DNA from: a virus
Lineage: Duplodnaviria > Heunggongvirae > Uroviricota > Caudoviricetes
Virus record (IMG/VR): IMGVR_UViG_3300032326_001208
Span: 1 to 64,000 of that record
Reading direction: 5' to 3' (one strand)
Length of the DNA stretch: 64,000 nt
Position numbers and translations under genes: made by a program
Notes under the pieces: model-generated
What the model was told of the DNA's origin: nothing
The model's database searches: none
Seen by the model: the letters and a program-made list of their open reading frames with translations, nothing else
In this document: positions 1-64,000 of the stretch, piece by piece
Position numbering within the stretch: the first letter of the stretch is position 1
Layout of the letters: the number at the start of each line of letters is the position of its first letter

Positions 1-3
1 AAC

Positions 4-75
4 GCTCTGTTCGACTAAGGGTTAGGTCACATCCCTTTCACGGATGTAATACGGGTTCGAATCCCGTACAGAGTA
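4..75 (+). tRNA. tRNA-Glu (anticodon TTC)
   Basis: Cloverleaf by eye: acceptor gctctgt/acagagt, anticodon stem catcc/ggatg with loop ctttcac, T-arm acggg-ttcgaat-cccgt. Lies at the window edge. Confidence 0.65.
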
Positions 76-176
76 CAAAGGTTGATTGGGATAAGCATAT
101 TAGTATGCATAAATCGGTTAGAAATGCCAATCATAAAAGTAGATGTCCACGCACCCATCTTCTACTTTCCTATCTT

Positions 177-249
177 GCTTCCAAAGCATTGCAGGCGATG
201 CGCTTGACTTGTAATCAAGATAATTCGGTTCGATTCCGGATGGAAGCTC
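177..249 (+). tRNA. tRNA-Thr (anticodon TGT)
   Basis: Acceptor gcttcca/tggaagc, anticodon arm cttga-cttgtaa-tcaag, T-loop ggttcgattcc. Confidence 0.75.
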
Positions 250-323
250 AAACTAATTTATTGAGGACTTTGTCAACCTACGCATGACGTGGTGGTGCAA
301 TTTAAGATGAGTTGGTTTCAAAT

Positions 324-394
324 GGAGAGTTAGTTAATCGGTATAATGCTGCCTTGTCACGGCAGTGTGACGGGTTCGATTCCCGTACTTTCCG
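324..394 (+). tRNA. tRNA-Asp (anticodon GTC)
   Basis: Acceptor ggagagt/actttcc (two G-U pairs), anticodon arm ctgcc-ttgtcac-ggcag, T-arm acggg-ttcgatt-cccgt. Confidence 0.7.
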
Positions 395-500
395 CAAGTA
401 GTAAGAGCAGACGAAAGTTTAGTTTATGGTCAGTGCGCATATTCCATAGACGGCCGGTAGAAACATTGAGATATTAGACGTAGTATCTCTCTTACTATAT

Positions 501-572
501 GGGCTTGTAGTTAAATGGATATAACTTCTCACTTCTAATGAGATATTCGTGGTTCGATTCCACGCGAGCCTA
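501..572 (+). tRNA. tRNA-Arg (anticodon TCT)
   Basis: Acceptor gggcttg/cgagcct, anticodon arm tctca-cttctaa-tgaga, T-arm cgtgg-ttcgatt-ccacg, CCA encoded after the discriminator. Confidence 0.7.
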
Positions 573-590
573 CCAAATAAAAAATAAGTT

Positions 591-1040
591 ATGAGAAAAG
601 TTATTCTTTTATTCTTAACTGTTATTATGTTTATTCCGCATAATATGATTAACTCCGAAATGAGTGAGGAAGAAGTTGCGGACATAATGATAGAAAAGAA
701 AAAGATACCTTATGATGTAGTTACGGTTACAACATATACGGTATCCGCTGGTGAAACCGATTCAACTCCCCTAATTACTGCAAGTGGTTATAAGTTGGAC
801 AGTGTTAATCCTAAAAAGCAAAAGGTAATTGCAATTAGTAGAGACTTAAAACGAAAGTATAAGTTTGGACAAAAAGTAAGAGTGAAGGGTGCTGGAAAAT
901 TAGATGGTGTATATACTGTCAGAGATTTGATGGCAAAGAGGTGGACAAAAAAGATTGATATATTAATTAATCCTGATGAGAGTGGAACTAAAATCAGAAG
1001 GGTTAAAATATATAATATAAAAAAGGATTTGGATAATTAA
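591..1040 (+). CDS. Secreted 3D-domain protein (peptidoglycan-binding / MltA-like double-psi beta-barrel)
   Basis: N-terminal signal-like hydrophobic segment. TVTTYTVSAGETDSTPLITASG ... VIAISRD ... GQKVRVKG ... DLMAKRW matches the 3D (YocH/YabE/MltA C-terminal) domain pattern. Confidence 0.6.
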   Translation: MRKVILLFLTVIMFIPHNMINSEMSEEEVADIMIEKKKIPYDVVTVTTYTVSAGETDSTPLITASGYKLDSVNPKKQKVIAISRDLKRKYKFGQKVRVKGAGKLDGVYTVRDLMAKRWTKKIDILINPDESGTKIRRVKIYNIKKDLDN

Positions 1041-1084
1041 ATTATTATTCGTATCTTTGTATAGTTATTAAAAATAGTATCGCC

Positions 1085-1170
1085 GCCGGGGTGATGGAAT
1101 GGTAGACATGAAAGACTTAAAATCTTTTGAGCAGAAATCGCTCGTGTGGGTTCGAATCCCATCCCCGGTA
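1085..1170 (+). tRNA. tRNA-Leu (anticodon TAA), type II with long variable arm
   Basis: Acceptor gccgggg/ccccggt, anticodon arm aaaga-cttaaaa-tcttt, variable arm gagcagaaatcgctc, T-arm gtggg-ttcgaat-cccat. Confidence 0.75.
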
Positions 1171-1181
1171 CGTCAATTAAT

Positions 1182-1763
1182 ATGTTGAAAGAATTTAAAT
1201 TAAATTGGACATTAGATTCTGATTTAGGAGAAGTTGATGATAAGGATAAAATCATATATCAGTTAATTGAAGAAACTGCTAATGATTCCAATTCATCTAA
1301 ATTTAGAGAAGATGTTACTAAATGGATTGTGGGATTGGAAACATCTGAAAGTAAAAGAGGATATGATGATGATTTTACTGCAATAGAAGTTAAACCGCAA
1401 AATTATAATGGTGGTGTTAAGTTATGTGGTAAGGGTGCATTTACTGATTTTACTTGGAAACGTGACGAAAAATATTTTAATGATAACGTTAAAATGCTTA
1501 TATCAGGATTTTGTTATGGTAAACTTGTATTCATAATTGAGTTTCCTTATGAAAGCTTGAGAGAAGTAATACACAAATATCTACATAATCAATTACCAAA
1601 TGGTGATGAGAAAAATAGATATGTTAGAACTATAATATTCACATACAAAACTTGGATGGAAAACTCATATGAAATAAAATATGTAACTCCAAACCTTGAA
1701 AAGTATAGATATTGCATAGTAAAAGATTTTTATAAGTTGTTGGAAGATAATTTGGGGAAGTAG
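1182..1763 (+). CDS. Hypothetical protein
   Basis: 194-aa ORF; start moved to the first ATG downstream of tRNA-Leu. Its stop codon overlaps the first nucleotides of tRNA-Ala. Confidence 0.5.
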   Translation: MLKEFKLNWTLDSDLGEVDDKDKIIYQLIEETANDSNSSKFREDVTKWIVGLETSESKRGYDDDFTAIEVKPQNYNGGVKLCGKGAFTDFTWKRDEKYFNDNVKMLISGFCYGKLVFIIEFPYESLREVIHKYLHNQLPNGDEKNRYVRTIIFTYKTWMENSYEIKYVTPNLEKYRYCIVKDFYKLLEDNLGK

Positions 1764-1827
1764 CTCAGTTGGCTAGAGCACCTGCCTTGCACGCAGGGGG
1801 TCATGGGTTCGACTCCCTTCTTCTCCA
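1754..1827 (+). tRNA. tRNA-Ala (anticodon TGC)
   Basis: ggggaagtagctcagttggctagagc D-arm, anticodon arm cctgc-cttgcac-gcagg, T-loop gggttcgactccc, acceptor 3' cttctcc. Confidence 0.75.
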
Positions 1828-1831
1828 CATT

Positions 1832-1906
1832 GGACCTGTAGCTCAGTTGGTTAGTAGCACCTGACTCATAATCAGGGGGTCATAGGTTCAAGTCCTATCG
1901 GGTCCA
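1832..1906 (+). tRNA. tRNA-Met (anticodon CAT; could be an Ile2/lysidine type)
   Basis: ggacctgtagctcagttggttagtagc, anticodon arm cctga-ctcataa-tcagg, T-loop ggttcaagtcc, acceptor 3' cgggtcc. Confidence 0.7.
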
Positions 1907-1913
1907 CAAACAA

Positions 1914-1986
1914 GCGGAAGTAGCTCATTTGGTAGAGCATGACCTTGCCAAGGTCAGGGTGGCCAGTTCGAGCCTGGTCTTCCGCT
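1914..1986 (+). tRNA. tRNA-Gly (anticodon GCC)
   Basis: gcggaagtagctcatttggtagagc, anticodon arm tgacc-ttgccaa-ggtca, T-loop agttcgagcct, acceptor 3' cttccgc then tcca. Confidence 0.75.
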
Positions 1987-2044
1987 CCAAAGCAGATAAA
2001 ATGTGTAGTAACTGCAGGAATGATATCTTCCACTACACTCTTTA

Positions 2045-2117
2045 GCGAGAGTAGCTCATTTGGTAGAGCGGTAGCCTTCCAAGCTTCAGGTGGCCAGTTC
2101 GAGCCTGGTCTCTCGCT
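2045..2117 (+). tRNA. tRNA-Gly (anticodon TCC)
   Basis: Paralogue of the previous gene (gcgagagtagctcatttggtagagc), anticodon loop cttccaa with one stem mismatch, identical T-arm, acceptor 3' ctctcgc. Confidence 0.65.
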
Positions 2118-2254
2118 CAAGTGGGCCTGTTAGTATTAGGCCGCAAGAAGAATAGATGTTTTTCAATTACTAAACACTCAAGTACCCATACCGCTAGCGA
2201 TGGGCTAAGTAAGATACAATTTCGCACTGCGGGAAGTAGAATGCTTGAGATTAT

Positions 2255-2326
2255 TGCCCGATGATGTAATGGTTAGCATCACAGATTTTGATTCTGTTCG
2301 TATTGGTTCGAGTCCAGTTCGGGTAA
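2255..2326 (+). tRNA. tRNA-Gln (anticodon TTG)
   Basis: Acceptor tgcccga/tcgggta, anticodon arm acaga-ttttgat-tctgt, T-arm attgg-ttcgagt-ccagt. Confidence 0.6.
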
Positions 2327-2345
2327 CTCATTAAAAACAAATGTT

Positions 2346-2615
2346 ATGGGAATTTTTTGGACTTATTATTTGATTTGTTTGGCGTATTGTTTATATATGT
2401 CATTCAAGAAATGGAATAGAGATATGATGGCAGGTGGATTAGGCATTTCGCCTGGTTTAGATACATTGGCTCTATTACTCATGTGTTGGATATTAGCACC
2501 AGTAGATATATTCTTAACTTGGGTTAGGGTATATAAAGAAGCTGAAGAAGCTAGAAGAAAACATGCTGATACTGAAAATAGTTTAGACGGTAAAAGCGAA
2601 GAGAAAGTATTCTAA
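2346..2615 (+). CDS. Hypothetical small membrane protein
   Basis: 89-aa ORF with two hydrophobic segments, between tRNA genes. Confidence 0.4.
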   Translation: MGIFWTYYLICLAYCLYMSFKKWNRDMMAGGLGISPGLDTLALLLMCWILAPVDIFLTWVRVYKEAEEARRKHADTENSLDGKSEEKVF

Positions 2616-2632
2616 TTATTAGAGTACTTATT

Positions 2633-2718
2633 GGAGAGATGGCAGAGTTGGTCTATCGCGCTTGACTTGAAATCAAGTGTACTGCAAGGTACCGTGGGTT
2701 CGAATCCTACTCTCTCCG
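2633..2718 (+). tRNA. tRNA-Ser (anticodon TGA), type II
   Basis: Acceptor ggagaga/tctctcc, anticodon arm cttga-cttgaaa-tcaag, long variable arm, T-arm gtggg-ttcgaat-cctac. Confidence 0.75.
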
Positions 2719-2731
2719 CATATATATTATT

Positions 2732-3265
2732 ATGAAAGTTATATTATTTGTTGCATTAGAAAATGAGTTTCCAAAGGAAAACGCACCAGACGGTGTTAAA
2801 GTTGTTTATACTGGTGTTGGAAAAGTAAATGCGGCTATAAAAGCAACTGAAACTCTTAAAGATTTAGACCCCAAAGATGTAGTAGTTATAAACTACGGAA
2901 GTGCGGGTGGGCATGCCGTTATGGTTGGTAACCTATTTAAGTGTAAAACATTTGTCCAAAACGATATGGATGCCAGACCATTTGCAGATAAAACAATTAC
3001 ACCATTTGATAATGAAATAGTAATGGGTAATATTGATTTCAATGGATTGGGATATAATATATGTTATACACAAGACCATTTTCAAACCACACCATCTGTA
3101 ATATGTGATATGGAAGCATACTCAATTGCAAAGGTATGTAAGATTTATGGATTTGATTTTACAGCTTATAAGTATGTAAGTGATAATGGTAATCCTGATG
3201 ATTGGGAAGCTAATCACAATAAAGGAATTGAATTATTTTTAAAATCGTTACAAAATATGCCCTGA
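2732..3265 (+). CDS. MTA/SAH-nucleosidase-like protein (PNP_UDP_1 fold), short form
   Basis: TGVGKVNAA ... INYGSAGG ... DMEAYSIAKVC ... YVSDNG aligns with the Pfs/MtnN motifs SGIGKVAAA, NTGSAGG, EMEATAIAHVC and RAISDVAD. Confidence 0.65.
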   Translation: MKVILFVALENEFPKENAPDGVKVVYTGVGKVNAAIKATETLKDLDPKDVVVINYGSAGGHAVMVGNLFKCKTFVQNDMDARPFADKTITPFDNEIVMGNIDFNGLGYNICYTQDHFQTTPSVICDMEAYSIAKVCKIYGFDFTAYKYVSDNGNPDDWEANHNKGIELFLKSLQNMP

Positions 3266-3339
3266 TGGTGGAACGGTAGACACGTCAGTTTTAGGAACTG
3301 ATATCGCGAGGTGTGAGAGTTCGAGTCTCTCTTGGGGTA
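3259..3339 (+). tRNA. tRNA-Leu (anticodon TAG), type II; weak acceptor stem
   Basis: D-arm GTG-GAACGGTAGA-CAC is the typical tRNA-Leu pattern. Anticodon arm tcagt-tttagga-actga, T-arm gagag-ttcgagt-ctctc. Acceptor gccctga/ttggggt has three G-U pairs, and the variable arm is poorly paired. Confidence 0.5.
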
Positions 3340-3355
3340 CAAACAACTTATTAAT

Positions 3356-4051
3356 ATGATAGTATTTTTTAAAAATTATAAAAGGACTGATAGAACTTAT
3401 TTATCAATTCAATCGGTTAGACATCTTTTTCCTAGTATTGATATAAGATGTCTTTTTTTATATAATAGTGATGCAAGAGAATATGCAGATGTAATTGATA
3501 AATTTAAAGAATTAAATGTTCAAATATACTATGATAAAAAGAAATGGAATTTTGATAATTTATCAGGAGCGGGTTCTGCAGACAACGGGTATTATTTTAC
3601 CGAAGCGATAAATAAAATACAATTTATAACTTCCGATATTGATGGTAAGGTACTAATAGTAGATGAAGATACATTCTTTACATCGGGTGAAACTATTAAA
3701 TTTTTATTAAATACTGAACTTGATTTAGCATGTTCATATTGGCCATCTCCCATAACATCGAAGCCATATATTTACGAAAAGCATAATATTAATGGTATAA
3801 ATGGGAGTATATTGTGTATAAATCCTAAAAAATTAAATAATCTATTTCCAATAAGAGAGGAGAGAGAATATATTGAAAATATATTAGCATATGAACTGGT
3901 TGATAGATGTTTAGATTTGAACTACAAAGTAGTTGAAATACCAACTAGATTTTATTATAATTATTATAATGATGGAGTACATACAAACTCTTTAGAAGAT
4001 ATAATTATTTTTATGCACAAAGCAAAAATACCATATAAATTATTAAATTAA
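3356..4051 (+). CDS. Hypothetical protein; possible glycosyl-/sugar-transferase (VDEDTFF acidic motif)
   Basis: 231-aa ORF; start chosen downstream of tRNA-Leu. DED motif inside a hydrophobic beta-strand context; no stronger evidence. Confidence 0.45.
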   Translation: MIVFFKNYKRTDRTYLSIQSVRHLFPSIDIRCLFLYNSDAREYADVIDKFKELNVQIYYDKKKWNFDNLSGAGSADNGYYFTEAINKIQFITSDIDGKVLIVDEDTFFTSGETIKFLLNTELDLACSYWPSPITSKPYIYEKHNINGINGSILCINPKKLNNLFPIREEREYIENILAYELVDRCLDLNYKVVEIPTRFYYNYYNDGVHTNSLEDIIIFMHKAKIPYKLLN

Positions 4052-4055
4052 AATT

Positions 4056-4595
4056 ATGCAAATTTTTCAAACAAGAAACGAGTTAATTGATACACTTCCA
4101 AAAGGAATATCATGTGTTGAGTTGGGAGTTTTTAAATCCGAATTTTCAGATGAAATTATTAGTAGAATGCAACCATCATCTTTATATTTAGTTGATATAT
4201 GGGATGGTAGTATGGCATCTGGTGATAAAGATGGTATTAATGTTATCCATATTCCCGATATGGAAGAAGTTTATAATTTTATTTTAAAAAAATATAATGA
4301 TGATTCTAAAATAAATGTTGTAAGAAAACCAAGTAAAGAATTTTTAAAATCATTTACCGATGATAGATTTGATTTTATATATGTTGATGCAGACCATTCA
4401 TATACAGCGGTTAAAAATGATTTGATTTTATCTATGAATAAATTAAAAAATGGAGGATATTTGGCAGGACATGATTACATACCTAACTATGAAGTTAGAT
4501 ATGCCGTAGATGATTTTTGTAAAGAATATGGGCAAGAAATAATTGCTATAACAAAAGATGGGTGTCCATCATTTTTAATACAAATTAAAAAGTAA
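4056..4595 (+). CDS. Class I SAM-dependent methyltransferase (TylF/Methyltransf_24-like)
   Basis: ELGVFKSEFS (glycine-rich SAM loop) and FIYVDADHSYTAVKNDL match the Methyltransf_24 DxDH signature. Confidence 0.6.
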   Translation: MQIFQTRNELIDTLPKGISCVELGVFKSEFSDEIISRMQPSSLYLVDIWDGSMASGDKDGINVIHIPDMEEVYNFILKKYNDDSKINVVRKPSKEFLKSFTDDRFDFIYVDADHSYTAVKNDLILSMNKLKNGGYLAGHDYIPNYEVRYAVDDFCKEYGQEIIAITKDGCPSFLIQIKK

Positions 4596-5395
4596 TGGCT
4601 AATATACATCATATAACATTTGCTACCGGTAATAGTAGAGTTACGGGTTTACCATATGCAGATACACAAAAATTAATGGTTGATTCTATACAATCTCAAA
4701 CTAACAGAAAAGTAATTCACCATACATTTGACTTGGAAAAATTAAAACAACAAAGTTGGTATCAAAGAGTGGCCGAATATCCAACAAAGTTTCCTGACCC
4801 CTGGGGTAGAGATGGTTTGTATTGTGCATATAAAGTATTTATTGCAGAGGAATTGATGGAAAGAATAGACGATGGTGATTTTGTATATTATACAGATAGT
4901 TCAGCTTATTTTAGAGAACCATTTCAACAAAATATAGATAGATTGTTTGATTATGTAGAGTATAACGGACATGCATGTGGTTCAGCTGGGAATGATTTTA
5001 AACATAATAGTTTTGGATGTTGTGATAAAAAAATTGTGTGGGATAGAATTTGGCCGGAATTAAATGATAAATATGGTTGGATGATGGGAAGGCCTCATAT
5101 ACTAGCTTCTTGGTATTGTTTTCAAAAAAATCCACAAAGTGTAAAGTTTATAAAAGAATGGGCACATTATTTCACCGATGAAATTGATGGTAAACCATTG
5201 TGTACATTTCATCATACTGTTGACCAAAGTATTTTTAATATATTAGTTTACAAATATGGGATGCGAGTTTTTTTCAATAATACACATCATGACCATAATA
5301 AAAATCACAATAACGTTCATAGACAATTAAATTTAGAACCAAATAGTGATATTGAAAATTTAAAAAAGTGGTTTTATGACCCTAATAATCTATGA
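4595..5395 (+). CDS. Hypothetical protein within the sugar-modification cluster
   Basis: 266-aa ORF; ATGA start/stop overlap with the upstream gene; no recognised motif. Confidence 0.5.
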   Translation: MANIHHITFATGNSRVTGLPYADTQKLMVDSIQSQTNRKVIHHTFDLEKLKQQSWYQRVAEYPTKFPDPWGRDGLYCAYKVFIAEELMERIDDGDFVYYTDSSAYFREPFQQNIDRLFDYVEYNGHACGSAGNDFKHNSFGCCDKKIVWDRIWPELNDKYGWMMGRPHILASWYCFQKNPQSVKFIKEWAHYFTDEIDGKPLCTFHHTVDQSIFNILVYKYGMRVFFNNTHHDHNKNHNNVHRQLNLEPNSDIENLKKWFYDPNNL

Positions 5396-5823
5396 GTAAA
5401 ATACTATATACAGGCGGAACTTTTGACATATTGCATTACGGGCATATGAATTTTTTAAGACAATGTTCTAAAATAGCAGATAAAGTAATTGTGTCACTAA
5501 ACACAGACGAGTTTATTGAATATTATAAAGGGAAACCGCCAATTATGACTTACGAAGAACGAAAGAAATCTTTGGAGTTTTGTAAGTTTGTAGATGAGGT
5601 TATTCCAAACATCGGGGGAGCTGATAGTAAACCATCAATAATGCAAGTTAAACCCGATATCATAGCAATTGGTGATGATTGGGCAAAGAAAGATTATTAT
5701 ACACAAATGCAATTCACACAGGATTGGCTGGATGAAAATGATATAGTATTAGTTTACTTAGCATACACCAGAGGAATTAGTACAACTGACATTAAAAAAA
5801 GAATAACAAATGGAACAATATAA
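5392..5823 (+). CDS. Glycerol-3-phosphate cytidylyltransferase-like (TagD family nucleotidyltransferase)
   Basis: YTGGTFDILHYGH (HxGH) ... SLNTDEF ... FVDEVIP ... IGDDW ... RGISTTDIKKRI aligns along its length with B. subtilis TagD. Confidence 0.8.
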   Translation: MSKILYTGGTFDILHYGHMNFLRQCSKIADKVIVSLNTDEFIEYYKGKPPIMTYEERKKSLEFCKFVDEVIPNIGGADSKPSIMQVKPDIIAIGDDWAKKDYYTQMQFTQDWLDENDIVLVYLAYTRGISTTDIKKRITNGTI

Positions 5824-6622
5824 AAATACATTAGATTACATTAATAAGTTTACATATACTAAGCCAAAAATAGGATTAGTGTTAGGTTCGGGATTGGGAG
5901 ATGTTGCCAACGATATAGATATTACGGCTACAATTCCATATAAAGATATTCCTGGTTTTATTGCACCAACGATTGAAGGTCATAAAGGCAATTTGATATT
6001 TGGTTATTTGAATGATGTACCGGTTGTAGCACTTCAGGGTAGAAATCATTACTACGAAGGATATACAATGGAGCAAATTACATACCCAATACGGATACTT
6101 AAAATGTTAGGTATAGAAAGATTAATAACATCAAATGCAACCGGTGGTATGAACCCTAATTTTGAAATTGGCGATGTTATGTTTGTAAATGACCACATTA
6201 ATCTAATGGGTGATAACCCGTTGATAGGGCCAAACGATGATTCAATGGGCCCTCGTTTTTTAGATGTTAGTACGGCATACGATAAAGAAATGATTGAAGT
6301 TGCAAAACAATGTAGTAGTGGTATTCGTACACATGAAGGAGTATTGATAGCAGTATCCGGTCCAAACTATGAAACGCCAGCAGAGTATAGATATATGAGT
6401 ATAATAGGTGGAGATGCGGTTGGGATGTCAACTATACCTGAAGTATTAGTTGCCAGACATATGGGGGTTAAAGTATTCTCAATGTCTTTGATTACTGATT
6501 TAGGAGTTGCAGGTAAGATAGTAGAAATAACGCACGAAGAAGTGCAAAGAGTAGCAAATGAAAGTGCAGATAAAATGAGTTTAATAGTAAAACACATAGT
6601 ATCTCATTTTGGTAAAAAATAA
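5810..6622 (+). CDS. Purine nucleoside phosphorylase (trimeric PunA/PNP family)
   Basis: GLVLGSGLG ... GFIAPTIEGHKGNLIFG ... VVALQGRNHYYEG ... TSNATGG ... GMSTIPE are canonical PNP-I motifs. Confidence 0.8.
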   Translation: MEQYKNTLDYINKFTYTKPKIGLVLGSGLGDVANDIDITATIPYKDIPGFIAPTIEGHKGNLIFGYLNDVPVVALQGRNHYYEGYTMEQITYPIRILKMLGIERLITSNATGGMNPNFEIGDVMFVNDHINLMGDNPLIGPNDDSMGPRFLDVSTAYDKEMIEVAKQCSSGIRTHEGVLIAVSGPNYETPAEYRYMSIIGGDAVGMSTIPEVLVARHMGVKVFSMSLITDLGVAGKIVEITHEEVQRVANESADKMSLIVKHIVSHFGKK

Positions 6623-6627
6623 AATAT

Positions 6628-7083
6628 ATGAAGTACAAAAAATTGTATGGTAAAGAAGAATTTGAACTTATCCCTTATGTTAAAAATTATTTGGAAAACA
6701 ATGATGGAATTGAAATTCTTATTGGATGCGATTCCCAAAACTTTGCAGATAAAACGATATATGCAGTTGTTGTGGCGTTGTACACTACCGGAAAAGGTGC
6801 ACATGTACTTTATAGAAGATGGAAAGCGGATAGAGAATTTACCCGTTCAGTTAGATTATTGAATGAAGTTTGGTACGCAATTGAAACCGCTGAATTCTTA
6901 AAAGAGGCTGGTATTCCAAAACCAAAGTGGATTGATATAGATTTAAATCCAGACCCACGCTTTAAATCAAATGAAGTATTTAGACAAGCGGTTGGTTTAG
7001 TAGAAGGTATGGGGTATGAAGTTAGATATAAAACATTAGGTCCAATCGCAACTTATGCGGCTGACCATTTAGTTAAAATATAA
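6628..7083 (+). CDS. DUF458 / YkuK-like protein (RNase-H-like fold)
   Basis: ILIGCDSQ ... KTIYAVVVAL ... GKGAHVLYRR ... IDIDLNPD pattern resembles YkuK-family proteins as recalled; not checked against any database. Confidence 0.4.
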   Translation: MKYKKLYGKEEFELIPYVKNYLENNDGIEILIGCDSQNFADKTIYAVVVALYTTGKGAHVLYRRWKADREFTRSVRLLNEVWYAIETAEFLKEAGIPKPKWIDIDLNPDPRFKSNEVFRQAVGLVEGMGYEVRYKTLGPIATYAADHLVKI

Positions 7084-7084
7084 T

Positions 7085-7810
7085 ATGAAAGTAGCAATTG
7101 TATTAACAGGACATTGTAGAGATTTTGAATTAGTATTTGCTAATTTAGAAGAACACTTATTTAAAAAATATAATGCAGATGTTTATTTTAATACTTGGAA
7201 TGTCAATCAACATTCTATCAATAGTGTTGGTAAGTTTAATTTAGCATATCATCCAGTTGATAAAGATTATATAGTATCAAAGTTACAACCATATCTTAAA
7301 AATTATAATTTTGAATCTTGGGACGATTATCAAAAAAATAGATTTCCTAATATTTCATTATTAGATAGAGAAGATGATGTCTTTAAAGTAAATCCAAGAG
7401 CAATATATCACGGAACATATTATATTGAAAGAATAAGAGACCAATGGTGGATGGTTAAGAACGCTTGGAGTTTGATAGAAAATCCATATCAGTATGATAT
7501 TATAATGAGAGTTAGATTTGATATGCTGTTTCATCACATTGAACTTAAAAAAGCTAAATTTGTAGTTCCAAAGAGTGATATTGAATTTTATAAAATAGAA
7601 ACACATTGGAGCGATTATTTTGCATATGGTGAACCTGATGCTATGTACAAATATTTTCATATGTTTAACTCAATAGAAAATATGTACGTTGACTATAATA
7701 TAGATATTACACATGCGGAACAAATGCACGAATGGTATATGAAAGAGTATGGCAACAAAGTACAATCTTTTATTGATTCGGAAATTGTATATGAAAAAGT
7801 TAAAAAATAA
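7085..7810 (+). CDS. Hypothetical protein, paralogue of the next gene (possible LPS/glycan transferase)
   Basis: 241-aa ORF. Shares an N-terminal pattern (VLTGHCRDF ... YFNTWN) with 7813..8529 (IIIQGRCEDE ... ISTWN). Confidence 0.5.
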   Translation: MKVAIVLTGHCRDFELVFANLEEHLFKKYNADVYFNTWNVNQHSINSVGKFNLAYHPVDKDYIVSKLQPYLKNYNFESWDDYQKNRFPNISLLDREDDVFKVNPRAIYHGTYYIERIRDQWWMVKNAWSLIENPYQYDIIMRVRFDMLFHHIELKKAKFVVPKSDIEFYKIETHWSDYFAYGEPDAMYKYFHMFNSIENMYVDYNIDITHAEQMHEWYMKEYGNKVQSFIDSEIVYEKVKK

Positions 7811-7812
7811 AT

Positions 7813-8529
7813 ATGATAGAAGATTTAACTATAATAATACAGGGAAGATGTGAAGATGAGACATTAAAAATGTGGTTTGAAAATTACTCAAATCATAAAG
7901 TTATCATATCAACTTGGAATGATTACACTATACCATTTGAAATACCATCAAATTGGAAAGTAATAAAATCAGATGGGATTGATTTTGAATTTGATGGAAT
8001 GGGTCATATGCAAAACTTGGAATATCAAATAATATCAACTTTAAATGGATTGAATTTGACTGAAACAAAATATGCGATTAAAGTTAGGGGTGATGAATAT
8101 TGGACAGGAGTGGATAAGATGTATTATTCATTAAAATCCGATGAAACTCTATTATGTAGTTCTATGTTTTTTAGACCATTAGATTGTCCATATCCATTTC
8201 ACATAGGAGACCATATAATATGTGGTACGGTTGAAAATATGAAAATCATGTTTAATAAAACGAAAGAAAACCTAATTTCTAATTTTAGAAATAATAATAC
8301 ACCTGAATCAAATCTTGGCATGGCATATATTCAAGAAAAAGAAAACTATTCAATTGAAAAAATGTTTGATATATGTAACACTATATCTTGGGAAAGTTAT
8401 ATGAAAAAATGGTTTGATATATTTGATATAAATCAACTTAAACCGTATATTGCAACACAAAAAGACCGCGGGATTCGGGTTCATTATAGAAGTGATTTCA
8501 CAAATACAGGATGTATAACTGAATTTTAA
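7813..8529 (+). CDS. Hypothetical protein, paralogue of the previous gene
   Basis: 238-aa ORF; similar N-terminal motif. Confidence 0.5.
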   Translation: MIEDLTIIIQGRCEDETLKMWFENYSNHKVIISTWNDYTIPFEIPSNWKVIKSDGIDFEFDGMGHMQNLEYQIISTLNGLNLTETKYAIKVRGDEYWTGVDKMYYSLKSDETLLCSSMFFRPLDCPYPFHIGDHIICGTVENMKIMFNKTKENLISNFRNNNTPESNLGMAYIQEKENYSIEKMFDICNTISWESYMKKWFDIFDINQLKPYIATQKDRGIRVHYRSDFTNTGCITEF

Positions 8530-8540
8530 ACAAAAAATTT

Positions 8541-8750
8541 ATGCCAGAAAATAAAACAAAAATTAATGATGGACACTATTTAGAATTAATGGACAGATTG
8601 CATGTTATAATGTGTACCCTAAATGACCATTGTGTAGAACATCCATTAACGGAAACTGATAGTGAACTAAAATTTCAATTGGAATATGCATTAGGAAGAT
8701 TATGGGATGTATATCAGTATGTTGGTAATATGGAACAAACTAAAAAATAA
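8541..8750 (+). CDS. Hypothetical protein
   Basis: 69-aa ORF in the co-directional tiling. Confidence 0.4.
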   Translation: MPENKTKINDGHYLELMDRLHVIMCTLNDHCVEHPLTETDSELKFQLEYALGRLWDVYQYVGNMEQTKK

Positions 8751-8755
8751 AATAT

Positions 8756-10291
8756 ATGAAAATTGTTATAGTAGGTGGTGGAACAGCAGGTTGGTTGACT
8801 GCGGCATTCTTTGCAAATCAAAACCAATTATACAAAAAGGATAGATTAGAAGAAGTAGATGTTACTGTAATTGAAAGTTCTGATATACCAATTATCGGGG
8901 CCGGAGAAGGAACTACGGCATTAATGCAACAAATGGTAGCTACTCGTTTTTCTGCTTTGAAAAAAACCGAATTTAACTTTTTTAAAGGGTCACTTGCAGT
9001 GCCAAAATACGGAATACGTTTTAAAGATTGGAATGGGGTTGGTACTGAATTTTTAAGTCCTATACAACCTTCCGAAACTGCAGGATATAACGTAGATAGC
9101 GAATTTCTTGCTTCCTGTATGCAGGGTAATTTTTATGATTCATCCATAGCGGGACACTTTATGTCGAAAGGACTATCGGATTACCATATCAACGGTAAAG
9201 AAAATATGGGTATACATGGTTATCACTTTGATGCTCATAAAGTTGGTGAATATTTTAAAAGTGTTTGTATAGAAAACGGAGTAAAGCACATAGATGCCAA
9301 AGTTGATGATGTTAATATAAATCCAATAACAGGTGAATGTGATAGTGTAAAATTAGAAGGTAAGTTAATTCCGTTAGAGGCAGATTTTTGGATAGATTGT
9401 ACCGGATTTCATAGGAAGTTAATTAATAAAATGGGTGCAAAATGGATAAGTTATTCAAATGAACTTCCTGTAAATTCCGCACTACCTTATATACACAAAT
9501 ACGAAAAAGGACCTGAAGAAGCTAAATTAGAAACTTTGGCTTGGTCAATGCCGAATGGTTGGATGTGGCAAATACCAACGCAAGAAAGATATGGATGTGG
9601 TTATGTATATTGTGATAGATTTGTAAGTGATGATAAGGCGCTTGAAGAATTGGAAAAAACAACTGGTAGAAAAATACAACCGATAAGAAAATTAAGTTTT
9701 GATCCAGGTAGATTAGATAAATTTTGGATTAAAAATGTTGTAGCAATAGGGTTGTCATCTTCATTTTTAGAACCACTTCAAGCAACTTCAATCCATACAA
9801 CGTTATTGCAAGTGGATACGTTGTTCAGTAATTTCTTTTCTTTAAATAAAAAAGAATTTTTATTAGAACAAAATTTAAAACGATATAACAATATTATGGG
9901 AACTCTGGTAGATGAGTATAAAGACTTAATACGAATCCATTATCATAATAAACGAAATGATTCGGAATTTTGGAAGTTTTGTAATAACGAATTACCAATG
10001 AGTGATTTTGTAAGAGATATCATAGAGACTTGTCAATATAGAAGTCCTTCTACATTTGATTTTTCTAGTTACAATGGTTCATCTGGTTGGGGTGTTTGGT
10101 GTTGGACATTGTATGGATTGGAAACTCTAACCAAACCCGCAGTATTTAATACATTGAAAAAATATTCTCTTGTACATTACACAAAACACATGCACAATAA
10201 AATTATGCAGCGTGCGGATACGGGAGCTAAGTTATTACAAACACAGGAAGAATTTATAAAGGATTTAATGTCAGGAAAATTTTATAGATAA
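8756..10291 (+). CDS. FAD-dependent halogenase (tryptophan-halogenase family)
   Basis: IVIVGGGTAGW dinucleotide-binding motif, GAGEGT, and the flavin-dependent-halogenase signature WxWxIP (NGWMWQIP); about 510 aa as in PrnA/RebH. Confidence 0.75.
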   Translation: MKIVIVGGGTAGWLTAAFFANQNQLYKKDRLEEVDVTVIESSDIPIIGAGEGTTALMQQMVATRFSALKKTEFNFFKGSLAVPKYGIRFKDWNGVGTEFLSPIQPSETAGYNVDSEFLASCMQGNFYDSSIAGHFMSKGLSDYHINGKENMGIHGYHFDAHKVGEYFKSVCIENGVKHIDAKVDDVNINPITGECDSVKLEGKLIPLEADFWIDCTGFHRKLINKMGAKWISYSNELPVNSALPYIHKYEKGPEEAKLETLAWSMPNGWMWQIPTQERYGCGYVYCDRFVSDDKALEELEKTTGRKIQPIRKLSFDPGRLDKFWIKNVVAIGLSSSFLEPLQATSIHTTLLQVDTLFSNFFSLNKKEFLLEQNLKRYNNIMGTLVDEYKDLIRIHYHNKRNDSEFWKFCNNELPMSDFVRDIIETCQYRSPSTFDFSSYNGSSGWGVWCWTLYGLETLTKPAVFNTLKKYSLVHYTKHMHNKIMQRADTGAKLLQTQEEFIKDLMSGKFYR

Positions 10292-10722
10292 TGAATACAA
10301 ATATACAAAAGGTTATAGACCATTTAGAAATGAATGTAAAAAGCAAAATTGCACCATCACCGATTCACGGGATAGGTGTATTTGCAATTAAAGATATAAA
10401 AAAAGGAGAGCAAGTATTTCCACAATGGGATGGAGAAACGGGTGTGTATATGCTTCCCAAAGATAAATTAAAAAATTTACCAGAAGGTGTACAAGACCTT
10501 TTGGATATGTATTTTATAAACGAAGATTGTGGTTATAAATTATTTAGATTATTTAAAGGAATAAATTTCATTTGTCATTCCGTATCGTATTGTAATTCCG
10601 CATATCCAAATGAAGAAAATATTAATATAACAACCGAAGGAGTTGCAACTAGGGATATAATAGCAGGTGAAGAAATATTAGAGTGGTACACTGCTAATTT
10701 AGATTTGGAAAATTCAAAATAG
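10291..10722 (+). CDS. SET-domain protein (putative lysine methyltransferase)
   Basis: GIGVFAIKDIKKGEQVF ... ICHSVSYCNSAYPNEE ... IIAGEEILEWY resembles the SET motifs GxG, NHSCxPN and ELxxDY. Confidence 0.5.
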   Translation: MNTNIQKVIDHLEMNVKSKIAPSPIHGIGVFAIKDIKKGEQVFPQWDGETGVYMLPKDKLKNLPEGVQDLLDMYFINEDCGYKLFRLFKGINFICHSVSYCNSAYPNEENINITTEGVATRDIIAGEEILEWYTANLDLENSK

Positions 10723-10758
10723 AACTATATATTTATATAAACACTAAATATTAATACT

Positions 10759-11085
10759 ATGGGAGAACATCACGTAACATTACAAATTGGGGAAGATAAT
10801 TTAGTAATAGGAATTAATCCTGCATTTACTACAATTAAAGATGACGTTCAATATGATAATTGTGTAATTTGTGGAAAGAAAACACAATATAAAACAAGCA
10901 CACATATTGATATAAGAACTGGATATGTAGAAGGAGTTGGACAACTTTGTGGTATTTGTTATACCAAAGGAAGTTCAGCGGGTAGAGAACTTATTTCAAT
11001 ACCTAAATACCTAGTTGAACAATATCCTAATGATATGGAATTGGGTGGAGCTGTAAGGCAATATTATTGGGAAAATTATGGATAA
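10759..11085 (+). CDS. Hypothetical Cys-rich protein
   Basis: 108-aa ORF; CVICGKK ... CGICY suggests a zinc ribbon. Confidence 0.45.
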   Translation: MGEHHVTLQIGEDNLVIGINPAFTTIKDDVQYDNCVICGKKTQYKTSTHIDIRTGYVEGVGQLCGICYTKGSSAGRELISIPKYLVEQYPNDMELGGAVRQYYWENYG

Positions 11086-11265
11086 TTCATAACTCATTGA
11101 TTTTCAACACATTCATAACTCATTGATTTTCAATGGGTTATTTTTTGCCCAAAAATTCTTGATTGAGAATCAATTAGTTACGCTTTTAGGGGTAAAAATA
11201 GTCCCTTAAATATTTGGTAGATTGGTAACTATTTTGTAGTTTTAGGTATAATAAAAATTGAAAAT
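11086..11265. promoter_or_regulatory. Operator-rich intergenic region plus promoter
   Basis: Two direct copies of ttcataactcattgattttcaa, then the inverted element ttcttgattgagaatcaattagttacg, then atttgg-N20-ttttgtagttttaggtataataaaa directly upstream of the ATG. Confidence 0.55.
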
Positions 11266-11517
11266 ATGAGTAGTTTTGAAACAAATTTAGGTATTATAGT
11301 GGGTTCACATTTGAACGATGCTATGATTGAAGTTAGTATTAATCCACAATTGGCTAGTAAACGAATGAAGTTTGTAAAGGCCTTAACGTTCTTTAATGAA
11401 GATTTGACAAAAGGTGTAACCGATGACTATTGTGATTGGTTATGGAATGAATTATTTGAAAATGGTAGATGGGGTGGTCCTTATGTTAAAGGTACAATTT
11501 ATCATAAAGTTATTTAA
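11266..11517 (+). CDS. Hypothetical protein
   Basis: 83-aa ORF, first gene after the promoter region. Confidence 0.5.
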   Translation: MSSFETNLGIIVGSHLNDAMIEVSINPQLASKRMKFVKALTFFNEDLTKGVTDDYCDWLWNELFENGRWGGPYVKGTIYHKVI

Positions 11518-11527
11518 AATTAAAAAT

Positions 11528-11806
11528 ATGAATAAGCTAGTTTTTAAAGTTAATGAGAAGGCTTGCGTAGCTTTCCTTAAAAAGTATCCTTTGGTATGTA
11601 ACCTTATGGAAAATTCGGATGGTAAAGATTTGATGTCCGGTTATAAGAAGTTCTTAAAGTTAAAGGATATGAACGAATCAAAGTTGGGTGGTAGAGCTGA
11701 ATGTATCGGTTCAGTATCGTTTGGTACAAAAACATTTTACAAGTACGATTGGGACGCTTGTAGTGGTTGGGCTGAATTATTTCAATATTATAAAAGTAAA
11801 AAATAA
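11528..11806 (+). CDS. Hypothetical protein
   Basis: ORF trimmed to the MNKLVFK start, which abuts the upstream stop. Confidence 0.5.
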   Translation: MNKLVFKVNEKACVAFLKKYPLVCNLMENSDGKDLMSGYKKFLKLKDMNESKLGGRAECIGSVSFGTKTFYKYDWDACSGWAELFQYYKSKK

Positions 11807-11810
11807 GAAT

Positions 11811-12539
11811 ATGAATTTAAGTATTAAAGAGATTAACGAACTCATTTATTCGTTGGGTATTACCTACCATAATGGTAACTTTGTTAATAAAGAAGTTAAT
11901 GAATCTTTGTTAGAAAAATTATATGGTGAATTGAATTCTAAAATAGCCGAAGAAGCTATTGATGAAGAAGTTAGTGAATCAGATTGGTTTGATGAACCAA
12001 CTCAATCACAATTGGATGCTATTCAAAGATGGCTTAAAAACGGTGATGATTATGAAGATTGGGATTGGGATGGAAAAACTTTAACTATATACAATTGTAA
12101 TGGTGGTATTGAAAAATATACCTATCAGGACCTTTTAGATGTGAATGTATTTGATAATACGAATTCGCATTTTGTAAGTAACGAAGAAGCCGATGAAGAT
12201 TATCGTTCAACATTACAACAAGATTCAGATAGATATGAATCATCGGTTAGTAAAGATTACGATAACCACTTAAAAAATATAAGAGAACGTGGATATATTA
12301 CACAAGCTCTTTTAGATTATGTGGATAGAAAAGGTGCAGTATCGCATGGTGAATTGGAAACATACTATAAACAACTTACCGGTTCTAATAGTTTCTCACA
12401 CATTTTACAATCATTGAGAACGCCTTATAAGAATCGTAAAACACAAAGATATATAGCTAAAGAAGGTAAAAGATATACCGATGCTAAATATATCATTAAG
12501 GTAGCTAATCCATCAAATTGGATAATTGTAAATGATTAA
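11811..12539 (+). CDS. Hypothetical acidic protein
   Basis: ORF trimmed to the MNLSIKEINEL start; 242 aa. Confidence 0.5.
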   Translation: MNLSIKEINELIYSLGITYHNGNFVNKEVNESLLEKLYGELNSKIAEEAIDEEVSESDWFDEPTQSQLDAIQRWLKNGDDYEDWDWDGKTLTIYNCNGGIEKYTYQDLLDVNVFDNTNSHFVSNEEADEDYRSTLQQDSDRYESSVSKDYDNHLKNIRERGYITQALLDYVDRKGAVSHGELETYYKQLTGSNSFSHILQSLRTPYKNRKTQRYIAKEGKRYTDAKYIIKVANPSNWIIVND

Positions 12540-12561
12540 TTAAAAATAAAAAAATAAAGTT

Positions 12562-12831
12562 ATGGATATTAGAGAAAAATGTAGAGAGCGAGCTACTAAA
12601 TTCGCTATTGATTATGGGTTCACAAATGTAAGTGAACATATTTTGGATGTCATGGTTTCTATTATGTGTACAAGAGATAAGAGTTCTTATGCAGGTGGTG
12701 GTTTTGTACAGGCAGTAGTTGATAACAATTTGTATTTGGCTTTGAGTAGAGCGGATATGGATTGTAGAAACAACATTTATTTGTTGGTAATGTGCAAAGC
12801 AAATTGTTTTTGTAATGAGTATGAATTTTAA
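12562..12831 (+). CDS. Hypothetical protein
   Basis: 89-aa ORF. Confidence 0.45.
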   Translation: MDIREKCRERATKFAIDYGFTNVSEHILDVMVSIMCTRDKSSYAGGGFVQAVVDNNLYLALSRADMDCRNNIYLLVMCKANCFCNEYEF

Positions 12832-12853
12832 AAAATAAAAAAAAAGAAAAATT

Positions 12854-13087
12854 ATGGCAAGTATTGATATTGATATTGATGACATTCTATATGGGATGAC
12901 TAGTTGGGAAAAGCAAGAATTGGTAGATGAATTGTATGCCAATGGGTATGTGGCTAAAAAAGATGATGGTGCTAATAGTTCGGATGATGAATGGAATGAG
13001 CAAGTTCATAAACTATTCAACAACAAATGGAGATTGACAAAAGAAGATGAAGAAACAATTTTACGAATCACAAATAAATTAGTATAA
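12854..13087 (+). CDS. Hypothetical protein
   Basis: 77-aa ORF. Confidence 0.45.
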   Translation: MASIDIDIDDILYGMTSWEKQELVDELYANGYVAKKDDGANSSDDEWNEQVHKLFNNKWRLTKEDEETILRITNKLV

Positions 13088-13088
13088 C

Positions 13089-13358
13089 ATGAGTAACGAA
13101 AAATTTGATTTTTACATTGATAAAAAAATAACAATGTGGGTAAGGGAGCATCACACAATTGAATGTGAGACATTGGATGAAGCTAAAACTAAAATGATTG
13201 AGTGTTTCAAAAATGATAATTTTGATAATACATATGAAGATAGTGAAACTTTATATGGTACTGAAACCGATATGGAACCCGGTGATAATGGTGGTCAATC
13301 AACGGCTGAATTATTTTATAGTGATACCGATGAATTATTAACAACAAACATATCATAA
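13089..13358 (+). CDS. Hypothetical acidic protein
   Basis: 89-aa ORF. Confidence 0.45.
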   Translation: MSNEKFDFYIDKKITMWVREHHTIECETLDEAKTKMIECFKNDNFDNTYEDSETLYGTETDMEPGDNGGQSTAELFYSDTDELLTTNIS

Positions 13359-13359
13359 A

Positions 13360-13575
13360 ATGAAAGCATTAGAAGCATTTTTAATTGTAGTAGGATTGCT
13401 GTTATTATCAGCAATCATTTTGGCATTTCCAACAATGTGGTTATGGAATTGGTTAATGCCTCAAATATTTGGCGTAACACAAATTACATTATATCAAGCT
13501 ATGGGTATAAACTTTTTGGCAAATATTCTTTTCAAATCAAATGTAACTATTAAAAGAGAGAACAATGGCAAATAG
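13360..13575 (+). CDS. Hypothetical membrane protein
   Basis: 71-aa ORF with two hydrophobic helices. Confidence 0.45.
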   Translation: MKALEAFLIVVGLLLLSAIILAFPTMWLWNWLMPQIFGVTQITLYQAMGINFLANILFKSNVTIKRENNGK

Positions 13576-13735
13576 TATTACACTAGACGAACAGATGGAT
13601 ATTGAATTGATATTAGAAGAAGCATCTGCGTATGGATTGAGAGTAGAAGTTGAGGAATACGCACAAAGATATATTATTGAAGGTTTTACACCCGTAGAGG
13701 CATACCAACATGCATATTACGAATGGATTAAATAA
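13565..13735 (+). CDS. Hypothetical small protein (56 aa)
   Basis: ORF MANSITLDEQ...YEWIK found by eye in the gap before 13742; overlaps the previous stop. Confidence 0.3.
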   Translation: MANSITLDEQMDIELILEEASAYGLRVEVEEYAQRYIIEGFTPVEAYQHAYYEWIK

Positions 13736-13741
13736 TAAATT

Positions 13742-14056
13742 ATGTTAATAGAAAATTGGAATAAAATTTATGGTGAACATCTTTATACTAACAATGTAAT
13801 GTATGAAGTTTGTAAAGATACTATGACAGTTGCACCACAATCACATACATTAAGACTGAATCCTGTTAGAGGTGGTAATCAGGATAATAAAGCATTTACT
13901 ATTGTTATTACGATGTTGGATAAACGTATTGCATGTGGTGTCTATATAGATAACCAATGGAATCCAATTGAGATATTTGATATGTCTAAATTAGACCTAA
14001 AAAGAATGGATACATTTAAAAAGCTGTTATCAGCTAAAATACAAAATTATGAATAA
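13742..14056 (+). CDS. Hypothetical protein
   Basis: 104-aa ORF. Confidence 0.5.
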   Translation: MLIENWNKIYGEHLYTNNVMYEVCKDTMTVAPQSHTLRLNPVRGGNQDNKAFTIVITMLDKRIACGVYIDNQWNPIEIFDMSKLDLKRMDTFKKLLSAKIQNYE

Positions 14057-14417
14057 AAAAGAAGTGGAGAAATTGGCCGAATTATATTTTGATAGGACCG
14101 TTGAACTTTTGGGTGAAAGTAAATACCAATTACACACTCCATATTTAGTTATAGAAACTACACCGGAATCGGAAGGTATAGATAACGAATGGCATGGTGA
14201 GTATAACCCGGAAGAAAACGAAATTATAATCTATTCAAAAAATATAACATCAAAAAGTGACTTGGCAAAAACAATAGTGCATGAATACGCACATTATTTA
14301 CAGGATCCTAAATGGATGACACGTTATTATAATATGGGATACAAATACAACAATCACCCATACGAAAAACAGGCATTTATGGTGGAAGAATTAAATTGGT
14401 ATAAAGTATGCAAATAG
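14049..14417 (+). CDS. HExxH-motif protein (putative minimal zinc metallopeptidase); paralogue of 41591..41947
   Basis: KTIVHEYAHYLQDP ... GYKYNNHPYEKQA; the same architecture recurs in 41591..41947 (TILHEWTHAQQS ... GYKNNPYEIQA). Confidence 0.5.
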   Translation: MNKKEVEKLAELYFDRTVELLGESKYQLHTPYLVIETTPESEGIDNEWHGEYNPEENEIIIYSKNITSKSDLAKTIVHEYAHYLQDPKWMTRYYNMGYKYNNHPYEKQAFMVEELNWYKVCK

Positions 14418-14620
14418 AATTTTTAAACGCTAATAACTCTTTGTGGATAGTGAAAAGAAAGTTCAAAGCAGATAGTTGGTTTGTGCAAGGTTTATTCTCA
14501 AACAAATTTAATGCACAAGAAGTATGTGAATACTATTGTGTAGAAAAACTATTGAGAGGACCGGATGATACCCACTATTTAGTAAACGAAGTATCCGAAG
14601 CTGAAATAGTAAATGATTAA
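14408..14620 (+). CDS. Hypothetical protein
   Basis: 70-aa ORF. Confidence 0.4.
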   Translation: MQIEFLNANNSLWIVKRKFKADSWFVQGLFSNKFNAQEVCEYYCVEKLLRGPDDTHYLVNEVSEAEIVND

Positions 14621-14638
14621 CTTAATATTTATACACTT

Positions 14639-14965
14639 ATGAAATATAATCCTGAACAAGAATTAACCGATGAGCAAATGAAGGAATTATCCGAAGATGC
14701 TTTCTTTGAATATTTGGATAGTAAATCGGCATACCTAAAAGAACAATCAGTACCTTTGGACCAGTATCACGTTAAGAAGTTCGCATCAGTAACTATGGGT
14801 GGGAATATGTCAACAAAGCAATTAAAAAGAGCAAAAGAAATTGGTAGAGAAGGTGAGATGGTTCGTAATGATAAGTTAAAAGAAGCGGCTAAACATATTA
14901 CCGCAAAAGTTCCTGAATTAAATGTGAGGGGACATAAAACACATCGTTCACAGTGGATAGATTAA
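14639..14965 (+). CDS. Hypothetical protein
   Basis: 108-aa ORF. Confidence 0.5.
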   Translation: MKYNPEQELTDEQMKELSEDAFFEYLDSKSAYLKEQSVPLDQYHVKKFASVTMGGNMSTKQLKRAKEIGREGEMVRNDKLKEAAKHITAKVPELNVRGHKTHRSQWID

Positions 14966-14982
14966 TTAATAAATTATAACCT

Positions 14983-15150
14983 ATGGGTAAGTTTTATGAG
15001 AATTTAGATGACCTAATAAATTTGGTTAAGAAATTAGAAAAAAAAGATGAAGTTGCTATATTCATTTTAAGAGTAATAGCTTATGCAAAGGAGCACCCGG
15101 AATTATCAGTTCATCAGATAATAAAAGACGTTAAAAAGGAGAGATTCTAA
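14983..15150 (+). CDS. Hypothetical small protein (55 aa)
   Basis: ORF MGKFYENLDD...KKERF found by eye. Confidence 0.3.
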   Translation: MGKFYENLDDLINLVKKLEKKDEVAIFILRVIAYAKEHPELSVHQIIKDVKKERF

Positions 15151-15323
15151 CTCGTTGATAATCAATGAGTTATAAATCATTGAAAATCAATCAGTTACGC
15201 CCCCTAAAAAATTCTTGATTGAGAATCAATTAGTTACGTCTTTACCCCTAAAAATAACCCCTAAAATATTTGGTAGTTTCATGCCTTTTTTGTAGTTTTA
15301 CGATGTAATAAAACTTAAAAATT
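15151..15323. promoter_or_regulatory. Operator palindromes plus promoter
   Basis: ctcgttgataatcaatgag (16 of 19 positions self-complementary), then attcttgattgagaatcaattagttacg, then atttgg-N~20-ttttgtagttttacgatgtaataaaa upstream of the ATG at 15324. Confidence 0.6.
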
Positions 15324-15854
15324 ATGGCTACAAGCAATTTCCACAATGTAAACGCTACCCACATTTTCGCGTGTTCATTAGAGAACGAATGGGATTATGA
15401 AGATTTAGTAGATAATCTTACTTATGAATTTAAAAACCACGCCGATTGGTACGATGGTAACAAAAGTGACCCGCACGAATGTAGAAGTTTTCCTTCACGT
15501 GTTTTGGGTTCATTAACTAAAAGTTTTTCATACAACGATTTCAGTTTAGAAGTTTGGGTTTCACCTGTTATTCGTAGTGGTTACTATGAAGGTGTGAATT
15601 TAGATTGGAACGCTCATTATTTTATCAATGGTGATGAATATGAGATTGATGAATTAGAAAATGGTATTGGATATAATACAGCGTTATCAAATTCTAAAAT
15701 CAAAGCTTACGGTTTATTGGCTGAGAAAAAAGCTGAGAAGTTAAGGAATGAATTGGTTGAAGTAACTGAAAACATATTCAATGATTATTCTATGAAGTTA
15801 GGAGTTACCGCTCGATTCTCTAATGGTGAAACAATTTATCATAAAGTTGCCTAA
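15324..15854 (+). CDS. Hypothetical protein
   Basis: 176-aa ORF directly downstream of the promoter. Confidence 0.55.
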   Translation: MATSNFHNVNATHIFACSLENEWDYEDLVDNLTYEFKNHADWYDGNKSDPHECRSFPSRVLGSLTKSFSYNDFSLEVWVSPVIRSGYYEGVNLDWNAHYFINGDEYEIDELENGIGYNTALSNSKIKAYGLLAEKKAEKLRNELVEVTENIFNDYSMKLGVTARFSNGETIYHKVA

Positions 15855-15855
15855 T

Positions 15856-16017
15856 ATGAAAACGTATTACGATATAACAATGGTAACCGCCAGTGGTGAT
15901 AAGATTAAAATGAAAGGGGTATCCTATTCACTTATCACCCAGCTATCTTACCAGTTTGAATCGGTTAAAGAAGTTATCATTGATAAAGAATATTCAAAAA
16001 AAATTAGTAAATATTAA
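15856..16017 (+). CDS. Hypothetical small protein
   Basis: ORF trimmed to MKTYYDIT. Confidence 0.35.
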   Translation: MKTYYDITMVTASGDKIKMKGVSYSLITQLSYQFESVKEVIIDKEYSKKISKY

Positions 16018-16020
16018 GTT

Positions 16021-16233
16021 ATGAATAAGATAGAAGAATTAAAATCAGTAATTGGGAAAGATGTTTCCCAAAACTTTTCACCAACTTGTAGAGCAAGATT
16101 GGTTAAAGTAAACAAAGTGAATTCAACATTTGAATCAGTTCCATCACCTTACAATAAGTTTCCTAAACCGGAGTTTGTTGGTGTTAAGTACAAAGTACCG
16201 AATTGGATTGCTTGGAATAGTTTCTTTTATTAA
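16021..16233 (+). CDS. Hypothetical protein
   Basis: 70-aa ORF. Confidence 0.4.
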   Translation: MNKIEELKSVIGKDVSQNFSPTCRARLVKVNKVNSTFESVPSPYNKFPKPEFVGVKYKVPNWIAWNSFFY

Positions 16234-16250
16234 TCGTTAAAAATTAAGTT

Positions 16251-16466
16251 ATGATAAAAAGTAAAAAACAAAGTTTAGGAATTGAAATTGATTTGACGGG
16301 ACCTGATGGTAACGCATTTGTATTGATTGGTACTGCTACTAAATTAGCTAGACAATTGGGATTAGATGGTAAAGCTATCCAAACCGAAATGATGAAAGGT
16401 GACTACGAACATTTAGTAGCAACCTTTGATAAACACTTCGGACATTTTGTAACCTTATATAGATAA
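16251..16466 (+). CDS. Hypothetical protein
   Basis: 71-aa ORF. Confidence 0.45.
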   Translation: MIKSKKQSLGIEIDLTGPDGNAFVLIGTATKLARQLGLDGKAIQTEMMKGDYEHLVATFDKHFGHFVTLYR

Positions 16467-16470
16467 TACA

Positions 16471-16812
16471 ATGAGAAGATTTCGTTCACACTTTCCACCG
16501 GTATCCTTTCAAGGTATATTCAGTAAACAATGGTATATCATATGTAGTTCCGCTGGTGATGGTTGGGTAAAAGTAGATAGGAGTTATAGATGGGATGAGT
16601 TGGAAAAACTTTGGGATAAAATTGAGTATGGTGTTAAAGATAAAGTAACACCTGTTAAGAAAGAACGTAAGGAATACGAAGTAGCAGGTAGTAAAGGTAA
16701 TACCTACAAAGTGATAAATGATGAAGGTGTTTGGAATTGTAGTTGTCCTGCGCATAGTTTCGGACGTGGTAAAGATTGTAAACATATTATATTAATAAAA
16801 AATAAAAAGTAA
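16471..16812 (+). CDS. SWIM zinc-finger protein
   Basis: C-terminal WNCSCPAHSFGRGKDCKH matches the CxC..CxH SWIM finger. Confidence 0.5.
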   Translation: MRRFRSHFPPVSFQGIFSKQWYIICSSAGDGWVKVDRSYRWDELEKLWDKIEYGVKDKVTPVKKERKEYEVAGSKGNTYKVINDEGVWNCSCPAHSFGRGKDCKHIILIKNKK

Positions 16813-16815
16813 GTT

Positions 16816-17229
16816 ATGGGATTTTTTAGTTGGAAAACACAAGATACCGATAAGAGTATCGCTAACAAATATTCTATTCGTAGAACGTTTAGAGTACAAA
16901 TGATGGATAACAAAGGTAATGTATGGACCGAAGATGATTACGATGGTTATGGTGTATTTGGTGGTAAGGATTATTATGAATTACTTGCTGAAATGAATGG
17001 AGTAACATCGGTTTATGAGGGTGGTGAAAAATATACCTTTGATATGAGACAAGAGGGTATTAGTTTAGCATTTGGTAAAAACAATGGTAGTGGAGTTGGA
17101 ACGGATGGTGTGTACTATCCTAATTTAGTGGAGCAAGCTAATGGTTGGGTTTATCAAATGAGTGGACCTGATAGTTGTGATGAGCAGGGATTCTTTTATG
17201 GTGATGACGATGAAGATGAAAATTATTAA
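16816..17229 (+). CDS. Hypothetical protein
   Basis: 137-aa ORF with an acidic C-terminus. Confidence 0.5.
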   Translation: MGFFSWKTQDTDKSIANKYSIRRTFRVQMMDNKGNVWTEDDYDGYGVFGGKDYYELLAEMNGVTSVYEGGEKYTFDMRQEGISLAFGKNNGSGVGTDGVYYPNLVEQANGWVYQMSGPDSCDEQGFFYGDDDEDENY

Positions 17230-17253
17230 TAAACAAAAATAAAAATTAAAGTT

Positions 17254-17712
17254 ATGGGATTAGACATGTATTTGTACAAAAAGAATTACATTTGGCAAGG
17301 TGAATGGGTAAAGCCAGAAATAAAGCAAGAAGTAATTGTAAAGAAAGGCGGTGAGGTAGATAGTTCAATCAAACCTGAAAAAGTAAAGTATGTGATTGAG
17401 GAAATTGGTTATTGGAGAAAAGCTAATCAAATTCACGAGTGGTTCGTTCAGAATGTGCAGGATGGTAGAGATGAGTGTCAAGAATCTTATGTGAGTAGAG
17501 AGCAGTTAGAAGAATTGCTTGGAGTATGTAGGATTGTAAAGATTGATAAAAGAAAAGCTGAACAATTGTTACCTACCCAAAGTGGTTTCTTTTTTGGTGG
17601 GACTGAATACGATGAGTATTACTATCAAGATATTGATAACACAATTGAGATTTTAGAAGAAGCGCTTAGTGATGAAAAAGCAGATGATTTCGTATATAGA
17701 GCAAGTTGGTAA
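17254..17712 (+). CDS. Hypothetical protein
   Basis: 152-aa ORF. Confidence 0.5.
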   Translation: MGLDMYLYKKNYIWQGEWVKPEIKQEVIVKKGGEVDSSIKPEKVKYVIEEIGYWRKANQIHEWFVQNVQDGRDECQESYVSREQLEELLGVCRIVKIDKRKAEQLLPTQSGFFFGGTEYDEYYYQDIDNTIEILEEALSDEKADDFVYRASW

Positions 17713-17731
17713 ACAAATTAAATTATAAGTT

Positions 17732-18223
17732 ATGGGAGTTGATATTTCAGGCAGAAAGCCTACAACAAACGAAGGTGATTATTTCGGTTCTAATTGGTGG
17801 GGATGGAGACCTATCAATACGATTTGTCAATTAGCAGCATACAATTCTAAATTAAAGATTGATTTCTCTTATTGGGGTTCAAACGATGGTAAAGGATTGA
17901 GAACACAAAAGCAATGTGATAAGTTAGCAGATGCTATCGAACTATTGATAAGTGAGAGTATAGACTTTAATGAGTTTATGATGGACGATGATAATAGGGT
18001 TTATATTTGCTTAGGTAGTTGGGTTGAAGCTGGTACTGGTAGATTCATTCCATCTGAAAAGCAAATGGAATTAAATAAAGATTATCCTGAAGGTACGATG
18101 ATGTTCAGGTCAGTTGTAATGCCGGATGGTACATTGGCAGAATCATCGCATAGTACATCATTGGGTAGAATAAAACAATTCGTTACATTCCTTAGAGGAT
18201 GTGGTGGATTTCAAATTTACTAA
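17732..18223 (+). CDS. Hypothetical protein
   Basis: 163-aa ORF. Confidence 0.5.
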   Translation: MGVDISGRKPTTNEGDYFGSNWWGWRPINTICQLAAYNSKLKIDFSYWGSNDGKGLRTQKQCDKLADAIELLISESIDFNEFMMDDDNRVYICLGSWVEAGTGRFIPSEKQMELNKDYPEGTMMFRSVVMPDGTLAESSHSTSLGRIKQFVTFLRGCGGFQIY

Positions 18224-18224
18224 T

Positions 18225-18644
18225 ATGGGAAAGGTATTTGAAAGTGAATTTCATAAAGGAGTGATTGTAGCGGTTGTTGATAAAGGTGATTATCAATATC
18301 AACAACTCGCACCACTATTCAATGAGTATGGTTATGGGTTTGTAGCAACTGACCAAAAGTTAATATTCATTGATGGTGACCAATCTGCTTCAACACAAAA
18401 AATAGTAGAGGCACACGAAGTTGGACATATTGTATTCAATCATACGGGTATTAAAGGTCCAAATGATGAAGCTGAAGCTGATAGTTGGGCTATTCTAACT
18501 TTAAGAAAGTATGGGTATTCGGTAGAAGCTGATACGTTGAGTGTTGAATTCAGAAATAGACATGGTTATCCATATAATCACGCTAGAAACAAAAGAAACA
18601 AAATAAAAGTATTGAGTACGATTTTTGTGAATCAAATAGTATAG
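18225..18644 (+). CDS. HExxH protein, ImmA/IrrE-like putative metallopeptidase
   Basis: KIVEAHEVGHIVFNH motif; small (about 140 aa), like ImmA-family anti-repressor proteases. Start trimmed to MGKVFE. Confidence 0.45.
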   Translation: MGKVFESEFHKGVIVAVVDKGDYQYQQLAPLFNEYGYGFVATDQKLIFIDGDQSASTQKIVEAHEVGHIVFNHTGIKGPNDEAEADSWAILTLRKYGYSVEADTLSVEFRNRHGYPYNHARNKRNKIKVLSTIFVNQIV

Positions 18645-18698
18645 ATTTGGTAGATTCAAAATAATTTCGTATATTTGTAAAAACCCCTTAATATTAAT
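18645..18698 (+). promoter_or_regulatory. Bacteroidetes-type promoter (TTTG ... TAtaTTTG)
   Basis: atttggtagattcaaaataatttcgtatatttgtaaaa: a TTTG box then 19 nt then TATATTTG. Confidence 0.55.
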
Positions 18699-19319
18699 AT
18701 GAAACGTTATACAAAAAATGATAAAGCATTTATCCAACACGTAAAAGATGAGTGTAAACGATTGGGTGTAAAGAATCACATTAAAGATGTGAAGTATGTA
18801 AAGTTATCACCTACGATTAGATGTAGTGGATACTTTGATGAGGCGGATCCTGAAAAAGGTGCTATACTAGCGGCTTCAATGGGTAAGCCGGATGGATTGG
18901 AAATATTGGTTCACGAATATTGTCACCTTACACAATGGCAAGATGGATTTCATTTGTGGAAAAAAGCAGGTAGAGCATTGCCTGTTATTGATGAGTGGTT
19001 GGAAGGTAAGTACAAAAGACCTCAAACATTGAACAAAGCATTTGAAATTGCTATTGGTTTGGAAAGAGATAATGAAATGAGAAGTGTACGAATGATTAAC
19101 GAATGGGGATTGAGTATTGATACCGATAAGTACATTAAAAGAGCTAATGCATATTTGATGTTCTACAATTGGTTAAAACAATCTAGAAAATGGAGTAAGC
19201 CAGGTAACCAGCCATATAACAACAAACGTTTAGTGGCAGCAATGCCGGCTAATTTTAAAATGGATTATAGTAAGTTACCCAAAAAGTTTGAAACAATTTA
19301 TAGAGAAGAAAATATCTAA
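18699..19319 (+). CDS. HExxH-motif protein (putative metalloprotease/SprT-like)
   Basis: LEILVHEYCHLTQWQDG motif. Confidence 0.45.
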   Translation: MKRYTKNDKAFIQHVKDECKRLGVKNHIKDVKYVKLSPTIRCSGYFDEADPEKGAILAASMGKPDGLEILVHEYCHLTQWQDGFHLWKKAGRALPVIDEWLEGKYKRPQTLNKAFEIAIGLERDNEMRSVRMINEWGLSIDTDKYIKRANAYLMFYNWLKQSRKWSKPGNQPYNNKRLVAAMPANFKMDYSKLPKKFETIYREENI

Positions 19320-19320
19320 T

Positions 19321-19665
19321 ATGGGAAAACTAAAAGAGCACTTATTGAATAACTTAACGCCGGAAGAAATGGATGAACGATTTGAACTTTCGGCATTTGA
19401 ATATGTAGAACTTATGGAAAATTATAAACAACAAAGTGAACAATTACCCGATGAGGTGGTTGGACAATTAATTCAGGAACAAACTGAATTGGAAAACGAA
19501 TTTTATGCTCAATCTGAAATTGATGACATAAACGATAGTGTAAAATTAAAGTACACAGATAACGATATTTTATATGTGTTGGATGGGTTGGCAGGGCCTG
19601 TTTTAACCAGTATGATAATGGGCAAATTGAACGATGTTTGGAATACCAAAAATGGTGTAGAATAA
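19321..19665 (+). CDS. Hypothetical acidic protein
   Basis: Trimmed to MGKLKEHLL, which abuts the upstream stop. Confidence 0.5.
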   Translation: MGKLKEHLLNNLTPEEMDERFELSAFEYVELMENYKQQSEQLPDEVVGQLIQEQTELENEFYAQSEIDDINDSVKLKYTDNDILYVLDGLAGPVLTSMIMGKLNDVWNTKNGVE

Positions 19666-19916
19666 CCTATTTTTAACCGATTTTAAGGGGTTTCTTGGTG
19701 TTGGTAGGGTTAGACTTCCTTTATTGGAAAATAACCCCTAAAATCACCTAGAAACCCTTTAATATGTAATCCGTTGATTATCAATGAGTTACAAATATTT
19801 GATTTTATTACCCATAAGTCATTGATTTTCAATAAACTTTTTTGAAGATTTTACCCCAAAAATTTGGTGGTCTCAATACAATTTTGTAGTTTTACTATGT
19901 AATAAAATTAAAAATT
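19666..19916. promoter_or_regulatory. Structured intergenic region with operators and promoter
   Basis: Long imperfect inverted repeat ttttaaggggtttct ... agaaaccctttaa, then ccgttgattatcaatgagttac and cattgattttcaa operators, then atttggtgg-N-ttttgtagttttactatgtaataaaa. Confidence 0.55.
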
Positions 19917-20276
19917 ATGAGTTTACCGTTTAATCCTATTAGGGTATTTGAAACCGCTCCATTAGTTGAGGGTTATGATGTTATTAAGAATGCTTTCCCG
20001 GTTGTTGGTAAGTATAGTAATAGAGTTATTACTTACGCCGATGCTGTGCATGAAGCTCTAAATGAAATAACCGAAGATTATTCAGATTGGCCAGAGGACC
20101 AAGGTTTTGGTAGTTCGGATATGACGTATGTTCGTCAATCATTCATTAATACAATGATTAGTTTGGCTAACCTTAATGGTTACTATATGACCGATTTCAA
20201 ACCTTACTTAAAAGTAGTTGAGTACAATGAAATTGAGAAGGAAGAATATGACCTTCGTAGAGAGCAAGGTCTTTAA
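19917..20276 (+). CDS. Hypothetical protein
   Basis: 119-aa ORF downstream of the promoter. Confidence 0.5.
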   Translation: MSLPFNPIRVFETAPLVEGYDVIKNAFPVVGKYSNRVITYADAVHEALNEITEDYSDWPEDQGFGSSDMTYVRQSFINTMISLANLNGYYMTDFKPYLKVVEYNEIEKEEYDLRREQGL

Positions 20277-20298
20277 TTAATAACTAAAAATTAAGTAT

Positions 20299-20526
20299 AT
20301 GAAGTATATTACAGTAGCTCCTTACGAAAAGTATTTTACATTGAGACTTTTTAATGGTAACGTTTTATTAGAAGAACAGTCCACAAACCAACCGTTCTGC
20401 TCCGTTCCACTTAAAATAATCAAATCTATTATGAAAGGATGTGGTGCTAATCATTGTGAAGTGTATGTAGGAGACAGTGTGGGTTATGTTGAAAGTATCC
20501 CGATTGAGCAAATCAGTATTAAATAA
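20299..20526 (+). CDS. Hypothetical protein
   Basis: 75-aa ORF. Confidence 0.45.
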   Translation: MKYITVAPYEKYFTLRLFNGNVLLEEQSTNQPFCSVPLKIIKSIMKGCGANHCEVYVGDSVGYVESIPIEQISIK

Positions 20527-20540
20527 TAAAAAATAAAGAT

Positions 20541-20777
20541 ATGAATTTATACGAAGTAAATGGATTTTATGGTACCCGAAATAGAGGTACTATTTTAGTA
20601 TATGAAACATACAGCGGTAAACGTTGGTATTGTGTAGAAGGTAGTTGTAATATCAATTGTACCTATGATGAGATTAACGAAGGTTGTAATGTTGAAAGAC
20701 TTTCGGACATTGATACTATGAGTAGTAGAGATGGAATTTATTCAACAAGAGAATTATACGATTTTGTAATTAGTTAA
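20541..20777 (+). CDS. Hypothetical Cys-rich protein
   Basis: 78-aa ORF. Confidence 0.45.
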   Translation: MNLYEVNGFYGTRNRGTILVYETYSGKRWYCVEGSCNINCTYDEINEGCNVERLSDIDTMSSRDGIYSTRELYDFVIS

Positions 20778-20787
20778 AATAAAAATT

Positions 20788-20952
20788 ATGGCACAACCAA
20801 AAGCAAGTAATGCAAAGAGCCACTTTTACATTTCAATTTTTAAAAGTGTGTTAAGATTAGGAGCGTGTTATTTCCTATTCAATGAACAATTTGGAAACAC
20901 AGCAATCACATTTGGATTGGCTGAGATATTAGGAATCATTGAAGAATTGTAA
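20788..20952 (+). CDS. Hypothetical small membrane protein (54 aa)
   Basis: ORF MAQPKASN...IIEEL found by eye in the gap. Confidence 0.3.
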   Translation: MAQPKASNAKSHFYISIFKSVLRLGACYFLFNEQFGNTAITFGLAEILGIIEEL

Positions 20953-20963
20953 ACTTTTAGAAA

Positions 20964-21158
20964 ATGAAAAGTACATTAAAGAATCACACTTATCAATGTA
21001 AATGTGGAGCACTAACAAAAGAATTGGTTTGGGATAAAGAACTACCTACCGCGAAGTTTAAATGTATTGAATGTGGAAAGGTACTTAATAGTGATAATTT
21101 ATTGACGGTAAGTAAAGCTCAGGTGACGAGTATTAGGACACCAACAAAAAATAGATAG
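20964..21158 (+). CDS. Zinc-ribbon protein
   Basis: CKCGALTKE ... CIECGK forms two CxxC pairs. Confidence 0.4.
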   Translation: MKSTLKNHTYQCKCGALTKELVWDKELPTAKFKCIECGKVLNSDNLLTVSKAQVTSIRTPTKNR

Positions 21159-21159
21159 T

Positions 21160-21879
21160 ATGAAAATAGATTATAAAATAACCGAAGTTAGAGATAGAGT
21201 ATTCGCTGTAACTATTGAAGATGCCTATGATAGAGCTATGACCTTTTGTAGAGTTCAGGAGTTTTATGAATCACCTAACCCTGATTTTAGAGGTAAGCAC
21301 TTTAACATTTGGGATTATATTGAATGGTATAGCCGTACAAAGAAAGGTGCTTTTACTTATGCATTTGATTGGGGTGGGTTTAATATTCCATTGAAAACTG
21401 CATGGGAATGTTATGAAGGTAAAGAAAACCGAAACCCAAAAAATAGTTACAATGGTGTTCGTTCAATGCCTGATACTTGGAAAAGTAAATGGGATGAAAC
21501 GATGAGCGATATTGTAGGTACTATTGAATTAAAGATGTTCAATAAAAAGAATACTCGTAACTGGAACGCTTATATTATCGGAGCTAAGGATATGGAAGGT
21601 GATACATTTCAGCACGAAGTTGCACATGGTTTGTATTACACTAACAAAGAGTATAAGGAGTTAATGAATGAAATTACCCAAACAATTCCTTTGAAAGATT
21701 ATACTAAATTCCGTCAAAACTTATTGGATATGGGATATACTGAAAGTGTGATTGATGATGAGATTCAAGCATATTTAAGTTGGGGATGGGACTACGCTAA
21801 ATTTAGTAAAGGAGTGAGTAAAAAACTTTGTAAACAATTGAATAAAGAGTACCGAAAGGTGTTCAATAGATATTTATAG
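21160..21879 (+). CDS. Hypothetical protein
   Basis: 239-aa ORF. Confidence 0.55.
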   Translation: MKIDYKITEVRDRVFAVTIEDAYDRAMTFCRVQEFYESPNPDFRGKHFNIWDYIEWYSRTKKGAFTYAFDWGGFNIPLKTAWECYEGKENRNPKNSYNGVRSMPDTWKSKWDETMSDIVGTIELKMFNKKNTRNWNAYIIGAKDMEGDTFQHEVAHGLYYTNKEYKELMNEITQTIPLKDYTKFRQNLLDMGYTESVIDDEIQAYLSWGWDYAKFSKGVSKKLCKQLNKEYRKVFNRYL

Positions 21880-21881
21880 GT

Positions 21882-22073
21882 ATGGATGGATTAACAATTT
21901 TATTAGTATGGATTCTTCTAAGCTTTCCTATTGTTAGACACGTTAATAGGAAAATGGAAGAAACGGATGATGAGCTTAGATATAAGACATCATTTCAATT
22001 AGTACTATTCATTAGAGCTCAATTTGAAGTACCAAAATGGTATTTAATTCAGCTCACAAAACTTTTAAGATGA
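21882..22073 (+). CDS. Hypothetical small membrane protein
   Basis: 63-aa ORF. Confidence 0.35.
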   Translation: MDGLTILLVWILLSFPIVRHVNRKMEETDDELRYKTSFQLVLFIRAQFEVPKWYLIQLTKLLR

Positions 22074-22450
22074 AAAAAAAGAAATTAACCGCAGGTGAAA
22101 AAAATATGAGAATAAACGAGCAAAGATTTGCTTTGATTATTTTAATATGTAATGTATTGGATAGTGAAAAAGGTGTTAGTGGAAGTATCAAATCCGCTAT
22201 GTGTGCATCTTTACTCAATATGATGGAAGTTAGTTTTATAGATGGTGATGATGAGGCACTTGCAAATCTTATTAACAATTCTATTGATAGATTTTGTTTA
22301 GAAATTGAAGAAAAAAAGGGTGTTGAAAACTATCGTGCACAATTAATGGAAAGTGTAAAAGAAGCTAGAGTATTAGTTGATAAACTAAATGAGAAGGTAA
22401 AAAGAATTAAAGATGGTGAAGATATCCTTAAAAATATATGTTTAAACTAA
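22070..22450 (+). CDS. Hypothetical protein
   Basis: Trimmed to MKKKKLTAGEK. Confidence 0.45.
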   Translation: MKKKKLTAGEKNMRINEQRFALIILICNVLDSEKGVSGSIKSAMCASLLNMMEVSFIDGDDEALANLINNSIDRFCLEIEEKKGVENYRAQLMESVKEARVLVDKLNEKVKRIKDGEDILKNICLN

Positions 22451-22472
22451 TACTTATATAAAAATAAAAACT

Positions 22473-22736
22473 ATGGAAAAACAAGTAGCAAGAATAGTAA
22501 ATACGAGTTTGGCAGGGGAAGTTGAACATGCAGTTCTTCAAATTACCGAAAACTTAAAGTGTATCCAATTTTCTGAAATTAAGTATGTAAGCGAAAATGA
22601 AGGAGCTAATATAAGACAAGTTTCATTAGTTGATGCGGTTTTAGACCAACCTGAAATTTTATATATACTTAATGTATTAAACCATACCGTTGAAGTTTCT
22701 ATTAACGAAAACAATGAAGCAACTATTTACTTTTAA
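22473..22736 (+). CDS. Hypothetical protein
   Basis: 87-aa ORF. Confidence 0.45.
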   Translation: MEKQVARIVNTSLAGEVEHAVLQITENLKCIQFSEIKYVSENEGANIRQVSLVDAVLDQPEILYILNVLNHTVEVSINENNEATIYF

Positions 22737-22869
22737 TTAGAAAAAATGTTACGAAAATTAGAATGGTGGTTTGATTACTACTTTGCTTGGATGTTCTATA
22801 ATGGAATGCAACAAGACCGATATGTACAATATATGAGGGATAAATGGCCCGATAAAATAAAAGATTTTG

Positions 22870-22912
22870 AAAATTAAAATTAATTTCGTATCTTTGTTAC
22901 AACTAATATGTT
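22870..22912 (+). promoter_or_regulatory. Promoter (ttcgTATCTTTGtta type)
   Basis: aattaatttcgtatctttgttacaactaatatgttATG. Confidence 0.45.
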
Positions 22913-23674
22913 ATGAGAATTACGCACATTTCGGATACACACAATAAGCATAATCAACTTAATGGTAAATTGCCTGGTGGACAACTATTAATCCATTCAG
23001 GCGATTTCACGTCTATTGGTAGAAAACATGAGGTAGAGAAATTTATTGAGTGGTTTAGTAAGCAGGATTATACACACAAAGTGTTTATAGCTGGTAACCA
23101 CGACCTTACATTTCAAAGTGAACGAATGTACGAAGAAAAATCTGCATACTTTGAGAGAAGGGTATTTGATACACCGGGTAGTGAAGGTAAACCCGATTGG
23201 TTAATTGAGTTATTAGATAATTTACCCGATAACGTTTATTATTTAGAGAATAGTTCTATTAAGTTAGAAGGTATTAACATTTGGGGTTCACCACATTCAC
23301 CGTCTTTTGGGTATGGGTGGGCATTTAATAAAGATAGGGGGCATGATATAACACAATGTTGGAATGAAATACCAATGGATACCGATATTGTTATTACACA
23401 TACTCCGATTTACGGCTACAACGATAGAGCAGCTAATACAAATCAAAATGTAGGATGTTCAGATTTATATCACCGATTAAGAGAAGTGCAACCACACTTA
23501 CACTTTGCCGGTCATATACATGAAGCGTATGGTTGGAAAACTATGGGATTACTTAAATGGCACGATTTGCATACTTTTAATGGATGTAGTTGCAATTTAA
23601 GATATGAGGCTGAAAATAATCCGATTAGCTTCAATTATAATTTTGAAACTGGTGAGATTGAATTTTTAATGTAG
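22913..23674 (+). CDS. Calcineurin-like metallophosphoesterase
   Basis: ISDTH ... HSGDFT ... IAGNHD ... GHIH metal-binding motifs. Confidence 0.75.
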   Translation: MRITHISDTHNKHNQLNGKLPGGQLLIHSGDFTSIGRKHEVEKFIEWFSKQDYTHKVFIAGNHDLTFQSERMYEEKSAYFERRVFDTPGSEGKPDWLIELLDNLPDNVYYLENSSIKLEGINIWGSPHSPSFGYGWAFNKDRGHDITQCWNEIPMDTDIVITHTPIYGYNDRAANTNQNVGCSDLYHRLREVQPHLHFAGHIHEAYGWKTMGLLKWHDLHTFNGCSCNLRYEAENNPISFNYNFETGEIEFLM

Positions 23675-23678
23675 AGTT

Positions 23679-24116
23679 ATGAAAAAACAAAAAATAAGAT
23701 TGTATTTGGATGATATTAGAACTCCAATTGCAGAAGATTGGACAATTGTCAGAAGTTATGATGACTTTGTAGCACATATTAGATTGAATGGTTTAGAAAA
23801 TTATGAAGTGATTTCATTAGACCACGATTTAGGTGAACAAGCTACAGATGAATTTTATAACAATGCACTTCCAAACTACAAATTGAATTACGATAATATA
23901 GTAAATGAAAAAACTGGATATGATTGTGCTAAATGGTTGGTAGCGGAAAGTATGACTACACACATACCTTTACCACAAATCTATGTACATTCGGCTAATC
24001 CAATTGGTTCGGCTAACATAATGGGGTATGTAAACAATTATTTAATGAGTTGTAAGTTACCTCAAACCTGTATAAGAATAAGAGTAGAACATAAAATAGA
24101 AGAAAACAATTTATAA
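23679..24116 (+). CDS. Cyclic-phosphate-processing receiver (CPR) domain protein
   Basis: YLDDIRTP ... ISLDHDLG ... TGYDCAKWL ... VHSANPIG matches the conserved CPR-domain pattern (YLDDxR, SLDHDLG, TGYD, HSAN) as recalled. Confidence 0.5.
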   Translation: MKKQKIRLYLDDIRTPIAEDWTIVRSYDDFVAHIRLNGLENYEVISLDHDLGEQATDEFYNNALPNYKLNYDNIVNEKTGYDCAKWLVAESMTTHIPLPQIYVHSANPIGSANIMGYVNNYLMSCKLPQTCIRIRVEHKIEENNL

Positions 24117-24133
24117 AAACAAAAACAAATGTT

Positions 24134-24514
24134 ATGGGACTTAAAAAACAATTTTTAGCTAAAATTAAAGAGTATTATCCTGATTTCAATCCAGAAACTT
24201 CGGAAGTTGAAATTGAGTTTTGTGGTGGTGGTGATAACTTTGATTCATTTCATTCAATTCATGTATCCGATTACAAAGACGGAAAGTGGTCAGAGGTAAA
24301 AGGTGATTGGGATATGAGCGAAGGCGATGATATTGATTTCTTATTTGAAATTATTGATGCAACCGGTGTGGTGTATAATTTCAATAATGCCGGCACAACA
24401 GGCCGTATTCGTTATGAAGATGGTGAGTTGACTTGTGAAACAACTGTATCCGATGATTACTATGGTGAGTTGGAAGAAGATGAAGATGACGATATTGTAG
24501 AAACTCAAAACTAA
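24134..24514 (+). CDS. Hypothetical acidic protein
   Basis: 126-aa ORF. Confidence 0.5.
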   Translation: MGLKKQFLAKIKEYYPDFNPETSEVEIEFCGGGDNFDSFHSIHVSDYKDGKWSEVKGDWDMSEGDDIDFLFEIIDATGVVYNFNNAGTTGRIRYEDGELTCETTVSDDYYGELEEDEDDDIVETQN

Positions 24515-24520
24515 TTTAAA

Positions 24521-24925
24521 GTGGCAAATCCCTTAAAACATTCTCAATCATCCGTTAAGTTATGGGGTGGCAAGGTAGAAGATTACTTGCCACTTCATAA
24601 CAAAATGGATAGTAGTAAAAAATACTTTTCCGATAATAGACATCGTGCATTGACACATAATATGTTTTTTATCTTTGAAGTTATGATACCAATTTTTGGT
24701 GAGTATATCCACAATTCAGATGGTAAATTAGTTTCGGTAAAAGATATATGTGAGTGGCATATATTAGAGGATTTCGGTAAAAAGTATATTCCAAACGTAT
24801 CTGATTATTTGGGTGAGATGGAAATAAAAAGCTGGATGGCTAACGGTATAGGTGAACCGCCGGCTTCACAAAAGAAAATGAAAATGGTAACCGGACGTGT
24901 TACTAGAGTTATAAAAATAGATTAA
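24521..24925 (+). CDS. Hypothetical protein
   Basis: 134-aa ORF. Confidence 0.5.
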   Translation: MANPLKHSQSSVKLWGGKVEDYLPLHNKMDSSKKYFSDNRHRALTHNMFFIFEVMIPIFGEYIHNSDGKLVSVKDICEWHILEDFGKKYIPNVSDYLGEMEIKSWMANGIGEPPASQKKMKMVTGRVTRVIKID

Positions 24926-24926
24926 T

Positions 24927-25232
24927 ATGACAAAGAAAGAACGTGAATTATATTTAGGTGGTGGTGCTAATATAAATGTAAAAGCCGCCAAAGTAGTAAC
25001 TATTCACAATAACTTAAAATTAACTACAATTGGTGATGGTGCTATTAGCTTAGATGTAAAAATTGAAGCTGACTTTGATAGTATTCCTGAAAAATATCAA
25101 GAGGTATTCTTGAATATGATGAGTGCTAAATACTTGGATACGGTTTCGTTTGGAGATAATCCATTCTCACAATGTGTACCACCACCAAAGAAAAAATGGT
25201 GGCAGTTTTGGAAAGCTAATGTAAATATTTAA
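24927..25232 (+). CDS. Hypothetical protein
   Basis: 101-aa ORF. Confidence 0.45.
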   Translation: MTKKERELYLGGGANINVKAAKVVTIHNNLKLTTIGDGAISLDVKIEADFDSIPEKYQEVFLNMMSAKYLDTVSFGDNPFSQCVPPPKKKWWQFWKANVNI

Positions 25233-25233
25233 T

Positions 25234-26193
25234 ATGAAAGTAACCGTAGTAGTACGAACATGCAATAGACCAGAGTTCTTAAAAGAGGCATTGGCATCAA
25301 TTGAATTACAATCACATACTGATTGGGAAGTATTAATGTTTGATGATTCTGCATCTGATATTAATTTTTCAATTTATAAATGGTTTAAACAAAGAAATTC
25401 TGATAAGAGAGTTTTGTATATGAGTACTAAATCTAGTTATGATTTATTTCAAAACAGCTGGATTCTAGCACCAGAACTTGCGATGGGCGAAATAATGATT
25501 AGATTGGATGATGATGATATTCTATTAAATGATTCTTTAAAATTTTTAGTAGATGTTTATACTACCAATAGTGAATTAGATTTTACATATGGTTCATCTA
25601 TATTTTTTAATGATAATAAACTAACATCATTAGTTGAAACCAAAAATCCATTTGAGCACGAAAAAACAAGAGCTATGTGGGCAGGTTATACTATTCCAAA
25701 CAATAGTCCGTGGACAAATCCGTGGCAATTTATAGATAATTACTTTGAAACCCCGCAACATTATACTTCAATAATTCATGCGGCAAAAGCAAATCAATTA
25801 TCAATTTATCATTCATATTCAATGAGAACTTCTTCGGTAAAAAGAGTTAAAGATAAAATAAATCTAACATCTTTTTTTGTTGATGATCTTGAATTTTTGG
25901 GAAGTTTAGATTATTTAGGATTGGGACATAATTCAATAAAAAAGATTTTGTGTTTTGTAAGAACGCATAATCAAGGTAGAGTTTCCGATTATAATAAAGA
26001 AGTAAACGGACAAACTATGTATCAGGAAAATTTTAGAATACGTGATAAAGTTGATTATTTGAGACCTTCTGGTTTTTTATCAAAAATAATTCCTATTCAA
26101 AATTCCGAAAATTATAACAATGGTATTTGTCAGGATATAACTAATAAATTTATAGACCTGAATCAAAAAATACATACCATCATAACTGATTGA
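25234..26193 (+). CDS. Family-2 glycosyltransferase
   Basis: VTVVVRTCNRPEFLKEALASIELQSHTDWEVLMFDDSASD is the classical GT2 N-terminal motif; DDDD further on. Confidence 0.65.
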   Translation: MKVTVVVRTCNRPEFLKEALASIELQSHTDWEVLMFDDSASDINFSIYKWFKQRNSDKRVLYMSTKSSYDLFQNSWILAPELAMGEIMIRLDDDDILLNDSLKFLVDVYTTNSELDFTYGSSIFFNDNKLTSLVETKNPFEHEKTRAMWAGYTIPNNSPWTNPWQFIDNYFETPQHYTSIIHAAKANQLSIYHSYSMRTSSVKRVKDKINLTSFFVDDLEFLGSLDYLGLGHNSIKKILCFVRTHNQGRVSDYNKEVNGQTMYQENFRIRDKVDYLRPSGFLSKIIPIQNSENYNNGICQDITNKFIDLNQKIHTIITD

Positions 26194-26419
26194 TAGTCAA
26201 TGACTTATAACTTATTGGTTCTCAATGAGTTATACATATAAACTGGCCTAATATGGTGGGTGGTATATTCACCTTACTTGTGTATTTTAGGGGAAATTTG
26301 GGGTGTTTCTGTACGTTTTGTCACCTTAAATTACCCTAATTCCCCAAAAAAACTTCAAAATAAATTTGGCCGTTTCAGGCTTTTTTCGTATCTTTACGTT
26401 GTATTAAAAATTTAAAGAT
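26194..26419. promoter_or_regulatory. Operator palindromes plus promoter
   Basis: ctgattgatagtcaatgacttat and ctcaatgagttatac, then tttttcgtatctttacgttg upstream of the ATG. Confidence 0.5.
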
Positions 26420-26890
26420 ATGAAACAATTACCTATTCAGTTGCCGGATTCCTTTATTAAGGGATTGGTATGTAAAGTTCACGTTTCCCTTAATGGTAAA
26501 ACCGGAACAAAAGAATTAAAAGTATGTAGTATAAAAGCTCGTTCAATTACTTTTATAGAAGTTGATAGAGAAAATCGCCAAAACATTTTCCGTAAAGTAG
26601 ATAGAAAAGATATTGTTAATTTCAAACCTACAGCGATTTGTGAAATTACTGTTAGGGATGGTATCTTACCTGTTAAGTGGGAAAGTGCTTGGGATAGTAT
26701 CGGACAACCTACACAACAAATTAGAGGTAGAGGTTTAGCATCACAATTCAGTAAACATTTTAGTACCCATTCAAAAGGTTGGGCCCCAACAATAAAAGCC
26801 CCTATGGGTTCATCAATTGATGCTCTTGCAGCTAATCCATCTTGGAAAAACTCAACAACAAATTCAGCTGCTGGTTTTCCAATGGTATAA
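26420..26890 (+). CDS. Hypothetical protein
   Basis: 156-aa ORF. Confidence 0.5.
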   Translation: MKQLPIQLPDSFIKGLVCKVHVSLNGKTGTKELKVCSIKARSITFIEVDRENRQNIFRKVDRKDIVNFKPTAICEITVRDGILPVKWESAWDSIGQPTQQIRGRGLASQFSKHFSTHSKGWAPTIKAPMGSSIDALAANPSWKNSTTNSAAGFPMV

Positions 26891-26902
26891 AAATTATAAG
26901 AT

Positions 26903-27166
26903 ATGAATATGAAAGTAAATGTAAACAAATTAGAAATGACTAGTTGTGTTAAATGTGGTAATGATATGCCACTTTTACGATTCACAAAGTATGGTTATAG
27001 AAGTTGTGTGAATTGTAGTACAACACAAAGAGTTGGTGGGGTAGCAATAGCTAACCACAAAACTGGTAATGAAATTCAGATAATGCCGATGGAAGATGCA
27101 AATAGATTGTATAAGTTATCACAAAGGCAGGGGTATGGTGTTTGTAAAGGTATGAAACATAATTAG
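26903..27166 (+). CDS. Zinc-ribbon protein
   Basis: CVKCGND ... CVNC. Confidence 0.45.
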   Translation: MNMKVNVNKLEMTSCVKCGNDMPLLRFTKYGYRSCVNCSTTQRVGGVAIANHKTGNEIQIMPMEDANRLYKLSQRQGYGVCKGMKHN

Positions 27167-27167
27167 T

Positions 27168-27509
27168 ATGGTTAAGAAAATAGAAAATTTTGAAAAATTA
27201 TATCGTTCCGAACTCTTTGCTAAGAATGGTGATGTGTTTGTGATAGCCCCTAATAATATTATTCGTACAAGTAGTGAGCCGGAACTGATTGAATATTTTG
27301 ATGTAAAAAGAGTAGTTGCTCCTGTTTCAAATGTGAAATATTCAGTAGGTATATTCGCGGATAATATAAACAAAATGAATAAGGTTTGTGTTTATAAAAA
27401 AGGTGAATCTATGCCGGCATTAATAGAAGATTATGTTAGTAAAGTTCATTTTAGAAAAAAGGATTACTTTAAAACTTATGTAGTAACCCTAATAAATAAA
27501 TTGTTATGA
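27168..27509 (+). CDS. Hypothetical protein
   Basis: 113-aa ORF. Confidence 0.5.
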   Translation: MVKKIENFEKLYRSELFAKNGDVFVIAPNNIIRTSSEPELIEYFDVKRVVAPVSNVKYSVGIFADNINKMNKVCVYKKGESMPALIEDYVSKVHFRKKDYFKTYVVTLINKLL

Positions 27510-27868
27510 TAGTAGGTATAGAAAAAATTAAAGGAAGTGAATTTAGTTTTCCAATAGCACATGCACATAATGCTATCTATAAAGTTGAAAGTGTAAACAT
27601 ATTGGATAAAACGGGTTCGGCAAATGGCAATTGGGGAGCAGTTGTATTGGCTAAGTTTGAGAATAAAGGTACACACTATCTTGTTCCCGAATATGTTGTG
27701 TTTAGTATGGAGTACGATACTACGATAATGCCAACTTACAAAATAACAGCTCTTTCCAACGATGGATATGGTGGTAAGATAGAAGTTAGTAGAGCCGGAG
27801 TTAAAACACCAGAACTATTTTTTAAAATGTTAAAAGATTTGGCTGAAATTATTAATCAAAAAATCTAA
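27506..27868 (+). CDS. Hypothetical protein
   Basis: 120-aa ORF. Confidence 0.5.
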   Translation: MIVGIEKIKGSEFSFPIAHAHNAIYKVESVNILDKTGSANGNWGAVVLAKFENKGTHYLVPEYVVFSMEYDTTIMPTYKITALSNDGYGGKIEVSRAGVKTPELFFKMLKDLAEIINQKI

Positions 27869-27877
27869 AAATAAGAT

Positions 27878-28993
27878 ATGAAGTTAGAAACAATTTACAA
27901 AAAAACAAAGACAGGGGCTACTCAAGAGTGGACAATTGAAGTAGTGGGTAATAAGTACCGAACCCATAGTGGACAAGTTGGTGGTGCTATAACTACAAAC
28001 GAATGGACAGTAGTGTATGGTAAGAATGTAGGTAAAGCAAATGGTACTACTGATAATGAGCAAGCTCTTAAAGAAGCTGAAGCTAAACGTACAAAGAAAT
28101 TAGAGAGTGGTTATTTTGAGAATATCAAACACATCAATAAGACTCAATACTTTGAACCAATGTTAGCGGCTAAGTGGGATGATTATAAAGATAAGGTTAC
28201 ATATCCAATATTCTCACAGCCAAAGCTGGATGGCATTCGTTGTATTGTAACAAAAGATGGTATGTTTAGTAGAAATGGTAAACCTATTGTATCGGCACCA
28301 CACATTCGTAAACAATTGGATTCGTTATTCAATGAATATCCTAGTTTAATATTGGATGGTGAATTGTACGCTGATAAATTCGCTAATGATTTTAATAAAA
28401 TCGTATCGTTGGTTAAAAAAACAAAACCAACTCCAGAAGATTTGAAAGAAAGTGAAAAGAATATTGAATATCATTGTTACGATTTACCGGATAATCAAAA
28501 AACCTTTTCAGAAAGGTATAATAGATTGCAAATATTAAGTTCATACCCATATAGAGTGTTTACTGGTACAAACGTTGTATTAGTTAAAACTACCAAAGTA
28601 AATAACGAAGATGAGTTAATGGAATTGTATGGCGAATATGTTGATAAAGGATATGAAGGCCAGATGTTGAGATTGGACGCTAAATATGAAAACAAACGAA
28701 GCAAATCCCTATTGAAACATAAATCATTTGTGGACGAAGAATATATCATTAAAGATATTTGTGAGGGTGAGGGTAACCGAACCGGAACTGCTGGATATAT
28801 GGTATTTGAAACAGCAGATGGAAAACCTTTCAAATCAAATGTAAAAGGAACTTGGGAAGAAACTGCTGAAATGTTAAAGAGTAAAAAGAAACTAATAGGT
28901 AAACAAGCAACGATTAAGTATTTCAATTTAACACCGGATGGTATTCCTCGTTTTCCTTTTGTGATTAACATTGATAGAAATTCATATGAGTAA
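27878..28993 (+). CDS. ATP-dependent DNA ligase (phage/Chlorella-virus type) with an about 90-aa N-terminal extension
   Basis: EPMLAAKW ... SQPKLDGIRCIV carries the KxDG adenylation motif I; the downstream segments LDGELY, EGQMLR and LLKHK correspond to the ligase nucleotidyltransferase and OB motifs. Confidence 0.8.
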   Translation: MKLETIYKKTKTGATQEWTIEVVGNKYRTHSGQVGGAITTNEWTVVYGKNVGKANGTTDNEQALKEAEAKRTKKLESGYFENIKHINKTQYFEPMLAAKWDDYKDKVTYPIFSQPKLDGIRCIVTKDGMFSRNGKPIVSAPHIRKQLDSLFNEYPSLILDGELYADKFANDFNKIVSLVKKTKPTPEDLKESEKNIEYHCYDLPDNQKTFSERYNRLQILSSYPYRVFTGTNVVLVKTTKVNNEDELMELYGEYVDKGYEGQMLRLDAKYENKRSKSLLKHKSFVDEEYIIKDICEGEGNRTGTAGYMVFETADGKPFKSNVKGTWEETAEMLKSKKKLIGKQATIKYFNLTPDGIPRFPFVINIDRNSYE

Positions 28994-29390
28994 AGATAAA
29001 AAGAAAAAACCCGATTTGGTTGTATGGGATGAGCAACGTGGTTACTATCCAAGAGAATTAACCTATGGTAGTAATAACGGAGCACCTGCTATTAAATTAG
29101 AAGATGTTGGTGGCTGGAAACAAATACAAGCTCAAAACGCTAATAAGATATTCACCAAAAAGTATGAGGAAATAAAAGATGAATTCAAAAAATTAGTGGA
29201 TGAAGTTAGTTGGAATGAATTTGTATATTCAGTAACTTACAACTTTATACCTGTAATAGGTGAAACATATTATCTATACGAAAAAAATGATGGTAGTCCA
29301 TTCCTTTCATTAATAGCACCTGATGAATGGAATATGAAATTTATAGGTGCAACAAGATTAGAATCCAATAACAAATGGATAAAGTTATGA
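28986..29390 (+). CDS. Hypothetical protein
   Basis: Trimmed to MSKDKKKK. Confidence 0.5.
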   Translation: MSKDKKKKPDLVVWDEQRGYYPRELTYGSNNGAPAIKLEDVGGWKQIQAQNANKIFTKKYEEIKDEFKKLVDEVSWNEFVYSVTYNFIPVIGETYYLYEKNDGSPFLSLIAPDEWNMKFIGATRLESNNKWIKL

Positions 29391-29953
29391 AAAATTTAAT
29401 AGTAATTGGCCACCCAAACAAAGATAGTTTTTGTACGAGTGGCATTGCAAAGACAATCAAAGAAACTCTTGAAAAAAATAAGCAAGAAGTATTTGTAATT
29501 GATTTGTATGCAGAAAACAAAACGTTTGAATTCCATAAAGATAAAGTTAGTGAATACAAACAATTAATTACTTGGGCTGATAAGATTTACTTCGTATCAC
29601 CAGTGTATTGGTTTAGATGTTCGCCGGCTATGGAATCATTCTTTGACCAAATCTTTACACCTGGATTTGCGTATAAGTTTACACCCGTTACAAAAGTGTA
29701 TGGATATCCAACTCCTTTGTTAAGTGACAAAAAAGTAAGAACTTATTTAACGCATGGTGCACCTGCTTTACCTGTTATGACACTTTATTTGAATTCAGTA
29801 AAGTTAAGATTGGTGATGGGTGTATATTCATTTGTGTTCGGTTGGTTCAAAACAAAGACAAGACAATTTTGGAGTGTGCCATTTGTTTCTCACAATGACA
29901 GATTAGTTTATTTGGAAAAAGTAAAAGAAGATGTTAAAAAAGATTTAAAGTAA
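29375..29953 (+). CDS. Flavodoxin-like NAD(P)H-dependent oxidoreductase (quinone-reductase family)
   Basis: LIVIGHPNKDSFCTSGIAKTIKETLEKNKQEVFVIDLY ... ADKIYFVSPVYWF matches the Flavodoxin_2 N-terminal pattern. Confidence 0.55.
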   Translation: MDKVMKNLIVIGHPNKDSFCTSGIAKTIKETLEKNKQEVFVIDLYAENKTFEFHKDKVSEYKQLITWADKIYFVSPVYWFRCSPAMESFFDQIFTPGFAYKFTPVTKVYGYPTPLLSDKKVRTYLTHGAPALPVMTLYLNSVKLRLVMGVYSFVFGWFKTKTRQFWSVPFVSHNDRLVYLEKVKEDVKKDLK

Positions 29954-30288
29954 TGAAATACATAATCACATATATTGTATTCCTATTCGCTTTGTATTTA
30001 GGAATTGGAATTAAAAAAATATTCAAACGTTATAAAATGTTCTTGGACAAAAATTATTGGACAGATTATAATGTGATTGAATTCTTTGCATGGTTTGCCA
30101 AAGCAATCATTATCATTCCAGGTTTAATATTTGGTATTGAGATTTGGCAATTTCATTTCTTAACATTGATTACATCCTCTTTGTTAATTTGGGCATCAAT
30201 GAGAAAAGATTTACCTACATTGATTGCATTCAATACGATATGGATAGTGATTTCATTAACAATATTAGTAAGACATTTAATACCTTAA
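29953..30288 (+). CDS. Hypothetical multi-pass membrane protein
   Basis: 111 aa with three hydrophobic helices. Confidence 0.45.
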   Translation: MKYIITYIVFLFALYLGIGIKKIFKRYKMFLDKNYWTDYNVIEFFAWFAKAIIIIPGLIFGIEIWQFHFLTLITSSLLIWASMRKDLPTLIAFNTIWIVISLTILVRHLIP

Positions 30289-30289
30289 T

Positions 30290-30574
30290 ATGAATCCAAC
30301 ACAAATAGCACAACGAATGGTAGCTCAATTAAATCAGCAACCAATGATGTTTTCTACAAAAGCAAAACCTATATTTGTAATTAGAGTACCACAAGCTATG
30401 AGCAGTACCGAAATTAGACAAGTTAGGGATAGTATGTTTAAAGACGATATTAAAGATGATTATCATATATTAGTAGTACCGGCCCAAGTTGATGAATTTG
30501 AGTTTGAAATGTATAACGCCGATAAGATTGAAGTGCAAGAGTGGAATAAGTTAGTTAATAAGATTCTTAAATAA
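30290..30574 (+). CDS. Hypothetical protein
   Basis: 94-aa ORF. Confidence 0.45.
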   Translation: MNPTQIAQRMVAQLNQQPMMFSTKAKPIFVIRVPQAMSSTEIRQVRDSMFKDDIKDDYHILVVPAQVDEFEFEMYNADKIEVQEWNKLVNKILK

Positions 30575-30628
30575 ATTTGGTATATTCAAAATAATTTCGT
30601 ATATTTGTAAAATAAAACATAAAATAAA
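30575..30628 (+). promoter_or_regulatory. Promoter (TTTGG-N19-TATATTTG)
   Basis: atttggtatattcaaaataatttcgtatatttgtaaaa. Confidence 0.55.
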
Positions 30629-30976
30629 ATGATAGATTTTTTAAAAAAGTACAAAACGCAAATCTTTAATATCATTACGATATTTTTGATTTTAGAATTC
30701 GTAATTTATCCTGGCCTCACAAAAGCTGATACCGTATCAAACATATTAGCAGGTATTGGATTTTTGTTATTGATTGTATGGGGTGGATTAGCACTTTACA
30801 GCTATATAACATCGGATAAAGGTGGTATAGTTGATAAAGAGGAATTGAAGGAAGCTGAACAAATGGTTAAAGAGGTTAAGAAAACTACAAAGAAATCAAA
30901 CCCTAAACAATTTGATGGAGCTAAAAGTGATGGACCATTTGTAAAAACAAAAAAGAAAACAAATAAACAAAAGTAG
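30629..30976 (+). CDS. Membrane protein with Lys-rich tail (DGPFVKTKKK)
   Basis: Two TM helices plus a basic C-terminus that shares the motif DG(K)PFVKT(K/R)KK with 34039..34797. Confidence 0.45.
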   Translation: MIDFLKKYKTQIFNIITIFLILEFVIYPGLTKADTVSNILAGIGFLLLIVWGGLALYSYITSDKGGIVDKEELKEAEQMVKEVKKTTKKSNPKQFDGAKSDGPFVKTKKKTNKQK

Positions 30977-30977
30977 T

Positions 30978-31901
30978 ATGGAATCAATGAGTGAAAGATT
31001 TGCTCGTTTAGAAAAAGAGCGTGAAGAACAATTACAACAATATAAATTAGAACAACAATTAAAAATTAAAAAGATGACAAAGATTATCGGTGGTAGTATC
31101 GTTGGATTATTTCTAATGGTATTTTTATTTAAGTCTTGCGAAAGAATTGATGCAGGACACGTGGGTGTTAAAGTAAACCTTTATGGTGATAACAAAGGTG
31201 TAAGTGATGTGACTGAAGTGACTGGTATGGTATTCTATAATCCAATTACACATTCAATCTATGAGTTCCCTACATTCATTCAACACAAAGAATATACAGG
31301 TGAAAATTCATTTGTAGTAAATAGTAAAGATGGTAGTGAGTTTCACGTTTCACCAATCATTAACTATTCAGTAAAGAGAGAAAAAGTTCCATCAATCTTT
31401 GCTAAATATCGTAGAAGTTTGGACCAAATAGAAGAAGGGTTTTTGAAAACATCTGTATTTGACGCATTCAGATTAGCAACTAACAAATATACAGCCGATG
31501 AATTAATTGGTAATAGACAAGCATATGAAGTTGAGGTTCGTAGAATATTAGAAGGACAATTGTTAGCAGAAGGATTCATTGTTAATCAATTCACATCAAA
31601 TCTAGTGTATCCTGAAACGTTCAAAGCGGCAATTGAAGCTAAGAATAACGCAGTTCAAGCGGCATTAAGAGCTGAGAATGAAGTTAAAACCGCCGAAGCA
31701 CAAGCAAAGATTAAAGTAGCAACTGCGGAAGGTAACGCACAAGCATTACTTACATCGGCAAAAGCTGAAGCTGAGGCAAATAGAATGAAGCAACAAACAT
31801 TGACACCATTGCTTATTCAATTAGAGTATGTACAAAAGTGGGATGGTAAGTTACCAGTATATGGTGAAGTTCCACAACTATTTAGAAACATTCAAAAATA
31901 A
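30978..31901 (+). CDS. SPFH/band-7 (HflK/stomatin-like) membrane protein
   Basis: TM helix, then IDAGHVGVKV, then an Ala/Glu-rich coiled-coil tail (AENEVKTAEAQAKIKVATAEGNAQALLTSAKAEAEANR) typical of HflK/HflC. Confidence 0.7.
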   Translation: MESMSERFARLEKEREEQLQQYKLEQQLKIKKMTKIIGGSIVGLFLMVFLFKSCERIDAGHVGVKVNLYGDNKGVSDVTEVTGMVFYNPITHSIYEFPTFIQHKEYTGENSFVVNSKDGSEFHVSPIINYSVKREKVPSIFAKYRRSLDQIEEGFLKTSVFDAFRLATNKYTADELIGNRQAYEVEVRRILEGQLLAEGFIVNQFTSNLVYPETFKAAIEAKNNAVQAALRAENEVKTAEAQAKIKVATAEGNAQALLTSAKAEAEANRMKQQTLTPLLIQLEYVQKWDGKLPVYGEVPQLFRNIQK

Positions 31902-31925
31902 AATAAACCACAAAAAACAAAAAGT

Positions 31926-32711
31926 ATGAAAAGTAAATTACACATTTTAGTATTAGGACTAGTTATTGTATTCAGTAGCTGTACCGTAGTGAGACAAGGT
32001 GAAGTAGGTGTAAAAAGAACAATTGGTAAGATTCAGCAAAAACCTTTAACCGAAGGTGCTAGATTATTCAATCCGTTACTTACTACAATCATTAAACTTC
32101 CAACCCGAACTGTAAACATGGAAGTTAGATTGCCATTACCTTCAAAAGAGGGTTTGACGGTTCAATCTGAAATTTCTATATTATATAGATTAGATGGACA
32201 ATCAGCACCTAATGTAATTGAGCAGTTAGGAACTAATTATGAGCAAGTAGTAATTCTACCTGTATTCCGTTCAGCAGCAGCTGATGTATCTTCACAATAT
32301 TTCGCAAAGGATATGCATACCGGACAAAGAGCGGTTATTGAAAAGGATATTAAAAAGTTAATGGATTCGCAACTTAAAGGTAGAGGGTTCACTATTGAAT
32401 CAGTTCTATTAAAGAGTATCGTTCTACCAACTGGTTTGGCTAAAGCAATTGAAGCAAAATTAGAGGCAGAGCAAGATGCACAAAGAATGGAGTTCACACT
32501 TAACAAAGAGAGACAGGAAGCAACAAGAAGAATTATTGAAGCAGAGGGTGTTCGAAATTCACAAAAGATTATTTCAGAAGGTTTGACACCAATGTTATTA
32601 CAATTCAAAAGTATTGAAGCATGGTTGAAACTTTCAACATCACCTAATTCAAAAGTTATTATAACAAGCGGTAACCAACCATTTGTAATTAGTCCTGAAT
32701 CACAAAAATAA
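31926..32711 (+). CDS. SPFH/band-7 (HflC/prohibitin-like) lipoprotein
   Basis: Lipobox VFSSC, then VVRQGEVGVKRTIGKI ... EAKLEAEQDAQRMEF ... RRIIEAEG. Confidence 0.7.
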   Translation: MKSKLHILVLGLVIVFSSCTVVRQGEVGVKRTIGKIQQKPLTEGARLFNPLLTTIIKLPTRTVNMEVRLPLPSKEGLTVQSEISILYRLDGQSAPNVIEQLGTNYEQVVILPVFRSAAADVSSQYFAKDMHTGQRAVIEKDIKKLMDSQLKGRGFTIESVLLKSIVLPTGLAKAIEAKLEAEQDAQRMEFTLNKERQEATRRIIEAEGVRNSQKIISEGLTPMLLQFKSIEAWLKLSTSPNSKVIITSGNQPFVISPESQK

Positions 32712-32803
32712 AATAATATGTACGAAAAGTCTTGGTAATTCCAAGACTTTTTCGTATATTTGTATCTATTAACAAACAAAAATAAGCATGGAGGCTTAAA
32801 CCA
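32712..32803 (+). promoter_or_regulatory. Promoter (ttttcgTATATTTGta)
   Basis: tcttggtaattccaagactttttcgtatatttgtatc; the inverted repeat cttggtaattccaag overlaps the -33 region. Confidence 0.45.
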
Positions 32804-33064
32804 ATGAAGTGTATTAAATGTATTAAACAGACAAAGAGCTACGATTTAGACGAAATTCGTAGAACCGATGACCAGGACGCAGAAGAAAAAGTAAGGAGTG
32901 GCGTTTGGAAATTTATTCCAAAAGAGGAATGGAAGGGAACGTTGAAAAAAGCAGTAGTGAAAAATGAAACAATTGTTTCACCGGAAGAAACCGATGAATT
33001 AACTATTGCCGAAAAACAATTGAAAGGTAAAAAGAAAAAAGTAAAAGATGACAAAGGAAAATAG
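32804..33064 (+). CDS. Hypothetical Lys-rich protein
   Basis: 86-aa ORF. Confidence 0.4.
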   Translation: MKCIKCIKQTKSYDLDEIRRTDDQDAEEKVRSGVWKFIPKEEWKGTLKKAVVKNETIVSPEETDELTIAEKQLKGKKKKVKDDKGK

Positions 33065-33065
33065 T

Positions 33066-33629
33066 ATGAAGATTGTTGAATTGTATCCAGAAATGTTTAC
33101 ATTCACAGTTAGAGGATATGAGCACAACGTGTTTGAAAAAACATACAATAAAGCGTTAGCGTATATCCATAAAAATATAAAGTGGACTCGTAAAATTGAT
33201 TATATCCAACAAACAAATCCGTATAGATATGAGTTTGAAGTTGGTAATGGTTGGTTTAAAATTATTTACGAATTAGTGGATGGTATCAAAGTTAATGACT
33301 TAAAAAAAGGTGACTGGATTACAAAAGTAACTCAATGTAAAGAAAAATTTGGTGGGTTACGTTTTTATGTAACCGGTACATCCGATAAAAATTGGGCATT
33401 GATTAGAAACGCCGAACAAAAATCGTATGGAGTATGTGAGGAAAGCGGTTCAGAAGTTGAAGTTGGAATTTGGAATAACGGATGGGTTCGAACTATTTGC
33501 CGTAATTACGCTTTAAAAATGTATTATGACATGGTTGATAGGGGTGAAGCTAAAAAAAGTTTTGATGAATACTGGAAACCACGCGAAGCATCTGCAACTA
33601 TTGAAACACCAAAGAAAAAAAGAAAATAA
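33066..33629 (+). CDS. Hypothetical protein
   Basis: Trimmed to MKIVELYPE. Confidence 0.5.
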   Translation: MKIVELYPEMFTFTVRGYEHNVFEKTYNKALAYIHKNIKWTRKIDYIQQTNPYRYEFEVGNGWFKIIYELVDGIKVNDLKKGDWITKVTQCKEKFGGLRFYVTGTSDKNWALIRNAEQKSYGVCEESGSEVEVGIWNNGWVRTICRNYALKMYYDMVDRGEAKKSFDEYWKPREASATIETPKKKRK

Positions 33630-33892
33630 TGAGTTTAGCTCAAAGAGAAGTTTGGGACAAAGGATTAAAAGAAACACAAATGAGTAATAAACACATTGAA
33701 ATAGTACGATATGATAATGCTAAGATTCATATTAGAGAATATGTAGGTGAAAGAGTTTTATCACCGGTTACATATCAGCCGGCAATTATCAAAATGATTG
33801 GCGCAAGATTATTGGTTATTAATCCTGATAATCAAGAAGAGTACTATGACTGTAGATATGAGGATTGTACTATTAAAAGAGTGAATGGATAA
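33629..33892 (+). CDS. Hypothetical protein
   Basis: 87-aa ORF. Confidence 0.45.
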   Translation: MSLAQREVWDKGLKETQMSNKHIEIVRYDNAKIHIREYVGERVLSPVTYQPAIIKMIGARLLVINPDNQEEYYDCRYEDCTIKRVNG

Positions 33893-34038
33893 TAAAATAA
33901 TAAATTATGAAAGAAAAATTAACAAAAGCATTAGAAACATTCGGATACCTAGTTGTAATAGGGTTAGGATTTTATATTCTATATTTTGGATTTAGAATGT
34001 TCTGGATACTTTTACAATCAATTTTAAAATAAAACAAT

Positions 34039-34797
34039 ATGTTAGCATGGATTTTCCTATTCGTAGTATTAGCATTCGTTGGTAAGCTAGTTTACGATGT
34101 ACAACAAAAGAAAAACAAACCAACACAAACCAAAGATGGATTTGATAAGGATACACTTCAAAAGTTAGCAGGTATTATACCAACGAATCCTAATGATGAA
34201 GTTCGCCAATTTTTAGTTAATAACAATATTATTGACGAGGAAAAACTTAAAGAGGAATTAAGGAAGGGAGAATTTCCAGCACCAGACCCATCAATACCGG
34301 TAACTACGGCAAAACTAACTACAATTGGTGGCAGTTATGGGGATAGTGACCCATTGGCACAGGTTCCAATGAGTAGAGTATCGGACGAAGGTAAAAAGAA
34401 AATGGCTGAAATTGCTAAGCAAGATATTTCCGATAGATTGGATGCACAAACTAAACAAATGCTTGAATCAGAATTAGGTCCTGTTATTGACCAACTAGCA
34501 AAAGAGGTATTAGCAGAATCGGCTGATAAAGACAAGGTTTCAATTGTTAATAAAATCCAACCTAAAAAGAAAAACAAACCAACACAAACCAAATGTGGAT
34601 GTGGACGTAGTGAAACGGGCTTTTGTACCGGATTGCATAGAATTCCTAAAAAGGATTGGGATAATGGAGTTAGGGAAATTCCGGAACTAAAACCCAAAAA
34701 GAAAAATCCAAAACAGGATATCAAAGTAGTGGATGACGGAAAACCATTTGTAAAAACAAGAAAAAAAGCAACTAAAAAGAAAAAAGAAAATGAGTAA
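34039..34797 (+). CDS. Membrane-anchored protein with an internal repeat and a Lys-rich tail
   Basis: N-terminal TM helix; KKNKPTQTK appears twice; C-terminal DGKPFVKTRKKATKKKK. Confidence 0.5.
   Translation: MLAWIFLFVVLAFVGKLVYDVQQKKNKPTQTKDGFDKDTLQKLAGIIPTNPNDEVRQFLVNNNIIDEEKLKEELRKGEFPAPDPSIPVTTAKLTTIGGSYGDSDPLAQVPMSRVSDEGKKKMAEIAKQDISDRLDAQTKQMLESELGPVIDQLAKEVLAESADKDKVSIVNKIQPKKKNKPTQTKCGCGRSETGFCTGLHRIPKKDWDNGVREIPELKPKKKNPKQDIKVVDDGKPFVKTRKKATKKKKENE
34108..34134. repeat. 27-nt perfect direct repeat, copy 1 (aagaaaaacaaaccaacacaaaccaaa)
   Basis: An identical copy lies at 34567..34593 inside the same ORF. Confidence 0.8.
34567..34593. repeat. 27-nt perfect direct repeat, copy 2
   Basis: Identical to 34108..34134. 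Confidence 0.8.
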
Positions 34798-35101
34798 AGA
34801 AGCATTTCAATTAGCAAAGCCGTTGGCGGACAGAGTACTTATTGAAAAAGAGGAAGTACAAACAAAAACAACAGGTGGTATTATCATTCCAGAAACCGCT
34901 AGAGCAGAAGATACAAAGATTGGAGTTGTAGTTTCAGTTGGCGAAGGTATATACACAAACGATGGGGTTAAGATTCCAATGAGTGTAAAGGTAGGCGATA
35001 AGGTTATGATGCCACAAATCGGGACTGCACAAATTGTGAAACTAGAAAACAAAGAATATTATTTATTCAGAGAACAAGAATTATTAATGATTATAAAATA
35101 A
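34790..35101 (+). CDS. groES: Co-chaperonin GroES (Cpn10)
   Basis: PLADRVLIEKEEVQTKTTGGIIIPETA ... VVSVGEG ... VKVGDKVMMP, about 100 aa, collinear with bacterial GroES. Confidence 0.85.
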   Translation: MSKEAFQLAKPLADRVLIEKEEVQTKTTGGIIIPETARAEDTKIGVVVSVGEGIYTNDGVKIPMSVKVGDKVMMPQIGTAQIVKLENKEYYLFREQELLMIIK

Positions 35102-35106
35102 AAATT

Positions 35107-35553
35107 ATGGCAACAAAAGTATTATTTAAAACAGCAAAGGGTGACATGGTAGCAGAATTATATGACGAGACACCAATTGCATCTGGCAACTTTAAAAAAT
35201 TAGTTGAAAAAGGATTTTACAATGGATTAAACTTTCACCGAGTTATTCCAAACTTTATGGTTCAAGGTGGATGCCCGAACGGTAGAGGTGATGGCGGACC
35301 TGGTTATACAATTCCGTGTGAAGTAACTGCACCAAAACAATTTCACGATAGGGGTGTGTTAAGTATGGCACACGCCGGTCGAAATACTGGTGGTTCACAA
35401 TTCTTTATTTGTCACAATAGAGCAGGAGTTGCACATTTGGACGGTAATCACACTTGCTTCGGTAAAGTAATTGAAGGGGTTGAAGTGATTGATTTTATCA
35501 GACAAGGCGATTCTATTATTTCAATTGAAGTTATTAAAGAAACCAATGCCTAA
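35107..35553 (+). CDS. Cyclophilin-type peptidyl-prolyl cis-trans isomerase
   Basis: FHRVIPNFMVQGG ... GVLSMAHAGRNTGGSQFFI ... HTCFGKVIEGVEVI are cyclophilin signatures. Confidence 0.85.
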   Translation: MATKVLFKTAKGDMVAELYDETPIASGNFKKLVEKGFYNGLNFHRVIPNFMVQGGCPNGRGDGGPGYTIPCEVTAPKQFHDRGVLSMAHAGRNTGGSQFFICHNRAGVAHLDGNHTCFGKVIEGVEVIDFIRQGDSIISIEVIKETNA

Positions 35554-35797
35554 AATGATTGAATTAAAAGAGTGGATTAAGGACGGGATTGATATTCGTA
35601 AAACAAATGAAGGGTATGTAGTGTTTACGATACCTACTCAGCATTTCAATATCAAAGAGTTGGACGAATTAACACCTGAAAGATTTAGTAAAGAGGTTGA
35701 AATTCAAGAAAAGAATATTGAATTACAAAATGAGCTATTAGGCGAAGCATTTGGTAAAAGAGTTGAAGCCGGATTATTTAAAGATTTATTTGATTAG
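35546..35797 (+). CDS. Hypothetical protein
   Basis: Trimmed to MPKMIELKEW. Confidence 0.4.
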   Translation: MPKMIELKEWIKDGIDIRKTNEGYVVFTIPTQHFNIKELDELTPERFSKEVEIQEKNIELQNELLGEAFGKRVEAGLFKDLFD

Positions 35798-35799
35798 TT

Positions 35800-36021
35800 A
35801 TGAATTGGGATATATTCGGATACATAGGAACTGTAGTGGTCCTTTATTCGTTCACAATAGAAAACATTTACCGATTGCGTTTAATAAATTCAATCGGTTC
35901 TATGTTTTGGATAGTTTACGGATTGGGTATTATGGCGGGACCTACAATTGTAGTTAATGCTTGTGTATTAATGATTCACATTTATTGGTTTATAAAACAT
36001 CGTAAAGAATGGCAAAAATAA
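35800..36021 (+). CDS. Hypothetical membrane protein
   Basis: 73 aa, two TM helices. Confidence 0.4.
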   Translation: MNWDIFGYIGTVVVLYSFTIENIYRLRLINSIGSMFWIVYGLGIMAGPTIVVNACVLMIHIYWFIKHRKEWQK

Positions 36022-36236
36022 TTTATTTAGAGGATACGATTACTTTGATGGCGAATACCGGAAAAATGAATGTAGTAAAACAAATAGCGAAGTTGGGCGA
36101 GTTTACTCAAACAAAAGATGGGTATCGTTATATAGTTTTGGACGAAGATAAAAGAAACGATATCTGTCCAATACATAGCACATTATTGAATGAGGACGGA
36201 AGTTGCAACAAATGTTTAGATGATAATAACAGATAA
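36009..36236 (+). CDS. Hypothetical protein
   Basis: 75-aa ORF. Confidence 0.4.
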   Translation: MAKIIYLEDTITLMANTGKMNVVKQIAKLGEFTQTKDGYRYIVLDEDKRNDICPIHSTLLNEDGSCNKCLDDNNR

Positions 36237-36237
36237 A

Positions 36238-36582
36238 ATGATATTAAAAAATCCTGAAAAGTTATTAAAAACAATTATACCAAGTGCAACAGGTAATTTG
36301 ATTTGGTGTGTAACAAACGTCAATGTAACGATGGATGACGAAATTACATATGTATTTCAATTCCAAACGCAAGTACCTGTTATAAATTCACCTAATCAGC
36401 AATACTATTCTATGACTCGTGCAAGAATTGAGGAAGCTAAGTTAAATTTTTATAGAGTTCAGCATGAAAATACATACGAATTGTTTTGTTATGGACAAGT
36501 ACAACGTGGATATTGTACCGATATAGACACAATGGATAAATTTATTGATGTATTAAGATATATGCTACCAAACACTTATTAA
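36238..36582 (+). CDS. Hypothetical protein
   Basis: Trimmed to MILKNPEK. Confidence 0.45.
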   Translation: MILKNPEKLLKTIIPSATGNLIWCVTNVNVTMDDEITYVFQFQTQVPVINSPNQQYYSMTRARIEEAKLNFYRVQHENTYELFCYGQVQRGYCTDIDTMDKFIDVLRYMLPNTY

Positions 36583-36583
36583 G

Positions 36584-36880
36584 ATGCTAACAATAGAAAA
36601 CGAAAGAAAATTATTAGGTACTATATTGCATGGTAGCGGAAGTGCCGGTCCAATGGAATGGGTTGTAACTTCAATAAGACCACATTTAAATCACTATGTA
36701 ATTTTTATTGAACAAACTGAAAATGGTTGGGACAAGAAAATAGTTTTGGACAGAAGTTTTTCACCGTTTAAACTTGGATATCAATATAAATTAGAGTGTG
36801 GAAATGAAAAAAAGTACATACACAGAGACGATATGAAAAACATTGATATATTCAGTAATCATTTAGAATCATTTATTTAG
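36584..36880 (+). CDS. MLTIEN-family protein 1
   Basis: Begins atgctaacaatagaaaac (MLTIENERKLLG); abuts the upstream stop. Confidence 0.6.
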   Translation: MLTIENERKLLGTILHGSGSAGPMEWVVTSIRPHLNHYVIFIEQTENGWDKKIVLDRSFSPFKLGYQYKLECGNEKKYIHRDDMKNIDIFSNHLESFI

Positions 36881-36881
36881 T

Positions 36882-37190
36882 ATGCTAACAATAGTAAACA
36901 TAGAAAAACTTTACAAACAGGATGTAGGTGAATGGAGAATAGGTAAAGTAGTAACAATGGATAGTGCATACCTAATTGAATTAAGACAATCCAATGGCCT
37001 ACGATTGCAAGTTAATTTAGAACGAACTGCAATAGGTAATAGTGATTCGGCACTTTATGAATTATGGTTTTGGTCTAATCAATCAGGAAGTGGAATACCA
37101 ATTAGAAGGATGTTAAATAAACCGGATTTGAAGTTAGGCACTGTATATGTGACTGATTTGATAAAAGATATGCTAGAATCTTTAAAATAA
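36882..37190 (+). CDS. MLTIEN-family protein 2
   Basis: MLTIVNIEKLYKQ; conserved 5' DNA segment. Confidence 0.6.
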   Translation: MLTIVNIEKLYKQDVGEWRIGKVVTMDSAYLIELRQSNGLRLQVNLERTAIGNSDSALYELWFWSNQSGSGIPIRRMLNKPDLKLGTVYVTDLIKDMLESLK

Positions 37191-37195
37191 AAAAA

Positions 37196-37330
37196 TATGA
37201 GTATAGAATTTCATTTCATTTGGGGCTTCTTAATAGGAGCAGGAGTTGGTGCACTAATTGCGTTAATTGTAGCACATAAAATAGTAAAAAGAGTAATAAA
37301 AAAAGTTTTATATGAGCATAACATTAGATA
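37196..37330 (+). CDS. Hypothetical small TM peptide (44 aa)
   Basis: MSIEFHFIWGFLIGAGVGALIALIV... found by eye; overlaps the next ORF start. Confidence 0.25.
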
Positions 37331-37614
37331 GTGGACACCTTACAATGAAGGGTACGGGTAAAGTACAAATCAAAACTTCAATACAAATATACGGAACGGG
37401 TACTAAAATGCCGGTAACCGTTGAAGCTGATTTTACGGACATCCCACATCATTTGCATCAAATCTATTATCAATCCCTAATAAGTCAATACAATACATCG
37501 GTCAATGTATATAGTAATACAAAGGATGACGAGCCGAAAACAATAAAGGAAAAAAAGAGTGAGTGGCGTTTGAATAGAATTGTGGACATAATTAGTAAAG
37601 CAATATCAAAGTAA
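37312..37614 (+). CDS. Hypothetical protein inside array 1 (not an obvious family member)
   Basis: 100-aa ORF starting MSITLDSGHLTM. Confidence 0.45.
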   Translation: MSITLDSGHLTMKGTGKVQIKTSIQIYGTGTKMPVTVEADFTDIPHHLHQIYYQSLISQYNTSVNVYSNTKDDEPKTIKEKKSEWRLNRIVDIISKAISK

Positions 37615-37615
37615 T

Positions 37616-37933
37616 ATGCTAACAATAGAAAACATAAATAAAATAAACGGGTACGCATTAGAGGTAAAAGGTAAAGGATATTATTTCAAAGGTTTTGATA
37701 ATACTACAAATGATGTGGCAACATTCGCATTAGCAGGGGTATCAGCATCTAATCCATTGATAAGGATAACCCTATATAAAAAGGGGAATGTGGTTTTTGA
37801 TGACATTCAAAATAGGGATTGTTATGTTTATGGAATTTGGGTTGACGGGTTGTTATTCTATTATCCAAAAGAAAAGTTAAACACACCTGCGGAATTTAGG
37901 AATACAATTGAGCAAATACTAAATGGAATATAA
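37616..37933 (+). CDS. MLTIEN-family protein 3
   Basis: MLTIENINKINGY. Confidence 0.6.
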   Translation: MLTIENINKINGYALEVKGKGYYFKGFDNTTNDVATFALAGVSASNPLIRITLYKKGNVVFDDIQNRDCYVYGIWVDGLLFYYPKEKLNTPAEFRNTIEQILNGI

Positions 37934-38260
37934 ATGTTGACAATAGAAAACATACAAAATATAGACGGTAAGGAATTCCAATTGAGTAGCGGACGGAAGT
38001 TTATAATTGGTATCGCAAGAGCATATTATGACCATTATAGTTTTGGGGTATTTCCTTTAATGGAAAACAATGTGGCAAGTATAAAGGATGGCATTGTATA
38101 TAAATTGATGCGAACTATAAGGAATAGAAGGGGATATGAAATGACATCGGCAAAACTAAAACAAAATGTTTATGTAACGCCGGAAAACCTTACAATGAAA
38201 AACTTCATATTAGAATTACACATACAAACGGGAATGATATATGCTCACAATAGAAAATAG
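37934..38260 (+). CDS. MLTIEN-family protein 4
   Basis: MLTIENIQNIDGKEF. Confidence 0.6.
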   Translation: MLTIENIQNIDGKEFQLSSGRKFIIGIARAYYDHYSFGVFPLMENNVASIKDGIVYKLMRTIRNRRGYEMTSAKLKQNVYVTPENLTMKNFILELHIQTGMIYAHNRK

Positions 38261-38564
38261 AGGACGGTTAATAAGTGATTCGTTTTATGATAAGATGGGT
38301 ATGTATTGGGTAGTGGACAAAATTATAGATGACACCAATGAATACCTAATCTTAATTGAAAATAGAAAAGGTCCAAAAGAAATATTTGCGCTGAATAAAC
38401 AAAACTCATACGGAATTGGATATGAATTTGGGATATCAGCAGGTGGGCCGGGTATGCAAAGAATGTATAAGGTTAAAACATACATACCAATTGAAACTAT
38501 AAGTGATAAGAGGTTATTGATAAAACGAATGACTGAAATGATTGATACCTCATACGATATATAA
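38241..38564 (+). CDS. MLTIEN-family protein 5
   Basis: MLTIENRGRLIS; 20-nt overlap with the previous gene. Confidence 0.55.
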   Translation: MLTIENRGRLISDSFYDKMGMYWVVDKIIDDTNEYLILIENRKGPKEIFALNKQNSYGIGYEFGISAGGPGMQRMYKVKTYIPIETISDKRLLIKRMTEMIDTSYDI

Positions 38565-38574
38565 AAAATAATAT

Positions 38575-38898
38575 ATGCTAAAAATAAAAAACATACAAAA
38601 GATAGTAGGAAAAAAAATACATACACCACATGCACATTGGGTAGTAATGAGTATAGAGGAACAAAAGCATGATTATATTATTAAAGTAAGATTTGAGTAT
38701 GGTACTACATTTGGCGTAAAGCATCCAAAGTATGTAAACTTTAAACTATTAAGATATAACGAATTTGATAGTGAAAGGAATGAATGGAGAATGTATAATG
38801 ACCAAAATGGTAATTATGTAACACTAACAAAAGGATTATTAAATTTTAAAATGTTTCCTGGTATGTTGGGTGGTCAATTGCATAGTTTCAGTAATTAA
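38575..38898 (+). CDS. MLTIEN-family protein 6 (divergent N-terminus MLKIKNIQKIVG)
   Basis: Same length and placement as the other members. Confidence 0.55.
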   Translation: MLKIKNIQKIVGKKIHTPHAHWVVMSIEEQKHDYIIKVRFEYGTTFGVKHPKYVNFKLLRYNEFDSERNEWRMYNDQNGNYVTLTKGLLNFKMFPGMLGGQLHSFSN

Positions 38899-38908
38899 AA
38901 CAAATAAT

Positions 38909-39232
38909 ATGCTAACAATAGAAAATACATATAAGATATTAGATGTACCAATAGTTAAGAATCGTGTTGTAGAATATTATATAAGAAATACTACTGAATA
39001 CGCCGGCGCATATCAAATACATTTAAGATGTCCGCGCAAATCAAAATCGGATGAGCTAATAATGTTATATAGAACCCCCGAAGTAGTTGGACCAAATGGT
39101 GAAATGACTTATACGATGTATGATAATAGCAATCCAATGAATAAAATTTATTTACCAACAAAAGATATAAAGGAGATGAAGCGGTTTGTAAGCTCAATAG
39201 ATTTTTTTGTAAACAAATATATACTATGCTAA
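38909..39232 (+). CDS. MLTIEN-family protein 7
   Basis: Trimmed to MLTIENTYKILD. Confidence 0.6.
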   Translation: MLTIENTYKILDVPIVKNRVVEYYIRNTTEYAGAYQIHLRCPRKSKSDELIMLYRTPEVVGPNGEMTYTMYDNSNPMNKIYLPTKDIKEMKRFVSSIDFFVNKYILC

Positions 39233-39534
39233 CAATACAAAACATAGATAAAATAATAAATGTGGGTTCATCTATTAACATATGGTATATTAGTGAAGCG
39301 ATAGAAACAACCGATGTTTACAAAGATGTATATGCATTTGCTGTTTCTGTAAATGGTAAGGTAGAAAATGTATTTTATTTGAATAGAGAGAGTCAATATG
39401 TAAGTGGCAGAAACGAACCCGTTTATAGGTTATATAAAGATTTTGACCAAAGTAAAGTAAATAGATGGTTGAGTATGCATCAAATAACGCCGTATTTTAT
39501 AGGAAACTTAATTGATAAAATGTTAAAAGAATAG
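39226..39534 (+). CDS. MLTIEN-family protein 8
   Basis: MLTIQNIDKIINV. Confidence 0.6.
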   Translation: MLTIQNIDKIINVGSSINIWYISEAIETTDVYKDVYAFAVSVNGKVENVFYLNRESQYVSGRNEPVYRLYKDFDQSKVNRWLSMHQITPYFIGNLIDKMLKE

Positions 39535-39535
39535 T

Positions 39536-39859
39536 ATGCTAACAATAGAAAACATTAATATAATCAATAGTAAGTTCGCCGGTACACCCGAATGGCGGAT
39601 AGGTGAAATGTTTATAGGTGAACAAAACTATATATTTGTAATCCATAAACGGGTAGGTTATTGGACAATCGGGGGTTCTAAGCATGATGAATTGACAGTA
39701 AGATTGAATAGAGTAAAAACAATAGGTGGGTATGTAATGGAGACCGGACTAGTAAAACAAAGCTTTCATGGACGTTCGGCATGGGATATAGAGTATATGA
39801 GGACAATGAGTAGTTTTATCTTTTGCTTGGACACTCATATAAAAAATATATTAAAATAA
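39536..39859 (+). CDS. MLTIEN-family protein 9
   Basis: MLTIENINIINSKF. Confidence 0.6.
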   Translation: MLTIENINIINSKFAGTPEWRIGEMFIGEQNYIFVIHKRVGYWTIGGSKHDELTVRLNRVKTIGGYVMETGLVKQSFHGRSAWDIEYMRTMSSFIFCLDTHIKNILK

Positions 39860-40046
39860 TATATTCCTTTCAGTATCTTTGTATTGTTCGTATCGGTGAA
39901 TCGGAAATCGGGTCGATAGGGAAAAATTTTTGATAGTGTCTGCCTTGATTGAAGTGTCTGCCTTGATAATAGAGAATGAATTAATAGAGAATGAAAAACA
40001 AAAGGAACGAATATATATTTATAACAAACAATTAAAAACAAATAGT

Positions 40047-40325
40047 ATGGCAATAGATTTTAGTACAAACACGGATAGTAATTGGTGGAAAACAAGTTTC
40101 CAAAGGTATTTTACTGGTGGTGGACAATTGAATACCATTATACAAAACGGAGGATTAGAGGGACACTTTAAGAGTTGTCTACCAGAAGGTGATTTTCCGG
40201 ATAAAGAGTTTCAAAGCACACCTACACAATGGAGAATAACCGCAACCCATAACGGAGCTGGTGAGAGGTTTGAGTTAGTAGTGGATAAAGTGAGTGGTGA
40301 GTGGGAATTCAACTGGTTAGGATAG
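40047..40325 (+). CDS. Hypothetical protein
   Basis: Trimmed to MAIDFSTNT; preceded by a TATCTTTG promoter-like box and direct repeats agtgtctgccttgat x2. Confidence 0.45.
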   Translation: MAIDFSTNTDSNWWKTSFQRYFTGGGQLNTIIQNGGLEGHFKSCLPEGDFPDKEFQSTPTQWRITATHNGAGERFELVVDKVSGEWEFNWLG

Positions 40326-40892
40326 GAAAGTGGACGAGTATAAAAAGGATACAGATGTTAATAGTAGTAATAGTAATAGGAATGTTAATAGGGTATGGGA
40401 TAGGACAGTATATAATGGATAGGTATATAAACGAATCACAGGAAGATATAGACGATACCAAAAAGTAAAGTAAACCAAAAACACTTCAATAGATAATGAG
40501 TTTAATAACCTTAATAGTAGTAATACTGATATATAAAATGGTAAAGAAAATAAATCAAAAAGAATAAGTTATGGGAATAGTAATAGGGTTAATAGGTATA
40601 ATGACTGTATGGTGTGTAATAGACATAGTAAAACAAATCAATAGAATAGAAGATGCCGAGTAATGAAATAAACCTCTTTGATATCCTTGCTCTAATAGGG
40701 TTTATGGGGTTCTACATAACCTTAAAGATAATGTTATATAGTAAGGAATACGATACAAAAGACCGAGTAATTAAAAGAGGTCACGAATGGGATTATGAAT
40801 ACAAAGATACTAAAAAGAATAAAAAAGGATAAGGAGCGTATTGAAGGGAATGGGTCCGAGCTCCTATTGATAACCGCATTAATCACTATGTT

Positions 40893-41087
40893 ATGGATAC
40901 TAATCACACACACGGTTTAACACAAAGGGAACGCCTTGAACTTCAACATAAAATACAACGTCTCCAATGGTTATTAAAAGAATGTATTGGGATTGAGGAA
41001 TACGAGCTTTGTACCCAAATACGAAACCTAATCAATAAAAAATACGAGTTACTTGCTACTAATCAAACACAAAATGAAGTGGAATAA
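40893..41087 (+). CDS. Hypothetical protein with a UVR-like helical motif
   Basis: IEEYELCTQIRNLINKK loosely resembles the UvrB/UvrC (UVR) motif. Confidence 0.3.
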   Translation: MDTNHTHGLTQRERLELQHKIQRLQWLLKECIGIEEYELCTQIRNLINKKYELLATNQTQNEVE

Positions 41088-41099
41088 AAGATTCAAAAG

Positions 41100-41130
41100 G
41101 GATACGGAAACGGTCCCTTTTTTGTGTCCG
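41100..41130 (+). terminator. Putative rho-independent terminator
   Basis: gggatacggaaacggtccc hairpin (GAAA tetraloop, one bulge) followed by ttttttg. Confidence 0.4.
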
Positions 41131-41519
41131 AATATTGATAGTACGATGGGGAATAAAAGGGTGTTGGGACTCGTTCATATTGATAGGTCCCTTAATAAAA
41201 AATTGGTGTTGGGACTTGCGTTGAAACTTGATAAAACCCTATTTTGATACTACTAAAATTTAATTACGTTTTAAGGGGTAAGTGTCACAATTTTTAATGA
41301 AATGTAATTTGATAGTACAAAGTAATTGAAAACCGATGGGTGTCAATGAAAACACACTTTAACACAAAATCCCACTTTTTACCACTTCACAATAAAAACG
41401 ATGTCAAAATAGGTATGTGTCAGTCATAATGTGAGGTATATACGAATTCTTTTCCACGCAAAAAAATTTTTTTATATGAATTTAATACACTATACTACTG
41501 TAACCCTTACTGGCATTAG

Positions 41520-41590
41520 ATTTGGTGGAATGGATTTTTTTTCGTATATTTGTATATCTAATTAATCTATTTAAAATCTAAAAGATATTT
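41520..41590 (+). promoter_or_regulatory. Promoter (ttttttcgTATATTTGta)
   Basis: ggattttttttcgtatatttgtatatctaatt upstream of 41591. Confidence 0.5.
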
Positions 41591-41947
41591 ATGCGTGTAA
41601 GTAATAAAATAGGAATGAAGTTTGATTGTAACCGTTTATGGAATTGGGCTCATGAAAAACTGGGTGAAAGCAGATGTGGAGCAATTGCTTTTTACTGGGA
41701 TACCAAAGAGGATGCCGAATGTGGTTACTACGATTGGGAAAAAACAATTTGGATTAATTTAGCACAATGTAAACGAATGGTGGCGGTTCAGAAAACAATT
41801 CTACACGAATGGACACATGCACAACAGTCATACCGCTGGTACAACCATTATCAAATTAAATACGGGTACAAAAATAACCCATACGAAATACAAGCAAGGG
41901 AAAACGAAAAACTTGTCAAACGTGCATACAGAAAGAAAGGAAAGTAA
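41591..41947 (+). CDS. HExxH-motif protein, paralogue of 14049..14417
   Basis: TILHEWTHAQQSYRWYNHYQIKYGYKNNPYEIQA. Confidence 0.5.
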   Translation: MRVSNKIGMKFDCNRLWNWAHEKLGESRCGAIAFYWDTKEDAECGYYDWEKTIWINLAQCKRMVAVQKTILHEWTHAQQSYRWYNHYQIKYGYKNNPYEIQARENEKLVKRAYRKKGK

Positions 41948-42011
41948 AGAAAAAAAGACTCATAAAAATACTCATGTCAAACCAGGTGAGCAAGTGGCAT
42001 CAAATCGTGCC

Positions 42012-42287
42012 ATGCATAACGATATGAGGTTAATGGAAAATGGTGAGGGTGAATACGATGCGGTTGTCATAAGAGGTGACAGGTATGCCTTAATAAGAGG
42101 TGAATACATCCCTATTGGTTCAAATTTCCATTATCCGAAAGTCTGGGGTAGGAAATACGCCGCCACTACATTGGTCCAAACGATTATGGCGGACAAACGT
42201 AAACAAATAGAGGATGCCGAAAGGGAACTTCTGAAACTACAAAGGTGTTTGGATAAAATAAATGAGTGGTCCGATACTGACCTATAA
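42012..42287 (+). CDS. Hypothetical protein
   Basis: Trimmed to MHNDMRLMENG to avoid a 130-nt overlap with the previous gene. Confidence 0.4.
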   Translation: MHNDMRLMENGEGEYDAVVIRGDRYALIRGEYIPIGSNFHYPKVWGRKYAATTLVQTIMADKRKQIEDAERELLKLQRCLDKINEWSDTDL

Positions 42288-42460
42288 TGTTATATATGCT
42301 TACAGAACTTCAAATGATTCAACGGGCTGTCCAATTAGGTATGGACGAAGAGTTAGTTAGTTATGCCAAACAAATAAAAAGACAACTGGAAACCGATGGT
42401 GACACGGCAGACTGGTTGGATTGTTTAGAGATGGCATATAACGAATTGATTATCAACTAA
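42287..42460 (+). CDS. Hypothetical small protein (57 aa)
   Basis: MLYMLTELQMIQRAV... found by eye. Confidence 0.3.
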   Translation: MLYMLTELQMIQRAVQLGMDEELVSYAKQIKRQLETDGDTADWLDCLEMAYNELIIN

Positions 42461-42817
42461 TTAAAAAGTTATCCACACCTGTTGGAAATATCAGGTATTT
42501 TTCGTAACTTTAGGGAGTGGAGGGCGGGGTACGTCTTTTGAGTGAGACCCCTAATAACGGATATTATGTTAAGTCCACAACTCGTTGATAATCAATGGGT
42601 TACGATGGAAAACCCCCTAATTCGCCTATAAATTATATTATGTTAAGTCCGGCTGCCGCAAGTGGTTGATAATCAATAAGTTACCAAGATCCAGCTTTTT
42701 ACCAAAAAATTCTTGATTGAGTATCAACGAGTTACGCTTTGGGGACCAAAAATAGTCCATAAAAGACTTGTTTATATCGGAAATTCTATGTAGTTTTGGT
42801 ATATAAGATTAAGAGAT
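42461..42817. promoter_or_regulatory. Operator-rich region (three palindromes) plus promoter
   Basis: ctcgttgataatcaatgggttacg (42581..), agtggttgataatcaataagttacc, ttcttgattgagtatcaacgagttacg; tattatgttaagtcc is repeated twice; the promoter follows. Confidence 0.55.
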
Positions 42818-42928
42818 ATGAACACACACATTACAATTTTAGAAGCCTTGGTTATTTCCGGGTTATCCGTTTTCGGTTACGTTTTCTTTAAAACCGTATA
42901 TGAGTACTATTTTAAATCATCTAAATAA
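42818..42928 (+). CDS. Hypothetical TM peptide (36 aa)
   Basis: MNTHITILEALVISGLSVFGYVFF... Confidence 0.25.
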   Translation: MNTHITILEALVISGLSVFGYVFFKTVYEYYFKSSK

Positions 42929-42938
42929 ACCCCTTATT

Positions 42939-43217
42939 ATGATTAGTTCAAAAATGCGTGCAGAAATTCAAAAAATGAGTTCACTTGACTTGAAGTTATT
43001 GAATTCCTATGTAGTATCCCTATTAAAAGAATCCAGATTGGATAGGGCGTATGAAGTTAAAAACCAATTAAGAGTGTACGATAGTGTTAAGGTGAATTCA
43101 CCGAAAGTACATGGTCTGGTTGGACAGGTTACTGAAATTAATCGTACCCGTTGTAAAGTTAAATTTGGTAATCAATCGTTTAACGTACCTTTGAGTATGG
43201 TTGAAATTGTTAAGTAA
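42939..43217 (+). CDS. Hypothetical protein (KOW-like C-terminus)
   Basis: Trimmed to MISSKMRAEIQ; preceded by aaaccccttattATG. Confidence 0.45.
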   Translation: MISSKMRAEIQKMSSLDLKLLNSYVVSLLKESRLDRAYEVKNQLRVYDSVKVNSPKVHGLVGQVTEINRTRCKVKFGNQSFNVPLSMVEIVK

Positions 43218-43235
43218 TCATTTAAACCCCTTATT

Positions 43236-43535
43236 ATGAGAAAAATCACAAAAGAATCTATTGACAAGTTTTTAAGTAAGCAGACCTTCCGCAAATCTAA
43301 TATGAGCGTAGAAGAGTCCTATGGTATATATAGACTCAGATTGCATGGTAATACTATCGCAACTATTGACGAGTTAGGTGTATTGAGTATAACAAACGCT
43401 GGATGGTCCTCAAACACTACAAAAGAACGCCTGAATGGTTTTCCTGGCGTACACATCAAACAAAAGAATTGGACATGGTACCTGAATGGTGAGGAATGGA
43501 ATGGTAGTTGGAAGCGTATTGGTATGGTGAAGTAA
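43236..43535 (+). CDS. Hypothetical protein
   Basis: 99 aa; preceded by aaaccccttattATG. Confidence 0.45.
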   Translation: MRKITKESIDKFLSKQTFRKSNMSVEESYGIYRLRLHGNTIATIDELGVLSITNAGWSSNTTKERLNGFPGVHIKQKNWTWYLNGEEWNGSWKRIGMVK

Positions 43536-43563
43536 TTTAATAACCCCTTTAATTTAATAAGAT

Positions 43564-44004
43564 ATGAATAAGAAAGTCACAAAGAAGTCAGCACCTAAAA
43601 AGGTAGCTAAGAAAGTAGTTAAGAAAGCAGCCACTAAAAAGGTTGTAAAGAAAACAACAAAGAAGCCCGCTACAAAGAAGGCTAAGAGTATTAAGACCAT
43701 CCAAGCATTAAGAGAAGGTTTTAAAGCTGGTAGTAAAAAGAACCCGTTACCGCATGTTAAGTACCTGAACTGCGCAATATCGGATGTAAGTAATGAGAAG
43801 TTTCCAGAGATGGTTCAAATCACAATGGGACCGGCAAAGATTATGGATGACCTTAGCGGACGTAGGTATGTGAATTTAGAGTACGCAAAGATTGCTATTG
43901 ATGAGGTACACGGTTTTAACATCGTAGCAAAAGGTTTAACAAAAGTAGCTGATGAGTTAGCGGATCTTGGTATCGCTATGCCAGCTGTAGATGTATTGAA
44001 ATAA
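43564..44004 (+). CDS. Lys/Ala-rich histone-H1-like DNA-binding protein
   Basis: N-terminal 45 aa are KKxxKK / AKK / VKK repeats; globular C-terminal half. Confidence 0.5.
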   Translation: MNKKVTKKSAPKKVAKKVVKKAATKKVVKKTTKKPATKKAKSIKTIQALREGFKAGSKKNPLPHVKYLNCAISDVSNEKFPEMVQITMGPAKIMDDLSGRRYVNLEYAKIAIDEVHGFNIVAKGLTKVADELADLGIAMPAVDVLK

Positions 44005-44024
44005 TCAAATAAAAATTAATTAAT

Positions 44025-44282
44025 ATGAATTTACCGCCAAAAGGTTATTATCGTCAACTATTGAGTGACTTTCCCCAAGTCCGCATTGCGTTTACACATA
44101 CCCCGATTGTTGGGTGCCGTACAATAGATGCTGGACCGTTTATTGAAGTATTAGAGCAATCTACTGACCAGTATGCTAAATTCTATTCCGATGGTTTGCG
44201 TAAGGGTAACTTGGTTACTATTGTGGAAAATAGTGTGGATAGGGTATATAGCAACAATGGTGAGTTGTATTTTACATCCTAA
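44025..44282 (+). CDS. Hypothetical protein
   Basis: 85-aa ORF. Confidence 0.45.
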   Translation: MNLPPKGYYRQLLSDFPQVRIAFTHTPIVGCRTIDAGPFIEVLEQSTDQYAKFYSDGLRKGNLVTIVENSVDRVYSNNGELYFTS

Positions 44283-44298
44283 AAATAAATTTGGTAAT

Positions 44299-44496
44299 AT
44301 GGGAAATTATTCGTATATTTGTATAGAAGTTGAAGGTGACAAGTGGGAAGCCATGCAAGAGTTAATGAAAGATATGAGTATGGTATCACCCCAAATAACA
44401 GAAGCAATGGTAGATAGGGTTATTGCTGACCTTGAACGTAAGGAAAAAATAAATTTGGAAGTATCGGAAATATTTCGTATCTTTGATATTCTATAA
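44299..44496 (+). CDS. Hypothetical protein
   Basis: Trimmed to MGNYSYICIEV; flanked by cgtatatttgta and cgtatctttga boxes. Confidence 0.4.
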   Translation: MGNYSYICIEVEGDKWEAMQELMKDMSMVSPQITEAMVDRVIADLERKEKINLEVSEIFRIFDIL

Positions 44497-44582
44497 AGAT
44501 AAAGGGTAAGGACCACCCCTATTAATAAGTTGGTCCGAAATAAACTAAACCTAGCGGTGTAAGAGGTCAACCGTTCAAAACT

Positions 44583-44780
44583 ATGGCTAATAAGTCAAAA
44601 AAAGCAACAGCAAAGCGTGGAAACATTTACGAAACAGTTTCTAACAACATCCAAAAGATTACACGTCCATCTGGTACTGTATCTTATCGTGTGAGAGTTA
44701 CCGAAGATGGTATCACTTATTCTCAATATGAGACTTCATTAAAGAAAGCGAAGATGCTTCGTAATGAGTGGGTTGGTTAA
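44583..44780 (+). CDS. Hypothetical basic protein
   Basis: 65-aa ORF. Confidence 0.4.
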   Translation: MANKSKKATAKRGNIYETVSNNIQKITRPSGTVSYRVRVTEDGITYSQYETSLKKAKMLRNEWVG

Positions 44781-44801
44781 TCTTAACTGATAAATTTATT
44801 A

Positions 44802-44838
44802 GGGACCGGCTAGTTAAAGCCCGCCGGTCCCAATTTTT
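44802..44838 (+). terminator. Rho-independent terminator
   Basis: gggaccggctagttaaagcccgccggtccc stem followed by aatttttt. Confidence 0.75.
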
Positions 44839-44907
44839 TAAGACAACCAATACTTATACCTGTTATTTCAATAGGTAAACAACAAAAACAAATATAAAAC
44901 AACAAAG

Positions 44908-45078
44908 ATGAAAAAAGTAATCGCAATTTTAGTAATCGCTACTTCATTGGTAGCTTGTGGTGGTTCAACTTCAACAGAAGTAACTACCGATTCAACAGCA
45001 GTAGCAGTAGATACAACAGCAGTAGCTGTGGATTCAACTGTAGCTCCAGTAGCAGCTGATACTACTATCGTTAAGTAA
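44908..45078 (+). CDS. Small lipoprotein (56 aa)
   Basis: MKKVIAILVIATSLVACGG lipobox, then a Thr/Val/Ala-rich stretch. Confidence 0.4.
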   Translation: MKKVIAILVIATSLVACGGSTSTEVTTDSTAVAVDTTAVAVDSTVAPVAADTTIVK

Positions 45079-45100
45079 TTAAGATAGGTTAGTAAATAAT

Positions 45101-45128
45101 TAGCCGGTCCGATGTGACCGGTTTTTTT
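45101..45128 (+). terminator. Rho-independent terminator
   Basis: agccggtccgatgtgaccggttttttt. Confidence 0.7.
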
Positions 45129-45299
45129 ATGTCCCTAATGTACCCAATGTACCACAAGTACCCCGGTACCTGGGCCCAGATGGACTGGTGGGGTTAATAT
45201 ACTAATTAACACACTAACATGCTACATATTATATTTTGAACGTTTTTCTGTGTAGTTTTACCCGTTTTTTATCAAGTTATCCACATTTTCCGGACAGGT

Positions 45300-45508
45300 C
45301 TTCTGGAATCGGTGTAGGGGCTGAGTGAAATACCCCTAATCTATACTGAATCGTAACTCATTGAAAACCAACGTTTTATAAGTCATTGATAACCAATCCC
45401 TTACATAAGTCATTGATTCTCAAGCAAGAATTTTTAAAATAAGTCCCAAAAAGTTTGGCCAGCTCGGAAAATACCCCTATCTTTATTATGTAATAAAAAT
45501 GATAAGAT
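45300..45508. promoter_or_regulatory. Operator repeats plus promoter
   Basis: cgtaactcattgaaaacc, ataagtcattgataacc, ataagtcattgattctcaag, then tttgg-N-ctttattatgtaataaaa upstream of the ATG at 45509. Confidence 0.5.
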
Positions 45509-45817
45509 ATGAATACCGAAAATCCCTTTAAGAGTTTCTCAGCCTCTAAAATGAGTGAAAACCCCCGTTTTAACGTATCAGTAGAATATACTGACTTTAT
45601 GGGTAATACCCACCGTATCCAATGTAAGACTCGTAAAGCCTTCAATGGTGCGAGAGAATTCCTTTCAATGTTCAAAAGTGAAACAACCAAGATCAACGCG
45701 ATCTTGAGTGAGTACCCAGTTGTTATGGGTAAATTCCCTAAAAAGTTCCATAAGGAAATCAAATCGGACTTACAGTCTGCTGGTTTCGGTATGTGTTCTA
45801 AATACCTTTTGAAGTAA
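45509..45817 (+). CDS. Hypothetical protein
   Basis: 102-aa ORF. Confidence 0.5.
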   Translation: MNTENPFKSFSASKMSENPRFNVSVEYTDFMGNTHRIQCKTRKAFNGAREFLSMFKSETTKINAILSEYPVVMGKFPKKFHKEIKSDLQSAGFGMCSKYLLK

Positions 45818-45842
45818 TTTTTAAACCCCTTAAATTATCTAT

Positions 45843-46142
45843 ATGTATAATCAAAATTGTGACCTGTTAGTATCGGCATTCTCAAACAAAGAGTTGAAAA
45901 CCTTGGTTATGGCCTTGGCCGCATACAATAAGTTGGACAGACGTGAGACACGTTCTGACCTTATGGAAAAATTAGTGAATGGATTTCTACGCTCGAATGA
46001 GTTGGAAGCGGAAGTGATTGAACGTATTGTCCGTAAAAATCCATACGATAATAGTATCCCTAAATCATATTGGGGTACAGCCAATGGTAAAGCATATTTG
46101 GCAGAGATGGAAGAAGCTAGTACAAAGGCTTATTCTTATTAA
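45843..46142 (+). CDS. Hypothetical protein
   Basis: 99 aa; preceded by aaaccccttaaattat. Confidence 0.5.
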   Translation: MYNQNCDLLVSAFSNKELKTLVMALAAYNKLDRRETRSDLMEKLVNGFLRSNELEAEVIERIVRKNPYDNSIPKSYWGTANGKAYLAEMEEASTKAYSY

Positions 46143-46161
46143 TCCATAAACCCCTTATACA

Positions 46162-46374
46162 ATGAGTGAAAAATTATTGACTGTAAAGTTTGAGTCCGAA
46201 ATCCAGATACTATCATTAAAGAAGTTACTATCTGCAACCTGTGGTGGTGGCCGTGTCCGTCCACGTGGTAGACATAGTAACCGAAAGGCTGTGTTGGGTA
46301 ATGCATATAGACCCGGTACCCAAAACGATATACCCTGGCGGAAAGCTGAGACAGTAACATTTTATTTATTATAA
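46162..46374 (+). CDS. Hypothetical Arg-rich protein
   Basis: 70 aa; locally GC-richer; preceded by aaaccccttatacaATG. Confidence 0.35.
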   Translation: MSEKLLTVKFESEIQILSLKKLLSATCGGGRVRPRGRHSNRKAVLGNAYRPGTQNDIPWRKAETVTFYLL

Positions 46375-46386
46375 AAAATTAAAGAT

Positions 46387-46659
46387 ATGACAGTAGCTGA
46401 ACAAATGAGACAGGACCTATTAGATATGGTCCAAAAACACGATTATTCACATATGTTTTCCGATAGCCATAATGTTTGGCAAGCTGGATATCAGATTGAG
46501 AATCAGATTAAAGCAAAGATACATGCTCTATTCACATACCATAGAGAAGATATGGAAGCACTATATAATGAAGTGCTCGAGCTTGTACCTGAACAGTACA
46601 TAGATGGTCTGACACATAAGACAATAAAGAACTGGTTTAGCACATACATAGGTAGTTAA
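46387..46659 (+). CDS. Hypothetical protein
   Basis: 90-aa ORF. Confidence 0.45.
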   Translation: MTVAEQMRQDLLDMVQKHDYSHMFSDSHNVWQAGYQIENQIKAKIHALFTYHREDMEALYNEVLELVPEQYIDGLTHKTIKNWFSTYIGS

Positions 46660-47099
46660 AAGATATTATCCTCTTGAATGGGGAGTGTTTGGTGATTTGA
46701 TGTTTATTAAATGAGCAAGTTGACTGAGGGGACTGACTGGGAATCGGGTCCCCTTTCTTGTGTCTATAACTTACCCACATAGGCGGACTACCTTAACAAA
46801 AAATAATTTACTTCAATCAAAAACACCATCTCACGCAACGTAGGCGCCATAAGGGTTGTAGAGGACACGTATATAGGGAGAAACATCAATCCTCTGGAAC
46901 GTAGGTGGCATAAGGACTGTAGGGGACTGAATTTCTTGGAACCGGAAAATAAATATTTTGACTAGAGGGCCCCCTAACCCCTTCTCGTATCGAGCCCAAG
47001 TTTTTCGCTATACGAGATTTTTTTATATTACCCCTAATGGTATATAGTCTTTATTACTATTATTGGTTAGTCCTTATTGGTACATTGGTTAGTCCTTAT

Positions 47100-47448
47100 C
47101 AAAATAGGGGTTTCATAAGTGGTTGATTATCAATACGTTATAACTCGTTGATTATCAATATGTTAGGATTGGGGTGGGGTTTAGGGCTTGGATGTATTCG
47201 TATATATTCGTATTTTTGGGGTGTTTCTTGGGGTTATTTTTATCAGGTAGGGTTAAGATATGGACGAGGTGAAATAGGGGTTAAAATCGAACGGAAAGGG
47301 ACGAATATATAAAGTGTTGATTTTCAATGACTTATGTATGGGGTTAAAATATATCCATAATCGGTTGATTTCCAATCGAGAACTTTTAGGTAGAATTTGG
47401 TGGTCTCAATTAATTTTCGTAATTTTAGGTATAAAAGTTAAGTTAGAT
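47100..47448. promoter_or_regulatory. Operator repeats plus promoter
   Basis: gtggttgattatcaatacgttataactcgttgattatcaatatgtt; gtgttgattttcaatgacttatg; ggttgatttccaatcgag; then atttggtgg-N-ttttcgtaattttaggtataaaag. Confidence 0.5.
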
Positions 47449-47772
47449 ATGAGTAGAAAGAAACGTACAGATAGGAATCACATTATATACCTTATTACAA
47501 ATACCTTCAATGGTAACGAGTATATTGGTATTACGGCTTCAACCGGTCGAGCTTTCCTTCGTTCCGCAAAAGTTAGGTTACAAAAACATTTTAGTAGAGC
47601 GAGAAGGGAAAATTGGGATTGGAAGTTGTATATGGATATGGTGAACTACATTGATGATTTAGAATTGGTATATGAAGTATCGGTATTGGATGTAGTAAGA
47701 GGTAAAGAGGCCGCTCACATTAGAGAGATGGAGTTAGTTAAGAAACACAAACCCGCATTAAACACAAAGTAA
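47449..47772 (+). CDS. GIY-YIG nuclease domain protein (free-standing, 107 aa)
   Basis: HIIYLITNTFNGNEYIGIT ... R...KH ... E matches the GIY-YIG catalytic motif; trimmed to MSRKKRTD. Confidence 0.6.
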   Translation: MSRKKRTDRNHIIYLITNTFNGNEYIGITASTGRAFLRSAKVRLQKHFSRARRENWDWKLYMDMVNYIDDLELVYEVSVLDVVRGKEAAHIREMELVKKHKPALNTK

Positions 47773-47792
47773 TAAAATATAAAATTAAGATT

Positions 47793-48149
47793 ATGGCTAT
47801 GAAGTATGTAGATTCAATTAAGTTAAGTAAGAGTACTTGGAAACAGTTCTACAATGAGATAGAGAGGTTTTCACATTTCTCTAAACCTATTGATATATGG
47901 TTAGATGAAGTAACAAAGATTCCTTCCGATAGTTGCGAGGTAGTATATGTACCTATTAGTATCAAAAGTGAATTCGGTGGTGAACCCAATTACTTCTTTG
48001 TACGTTTCTTTGAGGTACGTCCTACACATACCAACACTATGACAAAGTATTGGGCGGATGATATCTATTCGTTCAAATCATTCAAAGGTGTATCGGGTAA
48101 GGATAGAACCAATATCCTAAAATTCGTTCAACAAAATTATTTAGTATAA
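47793..48149 (+). CDS. Hypothetical protein
   Basis: 118-aa ORF. Confidence 0.5.
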   Translation: MAMKYVDSIKLSKSTWKQFYNEIERFSHFSKPIDIWLDEVTKIPSDSCEVVYVPISIKSEFGGEPNYFFVRFFEVRPTHTNTMTKYWADDIYSFKSFKGVSGKDRTNILKFVQQNYLV

Positions 48150-48172
48150 ACAAACAATAAAAAACAAAGATT

Positions 48173-48481
48173 ATGAAAAGTTTTAAAGTTAGAGAAGGTA
48201 AGATGTTAGTAGATGGTGTGTACTATTCCGAAAACCCATCCGAATCACATATCAAAGGAAAAGTTGGACGTATCCATTCCATCAGTATTAGTGGGAAACA
48301 ATTCTTTCCGTATGGTGGAGAATTCATTGATGATACAATACCTACCACATCAGATAATACTGGTATAGTAGAGGAAACTAAACCGGCTAAAAAGGTAAAA
48401 AAGACGGAGTTGGTAGAGAGTTCATCCCCAGCTACCGATGAGAGTGGTAACCCTATTAAGAAAACACGTAAAACGAAATAG
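48173..48481 (+). CDS. Hypothetical protein
   Basis: 102-aa ORF. Confidence 0.45.
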   Translation: MKSFKVREGKMLVDGVYYSENPSESHIKGKVGRIHSISISGKQFFPYGGEFIDDTIPTTSDNTGIVEETKPAKKVKKTELVESSSPATDESGNPIKKTRKTK

Positions 48482-48482
48482 T

Positions 48483-48710
48483 ATGAGTATGTTATTAATT
48501 ATGATACTATTCCTATTCAATATGTTACTCGCTTTCTCTATAAAGATGATAGTGAACGATAAGACAGAAAGGAAGTATCTATCGTCTAAATGGGTAAGAT
48601 GGTTTCTATTAATACCACCTGTATCTATTGTACTATTTTTTAGTATGGTAGTGTTTGGTATATTCTATACTATCTATATGGCATTATCTTTATATCTGTC
48701 CAACGATTAA
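48483..48710 (+). CDS. Hypothetical membrane protein
   Basis: Trimmed to MSMLLIMILF; two TM helices. Confidence 0.4.
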   Translation: MSMLLIMILFLFNMLLAFSIKMIVNDKTERKYLSSKWVRWFLLIPPVSIVLFFSMVVFGIFYTIYMALSLYLSND

Positions 48711-48736
48711 TTAACTAAATTATAAAACCCCTTATT

Positions 48737-48982
48737 ATGAGTACAACTTATAACAACTACAATGATGTCCAAGCGTATGAGGCCTTGGAAACTGAAAGAA
48801 CAACTACTATGCTAAACCCTCAATACCAACAATGGAAGGCGGAGTTGAAGGTTTCTCAATCGTATGTTGACCCGGAAAGTACTATCAAAGCAAATTACCT
48901 CAACGACCAATATGATTTTTCGACTGTATCTCCGAAATCTTCATTTCCTAACTTTTTAAAACTGAAAGGTATATGGTCTTAA
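48737..48982 (+). CDS. Hypothetical protein
   Basis: 81 aa; preceded by aaaccccttattATG. Confidence 0.4.
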   Translation: MSTTYNNYNDVQAYEALETERTTTMLNPQYQQWKAELKVSQSYVDPESTIKANYLNDQYDFSTVSPKSSFPNFLKLKGIWS

Positions 48983-49332
48983 ATATAGAAGGTATCAACA
49001 AACTTACCGGTCACCATTTCCATAATCGTACTATTGAAAAGATAACCGTAGAGAAAGGTGAGCTATTTAATGGGAGTGCGTATGTATTCCACTTTCCGGC
49101 AATACCTTTCATAACCAAAACCAATAGGCCATGGAAACAATGGGAAGATAGTTTCAAAATTTATCTTTACCGAAACCCAAACGTATCTGGTAAGTACGAA
49201 TTGTTTTGGATGGGATTACATGGTGTAACGATTGAGTATTTGGATGTAGATGATATAAAGAAATTTGGATACTTCATCGCTTGTATGCATGAAGTTGTTC
49301 GTAAAGGTAAAAAGTATTGGGATGAAAACTAA
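48973..49332 (+). CDS. MLTIEN-family protein 10 (divergent N-terminus MVLNIEGINKLTG)
   Basis: First gene of array 2. Confidence 0.5.
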   Translation: MVLNIEGINKLTGHHFHNRTIEKITVEKGELFNGSAYVFHFPAIPFITKTNRPWKQWEDSFKIYLYRNPNVSGKYELFWMGLHGVTIEYLDVDDIKKFGYFIACMHEVVRKGKKYWDEN

Positions 49333-49423
49333 AAAGAAAAACGATTGGACTACAATGAAAATGTTAGGAGTGTATTTGCTTATACTCTTATTAATGTTAT
49401 TGATATCCTGCTAAACATATAAG

Positions 49424-49795
49424 ATGAGATTAATTATTGATGGTGTTGAAAAGTTGGGTGGATGGACCGATGATAGGATATCGGTATTATATTGCGTTTC
49501 TCAAAGAGATTTATATGCTATTGAGTTTATGTACAATGATGGTATAGAGAACCACATTTATTATCTTATCATTATGAGAAGTTCAGCCCATCCAAAAGAA
49601 TTGGGTTGGGGTTGTTATTTAGTTAATCACTCCAAAGATATGGCGTATCCTTTAAGAATTAGTTCCGATTCCATTAGTTCTAAAAGAGTAATGATGGGTT
49701 CATTGAGAACGTTTGGTGAAACACTTACAAATGGTAGTTTGAATGGCGCTAGTATTAAACAATATAATGATATTAAAAACTTAGTATTCGGATGA
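49424..49795 (+). CDS. MLTIEN-family protein 11 (divergent N-terminus MRLIIDGVEKLGG)
   Basis: Size and placement match the family. Confidence 0.45.
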   Translation: MRLIIDGVEKLGGWTDDRISVLYCVSQRDLYAIEFMYNDGIENHIYYLIIMRSSAHPKELGWGCYLVNHSKDMAYPLRISSDSISSKRVMMGSLRTFGETLTNGSLNGASIKQYNDIKNLVFG

Positions 49796-50172
49796 TAACA
49801 ATAAAGAATATAGAAAAATTAGTAGGTAGTAAAATAAAACTTCAAAACTTATACGTCCCTTCTGAATTATTAGAATGGGAGTGTGAGCGGGTTATTGAAT
49901 TTCCGGGTGATGTAACTGCAGTAACAGGTGAGACGGATGAATCATACCGATTTGAATATAAAGCCGTTTCGGATTATGATGTACCACTTTGTATCTATCT
50001 TCGTAGAACGCCGGATGAAAAAGGAATATACCAAATGGAAAATAATTTAATGGATAGTGATGATTGGTTAAAGATATCACAAATAAAGGATATGAAACTA
50101 TTTCAAAACAATTTAGAGATGTACGCAACCAAAGTGATAATGAGATGGGCTAAAGACCAAAATTTAATTTAA
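49792..50172 (+). CDS. MLTIEN-family protein 12 (MITIKNIEKLVGSK)
   Basis: ATGA overlap with the upstream gene. Confidence 0.55.
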   Translation: MITIKNIEKLVGSKIKLQNLYVPSELLEWECERVIEFPGDVTAVTGETDESYRFEYKAVSDYDVPLCIYLRRTPDEKGIYQMENNLMDSDDWLKISQIKDMKLFQNNLEMYATKVIMRWAKDQNLI

Positions 50173-50173
50173 G

Positions 50174-50506
50174 ATGCTAACAATAGAAAACATAAAATCA
50201 TTGGATGGAACAAAGCTAGGTTATTGGAAAGTGAGTGAGGCTGAAGCTAGTAGACCTACTAAGTGGTGTATGACTGAACACTATTGTATTAGATTGCATA
50301 GAGATGGTGAAGCTGCTGCTATCCTAATTTGGAGAAACATAAACCCCTTAACCAAACAATACCATGTCGATGTATGTTATGATGATTTTACTAATAAGAT
50401 ATACGAAGGTGCTTTTTCTAAGAAGGTGATTATGGATAAGGCACACTTCTTAGCTTCTATGATGGGATGGATAAAAGCGGAACATGCATTACGAAATAAA
50501 AAATAA
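50174..50506 (+). CDS. MLTIEN-family protein 13
   Basis: MLTIENIKSLDG; taagATGctaacaatagaaaacat. Confidence 0.6.
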   Translation: MLTIENIKSLDGTKLGYWKVSEAEASRPTKWCMTEHYCIRLHRDGEAAAILIWRNINPLTKQYHVDVCYDDFTNKIYEGAFSKKVIMDKAHFLASMMGWIKAEHALRNKK

Positions 50507-50509
50507 AAT

Positions 50510-50869
50510 ATGCTAACGATAGATAACATAAGAGATTTGAATGGAGCCCAACTGAACGATTGGAAGGTATTGGATGTTGGTGAATCGGGTGCAAATGTAC
50601 CTGGCCAACCAAAGGATTATTATAAGATTGTATTTGCTAGGATGGATAATACCGGTAGAGTGTTGGATGAAAGAGCTGGTATCCTTATAGATAGAAATCA
50701 AAATACTCAATCAAAATATAAGATTGTTATAGTGTACGAGGAATGGAGTACTATAATATACGAAACCGAATTGAGTAAGGAATCTATTGGTAAGAAAGAT
50801 ACATTCTTTGGATTGATATTGTATAGGATTAATGATGAATATTATAGTAGAAGAAAGATGAAACCATAA
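50510..50869 (+). CDS. MLTIEN-family protein 14
   Basis: MLTIDNIRDLNG. Confidence 0.6.
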   Translation: MLTIDNIRDLNGAQLNDWKVLDVGESGANVPGQPKDYYKIVFARMDNTGRVLDERAGILIDRNQNTQSKYKIVIVYEEWSTIIYETELSKESIGKKDTFFGLILYRINDEYYSRRKMKP

Positions 50870-50946
50870 CTATCAATTAAATCAAACCTAAAAAAATCTT
50901 AAATTCGACCCGATGGGGAGTGGATGATATAGATGAACTGAATTAT

Positions 50947-51270
50947 ATGCTAACAATAGAAAACATATTGAAATTAGAAGGGAGACCTTTGGCAGATGGT
51001 TGGACAATACAACTGATATATGAAGCTACACATAACGATTGCTATGTGTTTGAATTGGTTAAGGATTTGGGATTGGGTGGATTCACAACAAGACATAAAA
51101 TTATGTTGGAGAGAACAGGTCATAGAATATTTGGACAACCTGGCTTATCGTACTTCTTCATATTCAATTCATACAGAACTAATGTATGTGTTTCTGCAGA
51201 TTTCATATCGGATAAAGATAATATGATAAGTGAATTGGAACGTATAATGATGAACAGAGAAAAATTATAA
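50947..51270 (+). CDS. MLTIEN-family protein 15
   Basis: Trimmed to MLTIENILKLEG. Confidence 0.6.
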   Translation: MLTIENILKLEGRPLADGWTIQLIYEATHNDCYVFELVKDLGLGGFTTRHKIMLERTGHRIFGQPGLSYFFIFNSYRTNVCVSADFISDKDNMISELERIMMNREKL

Positions 51271-51271
51271 A

Positions 51272-51547
51272 ATGCTAACAATACAAAACATAAATACATT
51301 GGCCGGCAAGTATATAGGCCATTGGAAGATACATAACTTATCAATAGGAGATGATATCTACTATATAAAGACAATACACAATGGTTCACCTTTTGATATG
51401 TTTAACCTTTGTATTGATAGGAAGAAAACAAAGCATGGTGATTATCATGTCTATTGTTTAGAAACACAAAAAGAACATTATCTACCAATAGAGTGTATGG
51501 GAGATAGAGATGAGTTTGTAAGATTTTTAATAGATGAATTAATATAA
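51272..51547 (+). CDS. MLTIEN-family protein 16
   Basis: MLTIQNINTLAG. Confidence 0.6.
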   Translation: MLTIQNINTLAGKYIGHWKIHNLSIGDDIYYIKTIHNGSPFDMFNLCIDRKKTKHGDYHVYCLETQKEHYLPIECMGDRDEFVRFLIDELI

Positions 51548-51548
51548 C

Positions 51549-51851
51549 ATGCTAACAATATTAAATGTAAATAAATTAAACCAATATGCCTTTGATAAAC
51601 ATTGGTTGGTGGATAGTATTCGTGAAACTGACATTTGGTATCATTTCGTATTGTACCATAAAAATCCACTAACAGGTAAAATAGATGATATAAGGAAATT
51701 ATCTCTTAATAGAGTTGCTGAAAGTAGTGGAGAATATAAATTTGCATTAGATGATGAACGAATAGGATATGCAGTAACGCTTGACTATATAAAAGATATA
51801 AATAATTTAGTAAACAAATTCACCGAAATAATGGGTGGGTTACAAAGATAA
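51549..51851 (+). CDS. MLTIEN-family protein 17
   Basis: MLTILNVNKLNQ. Confidence 0.6.
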   Translation: MLTILNVNKLNQYAFDKHWLVDSIRETDIWYHFVLYHKNPLTGKIDDIRKLSLNRVAESSGEYKFALDDERIGYAVTLDYIKDINNLVNKFTEIMGGLQR

Positions 51852-51857
51852 ATAACT

Positions 51858-52127
51858 ATGATAGCACTGAAAATTATTTTAATACTTTACTACATTATAT
51901 CAGTAGGGTATATCATTCATTACTTAATATCAGAAGCATATGAGTCCGATGAACTGACTGTAGCTAAATTAATTGGATACATAATAACTCCAATGTTTAT
52001 GGGGCCGTTCGTCTTTCCTATCTTTTTAAGTGAGAAATTAGATGAAATAAAAATAAGAAAAAAGAAACCAAATAAAACATATTATTCAAAACAAAACGAT
52101 ATAATAAATGAAGAAGTTAGATATTAG
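51858..52127 (+). CDS. Hypothetical membrane protein inside array 2
   Basis: 89 aa, two TM helices; not a family member. Confidence 0.4.
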   Translation: MIALKIILILYYIISVGYIIHYLISEAYESDELTVAKLIGYIITPMFMGPFVFPIFLSEKLDEIKIRKKKPNKTYYSKQNDIINEEVRY

Positions 52128-52419
52128 TAATTACGCAGATTTGAAAGATTACCAAATACAAAATTGGGTAATATATCTTGTACAAGAAACCAATACCAAT
52201 TATCTATTTAAATTGAAACGTATTGATGGTGATACTACGCATGCCGCAGTCTTGTTCAAAAGAGAAATTACAGATGGTAAAGTTGAAGTTAGTGTTATGT
52301 ATCGTTCTTATTCGGATGTAATTTACGAAGCGAATGTACCACTTTCCGATTTTAAGAATAAAGAAAAGTTTTGGTTGAGAATGGAATCTTATATTGAAGC
52401 AAAGCACAAAAGCATATAG
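52108..52419 (+). CDS. MLTIEN-family-like protein 18 (MKKLDISNYADL)
   Basis: About 100 aa at a family position; divergent start. Confidence 0.45.
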   Translation: MKKLDISNYADLKDYQIQNWVIYLVQETNTNYLFKLKRIDGDTTHAAVLFKREITDGKVEVSVMYRSYSDVIYEANVPLSDFKNKEKFWLRMESYIEAKHKSI

Positions 52420-52421
52420 AA

Positions 52422-53072
52422 ATGTTAAAGTTAGAAAACATAGATAAATTAATTGGACATAAATTGTACGATTGGGAATGTACCGATGTTGTTGATGAGG
52501 CTGATGAATATACTATCAGATTTCGTAGTAGTTCGTATCGTGCTTATGAAATTGAATTTCATTTAATTAAAAAAGATGATATTGCAAAAGGATTATACCA
52601 ATTGTATGGTGAGTTATACGAATCTTTAAGTTTTTCAAGAGTGTGTATTAAAAATACATCTAATAATGTAACTAGAGGTGAGTTACAATCAAAAACCGAT
52701 TTTCTAATTGTATTGAAAACTCCCATACGAATACTTGAAAAAGATATTGAAGTACGAATGACGAGAAAAGCGTTTAATACTTCTTCGTTGGCATCTAATA
52801 AGTTTGTTAGTAATGGTATGTACGGTTCACCATTTGGTAAAACAATTCCAACTCCACCACCAATTTCATGGCGTGGTGCACCGGATTGGTATGTAAGTGA
52901 AAGTGAAACTGAACTTAAAAAACCTACATTGTGGGAAACATTTAAAGAAATGGTTAATTGGGATAAATGGATTACTATATTATTTCCAATTAAACAATCA
53001 TACGATGCCGTAAAAGAATTGTATGAAGAAAAGAAACCAAAAAAGATAAGAGCTAAAAAAGCAGCATTTTAA
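52422..53072 (+). CDS. MLTIEN-family protein 19 with a C-terminal extension (216 aa)
   Basis: MLKLENIDKLIGHK; extra 100 aa ending in a Lys-rich tail. Confidence 0.55.
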   Translation: MLKLENIDKLIGHKLYDWECTDVVDEADEYTIRFRSSSYRAYEIEFHLIKKDDIAKGLYQLYGELYESLSFSRVCIKNTSNNVTRGELQSKTDFLIVLKTPIRILEKDIEVRMTRKAFNTSSLASNKFVSNGMYGSPFGKTIPTPPPISWRGAPDWYVSESETELKKPTLWETFKEMVNWDKWITILFPIKQSYDAVKELYEEKKPKKIRAKKAAF

Positions 53073-53073
53073 T

Positions 53074-53382
53074 ATGAAATTAATAATACAAAATTACGAT
53101 AAGATAGTAACAGCGATGTTTCATAAAGAAAGATTTATTTGTACTGAAGCTATTGAAACGGATACAAATTATAGATTTCAATTCAGAGATGATAGTTCTG
53201 GTGTACACCGTTATATTTGGATTGAGGTAAGTAAGATTGGGCATTATAATGATATTGAGAAGGCATGGGAATACCGATTAAACTATCCTAATTGTCCAAT
53301 TCATATTATAACTGCGAAATGGTTTGGAAAATTTACAAATGTGATGAGAACGTTTAGTAGTTGCTTAAAGGCATCAATGTAA
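53074..53382 (+). CDS. MLTIEN-family-like protein 20 (MKLIIQNYDKIV)
   Basis: Related N-terminus (IQNYDK). Confidence 0.5.
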   Translation: MKLIIQNYDKIVTAMFHKERFICTEAIETDTNYRFQFRDDSSGVHRYIWIEVSKIGHYNDIEKAWEYRLNYPNCPIHIITAKWFGKFTNVMRTFSSCLKASM

Positions 53383-53383
53383 T

Positions 53384-53854
53384 ATGAGAATAAATAAATT
53401 AAAAGGTGGGTTTAGACCTAACCAACTTATTAGAAAAGGATATAGTAAACCAATCAATCCTAAAAACTATGGAAAGGTTATAGTAACAGTTACACCAAAA
53501 GAACCAAATATGAAAAAGAAAAAATTACATATACAAAATTACGATAAAGAACTTACTACGATGATTTTTTGGGGATGGGATATTCTATCTGCGGATGAAT
53601 CGGAAGAAGTATATACATTTCAACTTGTACATAGAGAAGATAAAAAATTGAGAGTATATATTACTTTGGGTAGAGAACTTCAAGTTGCACCTGTACCATA
53701 TTATCCAGAAATGATGTATCAAGTTTATATTAACGATGATAAAGGTGAATGGGATTATAGGGGTTGGTTTAGAGGGCATGATTTGAACTATAAAAACTTT
53801 TGGGGAGTGATAGAAGAAGTAGTTGATAAATACCATCCATTAATACCTTTTTAA
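53384..53854 (+). CDS. MLTIEN-family-like protein 21 with an N-terminal extension
   Basis: An internal MKKKKLHIQNYDKEL segment at codon 43 matches the start of protein 20; the true start may be 53510. Confidence 0.45.
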   Translation: MRINKLKGGFRPNQLIRKGYSKPINPKNYGKVIVTVTPKEPNMKKKKLHIQNYDKELTTMIFWGWDILSADESEEVYTFQLVHREDKKLRVYITLGRELQVAPVPYYPEMMYQVYINDDKGEWDYRGWFRGHDLNYKNFWGVIEEVVDKYHPLIPF

Positions 53855-53856
53855 TT

Positions 53857-54162
53857 ATGCTAACAATAGAAAATTTTAAGAAGATACAAAACCAATGGTA
53901 TGGTGATTGGCAGATTGGTAGAACCGATGAAGGTAAACAACATTATGCTTTGCAGGTCAGACACAAAGATGGTAAACGTACAGCAACATTAGTTATATTT
54001 AGGGAAGGTAAATTGGATTCGGAATGGGGTGAAGTTACTTATGATATAAAATTAATGGATGATGATGTTGGTAATATAATAGAAGATATTATATATAAAG
54101 GAGTATTAGACGATATGGAATTATTTGGTGAGGCATTAGTAGTTTATTTAAACACAATATAA
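53857..54162 (+). CDS. MLTIEN-family protein 22
   Basis: MLTIENFKKIQN; ttaattATGctaacaatagaaaat. Confidence 0.6.
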   Translation: MLTIENFKKIQNQWYGDWQIGRTDEGKQHYALQVRHKDGKRTATLVIFREGKLDSEWGEVTYDIKLMDDDVGNIIEDIIYKGVLDDMELFGEALVVYLNTI

Positions 54163-54163
54163 A

Positions 54164-54670
54164 ATGGAAAATTTAAAAAGATTAATTAACGATGTAGAAG
54201 GATTTCCGATTGACGGAGTAACTTTTAGGGATATAACACCACTCCTTTCAGATGGTAGAGCATTTCAATCTGCGATAGATGAAATGGTGGTTTTAATAGA
54301 TGAAAACTTTCCATGTCATTCGGTTGCAGGAATAGAGGCAAGAGGATTTATATTTGCTTCCGCAATCGCAGGAGTAGATAGTAAAGGATTCGTTCCTATT
54401 CGTAAGGCAGGCAAGTTACCACCACCTACAATAAAAATAGATTCATCCAAAGAGTATGGGCATGATGTATTAGAGGTTAAAGAAGGTAAAGGTGATATAG
54501 TGATTGTAGATGATGTTCTTGCTACTGGCGGAACTCTACTTGCGGCAGAGGAACTATTGAGGTTAGCTGGGTATAATGTGATTGGGGCAGTAACCCTTAT
54601 TGATTTAACCTATTTACACGGAGATATCCGAATTGGTGGTAAAAATGTGGTATCCTTAATAAAATATTAA
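54164..54670 (+). CDS. apt: Adenine phosphoribosyltransferase
   Basis: GVTFRDITPLL ... VAGIEARGFIFASAIA ... GFVPIRKAGKLP ... IVIVDDVLATGGTL is collinear with bacterial APRT. Confidence 0.85.
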   Translation: MENLKRLINDVEGFPIDGVTFRDITPLLSDGRAFQSAIDEMVVLIDENFPCHSVAGIEARGFIFASAIAGVDSKGFVPIRKAGKLPPPTIKIDSSKEYGHDVLEVKEGKGDIVIVDDVLATGGTLLAAEELLRLAGYNVIGAVTLIDLTYLHGDIRIGGKNVVSLIKY

Positions 54671-54839
54671 AAAAGATTTGGCCGTTTGGAAAAATCTTCG
54701 TATATTTGTTATAACAAAGTACATAAAGTATGTTTGTGGGTGGGGATTTCCCCTAAAACTCAAAGGTCTATTTCGTTTCATACCTGTTGACAAACAAAAC
54801 TGAAACACTAAACATTAAAAGCCGGAAGGCACTATTATT
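54671..54839 (+). promoter_or_regulatory. Promoter with a long leader
   Basis: atttggccgtttggaaaaatcttcgtatatttgttat (TTTGG-N19-TATATTTG) about 120 nt upstream of the ATG at 54840. Confidence 0.55.
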
Positions 54840-56477
54840 ATGGTAAGTAAAACAAAAACTACCAATTCATCTATTATTGATGAGTTGAAGGATGCTGTGA
54901 TAGACTATCAAAAAGCATCAAGCGTAGCAGCACAACAAAAAGTAAAAAAAGCTGCAAAATTTGAAAAAGAAGTTGAAACACTTCTAAGAAAGTATGGGTT
55001 GTTGCCCAATCAAAAAGATAGTAAAGGAGATTATATCTCACTTACTGGTTCTCCATTCAAAACTAAATTCTTTCCGAATTACATCACAACCGATGCGGGT
55101 GTAAAGATGGTACATCAGAAATTAACCGATTTCTGGGTTCCAAAGTATAACCTATTGGTTGAATGTACAACTTCAATATCAGACACGAAGGAGAAAGAGT
55201 TTTATATCTCAAAACAATCCGTTGATGAGATGAATAAACAAAATTACGGTGGTATAACACATGATTATGTTGTATTTGTGCAATCACCCGCAGCCGATAT
55301 TATGGCTAAAAGATTGGAGAAAGCAGGAGTGAAGATAATATATTCATTACCTAATATTGAAAAATATATTGCTGAAAAAGCATCGGAAAAAATTGAAATT
55401 AAACAATTGAATGTTGGCGTTATTGAATACCATCAAATAGATGATATTGTAAAAAATACGGTAAATAGAGAAACTAATTGGCCGCATGTTTGGAACTTAG
55501 TAGAATCAATACTAACTATATTAGGAAAATCCAAAGTACAAGTAGGAATTATTAGACCATTTACTGCAATCAAAGTTAATGGTGAGGTTTGTTTAGTAGA
55601 TGCACATCACCTTAGAGAAGCAGTTAAAATTGTAAGGGATATGTATGGATATCAAATAGATAAAGTACCTGTTATGATATTGGCACATCTTAACAATGTT
55701 CATCCAGAAGAGGTGACTCAACTTATGAGTTCTATTAATGTAATTGTATTGAATTGGGATAATTTTGGTTATGTGAAAAGTTGGAAAACAACTTATGAAA
55801 TGACAAAAAATGATGAAGCATTATATCCTTATAAGAAATTATTTGATGATATGATTGAATTATCCAAAGATTTAAAATCTAAAGATTATACAACCGGTGG
55901 TGTAAACCTTCAGGCGTATTGTATTGAAGATTCCGAATCCATTTCAAAGTGGGGAGAGAATCTAAAAAATATGAAAACCGGTAATTTACGTTTTGATGAA
56001 GAACATTATGAAAACGTGTTGGTTAAAATTAAAAACGCAACAAAGACTTTTCACAAAGCTATTGTTGCACATAGAGAGGCTATGGCAAAACATCCTAGTC
56101 ATAGAAAAGGTGGTAAGTTGATTATCATATCCGGAAATGGAGCTAAGAAAGTAACCGAATCAATTGATTTAGTATCGGCTAAAGCAAACTATCTTAGACA
56201 ATTCGCAACATCTCTAAAATCTCTATATTTCACAAATAGAGATGTGTTTGATAAAGCGGTTGATAATATTAATGAGGGGTTCTGGAAAAAGGTTGGATTA
56301 CCTACACCAACGTTAAACGAAATGAACGTTATTGAATATGATTCAATCAGAGAGTTTCCAAAGAAACCAAATGAACTCAAAGAGTTTATTGAGGGTTCTT
56401 TTACAAAAGATAAAGTAACAAACATTAAAAATTGGAACAAAAGCCAGTTAGCAAAATATGTAACTTTTATGTATTAA
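54840..56477 (+). CDS. Large hypothetical protein (545 aa)
   Basis: Long uninterrupted ORF with its own promoter and terminator; no motif recognised. Confidence 0.6.
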   Translation: MVSKTKTTNSSIIDELKDAVIDYQKASSVAAQQKVKKAAKFEKEVETLLRKYGLLPNQKDSKGDYISLTGSPFKTKFFPNYITTDAGVKMVHQKLTDFWVPKYNLLVECTTSISDTKEKEFYISKQSVDEMNKQNYGGITHDYVVFVQSPAADIMAKRLEKAGVKIIYSLPNIEKYIAEKASEKIEIKQLNVGVIEYHQIDDIVKNTVNRETNWPHVWNLVESILTILGKSKVQVGIIRPFTAIKVNGEVCLVDAHHLREAVKIVRDMYGYQIDKVPVMILAHLNNVHPEEVTQLMSSINVIVLNWDNFGYVKSWKTTYEMTKNDEALYPYKKLFDDMIELSKDLKSKDYTTGGVNLQAYCIEDSESISKWGENLKNMKTGNLRFDEEHYENVLVKIKNATKTFHKAIVAHREAMAKHPSHRKGGKLIIISGNGAKKVTESIDLVSAKANYLRQFATSLKSLYFTNRDVFDKAVDNINEGFWKKVGLPTPTLNEMNVIEYDSIREFPKKPNELKEFIEGSFTKDKVTNIKNWNKSQLAKYVTFMY

Positions 56478-56485
56478 TAATCAAA

Positions 56486-56510
56486 GGGGAGTTTAATCGC
56501 TCCCCTTTTT
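56486..56510 (+). terminator. Rho-independent terminator
   Basis: aaaggggagtttaatcgctccccttttt. Confidence 0.75.
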
Positions 56511-56524
56511 AAAAACAAAAAAAT

Positions 56525-56851
56525 ATGGAATTAAATTTAATTGAACTTACTCACAAGTACTTTAACTTGTTTTTGAGTAAAAACCCAAAAGGGTTGGAAG
56601 AATTGTATAGTGAAGATATTACCCTAACTGATTGGAATGGACAATGGAAGGGTAGATTAGCTGTACTTGAAATGAATGAGAACCTTTTTAACAATGAATT
56701 TCACTTAAAGATTGATGAGGTTCGTATTAGTGGCAATCGTACATACGGTCACATACAATTGGAAATTGGTGGTTCTACACTTAAAATAGTGGATGTAATT
56801 GATTGGACTAACGATGGTAAGATAAAGCATATTACTGCGTATAGTGGATAA
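56525..56851 (+). CDS. NTF2-like / SnoaL-like small protein
   Basis: 108 aa; ELTHKYFNLFLSKNPKGLEELYSEDITLTDWNG resembles the SnoaL/ketosteroid-isomerase fold N-terminus; weak. Confidence 0.4.
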   Translation: MELNLIELTHKYFNLFLSKNPKGLEELYSEDITLTDWNGQWKGRLAVLEMNENLFNNEFHLKIDEVRISGNRTYGHIQLEIGGSTLKIVDVIDWTNDGKIKHITAYSG

Positions 56852-56875
56852 TTAGTTTCCATTATATTTATATGT

Positions 56876-57484
56876 ATGAAAATTTTGAAAGAAGATTTAG
56901 AAATGTTGAAAGAAGATTTAGGTATTCTTACATATCCGGTGGGTTTACTCGTTCTTTTCGCAATTACTTCCTTAATAAAGGCGGTGAATGGACCGAATAA
57001 AGGATATAAAGATACACCTGGTAGGCCATTACCAAACGAAAACGTTATTAATGCGTTGAATGATATGTGGGATAATAAACCATTTGTAAAAGATTTTGCA
57101 AAAATACTTTCTGACGAAGGGGATATTGATGAGCTTGACAAACAAATTAGAACCTTAAAAAATTCAAAAAAACCACAACTTTTTGATATAGAATCGCTTT
57201 GGAGAATGGTTAATAAAACCGATTTTGAACCAGCATCTGTATCTAAAAGGATTGTACAAAGATTATTAAACACTTCTTCTTACAAAGGAATAGTAAAGAA
57301 ATATAAATTTACAAAAGAAGATGAACAATATTTTGCAAAACTTCTATTATTGACATTAATGAGTGCTGACTTTACTGATAATGCTAAACAGTATATTTTA
57401 AAAACAATAAAGCCATTGCCGTTTTTACAAAAGCTTGGCAGAAATATATCCGCAGTTCAATTGACTAGGCCGGATGGACGATAA
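56876..57484 (+). CDS. Hypothetical protein with an N-terminal TM helix
   Basis: 202-aa ORF. Confidence 0.5.
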   Translation: MKILKEDLEMLKEDLGILTYPVGLLVLFAITSLIKAVNGPNKGYKDTPGRPLPNENVINALNDMWDNKPFVKDFAKILSDEGDIDELDKQIRTLKNSKKPQLFDIESLWRMVNKTDFEPASVSKRIVQRLLNTSSYKGIVKKYKFTKEDEQYFAKLLLLTLMSADFTDNAKQYILKTIKPLPFLQKLGRNISAVQLTRPDGR

Positions 57485-57486
57485 AA

Positions 57487-57514
57487 AAGGGAAGTAATTA
57501 CACTTCCCTTTTTT
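57487..57514. terminator. Bidirectional rho-independent terminator
   Basis: aaaaaagggaagtaattacacttcccttttttatttt has A-run / stem / T-run symmetry; it closes both the + operon and the convergent minus-strand cassette. Confidence 0.75.
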
Positions 57515-57517
57515 ATT

Positions 57518-57910
57518 TTAATCTAATAATAATTTTTCATCACCATCATCGTTCTGATTTACATACGCCGATGTAGTTGTAGTAGTTCCTGTTAATGTAT
57601 ATGCTCCACCACTACCATTTGATGTTGTATAAGTGATTGTACTTCCGCTTGGAAAACTTGTTGAACTAAATGTACCACCTGTTGTAATAGTGCCACTTAA
57701 CGGAGTTATTGTTGGTGAAGATATAGTTGTCCATCCACCACCAATTTGATTAGGAGTTCCCCAACCACCAATACCAATAGGAGTACCAATAGTATCATTC
57801 ACTTCTTTTAGCTTCTCTCTAATTGTATCAAATTGCTTTTTACTAATATCATATCCGTTGATAGCATCTAAAAATCCTTTCAACCATTGTGTATATTCTT
57901 GGCTAGTCAT
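57518..57910 (-). CDS. Gly/Thr-rich protein (helical N-terminus, low-complexity GGW/TTT tail)
   Basis: 130-aa ORF. Its own minus-strand promoter lies immediately upstream: TTTGgtataatcaaaaacattttgTATCTTTGtaaaaataaattATG. Confidence 0.5.
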   Translation of the reverse strand: MTSQEYTQWLKGFLDAINGYDISKKQFDTIREKLKEVNDTIGTPIGIGGWGTPNQIGGGWTTISSPTITPLSGTITTGGTFSSTSFPSGSTITYTTSNGSGGAYTLTGTTTTTSAYVNQNDDGDEKLLLD

Positions 57911-57961
57911 AATAATTTATTTTTACAAAGATACAAAATGTTTTTGATTATACCAAATAAA

Positions 57962-57993
57962 AACCCCCATATTTCTATGAGGGTTTGTTTGAT
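57962..57993 (-). terminator. Putative terminator for the minus-strand genes
   Basis: Reverse complement reads aaaccc-N14-gggttttta ttt. Confidence 0.35.
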
Positions 57994-58025
57994 TAGCTAA
58001 TATCAACTTTGTCTTTAATTTACTA

Positions 58026-58139
58026 TTACTTCTTTAGGAATCCTTTAGCGAATTTTACTAAGAAAGGAACAGCGAAGTATCCAACTAATCCACCTACAAG
58101 GAAGTGAAAATTGAATACGAAATCTACAATTGTTTGCAT
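58026..58139 (-). CDS. Possible 37-aa hydrophobic peptide
   Basis: MQTIVDFVFNFHFLVGGLVGYFAVPFLVKFAKGFLKK read by eye; unsupported otherwise. Confidence 0.2.
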   Translation of the reverse strand: MQTIVDFVFNFHFLVGGLVGYFAVPFLVKFAKGFLKK

Positions 58140-58290
58140 GTTTCTATTTGTTTAAGTTAATCAAAATAACATAATAATAAAACAAGCGCTAATTTGTTTT
58201 AATAAATATCGTACAAAATGGTATGGTAACATTAACTATCCACATTCTGATAAACAACTTTAATTGTGATAGTTAATAAAATATATTATA

Positions 58291-58830
58291 CTATAATAGT
58301 GATATAATAATATTGGCTGTATCATTATTGATTGGTACTTTAAAATACTCAACATCGTATCTTTCAAGCATAGAAACAATTTCTCTATCAATCTCTATAC
58401 TTTCTTCTAACTTTTGAAATCTTCCATCTTCTTGATACATCGCAGGGTCTCTTTCCAAAACTATATTTAATGAATCGTAATTAGAATGCAAATCAACAAT
58501 AAACTCGTCAAACTTATATCCATAGAACATCGCAGGATATTCTGGTTCTTCATTGTATCTATCTTTATAGATTAATCCAAATAGAATTGGTGAATCAACA
58601 ATAATATAATCAACCTGTCCATATAGACGAGAAATGTTACGGTGTTGATTAGCGGTAATATAAAATTGGTCTTTAACTGCGTAAACATTTCTTTCCCAAG
58701 CTTGTAACTTTGGAAATTCATAAGGCATCTCAACATTGTATCCTGCCTTTTTCATCTCATAATACAAACCCGCTGCTTGTGTGGATTTACCAATTGAAGG
58801 TCCACCGAATAGATTAATAATTTTGCTCAT
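58291..58830 (-). CDS. P-loop NTPase, probable nucleoside/nucleotide kinase (AAA_28/NadR-like)
   Basis: Walker A LFGGPSIGKST at the N-terminus, Walker B-like IIVDSP; about 180 aa, like small kinases. Confidence 0.55.
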   Translation of the reverse strand: MSKIINLFGGPSIGKSTQAAGLYYEMKKAGYNVEMPYEFPKLQAWERNVYAVKDQFYITANQHRNISRLYGQVDYIIVDSPILFGLIYKDRYNEEPEYPAMFYGYKFDEFIVDLHSNYDSLNIVLERDPAMYQEDGRFQKLEESIEIDREIVSMLERYDVEYFKVPINNDTANIIISLL

Positions 58831-58898
58831 AATACAAAGGTACGAAAATTTATTGAAAGGACAAAATAAAGGGGAGAATTTCTTCTCCCCATTTATTA

Positions 58899-61800
58899 TT
58901 AGTTAAAGATATATCTTACACCCAATTGAATTTGGTAGCGAGAACTAAATCCTACGTTATCTCTGAATGAATCAGTAAACGGAACTTTGTTTCTTCCATC
59001 TAAATAAGGGAATGAGAATACCGGAGTTTTTCCATCAGTATCCAATCTTACAAATGTAAGTGGAGTCATTGTTGTTGGTGTTTGGTTTACACCCCAATTT
59101 TTACTTAGGAAGTTTGTGAAGTTATAGATATCAGCTGTGAATCTTAAAGTATGTTTAGTATCTTTATATTTGATATAAACATCTTGTGTAAAGTTCAAGT
59201 CTAATCTATTAACCCAAGGTAGAACTAATGCTTGTCTTTCTGCAAATTGACCTCTACGAGAGTTAAGGTATTTGTTGCCAGAAATGAAAGCATCTAATTG
59301 ATTCCACAATTCAGCCTGTGTACGGGTATCAGCTACACCACTTACTGCACTTGCATTTACCAATTTAATTTGAGATGCATCGGCTGGAACGAACATCAAT
59401 TCATTACCATTGAAACCATCATTGTTTAAATCACCTGCGTATGTGTACGATAGTGAAGATTGTAATGGGTTAGGAGAACCTTCATACAATAAACCAAATG
59501 AAGTTCTTGTATTCTTAAAGAACTCTTTACCATATACCAATGAACCTACAATTCTATGAGGTAAGTAGTTGTTTGAAAAACCTGCTTCAAAGTTATTAGG
59601 GTCAGTTGATGTTGGTCTAGCTCCCCACATTGTAAATGCGGTTGAACCATTGATTGTAGCATCTTTTGCTGTTTGACGAGTATAAGATGCGTTTACTGCT
59701 AAGTTCTTAAATTGTCTTTGAACTTGTAATGTACCAAACAATACATAACCAATGTTAGCATTGGTCATATAGATTGCATTACCAATATTTGGATTGGTTG
59801 GTGTTTGTGCGGTTCCGGTTGCATCATAAACTGAACGTTTAATAAAACGAGTTTGTCCATTTGCTAAAGTTATATTACCAGTTGAAGGTAATGCAACGTT
59901 TTGGAAAACGGTAGCGTTAATGTTCTTAATATATGTACCTTCCGCAGTTACAGTCCATCCTAACACTTTCTTATCAACTGCTAAAGTTGATTTCCAAACT
60001 TGCGGATATTTGTAATTAGGGTCAGTTACGTTAAGTGAATACGCTCTTGATAAACCTGGTGTTGGAGTTGGTCTATATGCATCAATGTTTGGATTAAACA
60101 TATATCCTTGTCCATTTGTAATAGAACCGAATAATGCCATACCCGTATTAGATGCTTGGTTAGAAATCCAAACGAAAGGTGGAGGGCCTTGGAATAATCC
60201 TGTACCACCACGAACTTGTAAAGTTTGGTCATTATACACATCCCAGTTGAAACCAATTCTAGGCGATAATTGTAAAGCATTTTTAGGTGCTAAACCTGTG
60301 TTTAATCTTACACCACCATAGAATCTACTAAGTGTATCAACTACTGGATTGAAAAGGAAGTTATCAGCAAATGCTACATAATCCGCTCTCAAACCATAAG
60401 TGATTGTTAAGTTATCTTTTACTCTAAATTTATCTTGAGCAAATAAACTTAATTCAGTATTCTTTGGACCAACTAATGGGAATTCACCGGTTAGTGACCA
60501 AGACAAATCATACACAGCTGCTGGTTTTGTACCTGCTGCCGATGCGTAGAAATCAGCTAAACTATTGAAACGGAATGCACCTGCGTAGTTAGGTGAGAAG
60601 CCATTCTTATATTGTTTAAATGAATTTTGTGTACCAAATGTAAATTCATGCTTACCTTTGTATAAGTTGAAAATATTATTCAATTGAATTACATCTGAAT
60701 TCAATGCGTTACCATAAGTGAATCTTTCATAACCAAAAGTTGTGAAAGGTAAACCATTACCATCTAATATGTCCACTTGTGGAAAATTACCAGCTGTTAG
60801 TGTACCTCTGAAATCTCTTAATTTAGTGTATCCAATTTGTAATTTATTGTTAGCTGAATTAGAGAATCTAGTGTTTAACTCACCGATGATGATGTCTGCG
60901 TTGTTATTAATTGTATAACCACCACCATAAAACGGCATTGAAGTTGTACTTGGTCTTCTACCATTTGATGAGTTTACTGATTGTGAGTTAGATGCTGGAA
61001 TATCTGCTGATGAACGTAATAGTGTATATTTCAATGAGAATGAATTTTTACTATTAATATTCCAATCTAATTTAGTAGTCAATCTTTTTGATACTGAACC
61101 ATATTGGTATCCTTGATATGCACCTGGATCGTAATTATATTTTTCAATTAAGAACTTTCTCAATGCATCCAAATCAGATGCTTTAGCTTGAGATACGTTG
61201 ATACCATTTGGTGTATTATTAGCGTCAGCTGCTACCCATTGTGTACCAGGTTCCATTCTACTTTCTTGTTCACCATTTACAAAGAAGAACAATTTGTTTT
61301 TAACAATTGCTCCACCTGCGGTGAATCCTTTTAAATCATAAGTGAAATCTTGCTTTGGTAAAGTTACATCACCAACTTTGTAACCCTGTAAATCTTTATT
61401 CTTAAAGAATTGGTAAACCGAACCGAATGATTGGTTCTTACCACTACGAGTTACGGTGTTGATTGAACCACCCGCGAAACCACCGAACTTTACATCAAAA
61501 GGTGAAACGTTAACTTGGATTTGCTCAATCGCATCTAATGAGATTGGTTGTGCTCCAGTTTGACCACCCAATGTACCATCACCTAAACCGAAAGAGTTAT
61601 TGAAGTTAGCTCCATCCAAAGTAACGTTATTCAATTGAGAAGATAAACCACCAAATGATAAGTTGTTTTGCGAAGGTACTAATTTAACTAAATCTTTCCA
61701 GCTTCTATTAACGTTTGGTATTCTCTCAATCAATTGTCTGTTGATAATCTCTTGAGAACCATTACGGCTAGAGTTAAATACCTTACTTTGTCCTGAAGTT

Positions 61801-62159
61801 ACTACTACTTCTTTCAAAGTTGTTGATGCTTCTTTCAAAATAAAGTTTGCCTTGTGTGACTGACCCAATAACAATGTAATATCGTCTTGATGTTCTGCTT
61901 TGAAACCAATTGATGTTACGTGAATTGAATACGGTCCACCGATTTTCAAGTTTGGCAAGTTGTATCTACCATCAGTACGAGAAGAAGTTGTGTACTTCGT
62001 ACCCGTTGGCTGGTGAGTAGCTACAATTGTTACACCTGCTAATCCGGCTTTTCCATCAGAAACCAAACCCTGAATTTCAGAGGTAGTTTCTTGCGCACTT
62101 GCTCCAAATGATAATAGTGTTATCACTACCATAAGGAGAAATTTTCCGATTTTTTTCAT
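58899..62159 (-). CDS. TonB-dependent outer-membrane receptor (with carboxypeptidase-regulatory-like N-domain)
   Basis: Signal peptide MKKIGKFLLMVVITLLSFGASAQE; IQGLVSDGKAGLAGVTIVATH...GRYNL (CarbopepD_reg-like); plug-domain motifs; about 800 aa of alternating beta-strand pattern; 1086 aa total. Confidence 0.85.
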   Translation of the reverse strand: MKKIGKFLLMVVITLLSFGASAQETTSEIQGLVSDGKAGLAGVTIVATHQPTGTKYTTSSRTDGRYNLPNLKIGGPYSIHVTSIGFKAEHQDDITLLLGQSHKANFILKEASTTLKEVVVTSGQSKVFNSSRNGSQEIINRQLIERIPNVNRSWKDLVKLVPSQNNLSFGGLSSQLNNVTLDGANFNNSFGLGDGTLGGQTGAQPISLDAIEQIQVNVSPFDVKFGGFAGGSINTVTRSGKNQSFGSVYQFFKNKDLQGYKVGDVTLPKQDFTYDLKGFTAGGAIVKNKLFFFVNGEQESRMEPGTQWVAADANNTPNGINVSQAKASDLDALRKFLIEKYNYDPGAYQGYQYGSVSKRLTTKLDWNINSKNSFSLKYTLLRSSADIPASNSQSVNSSNGRRPSTTSMPFYGGGYTINNNADIIIGELNTRFSNSANNKLQIGYTKLRDFRGTLTAGNFPQVDILDGNGLPFTTFGYERFTYGNALNSDVIQLNNIFNLYKGKHEFTFGTQNSFKQYKNGFSPNYAGAFRFNSLADFYASAAGTKPAAVYDLSWSLTGEFPLVGPKNTELSLFAQDKFRVKDNLTITYGLRADYVAFADNFLFNPVVDTLSRFYGGVRLNTGLAPKNALQLSPRIGFNWDVYNDQTLQVRGGTGLFQGPPPFVWISNQASNTGMALFGSITNGQGYMFNPNIDAYRPTPTPGLSRAYSLNVTDPNYKYPQVWKSTLAVDKKVLGWTVTAEGTYIKNINATVFQNVALPSTGNITLANGQTRFIKRSVYDATGTAQTPTNPNIGNAIYMTNANIGYVLFGTLQVQRQFKNLAVNASYTRQTAKDATINGSTAFTMWGARPTSTDPNNFEAGFSNNYLPHRIVGSLVYGKEFFKNTRTSFGLLYEGSPNPLQSSLSYTYAGDLNNDGFNGNELMFVPADASQIKLVNASAVSGVADTRTQAELWNQLDAFISGNKYLNSRRGQFAERQALVLPWVNRLDLNFTQDVYIKYKDTKHTLRFTADIYNFTNFLSKNWGVNQTPTTMTPLTFVRLDTDGKTPVFSFPYLDGRNKVPFTDSFRDNVGFSSRYQIQLGVRYIFN

Positions 62160-62564
62160 GTGTTTTGTTTTTTGTTTAAATTGTAACCATTAAAAATAAA
62201 AAAGGTATAGAGATTACTCCCCATACCCTTTTAGAGTTTATGACTTTTTACAGTCAAATTCGTTATATATAAATTTGTATATGTATATTCTACATTCATA
62301 GGCTTTGAAACATTTTTTACCCTTATAACTATATCCATTTTTTGTAAAAGTTTAACAAATATACGAAAAATTTTCCACCAAACCAAATATTTTGAGATAA
62401 ATTATTGAAGGTCAATGACTTATAAGTGGTTGATAATCAGATATTTATAAAAAACTCAAAAAAGTTCATAATTTGTTGATTTTCAATGACTTATGAGGGT
62501 ATTTTTATGAAAAAAAATTTGGAAAATTGGAAATTTTTTCGTATTTTTACATAGTAAAAAGATT
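62160..62564. promoter_or_regulatory. Divergent promoter / operator region
   Basis: Minus-strand promoter (reverse complement of about 62340..62400: tttggtttggtggaaaatttttcgTATATTTGtta). Operators ggtcaatgacttataagtggttgataatcagat and tgttgattttcaatgacttatg. Plus-strand promoter ttttttcgtatttttacatag. Confidence 0.55.
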
Positions 62565-62729
62565 ATGATTATGAAAAATTATGAATTAACGTTAAAACGA
62601 GCCGATATGATACAAGCGGGAGCTTACGATGGACGTTTTCGTGAAAAAACAGTAGTTGACAAGAAGAAAAAAGAGAAAAAAGAGTGGGCTCGTAAGAAAT
62701 TCACCTTTGATTTTAAAAATTGTAAATAA
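62565..62729 (+). CDS. Hypothetical small basic protein (54 aa)
   Basis: MIMKNYELTLKRADMIQAG... found by eye. Confidence 0.35.
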   Translation: MIMKNYELTLKRADMIQAGAYDGRFREKTVVDKKKKEKKEWARKKFTFDFKNCK

Positions 62730-62741
62730 AAATTAAGAAAT

Positions 62742-63092
62742 ATGAGAACACCGAATCAAAAAGCATTGGATTATTTGAAAAGTAACCCTATTGTAGCTAA
62801 TTTTATTGAAAAATTGGATAAAGAACGTAAAGAATATTACGAAAAATGTAATATGCCCAATCAATACAAACCGGTAGTGATTGAAGTTGGTAATAAATTC
62901 ATTAGAATTTGGCAAGGTACATCTTGTTGGGGATTTATTAGTAGAGTTGATGGTGATTTGAAAGGTTCACCGATAAAAAAAGGTGATTTATTGAAAGCAG
63001 CCACTTGGAAAGCACCGGCAAAGCATGCTAGAGGTAATATTATAGATGGAACTGCCCAATATGGTGTGTATGGACCGGAATATTTAAAATAA
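62742..63092 (+). CDS. Hypothetical protein
   Basis: 116-aa ORF. Confidence 0.5.
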   Translation: MRTPNQKALDYLKSNPIVANFIEKLDKERKEYYEKCNMPNQYKPVVIEVGNKFIRIWQGTSCWGFISRVDGDLKGSPIKKGDLLKAATWKAPAKHARGNIIDGTAQYGVYGPEYLK

Positions 63093-63096
63093 TTTG

Positions 63097-64000
63097 ATGG
63101 AATTAAGACCGAATCAGATAGAACCTGTAAAAAAGGGTGTGGAATTCTTTAAAAGTAAGAAGCCGCACCCTTCAATCATTGTTGCCCCTACCGCTTTTGG
63201 TAAAAGTATCGTTATTGCTGAAATTGCTCACCAATTGGGTGAAAAAATCCTAGTTATTCAGCCTTCAAAAGAGTTATTAGAACAAAATTACAATAAATTC
63301 ATCAATTTAGGTGGAAAAGCATCAATTTACTCCGCATCTATGAATGAAAAGGAGATTGGTGATGTAACTTATGCTACAATTGGTTCAATTGTTAATATTG
63401 CTTGGAAATTCCACGAATTAGGGATAAAAAAGGTGATTATTGATGAATGTGACCGTTTTCCGAGAGAACCAGATGGTATGTTAAGGAGATTTTTAACTGC
63501 ATCTAAAATAACACACATATTAGGATTAACAGCAACCCCTTTAAAGTTACAAACTAATATGGACGAGTTTGGAAAACCATTTTCAAAGTTAGTAATGCTT
63601 ACTTCAAAGAGTAAAAAGGGTAATTTCTTCAAAGAAATCATCCACGTTGCTCAAATTAAGGAAATGGTGGATTTAGGATTCTGGTCACCACTACAATATG
63701 AATCATACGATTTTGAAACCGGTGATTTAGTCTATAATTCAACAAATGCGGAATATACCGAAGAAAGTATTAGAAGGGCGTACAAAGACCAGGATATTGC
63801 AGGTAAGATAATTCGTAAAATTGCTCAATTACCGGATAGAAAATCAATATTAGTGGCAGTTCCTTCAATTGAAGAAGCAAAAGAACTTTCAACCCGTCTA
63901 CCAAGTTGTGCACCGATATATAGTGGTATGGCGGATGCCGATAGAGATAGAATAATAGATGAATTTAAAAGAGGTGTATTGAGAATCATCGTACAAGTTA
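63097..64000 (+). CDS. SF2 DEAD/DEAH-box helicase (partial; 3' end beyond the window)
   Basis: Motif I VAPTAFGKS, motif II IIDECDRF, motif III GLTATP. Confidence 0.75.
   Translation, partial: MELRPNQIEPVKKGVEFFKSKKPHPSIIVAPTAFGKSIVIAEIAHQLGEKILVIQPSKELLEQNYNKFINLGGKASIYSASMNEKEIGDVTYATIGSIVNIAWKFHELGIKKVIIDECDRFPREPDGMLRRFLTASKITHILGLTATPLKLQTNMDEFGKPFSKLVMLTSKSKKGNFFKEIIHVAQIKEMVDLGFWSPLQYESYDFETGDLVYNSTNAEYTEESIRRAYKDQDIAGKIIRKIAQLPDRKSILVAVPSIEEAKELSTRLPSCAPIYSGMADADRDRIIDEFKRGVLRIIVQV

Follow-up and report, generated by a model that had tools for sequence, protein, structure and literature searches.

A phage halogenase of the tryptophan halogenase family with glutamine at the catalytic glutamate position and an adjoining SET-domain gene

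Introduction

Phages encode many flavin-dependent halogenases (FDHs), of which VirX1 from cyanophage Syn10 (PDB 6QGM) alone has been biochemically characterized (PMC8407142), and a native substrate is known for none. VirX1 forms a trimer with a wide open active site and prefers iodide over bromide and bromide over chloride. It accepts azaindoles and other heterocycles, and Trp is not used (PMC8407142). Halogenase genes are found in 20 of 153 cyanophage genomes (PMC10452541). In the cellular enzyme PyrH, Lys-75 has been named as the catalytic lysine (PMC4917012). Exchange of the catalytic glutamate for glutamine makes PrnA about 100-fold slower (E346Q; PMC5727139) and was reported to leave another FDH inactive (PMC8407142). 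A non-acidic residue at this position nevertheless has precedent, with Phe or Leu present in active FDHs, as captured by the Lewis motif FX[DE]PX[EFL] (PMC8407142). BrvH is annotated as a Trp halogenase but fails to convert Trp, and no natural substrate is known for it (PMC7754283). At the level of gene neighborhoods, Iyer et al. (2010) described JmjC-halogenase-SapC-TonB-receptor arrangements in alpha- and gamma-proteobacteria, in which one to three halogenases adjoin a JmjC/cupin or 2OG dioxygenase, SapC and a TonB-class receptor, together with hydroxylases and sulfotransferases (PMC2938197). Neighborhoods with one to three halogenases, dioxygenases, sulfotransferases and methyltransferases were read as tailoring metabolites or peptides (PMC2938197).

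Here we analyze a halogenase gene located in a 64,000-nucleotide stretch of viral DNA (the window). As phage halogenases are already known, the gene is in itself fairly ordinary, and its distinctive features are a glutamine at the position of the catalytic glutamate and an adjoining SET-domain gene.

Results

The original prediction had called a 511-aa, flavin-dependent halogenase of the tryptophan type, and we recovered exactly this open reading frame (Table 1), the antisense strand of which is dense in stop codons. The protein matches the Pfam family PF04820 (Trp_halogenase) over residues 2-430 (E=2.6e-88; 297 bits, cutoff 21) and the PHROG family 2928, 'tryptophan halogenase' (E=1.1e-97). 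NCBIfam contains no model for this protein, its matches to QhpG and CmlS being below threshold. A phmmer search against the PDB returned PyrH (2.6e-49), BrvH (PDB 6FRL, the second-best sequence match, 3e-49) and VirX1 (1.3e-41). Our AlphaFold2 model (pLDDT 92.4, pTM 0.90) has a two-module fold, in which a flavin monooxygenase-like box is joined to a C-terminal helical substrate module. In Foldseek searches the model superposes on Xcc4156 (PDB 6Y1W, the top fold match), PyrH, Thal and RebH with TM scores of 0.82-0.87 over about 520 columns. The top sequence and fold matches are halogenases throughout and viral monooxygenases score much more weakly, which disposes of the possibility, raised with the prediction, that the best match would be a non-halogenating FAD monooxygenase. 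The gene evolves under purifying selection (dN/dS 0.05-0.29 against relatives). These findings together confirm a real, well-conserved halogenase-family gene on a phage, for which the comparisons directly show the family and fold, the state of each motif, and the conservation, selection and synteny of the gene.

Table 1. Coordinates of the halogenase, its motifs and other features in the window
Feature	Position	Strand	Remarks
Methyltransf_24	4056-4595	+	class-I methyltransferase, island gene
Variable cargo island upstream of halogenase	4056..8529	+	slot content varies among related contigs
Unknown island gene	4595-5395	+	
Cytidylyltransferase-like island gene	5392-5823	+	
Purine nucleoside phosphorylase	5810-6622	+	island gene
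RNaseH_like PF04308	6628-7083	+	island gene
Conserved 241-aa protein, unknown	7085-7810	+	island gene
WavE-like island gene	7813-8529	+	
69-aa ORF directly upstream of halogenase	8541..8750	+	same position in nearest relatives (loci L009-L011); no Pfam match
Flavin-dependent halogenase, Trp-halogenase family, Gln342 variant	8756..10291	+	511 aa, ATG start
GxGxxG FAD-binding motif (GGGTAG, residues 7-12)	8774..8791	+	G7, G8, G9, G12 invariant in 58 homologues
GEGT motif (residues 50-53)	8903..8914	+	G50, E51, G52 invariant; E51 aligns with PyrH E46
Codon of catalytic lysine Lys84 (PyrH K75 / PrnA K79)	9005..9007	+	from alignment to PyrH
WxWxIP motif (WMWQIP, residues 269-274)	9560..9577	+	W269, W271, P274 invariant
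Tunnel/active-site motif FLEPLQATSIH (residues 337-347)	9764..9796	+	ungapped against PyrH FVEPLESTGIF
SET-domain gene, 143 aa	10291..10722	+	PF00856 E=3.1e-9, 37.6 bits (cutoff 22.4)
108-aa ORF downstream of SET	10759..11085	+	syntenic; a 101-108-aa gene follows SET in most loci
Terminator-like hairpin after 108-aa ORF	11115-11141		12 pairs and T-run
Flavodoxin_2 / FMN_red NAD(P)H oxidoreductase, candidate reduced-flavin supplier	29375..29953	+	PF02525 E=6e-25, PF03358 E=5e-12
APRT gene	54164-54670		

We compared the phage protein to the characterized halogenases. PyrH, RebH, PrnA and Thal, its best sequence and fold matches (TM 0.85-0.86 for PyrH), share the catalytic lysine and a two-domain build in which the C-terminal domain is helical, but they are about 25% identical and differ in that the phage enzyme has Gln342 and the pair Ser101/Ile103 and lies outside a natural-product cluster. 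VirX1 and the cyanomyophage genes of PHROG 2928 have the PF04820 fold, GxGxxG, WxWxIP and the catalytic lysine in common with our protein, and they likewise reside in the accessory parts of large genomes of myovirus-like phages, where tandem copies are frequent. VirX1 is, however, just 25-29% identical. All three motifs on which the original prediction relied, GxGxxG, GEGT and WxWxIP, are present (Table 1), and 267 of the 268 family sequences have a lysine at the position of Lys84. The residues that sandwich the indole ring in PyrH, His-92 and Phe-94 (RebH His-109 and Phe-111), are replaced by Ser101 and Ile103, which sit in a clade-conserved [FY]-L-S-P-[IVL]-Q-P motif. In the C-terminal part, where Trp halogenases bind the amino-acid moiety of tryptophan, the alignment to PyrH and BrvH ends near residue 420, and the clade has its own conserved motif, G-W-G-V-W-x-W, at residues 441-450.

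The prediction had further made a conserved active-site Lys/Glu pair its test, and the outcome is mixed. The lysine half is borne out by the alignment of Lys84 with PyrH K75, but the glutamate position (PrnA E346, PyrH E354, RebH E357) is occupied by Gln342 (codon CAA, 9779-9781). The surrounding F-L-E-P-L fits the Lewis motif, the final position being Gln rather than Glu, Phe or Leu, and the Ser and Gly of the PyrH sequence F-V-E-P-L-E-S-T-G correspond to Ala343 and Ser345. BrvH and Xcc4156 keep the glutamate, as does VirX1 (EPLES against EPLQA here), whereas the halogenase of the cultured cyanophage S-RIM44, 36% identical, also has Gln there. Gln342 is fixed in all of about 27 homologues that are at least 54% identical, within a motif that is otherwise invariant among them (F-[LV]-E-P-L-[QE]-A-T-S-I-H), and Glu is present in 80 of the 80 closest bacterial homologues. 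A tree of 268 sequences, rooted on the Glu-type bacterial sequences, requires at least six changes between Glu and Gln at this position. Gln and Glu forms occupy the same genomic slot, and sister clades keep Glu. A search for a compensating acidic residue that co-varies with Gln342 gave no convincing candidate; what it returned was phylogenetic signal and a link to Ser101. Judged from these comparisons, Gln342 is a selected state rather than a sign of decay, and one that arose repeatedly among phage halogenases. We do not take it to refute a halogenase, because it is stably inherited and selected and because the other catalytic motifs are invariant in the family.

The SET-domain gene that the original prediction had placed beside the halogenase lies immediately downstream (Table 1), its start overlapping the halogenase stop codon (TAATG), and this overlap is conserved across relatives. 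The SET protein has about 600 homologues of approximately 140 aa and evolves with a dN/dS of 0.02-0.24; among 50,697 phage records we found no homologue, and there was no PHROG match either. Its model is moderately confident and superposes poorly on solved SET domains; Foldseek nonetheless returned SET domains only, with vSET from Paramecium bursaria chlorella virus 1 ranking first at a TM score of just about 0.3. Both are small, single-domain viral SET proteins with a conserved GxG and GEE-x-L-E-W-Y, which in the phage protein are the invariant GIG (27-29) and GEEILEWY (126-133), but vSET comes from a eukaryotic virus rather than a bacteriophage. The canonical NH(S/C) motif reads C101-N102-S103 in our protein, and SET activity is uncertain for this reason. 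In every halogenase-bearing SET locus examined, the halogenase is found directly 5' of SET, at halogenase identities of 37-100%, and this order is retained even in a locus where the genes downstream of SET differ (L015). We considered an obligate coupling of the two genes and rejected it, as no halogenase lies within 6 kb in 5 of 10 SET loci from IMG/VR, where other cassettes fill the slot, and the SET gene is present in 0 of 70 deposited halogenase-bearing phages, so that the cultured halogenase phages differ from the window phage in having no SET neighbor. In another subclade (L187, L194), a distant SET homologue is located about 5 kb from the halogenase. Given that SET stands without a halogenase in half of these IMG/VR loci, we regard the halogenase as the last cassette of the upstream island rather than an obligate partner of SET.

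Across related contigs, the slot bounded by the RNaseH-like/241-aa genes and by SET differs in content. In relatives this island contains methyltransferases, a sulfotransferase, hydroxylases, sugar-nucleotide enzymes and one to three halogenases, and also WavE, GT29 and CMP-sugar synthetase genes; one locus has three halogenases and an Asp_Arg_Hydrox-like gene (L002), another 2OG oxygenases (L021). The halogenase is the final cassette of this hypervariable island of tailoring enzymes. Sugar/LPS-type modification genes, as originally proposed for this region, are indeed present: besides a class-I methyltransferase, the cluster has cytidylyltransferase-like and WavE-like genes, but it also includes genes for a purine nucleoside phosphorylase and an RNaseH-like protein. 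None of the scanned neighbors is a biosynthetic core gene (NRPS, PKS, indolocarbazole-type or precursor peptide). A sigma-70 promoter scan around the halogenase was uninformative, with fewer matches than in shuffled sequences, and a full Bacteroidota-type promoter was not found directly upstream of the gene.

The phage-like context seen in the original prediction is well founded. The window contains a tRNA array and phage genes in addition to the PHROG 2928 match, and syntenic viral contigs reach 274 kb. The source is a large uncultured phage of about 274 kb; a megablast search with the 10 kb around the halogenase against 50,697 phage records gave no match, and an exact copy of the protein was likewise missing from the contig index, so that the phage was placed through its relatives alone. 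Halogenases are not, as had been thought, unusual phage cargo, since 70 deposited phage records and more than 580 IMG/VR stretches contain homologues, and the family has its own PHROG and a characterized member in VirX1. Starts without Shine-Dalgarno sequences and TTTG/TAnnTTTG promoters are signals of the Bacteroidota type and indicate that the host probably belongs to this phylum, as had been guessed; this reading of the signals also rests on published work (PMC6847099). VirX1 and its cyanophage relatives, by contrast, come from phages of cyanobacteria. The best cellular homologues of the halogenase are alphaproteobacterial sequences of 61% GC, only 33-40% identical and of the Glu type throughout, and we therefore rejected a recent capture of the gene from a host.

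Discussion

From these comparisons we infer an activity, a halide preference, a substrate class and a physiological role for the phage enzyme. We think it probable that the gene encodes an accessory, cytoplasmic two-component FADH2-dependent halogenase, which acts on an activated aromatic substrate other than free tryptophan in the probable Bacteroidota host of this approximately 274-kb phage. Judging from the halogenase family, FADH2 would come from a flavin reductase of the host, or perhaps from the NQO-like flavoprotein of the phage, and would bind at the GxGxxG/GEGT site, where O2 and halide would yield hypohalous acid. The WxWxIP wall would separate substrate and flavin, and hypohalous acid would pass down a tunnel with FLEPLQATS in its lining and so reach Lys84. 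This lysine would direct the electrophilic attack that halogenates an electron-rich aromatic ring. Free L-tryptophan is most likely not the substrate, because the general-base glutamate is replaced by Gln342 and the His/Phe pair by Ser101/Ile103. An activated aromatic of the indole, phenol or pyrrole type is a likelier candidate, and bromide or iodide may be favored, as in BrvH and VirX1. The candidate flavin supplier belongs to the NQO/azoreductase class, with a weak match to Th-Fre (5lva), and is encoded 19 kb from the halogenase. A phage-specific flavin reductase partner is unsupported: the NQO-like gene is found in 70 IMG/VR loci irrespective of the presence of a halogenase and is thus not specifically linked to it. 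Because the island lies between a conserved RNaseH-like gene and the lineage-conserved SET gene, the halogenase probably contributes one exchangeable step by which the infecting phage has a metabolite or an envelope component of its host decorated.

A different role would follow if the Gln342 protein were attenuated or repurposed, for example as a flavin oxidase with free hypohalous acid or H2O2 as its product, or as a binding or regulatory protein, instead of a regioselective halogenase. The Gln form could indeed be a poor catalyst or none, given the slow PrnA E346Q and the inactive mutant of the other FDH; the 80 closest cellular relatives all retain Glu, and the phage protein differs at three positions (E to Q, S to A, G to S) from the signature motifs published for FDHs. 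Yet Lys84, E51, WxWxIP and the FAD motifs are invariant under purifying selection, the repeated Gln/Glu interchanges in one genomic slot suggest functional equivalence, and active FDHs tolerate Phe or Leu at this position, all of which makes loss or change of function unlikely in our view. The conserved TAATG overlap and the invariable order of the two genes could instead reflect a translationally coupled pair that modifies a protein or peptide, with the halogenase acting on Trp/Tyr and the SET protein methylating Lys in a protein of the host or phage. The nearest SET folds are protein lysine methyltransferases, and halogenase-rich neighborhoods have been read as peptide-modifying before (PMC2938197). 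One-base overlaps are, however, frequent in dense phage genomes, and no Trp-rich precursor peptide was found. Together with the SET loci devoid of a halogenase, the absence of SET from the deposited halogenase phages, the separated homologues in L187 and L194 and the CNS motif, this renders such a pair improbable.

A nucleobase, nucleoside or nucleic acid as the substrate, in the service of phage DNA or RNA modification, has a very faint chance of being correct. The phage encodes a purine nucleoside phosphorylase and an APRT, but these are ordinary salvage genes; the adjacent methyltransferase matches a PHROG labeled DNA methyltransferase, and VirX1 takes azaindoles and other heterocycles, but halogenation of this kind is without precedent and the gene is not linked to replication or DNA-modification genes. 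The sulfotransferase, WavE, GT29, CMP-sugar synthetase and hydroxylase genes in the islands of relatives are better suited to metabolite or glycan chemistry. That the halogenase and SET proteins form a post-translational modification pair acting on a host or virion protein, or that the Glu-to-Gln switch brings about a changed chemistry (in halide, nucleophile class or nucleobase), seems decidedly doubtful, and either, if true, would define a new role of flavin-dependent halogenases in phage infection. Returning to an accessory halogenase acting on an activated aromatic, the gene adds a well-populated, non-cyanophage lineage of halogenases, probably from phages that infect Bacteroidota. A natural Gln in place of the supposedly essential general base, with Glu retained in sister clades, represents a natural experiment on the role of this glutamate, and the Gln-type lineage offers candidate enzymes for biocatalysis on activated aromatics. 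What is gained for biology is modest, unless the connection with SET or with the tailoring island turns out to be functional.

The original prediction had also pointed to a pairing of halogenases with TonB-dependent receptors in Bacteroidetes. This pairing is a real theme, but it is one of alpha- and gamma-proteobacteria (PMC2938197), and the nearest cellular homologues of our protein are alphaproteobacterial. The phage shares some traits with these neighborhoods, as its relatives have as many as three halogenases together with an Asp/Arg-hydroxylase-like gene, and a TonB-receptor-like protein is encoded by the phage itself. The receptor gene is, however, located 48.6 kb from the halogenase, and the scanned neighbors in the window include neither a dioxygenase nor SapC. 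A tblastn search with the phage receptor revealed no related receptor within 6 kb of the halogenase in 80 bacterial loci. One of the two bacterial loci that we annotated, from Oceanicola, places the halogenase with an Opp-type ABC transporter and a GH4 glycosidase.

Identity of the Halogenase and Its Relatives

We compared the 511-aa ORF, proposed from its GxGxxG, GEGT, and WxWxIP motifs to be a tryptophan-type halogenase, with sequence and structure databases. All three motifs are present (GGGTAG, residues 7-12; GEGT, 50-53; WMWQIP, 269-274), and the opposite strand is full of stop codons. As anticipated, the Trp_halogenase profile PF04820 was recovered from Pfam (E = 2.6e-88, 297 bits against a cutoff of 21), and PHROG 2928 ("tryptophan halogenase") matched with E = 1.1e-97. 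Phmmer searches of the PDB returned PyrH (2.6e-49), BrvH (3e-49), RebH, PrnA, and Thal (all ~1e-46), and the cyanophage enzyme VirX1 (1.3e-41), so that membership in the halogenase family is supported far above chance level. An AlphaFold2 model calculated from an alignment of 58 homologues is confident (pLDDT 92.4, pTM 0.90) and superimposes over ~520 columns with Xcc4156, PyrH, Thal, RebH, PrnA, and Shewanella 2pyx with TM scores of 0.82-0.87. In a viral structure library, its top matches are phage halogenases, and viral FAD monooxygenases score far lower (TM ≤0.54, 10-12% identity). The best hit is therefore not a non-halogenating monooxygenase, which the original prediction had named as a refuting outcome. 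The gene is real, and its family-level classification as a halogenase is correct.

The original prediction regarded halogenases as unusual phage cargo, a view that our searches do not bear out. Seventy deposited phage records contain homologues (cyanomyophages, Pelagibacter phage HTVC008M, and Campylobacter phages), as do 20 of 153 surveyed cyanophage genomes (PMC10452541) and more than 580 IMG/VR stretches; two to four tandem copies are present in many of the latter. The query is a fresh member of an already known class of phage cargo, of which VirX1 from cyanophage Syn10 has been characterized biochemically as a broad-scope halogenase preferring iodide over bromide over chloride (PMC8407142). 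The closest cellular halogenases are alphaproteobacterial (33-40% identity). Immediate flanks were annotated for one cellular locus, that of Oceanicola granulosus HTCC2516, where an Opp-type oligopeptide ABC transporter and a GH4 glycosidase surround the halogenase in a nutrient-uptake setting, not a natural-product cluster.

A Natural Glutamine Variant of the Catalytic Site

Flavin-dependent halogenases (FDHs) contain a conserved catalytic Lys/Glu pair (K75/E354 in PyrH, K79/E357 in RebH) (PMC4917012). We aligned the query to PyrH in native numbering, in which K75 is the lysine of GGYKLGIRF. Lys-84 occupies the catalytic lysine position and is shared by all 119 close homologues and by 267 of the 268 sequences in a wider set. 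The glutamate position holds Gln-342 (codon CAA), in an ungapped alignment of FVEPLESTGIF in PyrH with FLEPLQATSIH in the query. Of the pair that the original prediction singled out, the lysine is thus present and the glutamate is not.

The corresponding E346Q mutant of PrnA is ~100-fold slower, whereas K79A abolishes the reaction (PMC5727139), and a review reports that a Glu-to-Gln mutant of another FDH is inactive (PMC8407142). A catalytically attenuated or repurposed query would fit these mutants, yet this reading is less well supported, since several observations argue that Gln-342 is not a product of decay. Glutamine is found in all ~27 database homologues with at least 54% identity, within the otherwise invariant F-[LV]-E-P-L-[QE]-A-T-S-I-H; both residues occur at 44-53% identity, and the overall tally is 67 Gln versus 52 Glu. 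The gene has dN/dS values of 0.05-0.29 against its relatives, and a rough neighbor-joining tree of 268 halogenases, rooted on bacterial homologues, places Glu at the root and requires at least six changes between Glu and Gln. EPLQATSIH is also present in the cultured cyanophage S-RIM44. Glutamate is retained in VirX1 and in the Pelagibacter phage HTVC008M enzyme, and all 80 closest cellular homologues carry FLEPLEAT. Gln-342 is one mechanistically interesting natural variant. The published FDH signature FX[DE]PX[EFL] permits Phe or Leu at the same position in active halogenases (PMC8407142), and a non-acidic residue would therefore fit the halogenation of substrates that are more strongly activated. 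We found no compensating acidic residue.

An accessory two-component FDH is the best-supported reading of the query, which appears from its sequence to possess the full flavin/HOX/Lys machinery. Reduced flavin would be provided by a host reductase or, conceivably, by the phage's own NQO/FMN_red-type protein, whose gene recurs at 64-99% identity in 70 IMG/VR loci irrespective of a halogenase and is thus a redox gene widespread in this group of phages. FADH2, O2, and halide would then yield hypohalous acid (HOX), which Lys-84 would steer onto an activated aromatic ring. A preference for bromide or iodide is plausible if BrvH and VirX1 are a guide. Ser-101 and Ile-103, located in a clade-specific [FY]-L-S-P-[IVL]-Q-P motif, align with the PyrH indole-stacking pair His-92/Phe-94, and Gln-342 co-occurs almost exclusively with Ser-101. 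Free L-tryptophan is an unlikely substrate, because the general base is replaced by Gln and the indole sandwich is absent. Nucleobase halogenation by the query is less well supported than the main reading.

The SET Neighbor and the Cargo Island

A SET-domain gene does lie beside the halogenase, as originally described, and its start overlaps the halogenase stop (TAATG), an arrangement kept in relatives. Its protein family is compact, numbering ~600 members of ~140 aa; no PHROG family could be assigned, and tblastn against 50,697 phage records gave zero matches. Selection constrains SET more strongly than the halogenase (dN/dS 0.02-0.24). Wherever a SET locus carries a halogenase (L001-L005, L009-L016, L018, L020, and L022/23), that gene borders SET directly, or, if there are two or three in tandem, the final one does; this would fit a protein-modifying pair. 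This reading is less well supported: a halogenase is missing from five of the ten IMG/VR SET loci, and their slot holds a cytidylyltransferase-RraA fusion with a GT29 sialyltransferase-like gene (L017 and L019), 2OG-Fe(II) oxygenases (L021), or small unknown genes. In another subclade (L187 and L194), ~5 kb separates the halogenase from a distant SET homologue, and no SET neighbor was found beside cultured-phage halogenases. The association with a phage SET gene is unreported and non-obligate.

The stretch from the conserved RNaseH-like and 241-aa genes to SET, with the halogenase as SET-proximal cassette, is a hypervariable cargo island, because upstream cassettes differ between relatives (Methyltransf_23/24, sulfotransferase, WavE, Asp/Arg-hydroxylase-like, AdoMet decarboxylase, and extra halogenases) and slot contents swap. 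Five relatives hold further striking cargo inside the island or close to it: cytochrome c with cupredoxin, a glutamyl-tRNA-reductase-like gene, AdoMet decarboxylase, a sulfotransferase, and a cytidylyltransferase-RraA fusion adjoining a GT29 sialyltransferase-like gene. Related viral contigs (L002, L015, L200, L228, L242, and others) commonly carry two to four divergent halogenase paralogues in tandem, 23-47% identical to the query; the three copies of the 255-kb contig L002 are all Gln-type. The WavE-like gene is shared with contig L011 and missing from L009, despite a 99.6%-identical halogenase there and on other JGI metagenome contigs such as L012. Against L009, dS is 0.03 for the halogenase and 0.15 for SET; against contigs L010 and L016 it is ~0.2 for the halogenase and ~0.13-0.16 for SET. 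The unequal dS values and the patchy WavE-like gene indicate recent recombination and cassette turnover, with a mosaic ancestry across the halogenase/SET junction.

Iyer et al. described proteobacterial loci with one to three Trp-halogenase homologues, JmjC/2OG dioxygenases, SapC, sulfotransferases, and a TonB-class receptor, as well as cyanophage Syn9 arrays of ten dioxygenases and two halogenases, and read such loci as tailoring amino-acid- or peptide-derived metabolites (PMC2938197). Our island has a similar flavor, and the phage also encodes a TonB-receptor-like protein; unlike in those loci, the receptor gene lies 48.6 kb from the halogenase behind its own predicted promoter. Scanning the window neighbors revealed neither SapC nor a dioxygenase.

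Phage Context and Host

The window is phage DNA (~32% GC), and the phage-like context noted earlier is substantiated by the tRNA array, a gene layout confined almost wholly to one strand, a PHROG 114 ATP-dependent DNA ligase, and PHROG 200 SPFH paralogues. IMGVR_UViG_3300034104_003795 (274 kb) shares SET (99% identity), the halogenase (94%), the reductase-like gene (99%), and the receptor-like gene (95%). A megablast of 10 kb around the halogenase revealed no deposited phage genome with similar DNA. The nearest ligase relatives (41-47% identity) come from an uncultured 595-kb phage and T4-like phages of Alphaproteobacteria.

Features of the window and of related loci
Feature	Position	Strand	Remarks
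tRNA array, 12 genes (Glu, Thr, Asp, Arg, Leu x2, Ala, Met, Gly x2, Gln, Ser)	4-3340		window start; interspersed small ORFs
Purine nucleoside phosphorylase	5810-6622	+	NCBIfam equivalog, 349 bits; purine salvage
WavE-like gene	7813-8529
Halogenase	8756-10291	+	ATG start, 511 aa
Gln-342 codon	9779-9781	+
SET-domain gene	10291-10722	+	143 aa; directly 3' of halogenase; PF00856, E = 3e-9
Flavodoxin_2/FMN_red NAD(P)H oxidoreductase, NQO/azoreductase class	29375-29953	+	candidate flavin reductase
Two tandem SPFH/Band-7 paralogues	30978-31901, 31926-32711	+	PHROG 200; directly 3' of promoter-like site 30576
GIY-YIG/SegE-like homing endonuclease	47314-47772	+	weak match, E ~1e-3
Adenine phosphoribosyltransferase	54164-54670	+	172 bits; purine salvage
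TonB-dependent-receptor-like protein	58899-62159	-	1086 aa; CarboxypepD_reg, Plug, outer-membrane beta-barrel
Promoter-like sites	1028, 18646, 22866, 30576, 41521, 43164, 44290, 44454, 54677	+
Promoter-like sites	57926-57957, 58835-58865, 62356-62387	-	last: Bacteroidota-type, directly upstream of receptor-like gene
Relatives' cargo in or near island	L009 2725-3977; L013 2204-3214; L003 9599-9994; L015 3565-4263; L017 4095-5988
Halogenase arrays of relatives	L002 7015-11533; L015 4971-8004
Oceanicola locus	L064 573-5983		bacterial

In the 20 nt upstream of 122 plus-strand ORF starts, Shine-Dalgarno sequences are depleted (GGA 7% versus 22% background), and adenine peaks at -12/-13, -6, and -3. 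Both features match the SD-less initiation described for Bacteroidota (PMC6847099) and would thus be a host signal. The composite TTTG-N18-22-TAnnTTTG occurs at 15 sites in the window (4.5±2.3 expected), 12 of which are intergenic, oriented toward the downstream gene, and share the extended consensus TTTGG, ~15 nt, then TTCGTAT[AC]TTTG. We take this composite to be the -33/-7 promoter type of Bacteroides and Flavobacterium, and the intergenic sites look like Bacteroidota-type promoters in use by the phage. Together with the receptor-like protein, these make three independent signals that point to a Bacteroidota host. An outer-membrane receptor encoded by a phage may be a more unusual find than the halogenase: its only full-length match among the 50,697 deposited phage records is a 6-kb human-faecal fragment (31% identity). 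Seven IMG/VR viral contigs have the gene with 82-95% identity, and two of them (274 and 207 kb) also carry the halogenase-SET pair.

Follow-up and report, generated by a model that had tools for sequence, protein, structure and literature searches.

The window, a 64-kb stretch of DNA from a jumbo phage of Bacteroidota analysed here as a whole, holds 133 ORFs and repeatedly carries a 25-bp palindrome, TAA-N4-TTGAT-W-ATCAA-N4-TTA, of which 24 copies are present in 9 clusters. A position weight matrix (PWM) was made from the palindrome copies, with a site cut-off of at least 15 bits. In a PWM scan of the 64 kb, 24 sites reached this value, and everything else scored 8 bits or less. The sites and promoters are given below (clusters carry no strand; scores are PWM bits; distances run from the site centres to the -7 element).

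p11 cluster, 11090-11114, 11116-11140, 11156-11180: three sites, centres 11102, 11128, 11168; 21.1, 32.6, 23.1 bits; at -135, -109 and -69 from the -7 TA
p11 promoter, 11213..11244, + strand: TTTG-N20-TAGTTTTA, ATG at 11266
p15 cluster, 15148-15172, 15173-15197, 15212-15236: three sites, centres 15160, 15185, 15224; 34.1, 30.4, 23.1 bits; at -133, -108 and -69
p15 promoter, 15269..15300, + strand: TTTG-N20-TAGTTTTA, ATG at 15324
p19 cluster, 19767-19791, 19815-19839: two sites, centres 19779, 19827; 31.3, 20.9 bits; at -108 and -60
p19 promoter, 19863..19894, + strand: TTTG-N20-TAGTTTTA, ATG at 19917
p26 cluster, 26183-26207, 26208-26232: two abutting sites, centres 26195, 26220; 32.2, 30.5 bits; 194 and 169 bp before the p26 -7 element and, on our own reading, ~88 and ~63 bp before a weaker promoter-like TATTTTAG at ~26283
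p26 promoter, 26365..26396, + strand: TTTG-N20-TATCTTTA, ATG at 26420
p42 cluster, 42439-42463, 42578-42602, 42659-42683, 42710-42734: four sites, centres 42451, 42590, 42671, 42722; 22.8, 31.0, 28.6, 26.1 bits; proximal centre at -69
p42 promoter, 42767..42798, + strand: CTTG-N20-TAGTTTTG, short ORF from 42818
p45 cluster, 45354-45378, 45379-45403, 45406-45430: three sites, centres 45366, 45391, 45418; 24.9, 29.3, 22.4 bits; at -112, -87 and -60
p45 promoter, 45454..45485, + strand: TTTG-N20-TATCTTTA, ATG at 45509
p47 cluster, 47116-47140, 47141-47165, 47310-47334, 47358-47382: four sites, centres 47128, 47153, 47322, 47370; 30.7, 27.9, 26.8, 15.2 bits; first pair 83 and 58 bp before TATTTTTG at 47211, which resembles a promoter and is not followed by an ORF, second pair 98 and 50 bp before promoter p47
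p47 promoter, 47396..47427, + strand: TTTG-N20-TAATTTTA, ATG at 47449 of a GIY-YIG endonuclease-like gene
p62 cluster, 62398-62422, 62423-62447, 62469-62493: three sites, centres 62410, 62435, 62481; 23.2, 20.2, 29.2 bits; at -132, -107 and -61
p62 promoter, 62518..62549, + strand: TTTG-N20-TATTTTTA, ATG at 62565

Unit, abundance and conservation of the palindrome

The eight regions in which the initial annotation had located a recurring motif are all correct, and one additional site, which it had missed (42439-42463), overlaps the final codons of an ORF. The unit itself has to be redefined, as the palindrome extends over 25-27 bp instead of 19 bp, and the core TTGATnATCAA, which had been ascribed to every copy, is exact in only 7, the others being TTGA-N3-TCAA variants. 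Multiple copies per region do occur as described, but their number ranges from two to four rather than from two to three, and tandem copies often abut with a period of 25-26 bp. In the window, the core TTGATNATCAA is found 7 times for 0.30 expected, and the 19-mer, with up to three mismatches, 8 times for 0.03 expected. Only 11.2% of the window is non-coding, but 23 of the 24 palindrome centres fall inside this fraction; a similar density within coding regions, by which a non-functional repeat was to be recognized, is thus not observed and the motif stands.

TTGA/TCAA and TAA/TTA are strongly conserved and N4 and the centre weakly, a pattern like that of IHF sites, and the four conserved blocks are located ~+/-3.5 and ~+/-11 bp from the dyad. 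Both in the window and among unbiased viral sites, the mirrored N4 positions are complementary as often as expected or less often, which indicates independent half-sites, i.e., recognition by a protein. This agrees with the earlier view of a promoter-linked palindrome of the protein-binding type, as the hairpin-like compensation expected of an RNA structure is missing from the mirrored N4.

It is very improbable that the palindromes function as hairpins, whether as terminators, as RNA-stability stem-loops at operon ends or as REP-like elements. The first palindrome of a cluster often starts at or just past the upstream stop codon, 6 of the 9 clusters fold better than shuffled sequence, a T-run follows the proximal palindrome in related phages, and the site at 11115-11141 forms a 12-bp stem followed by a T-run. 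However, this last site is the only one of the 24 resembling a terminator (scan of 10500-27000, covering five clusters and 10 sites; other sites by eye), and the clusters at 42655, 45350 (the p45 region) and 47112 fold no better than shuffles. In addition, the distance from the palindrome to the upstream stop codon varies from -9 to 711 bp, whereas its distance to the promoter is constrained. An intrinsic terminator or REP-like hairpin was rejected since the stem is not maintained by compensatory changes and the sites, apart from 11115-11141, lack the combination of a G+C-rich stem and a T-run.

Position ahead of host-type promoters

Eight clusters precede near-identical promoters of the Bacteroidota type, TTTG-N20-TAnnTTT, the nearest palindrome having its centre 50-69 bp ahead of the -7 element; the proposed location ahead of a TTTG-type promoter is true of all eight gene-proximal clusters. 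Across 25 loci, 36 of 46 promoter-like elements with an upstream site have the proximal one 44-77 bp before the -7 TA. Palindromes are also conserved ahead of orthologous genes (62-74% protein identity), and the tandem sites of p19 recur ahead of the orthologous gene in the viral loci L019, L075, L013 and L037. Because these promoters follow the type of the Bacteroidota host, the host polymerase is predicted to transcribe the small-gene operons of this jumbo phage.

This geometry bears on the CI- or Cro-like switch which had been suggested initially and on a phage-specific regulon, neither of which is supported, since the sites do not overlap the promoter and the motif is present in unrelated phages and in Bacteroidota chromosomes. 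Considered as an operator of the CI/Cro type, the palindrome was rejected on three grounds: no cognate HTH repressor gene adjoins it among the 133 window ORFs, and its viral loci have no neighbouring family in common; the site centres precede the -7 element by 50-135 bp, leaving the promoter core free; and its four blocks neither correspond to two half-sites about one helical turn apart nor suit a single HTH dimer. The initial annotation had noticed no HTH regulator, and indeed none of the 133 window ORFs matches an HTH or other Pfam DNA-binding domain. Its other suggestion, host exploitation, is the best fit to the data.

A regulator encoded elsewhere in the ~230-275 kb phage genome, in line with the regulon of the initial annotation, could still co-switch these operons, turning them on or off, which we consider improbable. 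The window represents 64 kb of a genome related to contigs of 230-274 kb, the eight promoters form a near-identical cassette, and all 6 site-linked promoters assessed in the window end with TAnnTTTA and not with the consensus G, a feature hinting at activator dependence. Against such a regulator stand the lack of DNA-binding domains among the window ORFs, the promoter core devoid of sites, the presence of the motif beside ordinary host genes and its occurrence in unrelated phage groups, including crAss-like phages, without a common neighbouring gene.

Another known palindrome, the FNR/CRP site (TTGAT-N4-ATCAA), contains the identical pentamers TTGAT and ATCAA but has no counterpart of the outer TAA/TTA elements. 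A site of this type was rejected, as the spacer is 1 bp in every phage copy versus 4 bp, which brings the half-site centres 6 bp apart and hence beyond the reach of a CRP-type HTH dimer.

Resemblance to a mirrored IHF site

The palindrome consists of two inverted WATCAA-N4-TTR half-sites with a common central W. The E. coli IHF consensus, WATCAANNNNTTR, has 36 matches in the window for 11.1 +/- 3.4 expected, of which 29 are located in palindromes, and 29 of the 48 half-sites are without mismatch to E. coli WATCAA/R-N4-TTR. With up to two mismatches, the symmetrised form YAA-N4-TTGATWATCAA-N4-TTR is found 17 times in the window for 0.56 expected. All 17 matches are palindrome sites and 7 are perfect, among them 15148-15172 and three sites of the p42 cluster. 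Since it doubles the IHF site in mirror image, the palindrome more probably serves as a landing site for a DNA-bending protein of the host than as an operator for a phage repressor. Judged from its sequence, there is about an even chance that it is the site of a host-encoded, IHF-like DNABII homodimer bending DNA upstream of the phage promoters.

In the 1IHF structure of Rice et al. 1996, the kinks are reportedly located at steps 28/29 and 37/38. When the middle T of TTR is set to T44, W lies on the dyad, which gives T/TGATWATCA/A (slashes at the kinked steps); the two CA/A steps are then separated by 9 bp, and TTA occupies +10..+12 on either side. In DNA bound by IHF, two kinks separated by 9 bp enclose WATCAR, and the TTR of the consensus sits in the clamped flank (bioRxiv 10.1101/382655; PMC8421141).

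On the palindrome, a symmetric DNABII dimer would kink DNA at these two steps, likewise 9 bp apart, while both flanking TTA/TAA elements would be clamped on the protein body, leading to a U-turn. Each promoter would have 1-4 bends at constant positions upstream, the proximal centre being ~50-70 bp before the -7 element. Counted from the transcription start, the proximal bend would lie at about -65 to -80, and further sites ~25-50 bp beyond. The upstream DNA would be wrapped back onto RNA polymerase, stimulating the promoter as IHF does from its sites upstream of the phage promoters lambda pL and Mu Pe; such stimulation is likely. The motif, its agreement with IHF, its placement relative to promoters and its distribution over Bacteroidota phages and hosts are observed; which protein binds, that it bends the DNA and that it activates the promoters is what we infer from them. 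Abutting sites have a centre spacing of 25-26 bp, below the 35-bp IHF footprint, which makes their simultaneous occupancy uncertain.

Compared with E. coli IHF sites, each half-site has the same consensus letters and spacing, the location is similarly upstream of host-type promoters, and in both cases the phage would exploit a host architectural protein. In contrast, E. coli sites are asymmetric, having a consensus half that is often matched by an A-tract on the opposite side, and are bound by an alpha/beta heterodimer, whereas in the phage, with its Bacteroidota hosts, mirror duplication of the consensus yields a full palindrome, implying a homodimer, and such palindromes follow one another in tandem at intervals of 25-50 bp. 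A comparable protein is TF1 of the Bacillus phage SPO1, a DNABII homodimer which works at early promoters of the phage and prefers sites located there. However, TF1 is phage-encoded and needs hmU-containing DNA, while no DNABII gene is present in the window.

The match to IHF may also be coincidental, the palindrome being bound by a different global DNA-binding protein of the host, for instance a pair of HTH dimers similar to those of QacR/TetR type on 28-bp inverted repeats. This alternative, although unlikely, deserves consideration: a palindrome of 25-27 bp with four conserved blocks could suit two dimers, the motif spans hosts and phages, and it is the sequence match which links DNABII proteins to the sites. 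Nevertheless, both halves fit all 9 specified IHF positions with the correct spacing, the dyad is where the IHF fold predicts it, and the inner half-sites, 7 bp from centre to centre, are too close for a standard dimer; no candidate of this kind is known.

Occurrence in phages and Bacteroidota

The same motif is found in at least 113 viral contigs from several unrelated phage groups, and it takes up the same place ahead of promoters in many unrelated phage contigs; the palindrome also occurs in crAss-like phages. Comparison of neighbouring genes revealed no gene family common to the motif-bearing viral loci, and 40 kb of sequence from the Tenacibaculum jumbo phage pT24 lack the palindrome. Among the genome matches listed from a biased pattern scan, ~98 of 120 are Bacteroidota. 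A Microscillaceae MAG carries 0.58 sites per kb, among them sites beside its trpC, signal peptidase and response-regulator genes. The ~1 Mb of motif-bearing viral loci contains only 2 DNABII genes, both divergent. Collectively, the lack of a DNABII or HTH gene in the window and of a family common to the viral loci, the motif beside host genes and the predominance of Bacteroidota among genome matches make a phage-specific factor improbable.

More than half of the palindromes in host MAGs lie within dispersed repeats with similar flanks, so that their abundance in hosts partly reflects the spread of repeats and not independent selection. Similarly, E. coli RIP/RIB elements are dispersed BIME repeats bearing an IHF site, IHF sites being embedded there in REP-type repeats. 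In host MAGs, too, palindromes are part of dispersed repeats that lie between genes and have inverted sequences at their ends, but this is a resemblance only, without sequence relationship and in another phylum, and the host-MAG elements carry up to three sites each. That the palindromes are functionless remnants of a small MITE-like mobile repeat is the least probable of the explanations weighed. Sites in Bernardetiaceae, Microscillaceae and Saprospiraceae MAGs are often in dispersed repeats with common terminal sequences; yet in phage copies N4 and flanks vary while the IHF-consensus positions are preserved, unrelated phages agree in the constrained placement of sites relative to promoters, and sites are maintained ahead of the orthologous genes mentioned above.

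A 2025 preprint reports that Bacteroidota possess an IHF-alpha-like clade but no IHF-beta, describes no IHF recognition sequence in this phylum and leaves open whether these IHF-like proteins bind specific sequences and act as homodimers (bioRxiv 10.1101/2024.06.24.600358). With somewhat less than even confidence, we propose that the palindrome is the hitherto undescribed recognition sequence of a housekeeping IHF-like DNABII homodimer of Bacteroidota, which would correspond to proteobacterial IHF but be symmetric and made of a single kind of subunit. Jumbo, mid-sized and crAss-like phages would place it as a booster at a fixed distance before host-type promoters, hosts would spread it on MITE-like repeats, and an Ile wedge would possibly replace Pro in the protein. 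The palindrome provides a concrete 25-bp sequence, together with natural promoter contexts, for the question of IHF-like specificity in Bacteroidota. If the proposal is true, it defines a phylum-wide architectural cis-element, helps to annotate promoters and regulatory elements in phages of Bacteroidota, crAss-like and jumbo phages among them, and reveals how the asymmetric site of a heterodimer relates to the palindrome of a homodimer.

A DNABII protein from Flavobacteriia (P0015) was taken as an example, which may be neither a member of the IHF-alpha-like clade of the preprint nor the protein of the phage host. It is highly conserved and encoded in a mutY-DNABII-rng locus. Its Thr and Lys match T4 and K5 of IHF-alpha, and it has an Arg at the position of Arg46 of IHF-beta, an IHF-beta-specific residue which inserts into the lateral minor groove. 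Less favourably for IHF-like binding, this protein has an Ile where HU and IHF carry the intercalating Pro.

A symmetric palindrome resembling IHF sites

The recurring near-palindrome described in the initial annotation is genuine, as both its core and its 19-mer are far more numerous in the window than expected by chance. Its length had to be revised, since alignment of all copies showed that the true unit is a palindrome of 25–27 bp, ATAAcTCATTGA-NNN-TCAATGAgTTAT. The inner TTGA/TCAA and outer TAA/TTA blocks are highly conserved, and conservation is low at the centre and at the four bases separating these blocks. With a weight matrix derived from these copies and a threshold of at least 15 bits, 24 sites were retained, while the rest of the window scored 8 bits at most. 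Adjacent palindromes frequently abut with a period of 25–26 bp. Of the 24 gaps between genes that measure 80 bp or more, 8 contain sites. Motif counting combined with the coding-density test proposed at the outset placed 23 of the 24 site centres in non-coding DNA, which represents only 11.2% of the window; the remaining one overlaps the final codons of an ORF. Inert repeats, the reading that this test addressed, are the least likely of the alternative explanations.

Each half of the palindrome, (A/T)ATCAA-N4-TTA, reproduces the consensus that textbooks give for E. coli IHF, WATCAANNNNTTR. Used as an a priori test pattern, this consensus matched the window 36 times versus 11.1 ± 3.4 expected, with 29 of these matches inside palindromes. 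Its mirror-doubled form, YAA-N4-TTGATWATCAA-N4-TTR, gave 17 matches with up to two mismatches (0.56 expected); all 17 are the palindromes and seven are perfect. FNR sites contain the same pentamers but with a 4-bp spacer, in contrast to the 1 bp found here.

It has been shown that IHF kinks DNA at two steps located 9 bp apart, with WATCAR between the kinks and TTR in the body-clamped flank (bioRxiv 10.1101/382655; PMC8421141). If T44 is placed at the centre of TTR, W becomes position 33. We take this position to be the midpoint of kinks 28/29 and 37/38 in the 1IHF structure. Given this kink spacing and a dyad on W, a symmetric dimer with an IHF-like reading should favour T|TGATWATCA|A with N4-TTR on either side, which is the palindrome observed. 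The positions of the blocks, at about ±3.5 and ±11 bp, are a better fit to continuous wrapping along the minor groove than to an HTH dimer. No HTH regulator was found among the 133 window ORFs, and the initial annotation had itself spotted no obvious one. Its proposal of a CI/Cro-like regulon controlled by one dimeric HTH protein is thus unsupported; "host exploitation" was the better half of that guess.

Palindromy could also reflect RNA or DNA hairpins, the third most likely alternative. This hairpin or terminator reading was rejected because complementarity at mirrored variable positions is no greater than base frequencies predict (in window sites and in viral sites unbiased by the search pattern), only one site is terminator-like and, for three of the nine clusters, folding is not better than that of shuffled sequence. 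The palindrome is best described as a predicted symmetric IHF-type architectural site.

Promoters behind the palindromes

Eight clusters each precede a near-identical promoter cassette consisting, in order, of an A-rich/CCC box, TTTG, exactly 20 nt, TAnnTTT(A/G), GTAATAAAA and an ATG located 21–31 nt past the TA. Relative to the −7 TA, proximal site centres are found at −50, −60, −60, −61, −69, −69 and −69, second sites at −87 to −120 and distal sites at −112 to −135. The gap from the upstream stop codon to the sites ranges from −9 to 711 bp, and therefore the palindromes go with promoters, not with the 3′ ends of upstream genes. Two seemingly remote clusters, 26183-26232 and 47116-47165, lie 58–88 bp before weaker promoter-like elements without an ORF downstream. 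Genes immediately behind palindrome promoters are ORFans, with the exception of a GIY-YIG homing-endonuclease-like gene (47449-47772), the first gene after one such promoter. Four promoters with a perfect TAnnTTTG are palindrome-free:

1048: promoter before tRNA-Leu
22885: promoter
44474: promoter
57937, minus strand: promoter

All six site-linked promoters considered in the window lack the consensus G closing the −7 element. The final A was discarded as a mark of activator dependence, other viral loci having 5 A and 5 G.

Phage, host and distribution of the palindrome

The window has a G+C content of 32%, a strongly positive GC skew and, on the plus strand, tightly packed small ORFs. Its start codons, devoid of Shine-Dalgarno sequences, are preceded by Bacteroidota-type promoters (TTTG ... 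TAnnTTTG), and many of its proteins are shared with several IMG/VR contigs of 229–274 kb, one of which (273,997 bp) has a tRNA region 94–98% identical. From these features, the window is a portion of a jumbo phage of a Bacteroidota host. Megablast against INPHARED returned no near-identical phage, and no close relative in culture was found. Rfam matches in the window are restricted to tRNAs:

4-3340: 12 tRNA genes (Glu, Thr, Asp, Arg, Leu x2, Ala, Met, Gly x2, Gln, Ser)

Auxiliary-type genes include a Trp halogenase, for whose product no record was found, an ATP-dependent DNA ligase, a purine nucleoside phosphorylase and two SPFH proteins, along with Cpn10, a cyclophilin, a Kyanoviridae Gp96-like protein and a SET domain. 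For a 545-aa ORF, neither IMG/VR nor INPHARED yielded any relative. Within this otherwise plus-strand genome, a minus-strand block (57518-62159) with its own consensus promoter at ~57937 encodes a 1086-aa TonB-dependent-receptor-like protein (CarboxypepD_reg, Plug, beta-barrel). One ORF between 591 and 33889 matches Peptidase_M78 (ImmA/IrrE-like; E = 1.3e-5, alignment A4), a family whose usual partner is an XRE-type repressor; none was found in the window.

The pattern CATTGATNNTCAATGAGTTA matched at least 113 viral contigs, comprising some relatives of the window phage and other, unrelated phages of 10–60 kb; many carry 3–8 matrix-positive sites each and have a G+C content of 30–33%. In one viral locus, L002, the same layout occurs four times, with two sites followed by a TTTG...TATCTTTA promoter. 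Across 25 loci, the proximal site lies 44–77 bp before the TA in 36 of the 46 promoter-like elements with an upstream site. Tandem sites and promoter are also kept in four relatives at the orthologue of gene 19917-20276, with 62–74% protein identity. BLAST of the consensus dimer against cultured phages gave mostly chance coding matches in T4 and Vibrio phages, which were dismissed; intergenic matches, in the form of single palindromes, were found only in crAss-like phages.

Scanning of bacterial genomes retrieved at least 120 stretches, with Bacteroidota accounting for about 98 among the matches listed and single MAGs of Microscillaceae, Saprospiraceae and Bernardetiaceae dominating these. In the Microscillaceae MAG, which contains 0.58 sites per kb, the genes beside them include trpC, signal peptidase, a response regulator and others of this kind. 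Dispersed repeats harbour over half of these host sites, and host abundance is therefore partly repeat spread. A ~150-bp element of host MAGs, containing three palindromes and bounded by CAGCAATTCCCACTTTG / CAAAGTGGGAATTGCTG, is a frequent contig break point, and a terminal sequence resembling these is present in another family. The host stretches concerned are:

L159, 3040-3400
L193, 3680-3830
L217, 2840-3300
L121 (Microscillaceae)

We found no publication that mentions the motif or describes, for Bacteroidota or phages infecting them, a site of IHF type.

Candidate protein, proposed mode of action and neighbouring motifs

The window contains no DNABII gene, and among motif-bearing viral loci only two divergent HU-like ORFs lacking the RNP arm were found. 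A phage regulator encoded beyond the window is the second most likely alternative; across viral contigs, no regulator gene is common to the neighbourhoods, the most widespread neighbouring family occurring in at most 12 of 113 viral loci.

According to a 2025 preprint, Bacteroidetes possess an IHF-alpha-like clade, whose dimer state and specificity are stated there to be untested, and lack IHF-beta (bioRxiv 10.1101/2024.06.24.600358). The Flavobacteriia DNABII protein that we examined (96 aa) is very conserved, with more than 7,999 relatives; it is annotated as HU family or IHF subunit beta and encoded between mutY and RNase E/G. Its alignment has an Arg (LRGFGSF) at the position of IHF-beta Arg46, an IHF-beta-specific residue inserting into the lateral minor groove, Thr/Lys matching IHF-alpha T4/K5, and Ile where the intercalating Pro stands. 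These residues are compatible with, but do not prove, a single subunit joining alpha-like and beta-like reading in this candidate protein. The only match upstream of its gene that might be autoregulatory scored a weak 16 bits, at a distance of 165 bp, and was judged unconvincing. Another host global DNA binder is the likeliest alternative.

If the palindromes are IHF-type sites, a host DNABII homodimer would bind each of them and sharply bend DNA. Upstream of about −65, one to four such bends would wrap DNA back toward RNA polymerase and stimulate host-type promoters heading operons of small ORFan genes. IHF acts in the same mode at lambda pL and Mu Pe, where upstream bending stimulates the promoter. 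From position only, we infer activation, not repression.

A second motif, ACCCCTAAW (7 copies versus 1.6 expected in the window), is confined to palindrome-bearing intergenic regions, often right upstream of the −33 TTTG:

11185-11193
15244-15265
19734-19742
42547-42555
45332-45340
47030-47038

Exact copies of the DnaA-box-like GTTATCCACA, at 42468-42477 and 45276-45285, start two paralogous non-coding segments terminating in GAGTGA..ACCCCTAAT; this 10-mer was set aside, its count at one mismatch being at chance level. In L002 (6447-6475), two TGTGGATAA copies lie between palindromes and a promoter. Promoter-like elements with palindromes upstream and no ORF downstream are located at ~26283-26345, 42505-42580 and 47211-47310, regions without Rfam match. 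Their transcripts may be small non-coding RNAs, and two of those predicted have in common a G-rich TTGGGGTGTTTCT.

Follow-up and report, generated by a model that had tools for sequence, protein, structure and literature searches.

A predicted TonB-dependent transporter gene behind a terminator-bearing leader in large T4-like phages of low-GC Bacteroidota

A clade of large T4-like phages (jumbo phages) infecting low-GC Bacteroidota carries a cassette encoding a predicted TonB-dependent outer-membrane transporter (TBDT). The cassette lies at 57487-62564 of the window, the 64,000 nt of IMG/VR record IMGVR_UViG_3300032326_001208 analysed here (positions 1 to 64,000). It comprises the TBDT, an AAA_28 P-loop kinase, a 37-aa hydrophobic ORF and a Gly/Thr-rich protein. 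The best explanation for the whole, to which we give a probability of about one half, is that the phage has taken a Bacteroidota orphan transporter, controls it through its leader, relies on host TonB to drive it and uses it to import the substrate of the host orthologue. Since the transporter gene is complete, conserved and placed behind a terminator-bearing leader, the phage probably alters host imports.

The transporter gene (58899..62159, minus strand) encodes 1086 aa. A preliminary description of this DNA called it a full-length TonB-dependent receptor with a signal peptide and a CarboxypepD_reg N-domain, and the Pfam matches bear this out: CarboxypepD_reg (E 4.8e-15), Plug (25.1 bits; cut-off 23.9) and OMP_b-brl_4 (136.9 bits). 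The N-terminal stretch MKKIGKFLLMVVITLLSFGASA/QE looks like a signal peptide (residues 1-22); it is followed by the CarboxypepD_reg domain (~23-110), a TonB-box-like LKEVVVT (115-121), the plug (~136-244) and a 22-strand barrel. The AlphaFold2 model (pLDDT 79) predicts a TonB-dependent transporter fold, and its top Foldseek matches in the PDB are all TonB-dependent transporters, FusA (4zgv) being first at E 2.5e-29. The ranking among these transporters is weak, with TM-scores of 0.45-0.50 (query-normalised) and 0.65-0.68 (target-normalised). NCBIfam does not give a SusC-type assignment, and none of its curated families matches. There is no SusD partner beside the gene, and no TonB or Exb family is present among the 25 listed of the 30 Pfam families found in the window.

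The cassette is the sole minus-strand block of the window, as had been noted: the only minus-strand ORFs of at least 100 aa outside plus-strand ORFs are 57518-57910, 58291-58830 and 58899-62159. GC skew is about +0.2 and drops to between -0.08 and +0.04 across 57-62 kb only. The region is indeed phage-like; the window encodes a T4-type ATP-dependent DNA ligase, a Kyanoviridae Gp96 domain, Cpn10 and 12 tRNAs. Its relatives are IMG/VR contigs of 207-274 kb, and more than ten independent contigs of 15-299 kb, from metagenomes and IMG/VR (JGI, ENA, NCBI and IMG/VR), carry the cassette in conserved synteny. It is flanked in relatives by SnoaL_2 on one side and by DUF7717, DEAD helicase, DUF3310, PhoH, NT5C and HSP20 on the other. 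The preliminary description allowed that the segment might be host chromosome between two mobile elements; the gene order shared by many independent contigs and the phage-like codon usage rule out both this and a chimera, and the cassette is part of the phage. The codon usage and GC comparison it proposed gave a GC3 of 0.236 for the transporter gene and 0.251 +/- 0.057 for phage genes. Codon usage of the transporter gene correlates with that of the phage gene pool at 0.89 (0.83-0.94 for other large phage genes). The gene can be regarded as an old acquisition which has since adapted to the phage.

The transporter appears to be of host origin, derived from a Bacteroidota orphan transporter via a phage ancestor. 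The homologue search that had been recommended was run; the nearest bacterial proteins are orphan TBDTs of uncultured low-GC Bacteroidota. Identity falls stepwise, from 83-100% within the phage clade to 69% in a distant phage lineage and 59-63% in bacterial contigs and Bacteroidota MAG members. It is 45-48% in Sphingobacteriales and Chitinophagaceae homologues (Mucilaginibacter, Pedobacter, Chitinophagaceae) and 34-36% in those of Muriicola and Allomuricauda. Bacteroidota orphan CarboxypepD_reg-Plug-OMP_b-brl_4 transporters share domain order, length, the TonB-box-like LxEVVV motif and a C-terminal RY(I/L)FN with the phage protein, and both are without a SusD partner. The bacterial genes differ in their setting: they adjoin housekeeping genes, as on the contigs with the 59-63% homologues, and the leader terminator hairpin described below was not seen upstream of those examined. 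The bacterial orthologue contexts examined held no neighbours informative on substrate. A partnership with a tryptophan halogenase, raised in the preliminary description, was not upheld; the halogenase gene is 49 kb off on the opposite strand, and none adjoins the transporter in the bacterial homologue contexts examined.

Transporter function appears to have been kept by the phages. The 121 aligned phage copies contain no indels, and dN/dS is 0.10-0.14, at dS up to 0.89, and low over the whole length. The plug is nearly invariant (mean entropy 0.11 bits). Surface loops have 0.28 bits of entropy compared with 0.24 bits in barrel strands, and by this measure no surface loop is hypervariable within the phage clade; between the phage protein and the nearest bacterial homologues, loops L1, L3, L5, L7, L8 and L10 carry indels. 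These alignments indicate purifying selection on the TonB box, on the plug and on every surface loop, and it is for this reason that nutrient uptake fits best among the three functions offered earlier (auxiliary uptake, receptor masking or superinfection exclusion, and lysogenic conversion). Iron had been named together with nutrients, but nothing found indicates it.

The transporter gene has a long 5' leader of ~196 nt (62160..62355, minus strand), measured from promoter to ATG. This distance is 190-209 nt in the 14 phage leaders that match the promoter pattern; other promoters of the same type in the window lie 4-131 nt, mostly 4-42 nt, from the next long ORF. No Rfam family matches the leader at E up to 1. 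Inside it is a terminator-like hairpin with a T-run (62199..62232, minus strand; -18.3 kcal/mol), ~42 nt before the start codon. The hairpin is kept in 14/14 distinct variants despite differing stem sequences, with the T-run 40-45 nt from the ATG in every one. An upstream ORF (62231..62338, minus strand), 35 codons long or 22 if counted from an internal ATG, has a stop codon that abuts the hairpin. Equivalent ORFs of 25-40 codons, ending 11-27 nt before the T-run, are found in 17 of 18 phage leaders, and shuffled leaders carry a comparable ORF in 1-11% of cases. The leader, its upstream ORF and its hairpin had all been missed in the preliminary description. In sequence the leader looks like an attenuator; this reading is weakened by the only moderate conservation of the encoded peptide and by the one leader (L060) which is without the ORF. 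The terminator could also mean that little full-length transporter mRNA is ever made.

A promoter of the Bacteroidota type and a hairpin terminator are present for each unit of the cassette; a scan for the promoter pattern gave 15 matches in the window against 3.1 expected. Of the 18 distinct phage leaders, 14 match the pattern of the transporter promoter, TTTGG-N-TTCGTATATTTG (62356..62387, minus strand), the 69%-identity lineage included. A hairpin (58871..58890; -16.7 kcal/mol, z-score -4.5) lies directly 3' of the transporter stop codon. The kinase promoter, TTTG-N19-TACCTTTG (58835..58865, minus strand), has the start codon 4 nt after its box, and the unit of kinase and small ORF ends in a further hairpin (57961..57986, minus strand; -17.2 kcal/mol, z-score -5.3). 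Neither hairpin nor the kinase promoter had been recorded before. The Gly/Thr-rich gene had been credited with a TTTG-N19 promoter of its own; gene and promoter stand, but the spacer is 20 nt (TTTG-N20-TATCTTTG; 57926..57957, minus strand; start codon 15 nt downstream). The three other genes of the cassette belong to transcription units separate from that of the transporter. Between the cassette and a plus-strand 202-aa gene is the bidirectional intrinsic terminator already described (57487..57514), a symmetric hairpin set between an A-run and a T-run, with a T-run on both strands (-19.5 and -19.8 kcal/mol; z-scores -8.5 and -6.4). The promoter type of the cassette also drives plus-strand phage genes and the tRNA cluster. 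The intergenic region 62160-62564 carries, as had been proposed, the candidate operator motif found across the element: besides the transporter promoter there are two copies of the palindromic ATTGA-N3-TCAATGACTTAT (62404..62494) upstream of the diverging plus-strand operon, both on the plus strand, as a direct repeat with 71-nt spacing. The motif TCAATGACTTAT, whose extended form is ATTGA-N3-TCAATGAsTTAT, has 12 sites in the window compared with 0.9 expected.

The P-loop kinase reported in the cassette (58291..58830, minus strand; 179 aa) is a nucleoside or nucleotide kinase. It matches Pfam AAA_28 (E 2.2e-9) and PHROG 2107 'thymidylate kinase' (E 1e-11); the best Foldseek matches of its AlphaFold2 model (pLDDT 88) are the NadR kinase domain and thymidylate kinases. 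The kinase is common in phages, where it often adjoins an Endonuclease_NS gene with no transporter nearby, and the 69%-identity lineage has the transporter without it. It is most likely a phage nucleotide-salvage enzyme and not an obligate transporter partner. The two genes are adjacent in two lineages, the 83-100% clade and a phage-like contig with a 67%-identical kinase, which could mean a functional link.

The 37-aa hydrophobic ORF (58026..58139, minus strand; MQTIVDFVFNFHFLVGGLVGYFAVPFLVKFAKGFLKK) is a candidate small membrane protein that had also been missed. The DNA stretch containing it is 100% identical in relatives L001-L003 and L011 and ~86% identical in L012; as the reading frame used there was shifted by one base, these values measure DNA and not peptide. 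In the Gly/Thr/Ser-rich protein (57518..57910, minus strand; 130 aa), the N-terminal 40 aa are helical and the C-terminal tail is acidic. It has no match in Pfam, PHROG or NCBIfam and, as read from its sequence, no signal peptide. Orthologues 60-68% identical occupy the same position in L014, L015, L017 and L021; other relatives have instead a protein of 262-288 aa which shares an ITYTT..G.SG..TLT segment and ends in a zinc ribbon. A Gly/Thr-rich gene follows the transporter in all phage lineages examined, even in the one at 69% identity, where the kinase is missing.

In the proposed mechanism, host RNA polymerase, guided by the primary sigma factor of the host, would start at the consensus Bacteroidota promoter and pass the leader terminator, and the read-through fraction would set the dose or timing of the transporter. 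Read-through would probably be set by translation of the upstream ORF that ends at the terminator stem; alternatively, a phage antiterminator may govern it. Sec would export the precursor and the host's Bam machinery would insert it. Once in the outer membrane it would be energised by host TonB-ExbBD and import the substrate of the host orthologue, supplying phage replication with more of a nutrient that is limiting. Making a 1086-aa outer-membrane protein takes up time and resources during a lytic cycle, and such proteins are stable, so the gain from extra copies is not obvious.

Other roles have to be weighed against nutrient uptake. The adjacent kinase suggests a coupled salvage module, in which the transporter imports a nucleoside-like compound (e.g. 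nicotinamide riboside) that the kinase phosphorylates and traps. The adjacency in two lineages, the ribosylnicotinamide-kinase domain of NadR as best structural match, and the presence in the window of a CTP_transf_like protein, a phosphoribosyltransferase and two PNP_UDP_1 phosphorylases are consistent with this. However, thymidylate kinases score nearly as well as NadR, each of the two genes has its own promoter and a terminator lies between them, each occurs without the other (the kinase in many phages), and no inner-membrane transporter such as PnuC is among the 25 listed of the 30 Pfam families. We consider the module doubtful, though it ranks first of the alternatives. The phage copy may instead replace or dilute a host orthologue that is the receptor for this or competing phages, which would give superinfection exclusion or spare progeny from being lost to debris and to cells already infected. 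Phages classically use TonB-dependent transporters as receptors and are known to interfere with them (see T5 Llp below), and the loop indels relative to bacterial homologues would suit such a device. An extra transporter would nevertheless leave the resident receptor in place, and no phage function removing it was identified; the loops are not hypervariable, dN/dS is low throughout, and the parts best conserved, plug and TonB box, are unneeded by a passive decoy. Receptor masking or superinfection exclusion, as first suggested, found no positive evidence and ranks next, as unlikely.

A non-import role like that of Oar, in which the barrel would use TonB power to let out a phage product such as the Gly/Thr-rich protein, or would remodel the outer membrane for it, is quite improbable. 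The domain architecture is that of the Oar subclass (PMC6434023), the Gly/Thr-rich gene follows the transporter in every lineage examined, and FusA and YddB, the best structural matches, handle protein cargo. Yet this architecture is the commonest among Bacteroidota transporters (PMC6434023) and so is not diagnostic, the Gly/Thr-rich protein is without a signal peptide and is replaced by a different protein in some relatives, and the structural ranking is weak. Least probable is a lysogenic-conversion moron, expressed from the prophage of a temperate phage for the benefit of the lysogen. The promoter-gene-terminator layout, the orientation opposite to flanking genes and the host-type promoter resemble a moron, but plus-strand phage genes and the tRNA cluster use the same promoter type, gene content is T4-like and no integrase is among the 25 listed of the 30 Pfam families in the window. 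Relatives are free-standing contigs of 200-299 kb, with no bacterial DNA in the 10-kb flanks examined; lysogenic conversion, the third of the earlier suggestions, is accordingly hard to sustain.

Promoter-proximal terminators serve as control points in lambda pR'-6S RNA-tR', with Q antitermination, and in the translation-coupled attenuator of E. coli pyrBI. To our knowledge, attenuators of this kind are poorly documented in Bacteroidota. The phage arrangement resembles these in its strong promoter, in the leader length of ~150-200 nt and in an intrinsic terminator placed shortly ahead of the coding region; its short ORF also ends at the terminator stem. It differs from the lambda Q system in that no Q-like protein or binding site was identified.

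Among proteins, the best structural matches, FusA (PDB 4zgv) and YddB (PDB 6ofr; E 5e-25), are protein-importing transporters of Proteobacteria, only 11-13% identical and without the N-terminal CarboxypepD_reg domain; since the ranking is so flat, their substrates cannot be transferred to the phage protein. Oar of Myxococcus xanthus, required for secretion of the protease PopC (PMC6434023), shares N-terminal domain, plug and barrel with the phage transporter; this architecture is generic in Bacteroidota, no close sequence relationship between the two was shown, and a secretion role here is hypothetical. The sole transporter-fold match in the BFVD viral structure library is a presumed TonB-dependent receptor (SusC) encoded by the marine megaphage Mar_Mega_1 (UniProt A0A8D9FQQ5; Michniewski et al. 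2021, PMC9723777). Going by the available text of that report, both are large, putative Bacteroidota phages in which an encoded TBDT fold is read as an auxiliary uptake gene. The Mar_Mega_1 protein is 805 aa long and annotated as SusC-type, whereas the present one has 1086 aa and is not classed as SusC-type in NCBIfam; when the two are aligned by structure, they share ~10% identity. Clade-wide conservation, purifying selection and a dedicated leader are features of the present transporter that the available text of PMC9723777 does not report for Mar_Mega_1. Phage T5 also has a gene concerned with a TonB-dependent outer-membrane protein: Llp, like other phage factors directed at such receptors, serves superinfection exclusion, in its case by blocking FhuA (PMC9586334). 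Llp is a small lipoprotein that plugs a host receptor, whereas the gene of the present phage specifies an entire transporter whose transport elements are conserved. What is new here, at the level of sequence, is that a leader of 190-209 nt, holding an upstream ORF and a conserved terminator, precedes a phage transporter gene. If the proposed reading is true, the phage places an auxiliary transporter in the outer membrane of the infected cell and alters host import.

The window consists of small plus-strand genes in series, with a GC content of ~32% and a GC skew of ~+0.2. The skew collapses only at 57-62 kb, and the three long minus-strand ORFs in the ORF listing that are free of plus-strand overlap all belong to the cassette found there. 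They encode a TonB-dependent transporter (1086 aa; 58899-62159), a kinase with a Pfam AAA_28 domain (179 aa; 58291-58830) and a Gly/Thr-rich protein (130 aa; 57518-57910), all on the minus strand. A small hydrophobic ORF (37 aa; 58026-58139, minus strand) lies inside the kinase unit. The transporter and kinase genes are preceded by minus-strand promoters of the Bacteroidota pattern (62387-62356 and 58865-58835, respectively). The Gly/Thr-rich gene has a minus-strand promoter of the form TTTG-N20-TATCTTTG (57957-57926), for which the preliminary description gave a spacer of N19, one base short. Hairpins with a T-run are found 3' of the transporter gene (58871-58890) and 3' of the kinase unit (57961-57986). 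The hairpin 3' of the last cassette gene (57487-57514) has T-runs on both sides and folds equally well on the two strands (-19.5 and -19.8 kcal/mol). There are 15 copies of the promoter pattern TTTG-N18-21-TAnnTTTG in the window against 3.1 expected; three of these are in the cassette. The cassette carries three promoters and four hairpin terminators within 4.9 kb and is terminator-dense compared with the plus strand, where just four or so convincing terminators were found in 57 kb. As the units have separate promoters and terminators, the cassette is best described as three insulated transcription units rather than a single operon.

The intergenic region 62160-62564 contains two copies of a motif found throughout the phage. 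In its extended form, ATTGA-N3-TCAATGAsTTAT, it contains a palindrome; the motif is found at 11089-11126, 15162-15183, 19814-19825, 26197-26233, 45378-45416, 47324-47335 and 62404-62494. The core, ATTGA-N3-TCAAT, has 12 sites in the window against 0.9 expected and is followed by GAsTTAT, and copies are frequently arranged as tandem pairs or triplets ~26 nt apart. The motif looks like a binding site for a phage regulator, or else a phage-specific promoter element. Three copies are associated with the region 44000-47300, which has a higher GC content (0.36-0.385), a skew of about zero and few long ORFs; it also has two strong terminators on the plus strand, with their T-runs at 44834 and 45122, and two promoters (44290-44321 and 44454-44485). 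This region may encode non-coding RNAs or act as a regulatory hub. In all, the ORFs, domains, bidirectional hairpin and upstream motif copies of the cassette are as first described. A search for paralogues among the window ORFs found none relevant to the cassette.

The transporter has the features of the TonB-dependent superfamily. A signal peptide for Sec export, MKKIGKFLLMVVITLLSFGASA/QE, is predicted from a reading of the N-terminus, and the pattern of basic residues, hydrophobic stretch and AxA/QE is retained in all seven relatives examined. Pfam domains follow in the order CarboxypepD_reg (PF13620; E 4.8e-15, residues 29-108), Plug (PF07715; 25.1 bits, above the gathering cut-off of 23.9; residues 144-231) and OMP_b-brl_4 (PF25183; 136.9 bits, residues 236-1017). 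The segment LKEVVVT (115-121), N-terminal to the plug and within a low-confidence linker of the structural model, is a putative TonB box; L115, E117 and V118 show conservation of 90% or higher over phage and bacterial homologues, and both groups keep the LxEVVV region. An AlphaFold2 model (pLDDT 79) has 22 long strands assigned, consistent with a 22-strand barrel. All of the top 50 Foldseek matches in the PDB are TonB-dependent transporters, headed by FusA and YddB, with SusC structures at ranks 40-48. The protein is not of the SusC/RagA type. NCBIfam contains no matching SusC/RagA signature (the sole match, PRK13483, is sub-threshold at 18.7 bits against a cut-off of 927), and a SusD-family gene is absent from the window and from the related loci examined; the genes downstream are those for the AAA_28 kinase and the Gly/Thr-rich protein. 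The transporter, the Gly/Thr-rich protein and the flanking ORFs could not be placed in any NCBIfam or PHROG family, and the Gly/Thr-rich protein has no match in Pfam either. PDB sequence searches with the transporter or kinase, and profile searches with the kinase, returned nothing or noise (e.g. prion protein), and exact-sequence look-up of the window protein and of P0001 gave no record. Megablast of 56-64 kb against the INPHARED phages found no match; tblastn of the transporter gave only a 31%-identity match on an unannotated 6-kb 'Bacteriophage sp.' contig, the viral status of which is unsupported.

The window belongs to a large phage. It encodes a T4-type ATP-dependent DNA ligase closest to those of Caulobacter phage Cr30 and Sinorhizobium phage phiM12, a Kyanoviridae Gp96 domain, Cpn10, cyclophilin, two SPFH proteins, two PNP_UDP_1 phosphorylases and a tryptophan halogenase. 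The SPFH/Band 7 proteins (307 and 261 aa; PHROG 200) are adjoining paralogues at 30978-32711; as predicted membrane-scaffold proteins, they could be linked to envelope remodelling. Twelve plus-strand tRNA genes (Glu, Thr, Asp, Arg, Leu x2, Ala, Met, Gly x2, Gln and Ser) lie at 4-3340 with small ORFs between them, and one is preceded by a Bacteroidota-type promoter (1028-1059). The 120 top-ranking relatives in the database share 83-100% identity with the transporter. In every genomic context retrieved (JGI, ENA, NCBI and IMG/VR contigs of up to 299 kb), the cassette lies between the same phage genes: SnoaL_2 on one side, and DUF7717-like, DEAD helicase, DUF3310, PhoH, NT5C and HSP20 genes on the other. 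Comparison with other phage genes shows the transporter gene to be phage-like and indistinguishable from them (GC3 0.236; codon-usage correlation with the phage gene pool 0.89). This synteny on independent contigs, together with phage-like codon usage, rules out both a piece of host DNA between two mobile elements and a chimeric assembly.

The ancestry of the transporter is cellular. An exhaustive search of cluster representatives, plus follow-up, gave a ladder of identities. At 83-100% the relatives are from the same phage clade. At 69% there is a more distant phage lineage in which the Gly/Thr-rich gene lies 3' of the transporter gene (immediately so in locus L021) and a kinase gene was not detected. 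At 59-63% the contigs are clearly bacterial; cluster members are 'Bacteroidota bacterium' MAGs and contigs of up to 506 kb, and neighbouring genes encode a class IV aminotransferase, a DUF1080-like protein, an alpha/beta hydrolase, a LolD/FtsX-type ABC system and a membrane-fusion protein. Sphingobacteriales and Chitinophagaceae follow at 45-48%, and Muriicola and Allomuricauda at 34-36%. The 48%-identity homologue P0243 was unmatched in IMG/VR. The bacterial homologues are orphans amid housekeeping genes, and the contexts examined lack SusD, a halogenase or any conserved partner. The bacterial neighbourhoods, in which rplI, lpd, purM, class IV aminotransferase, alpha/beta hydrolase and ABC/FtsX genes vary between taxa, gave no clue to the substrate. 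The partnership with a tryptophan halogenase proposed in the preliminary description is not supported: the halogenase is 49 kb distant, and the bacterial contexts examined have none. The halogenase-family protein itself (8756-10291; 511 aa, Pfam E 2.6e-88, PHROG 2928) is host-like and the product of a separate gene.

Selection has maintained the transporter in the phages. An alignment of 121 phage transporters has 1086 columns and zero gaps. Mean entropy is lowest in the plug (0.11 bits), followed by the barrel strands (0.24 bits) and the eleven surface loops (0.28 bits). Pairwise comparisons with seven relatives gave dN/dS values of 0.10-0.14 at dS 0.28-0.89. The transporter gene is a candidate host-derived auxiliary gene: the identity ladder gives its cellular origin, synteny and codon usage its residence in the phage, and dN/dS its maintenance by selection.

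The gene is preceded by an unusual leader. The promoter is 196 nt upstream of the start codon, compared with 4-42 nt for most promoters of the same type in the window; this distance is 190-209 nt in the 14 leaders with a matched promoter pattern. Eighteen distinct phage leaders were collected, and all have a T-run 40-45 nt before the ATG and, ahead of it, a G+C-anchored stem of 8-11 bp. In 17 of them an upstream ORF of 25-40 codons (62231-62338, minus strand, in the window) stops 11-27 nt short of the T-run, so that its stop codon falls either at the 5' arm of the stem or within it. Only 1-11% of shuffled leaders have a comparable upstream ORF. The encoded peptides share a loose core, N-I-I/L-x-Y-T-x-x-N-S. 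RNAalifold recovered just six terminator-stem pairs from a whole-leader MAFFT alignment because the alignment is not structure-aware; variants were therefore folded one by one and the pairs tabulated. Stem sequences vary among leaders and inner positions have three to five pair types, pair registration being approximate. The geometry of promoter, upstream ORF and terminator is thus conserved in the phage leaders, and no such hairpin was seen 5' of the bacterial homologues examined. Rfam (E up to 1, 57.0-63.2 kb) has no match in the leader; four weak matches elsewhere, far under gathering scores, were taken as chance.

We read the leader as an attenuator. A ribosome completing the upstream ORF would mask the stem, letting transcription read through, whereas uncoupled transcription would end at the terminator. 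Alternatively, a phage antiterminator could act on an arrangement like lambda pR'-tR'. In nearly every transporter leader, an invariant octamer, ATAGTTAT, lies ~25 nt 3' of the -7 box (62325-62332, minus strand, in the window). It recurs at 1061-1068, directly after the promoter at 1028-1059. As it is in part similar to the -7 element TAnnTTTG, it could serve as a site for promoter-proximal pausing or for binding. The phage has another unusually long leader at 54677-54840. There, the promoter (54677-54708) is followed by a 131-nt leader with a GGGTGGGGATTTCCCC hairpin and by a gene (54840-56477) for a 545-aa protein without a family match.

The best-supported account, with a probability of about one half, is that the protein is an auxiliary transporter of the infected cell. 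A host-type promoter would drive its synthesis, with the leader setting dose or timing. The protein would then be exported and assembled by host machinery, energised by the host TonB-ExbBD system (the 25 listed Pfam families, of 30 detected in the window, contain no TonB or Exb family), and would import the same substrate as its host orthologue. A more novel proposal, which we regard as less likely than not, is that lytic jumbo phages of a widespread clade retain a near-core, working transporter gated by a leader-peptide attenuator, and so tune outer-membrane import of the infected Bacteroidota cell to its translational or nutrient state. A role in receptor replacement or superinfection exclusion seems quite unlikely, as the loops, plug and TonB box are all conserved. 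Loops shaped by an arms race, a trait expected of exclusion or masking though not strictly defining, are absent; per-loop entropy over the 121 phage sequences is 0.15-0.38 bits against 0.24 for the strands, and no loop is hypervariable. The protein has the architecture of the Oar subclass, in which a CarboxypepD_reg extension is followed by plug and barrel (PMC6434023); an Oar-like role in export is nevertheless very improbable in our estimation. The least probable account is a lysogenic-conversion moron. Its own promoters and terminators do insulate the cassette from the flanking phage operons, as expected of a moron. There is no integrase among the 25 Pfam families listed of 30 (111 plus-strand ORFs in 64 kb of a genome that is likely >200 kb), and no bacterial flanks were seen on related contigs in the 10 kb examined on either side.

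Uptake and phosphorylation might also be coupled, with transporter and kinase forming a salvage module; we consider this unlikely. The kinase has a Walker A motif (GGPSIGKST) and, by Pfam AAA_28 and Foldseek, the fold of a P-loop nucleoside/nucleotide kinase. Its model (pLDDT 88) matches the NadR kinase domain (TM 0.67-0.70) and thymidylate kinases (0.59-0.66) about equally in the Foldseek ranking, which does not separate them. Homologues at 59-63% identity are found on other phage-like contigs without the transporter, typically adjoining an Endonuclease_NS gene, and those at 34-41% in many cultured jumbo phages, where some are annotated as thymidylate kinase. On a 115,485-bp phage-like contig from JGI sample 3300059473, the gene for a transporter with this architecture (1104 aa) lies immediately 5' of one for an AAA_28 kinase with 67% identity; this adjacency makes a functional link possible, but does not require it. 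A second transporter-like gene (Plug + OMP_b-brl_3, >750 aa) lies ~8 kb further on in the same contig, and these phages may capture transporters repeatedly.

The 37-aa ORF, between the kinase and Gly/Thr-rich genes, is strongly hydrophobic and a candidate small membrane protein. The DNA holding it is identical in the closest relatives, a comparison made one base out of frame and thus a measure of the DNA rather than the peptide; no such ORF was detected in relatives further away. A protein of 262-288 aa takes the place of the Gly/Thr-rich protein in some relatives (L001, 14329-15117; L004, 13966-14832; L006, 14191-14985). Its N-terminal domain of 125 aa is conserved, its middle is similarly rich in Thr, Gly and Asn, and it ends in a CxxC...CxxC zinc ribbon. 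The two share the segment ITYTT..G.SG..TLT, and shuffling seems to have moved the low-complexity segment between them.

Phage auxiliary genes are chiefly cytoplasmic enzymes. A complete, energy-coupled transporter of 1086 aa under strong purifying selection in many related phages suggests that some large phages also reprogramme outer-membrane traffic; if the attenuator-gated proposal is true, active outer-membrane transport becomes a class of virus-controlled host function. That a phage keeps a copy of a widespread Bacteroidota orphan transporter implies that the transporter is important enough to limit phage yield, and the phage copy offers a handle for finding the substrate. To our knowledge, transcription attenuation in Bacteroidota has been little studied, and the same proposal would provide the first example of phage-borne attenuation control in this phylum. 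With an upstream ORF and a terminator in a small space, the conserved leader makes a regulatory element that lends itself to testing; this putative attenuator and the transporter substrate merit most attention. In metagenomes, the cassette can readily serve as a marker of the phage clade. No description of the clade or its leader was found in the open-access literature. Phage-borne TonB-dependent receptors have been annotated before: a putative SusC of Mar_Mega_1 is the sole match with a transporter fold in the BFVD viral structure library. This putative SusC and that of megaphage LR745206 are read as auxiliary genes for carbohydrate uptake (PMC9723777). The window transporter is a different, non-SusC protein. 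It adds evidence for long-term purifying selection, clade-wide conservation, a traceable host origin and a dedicated leader.
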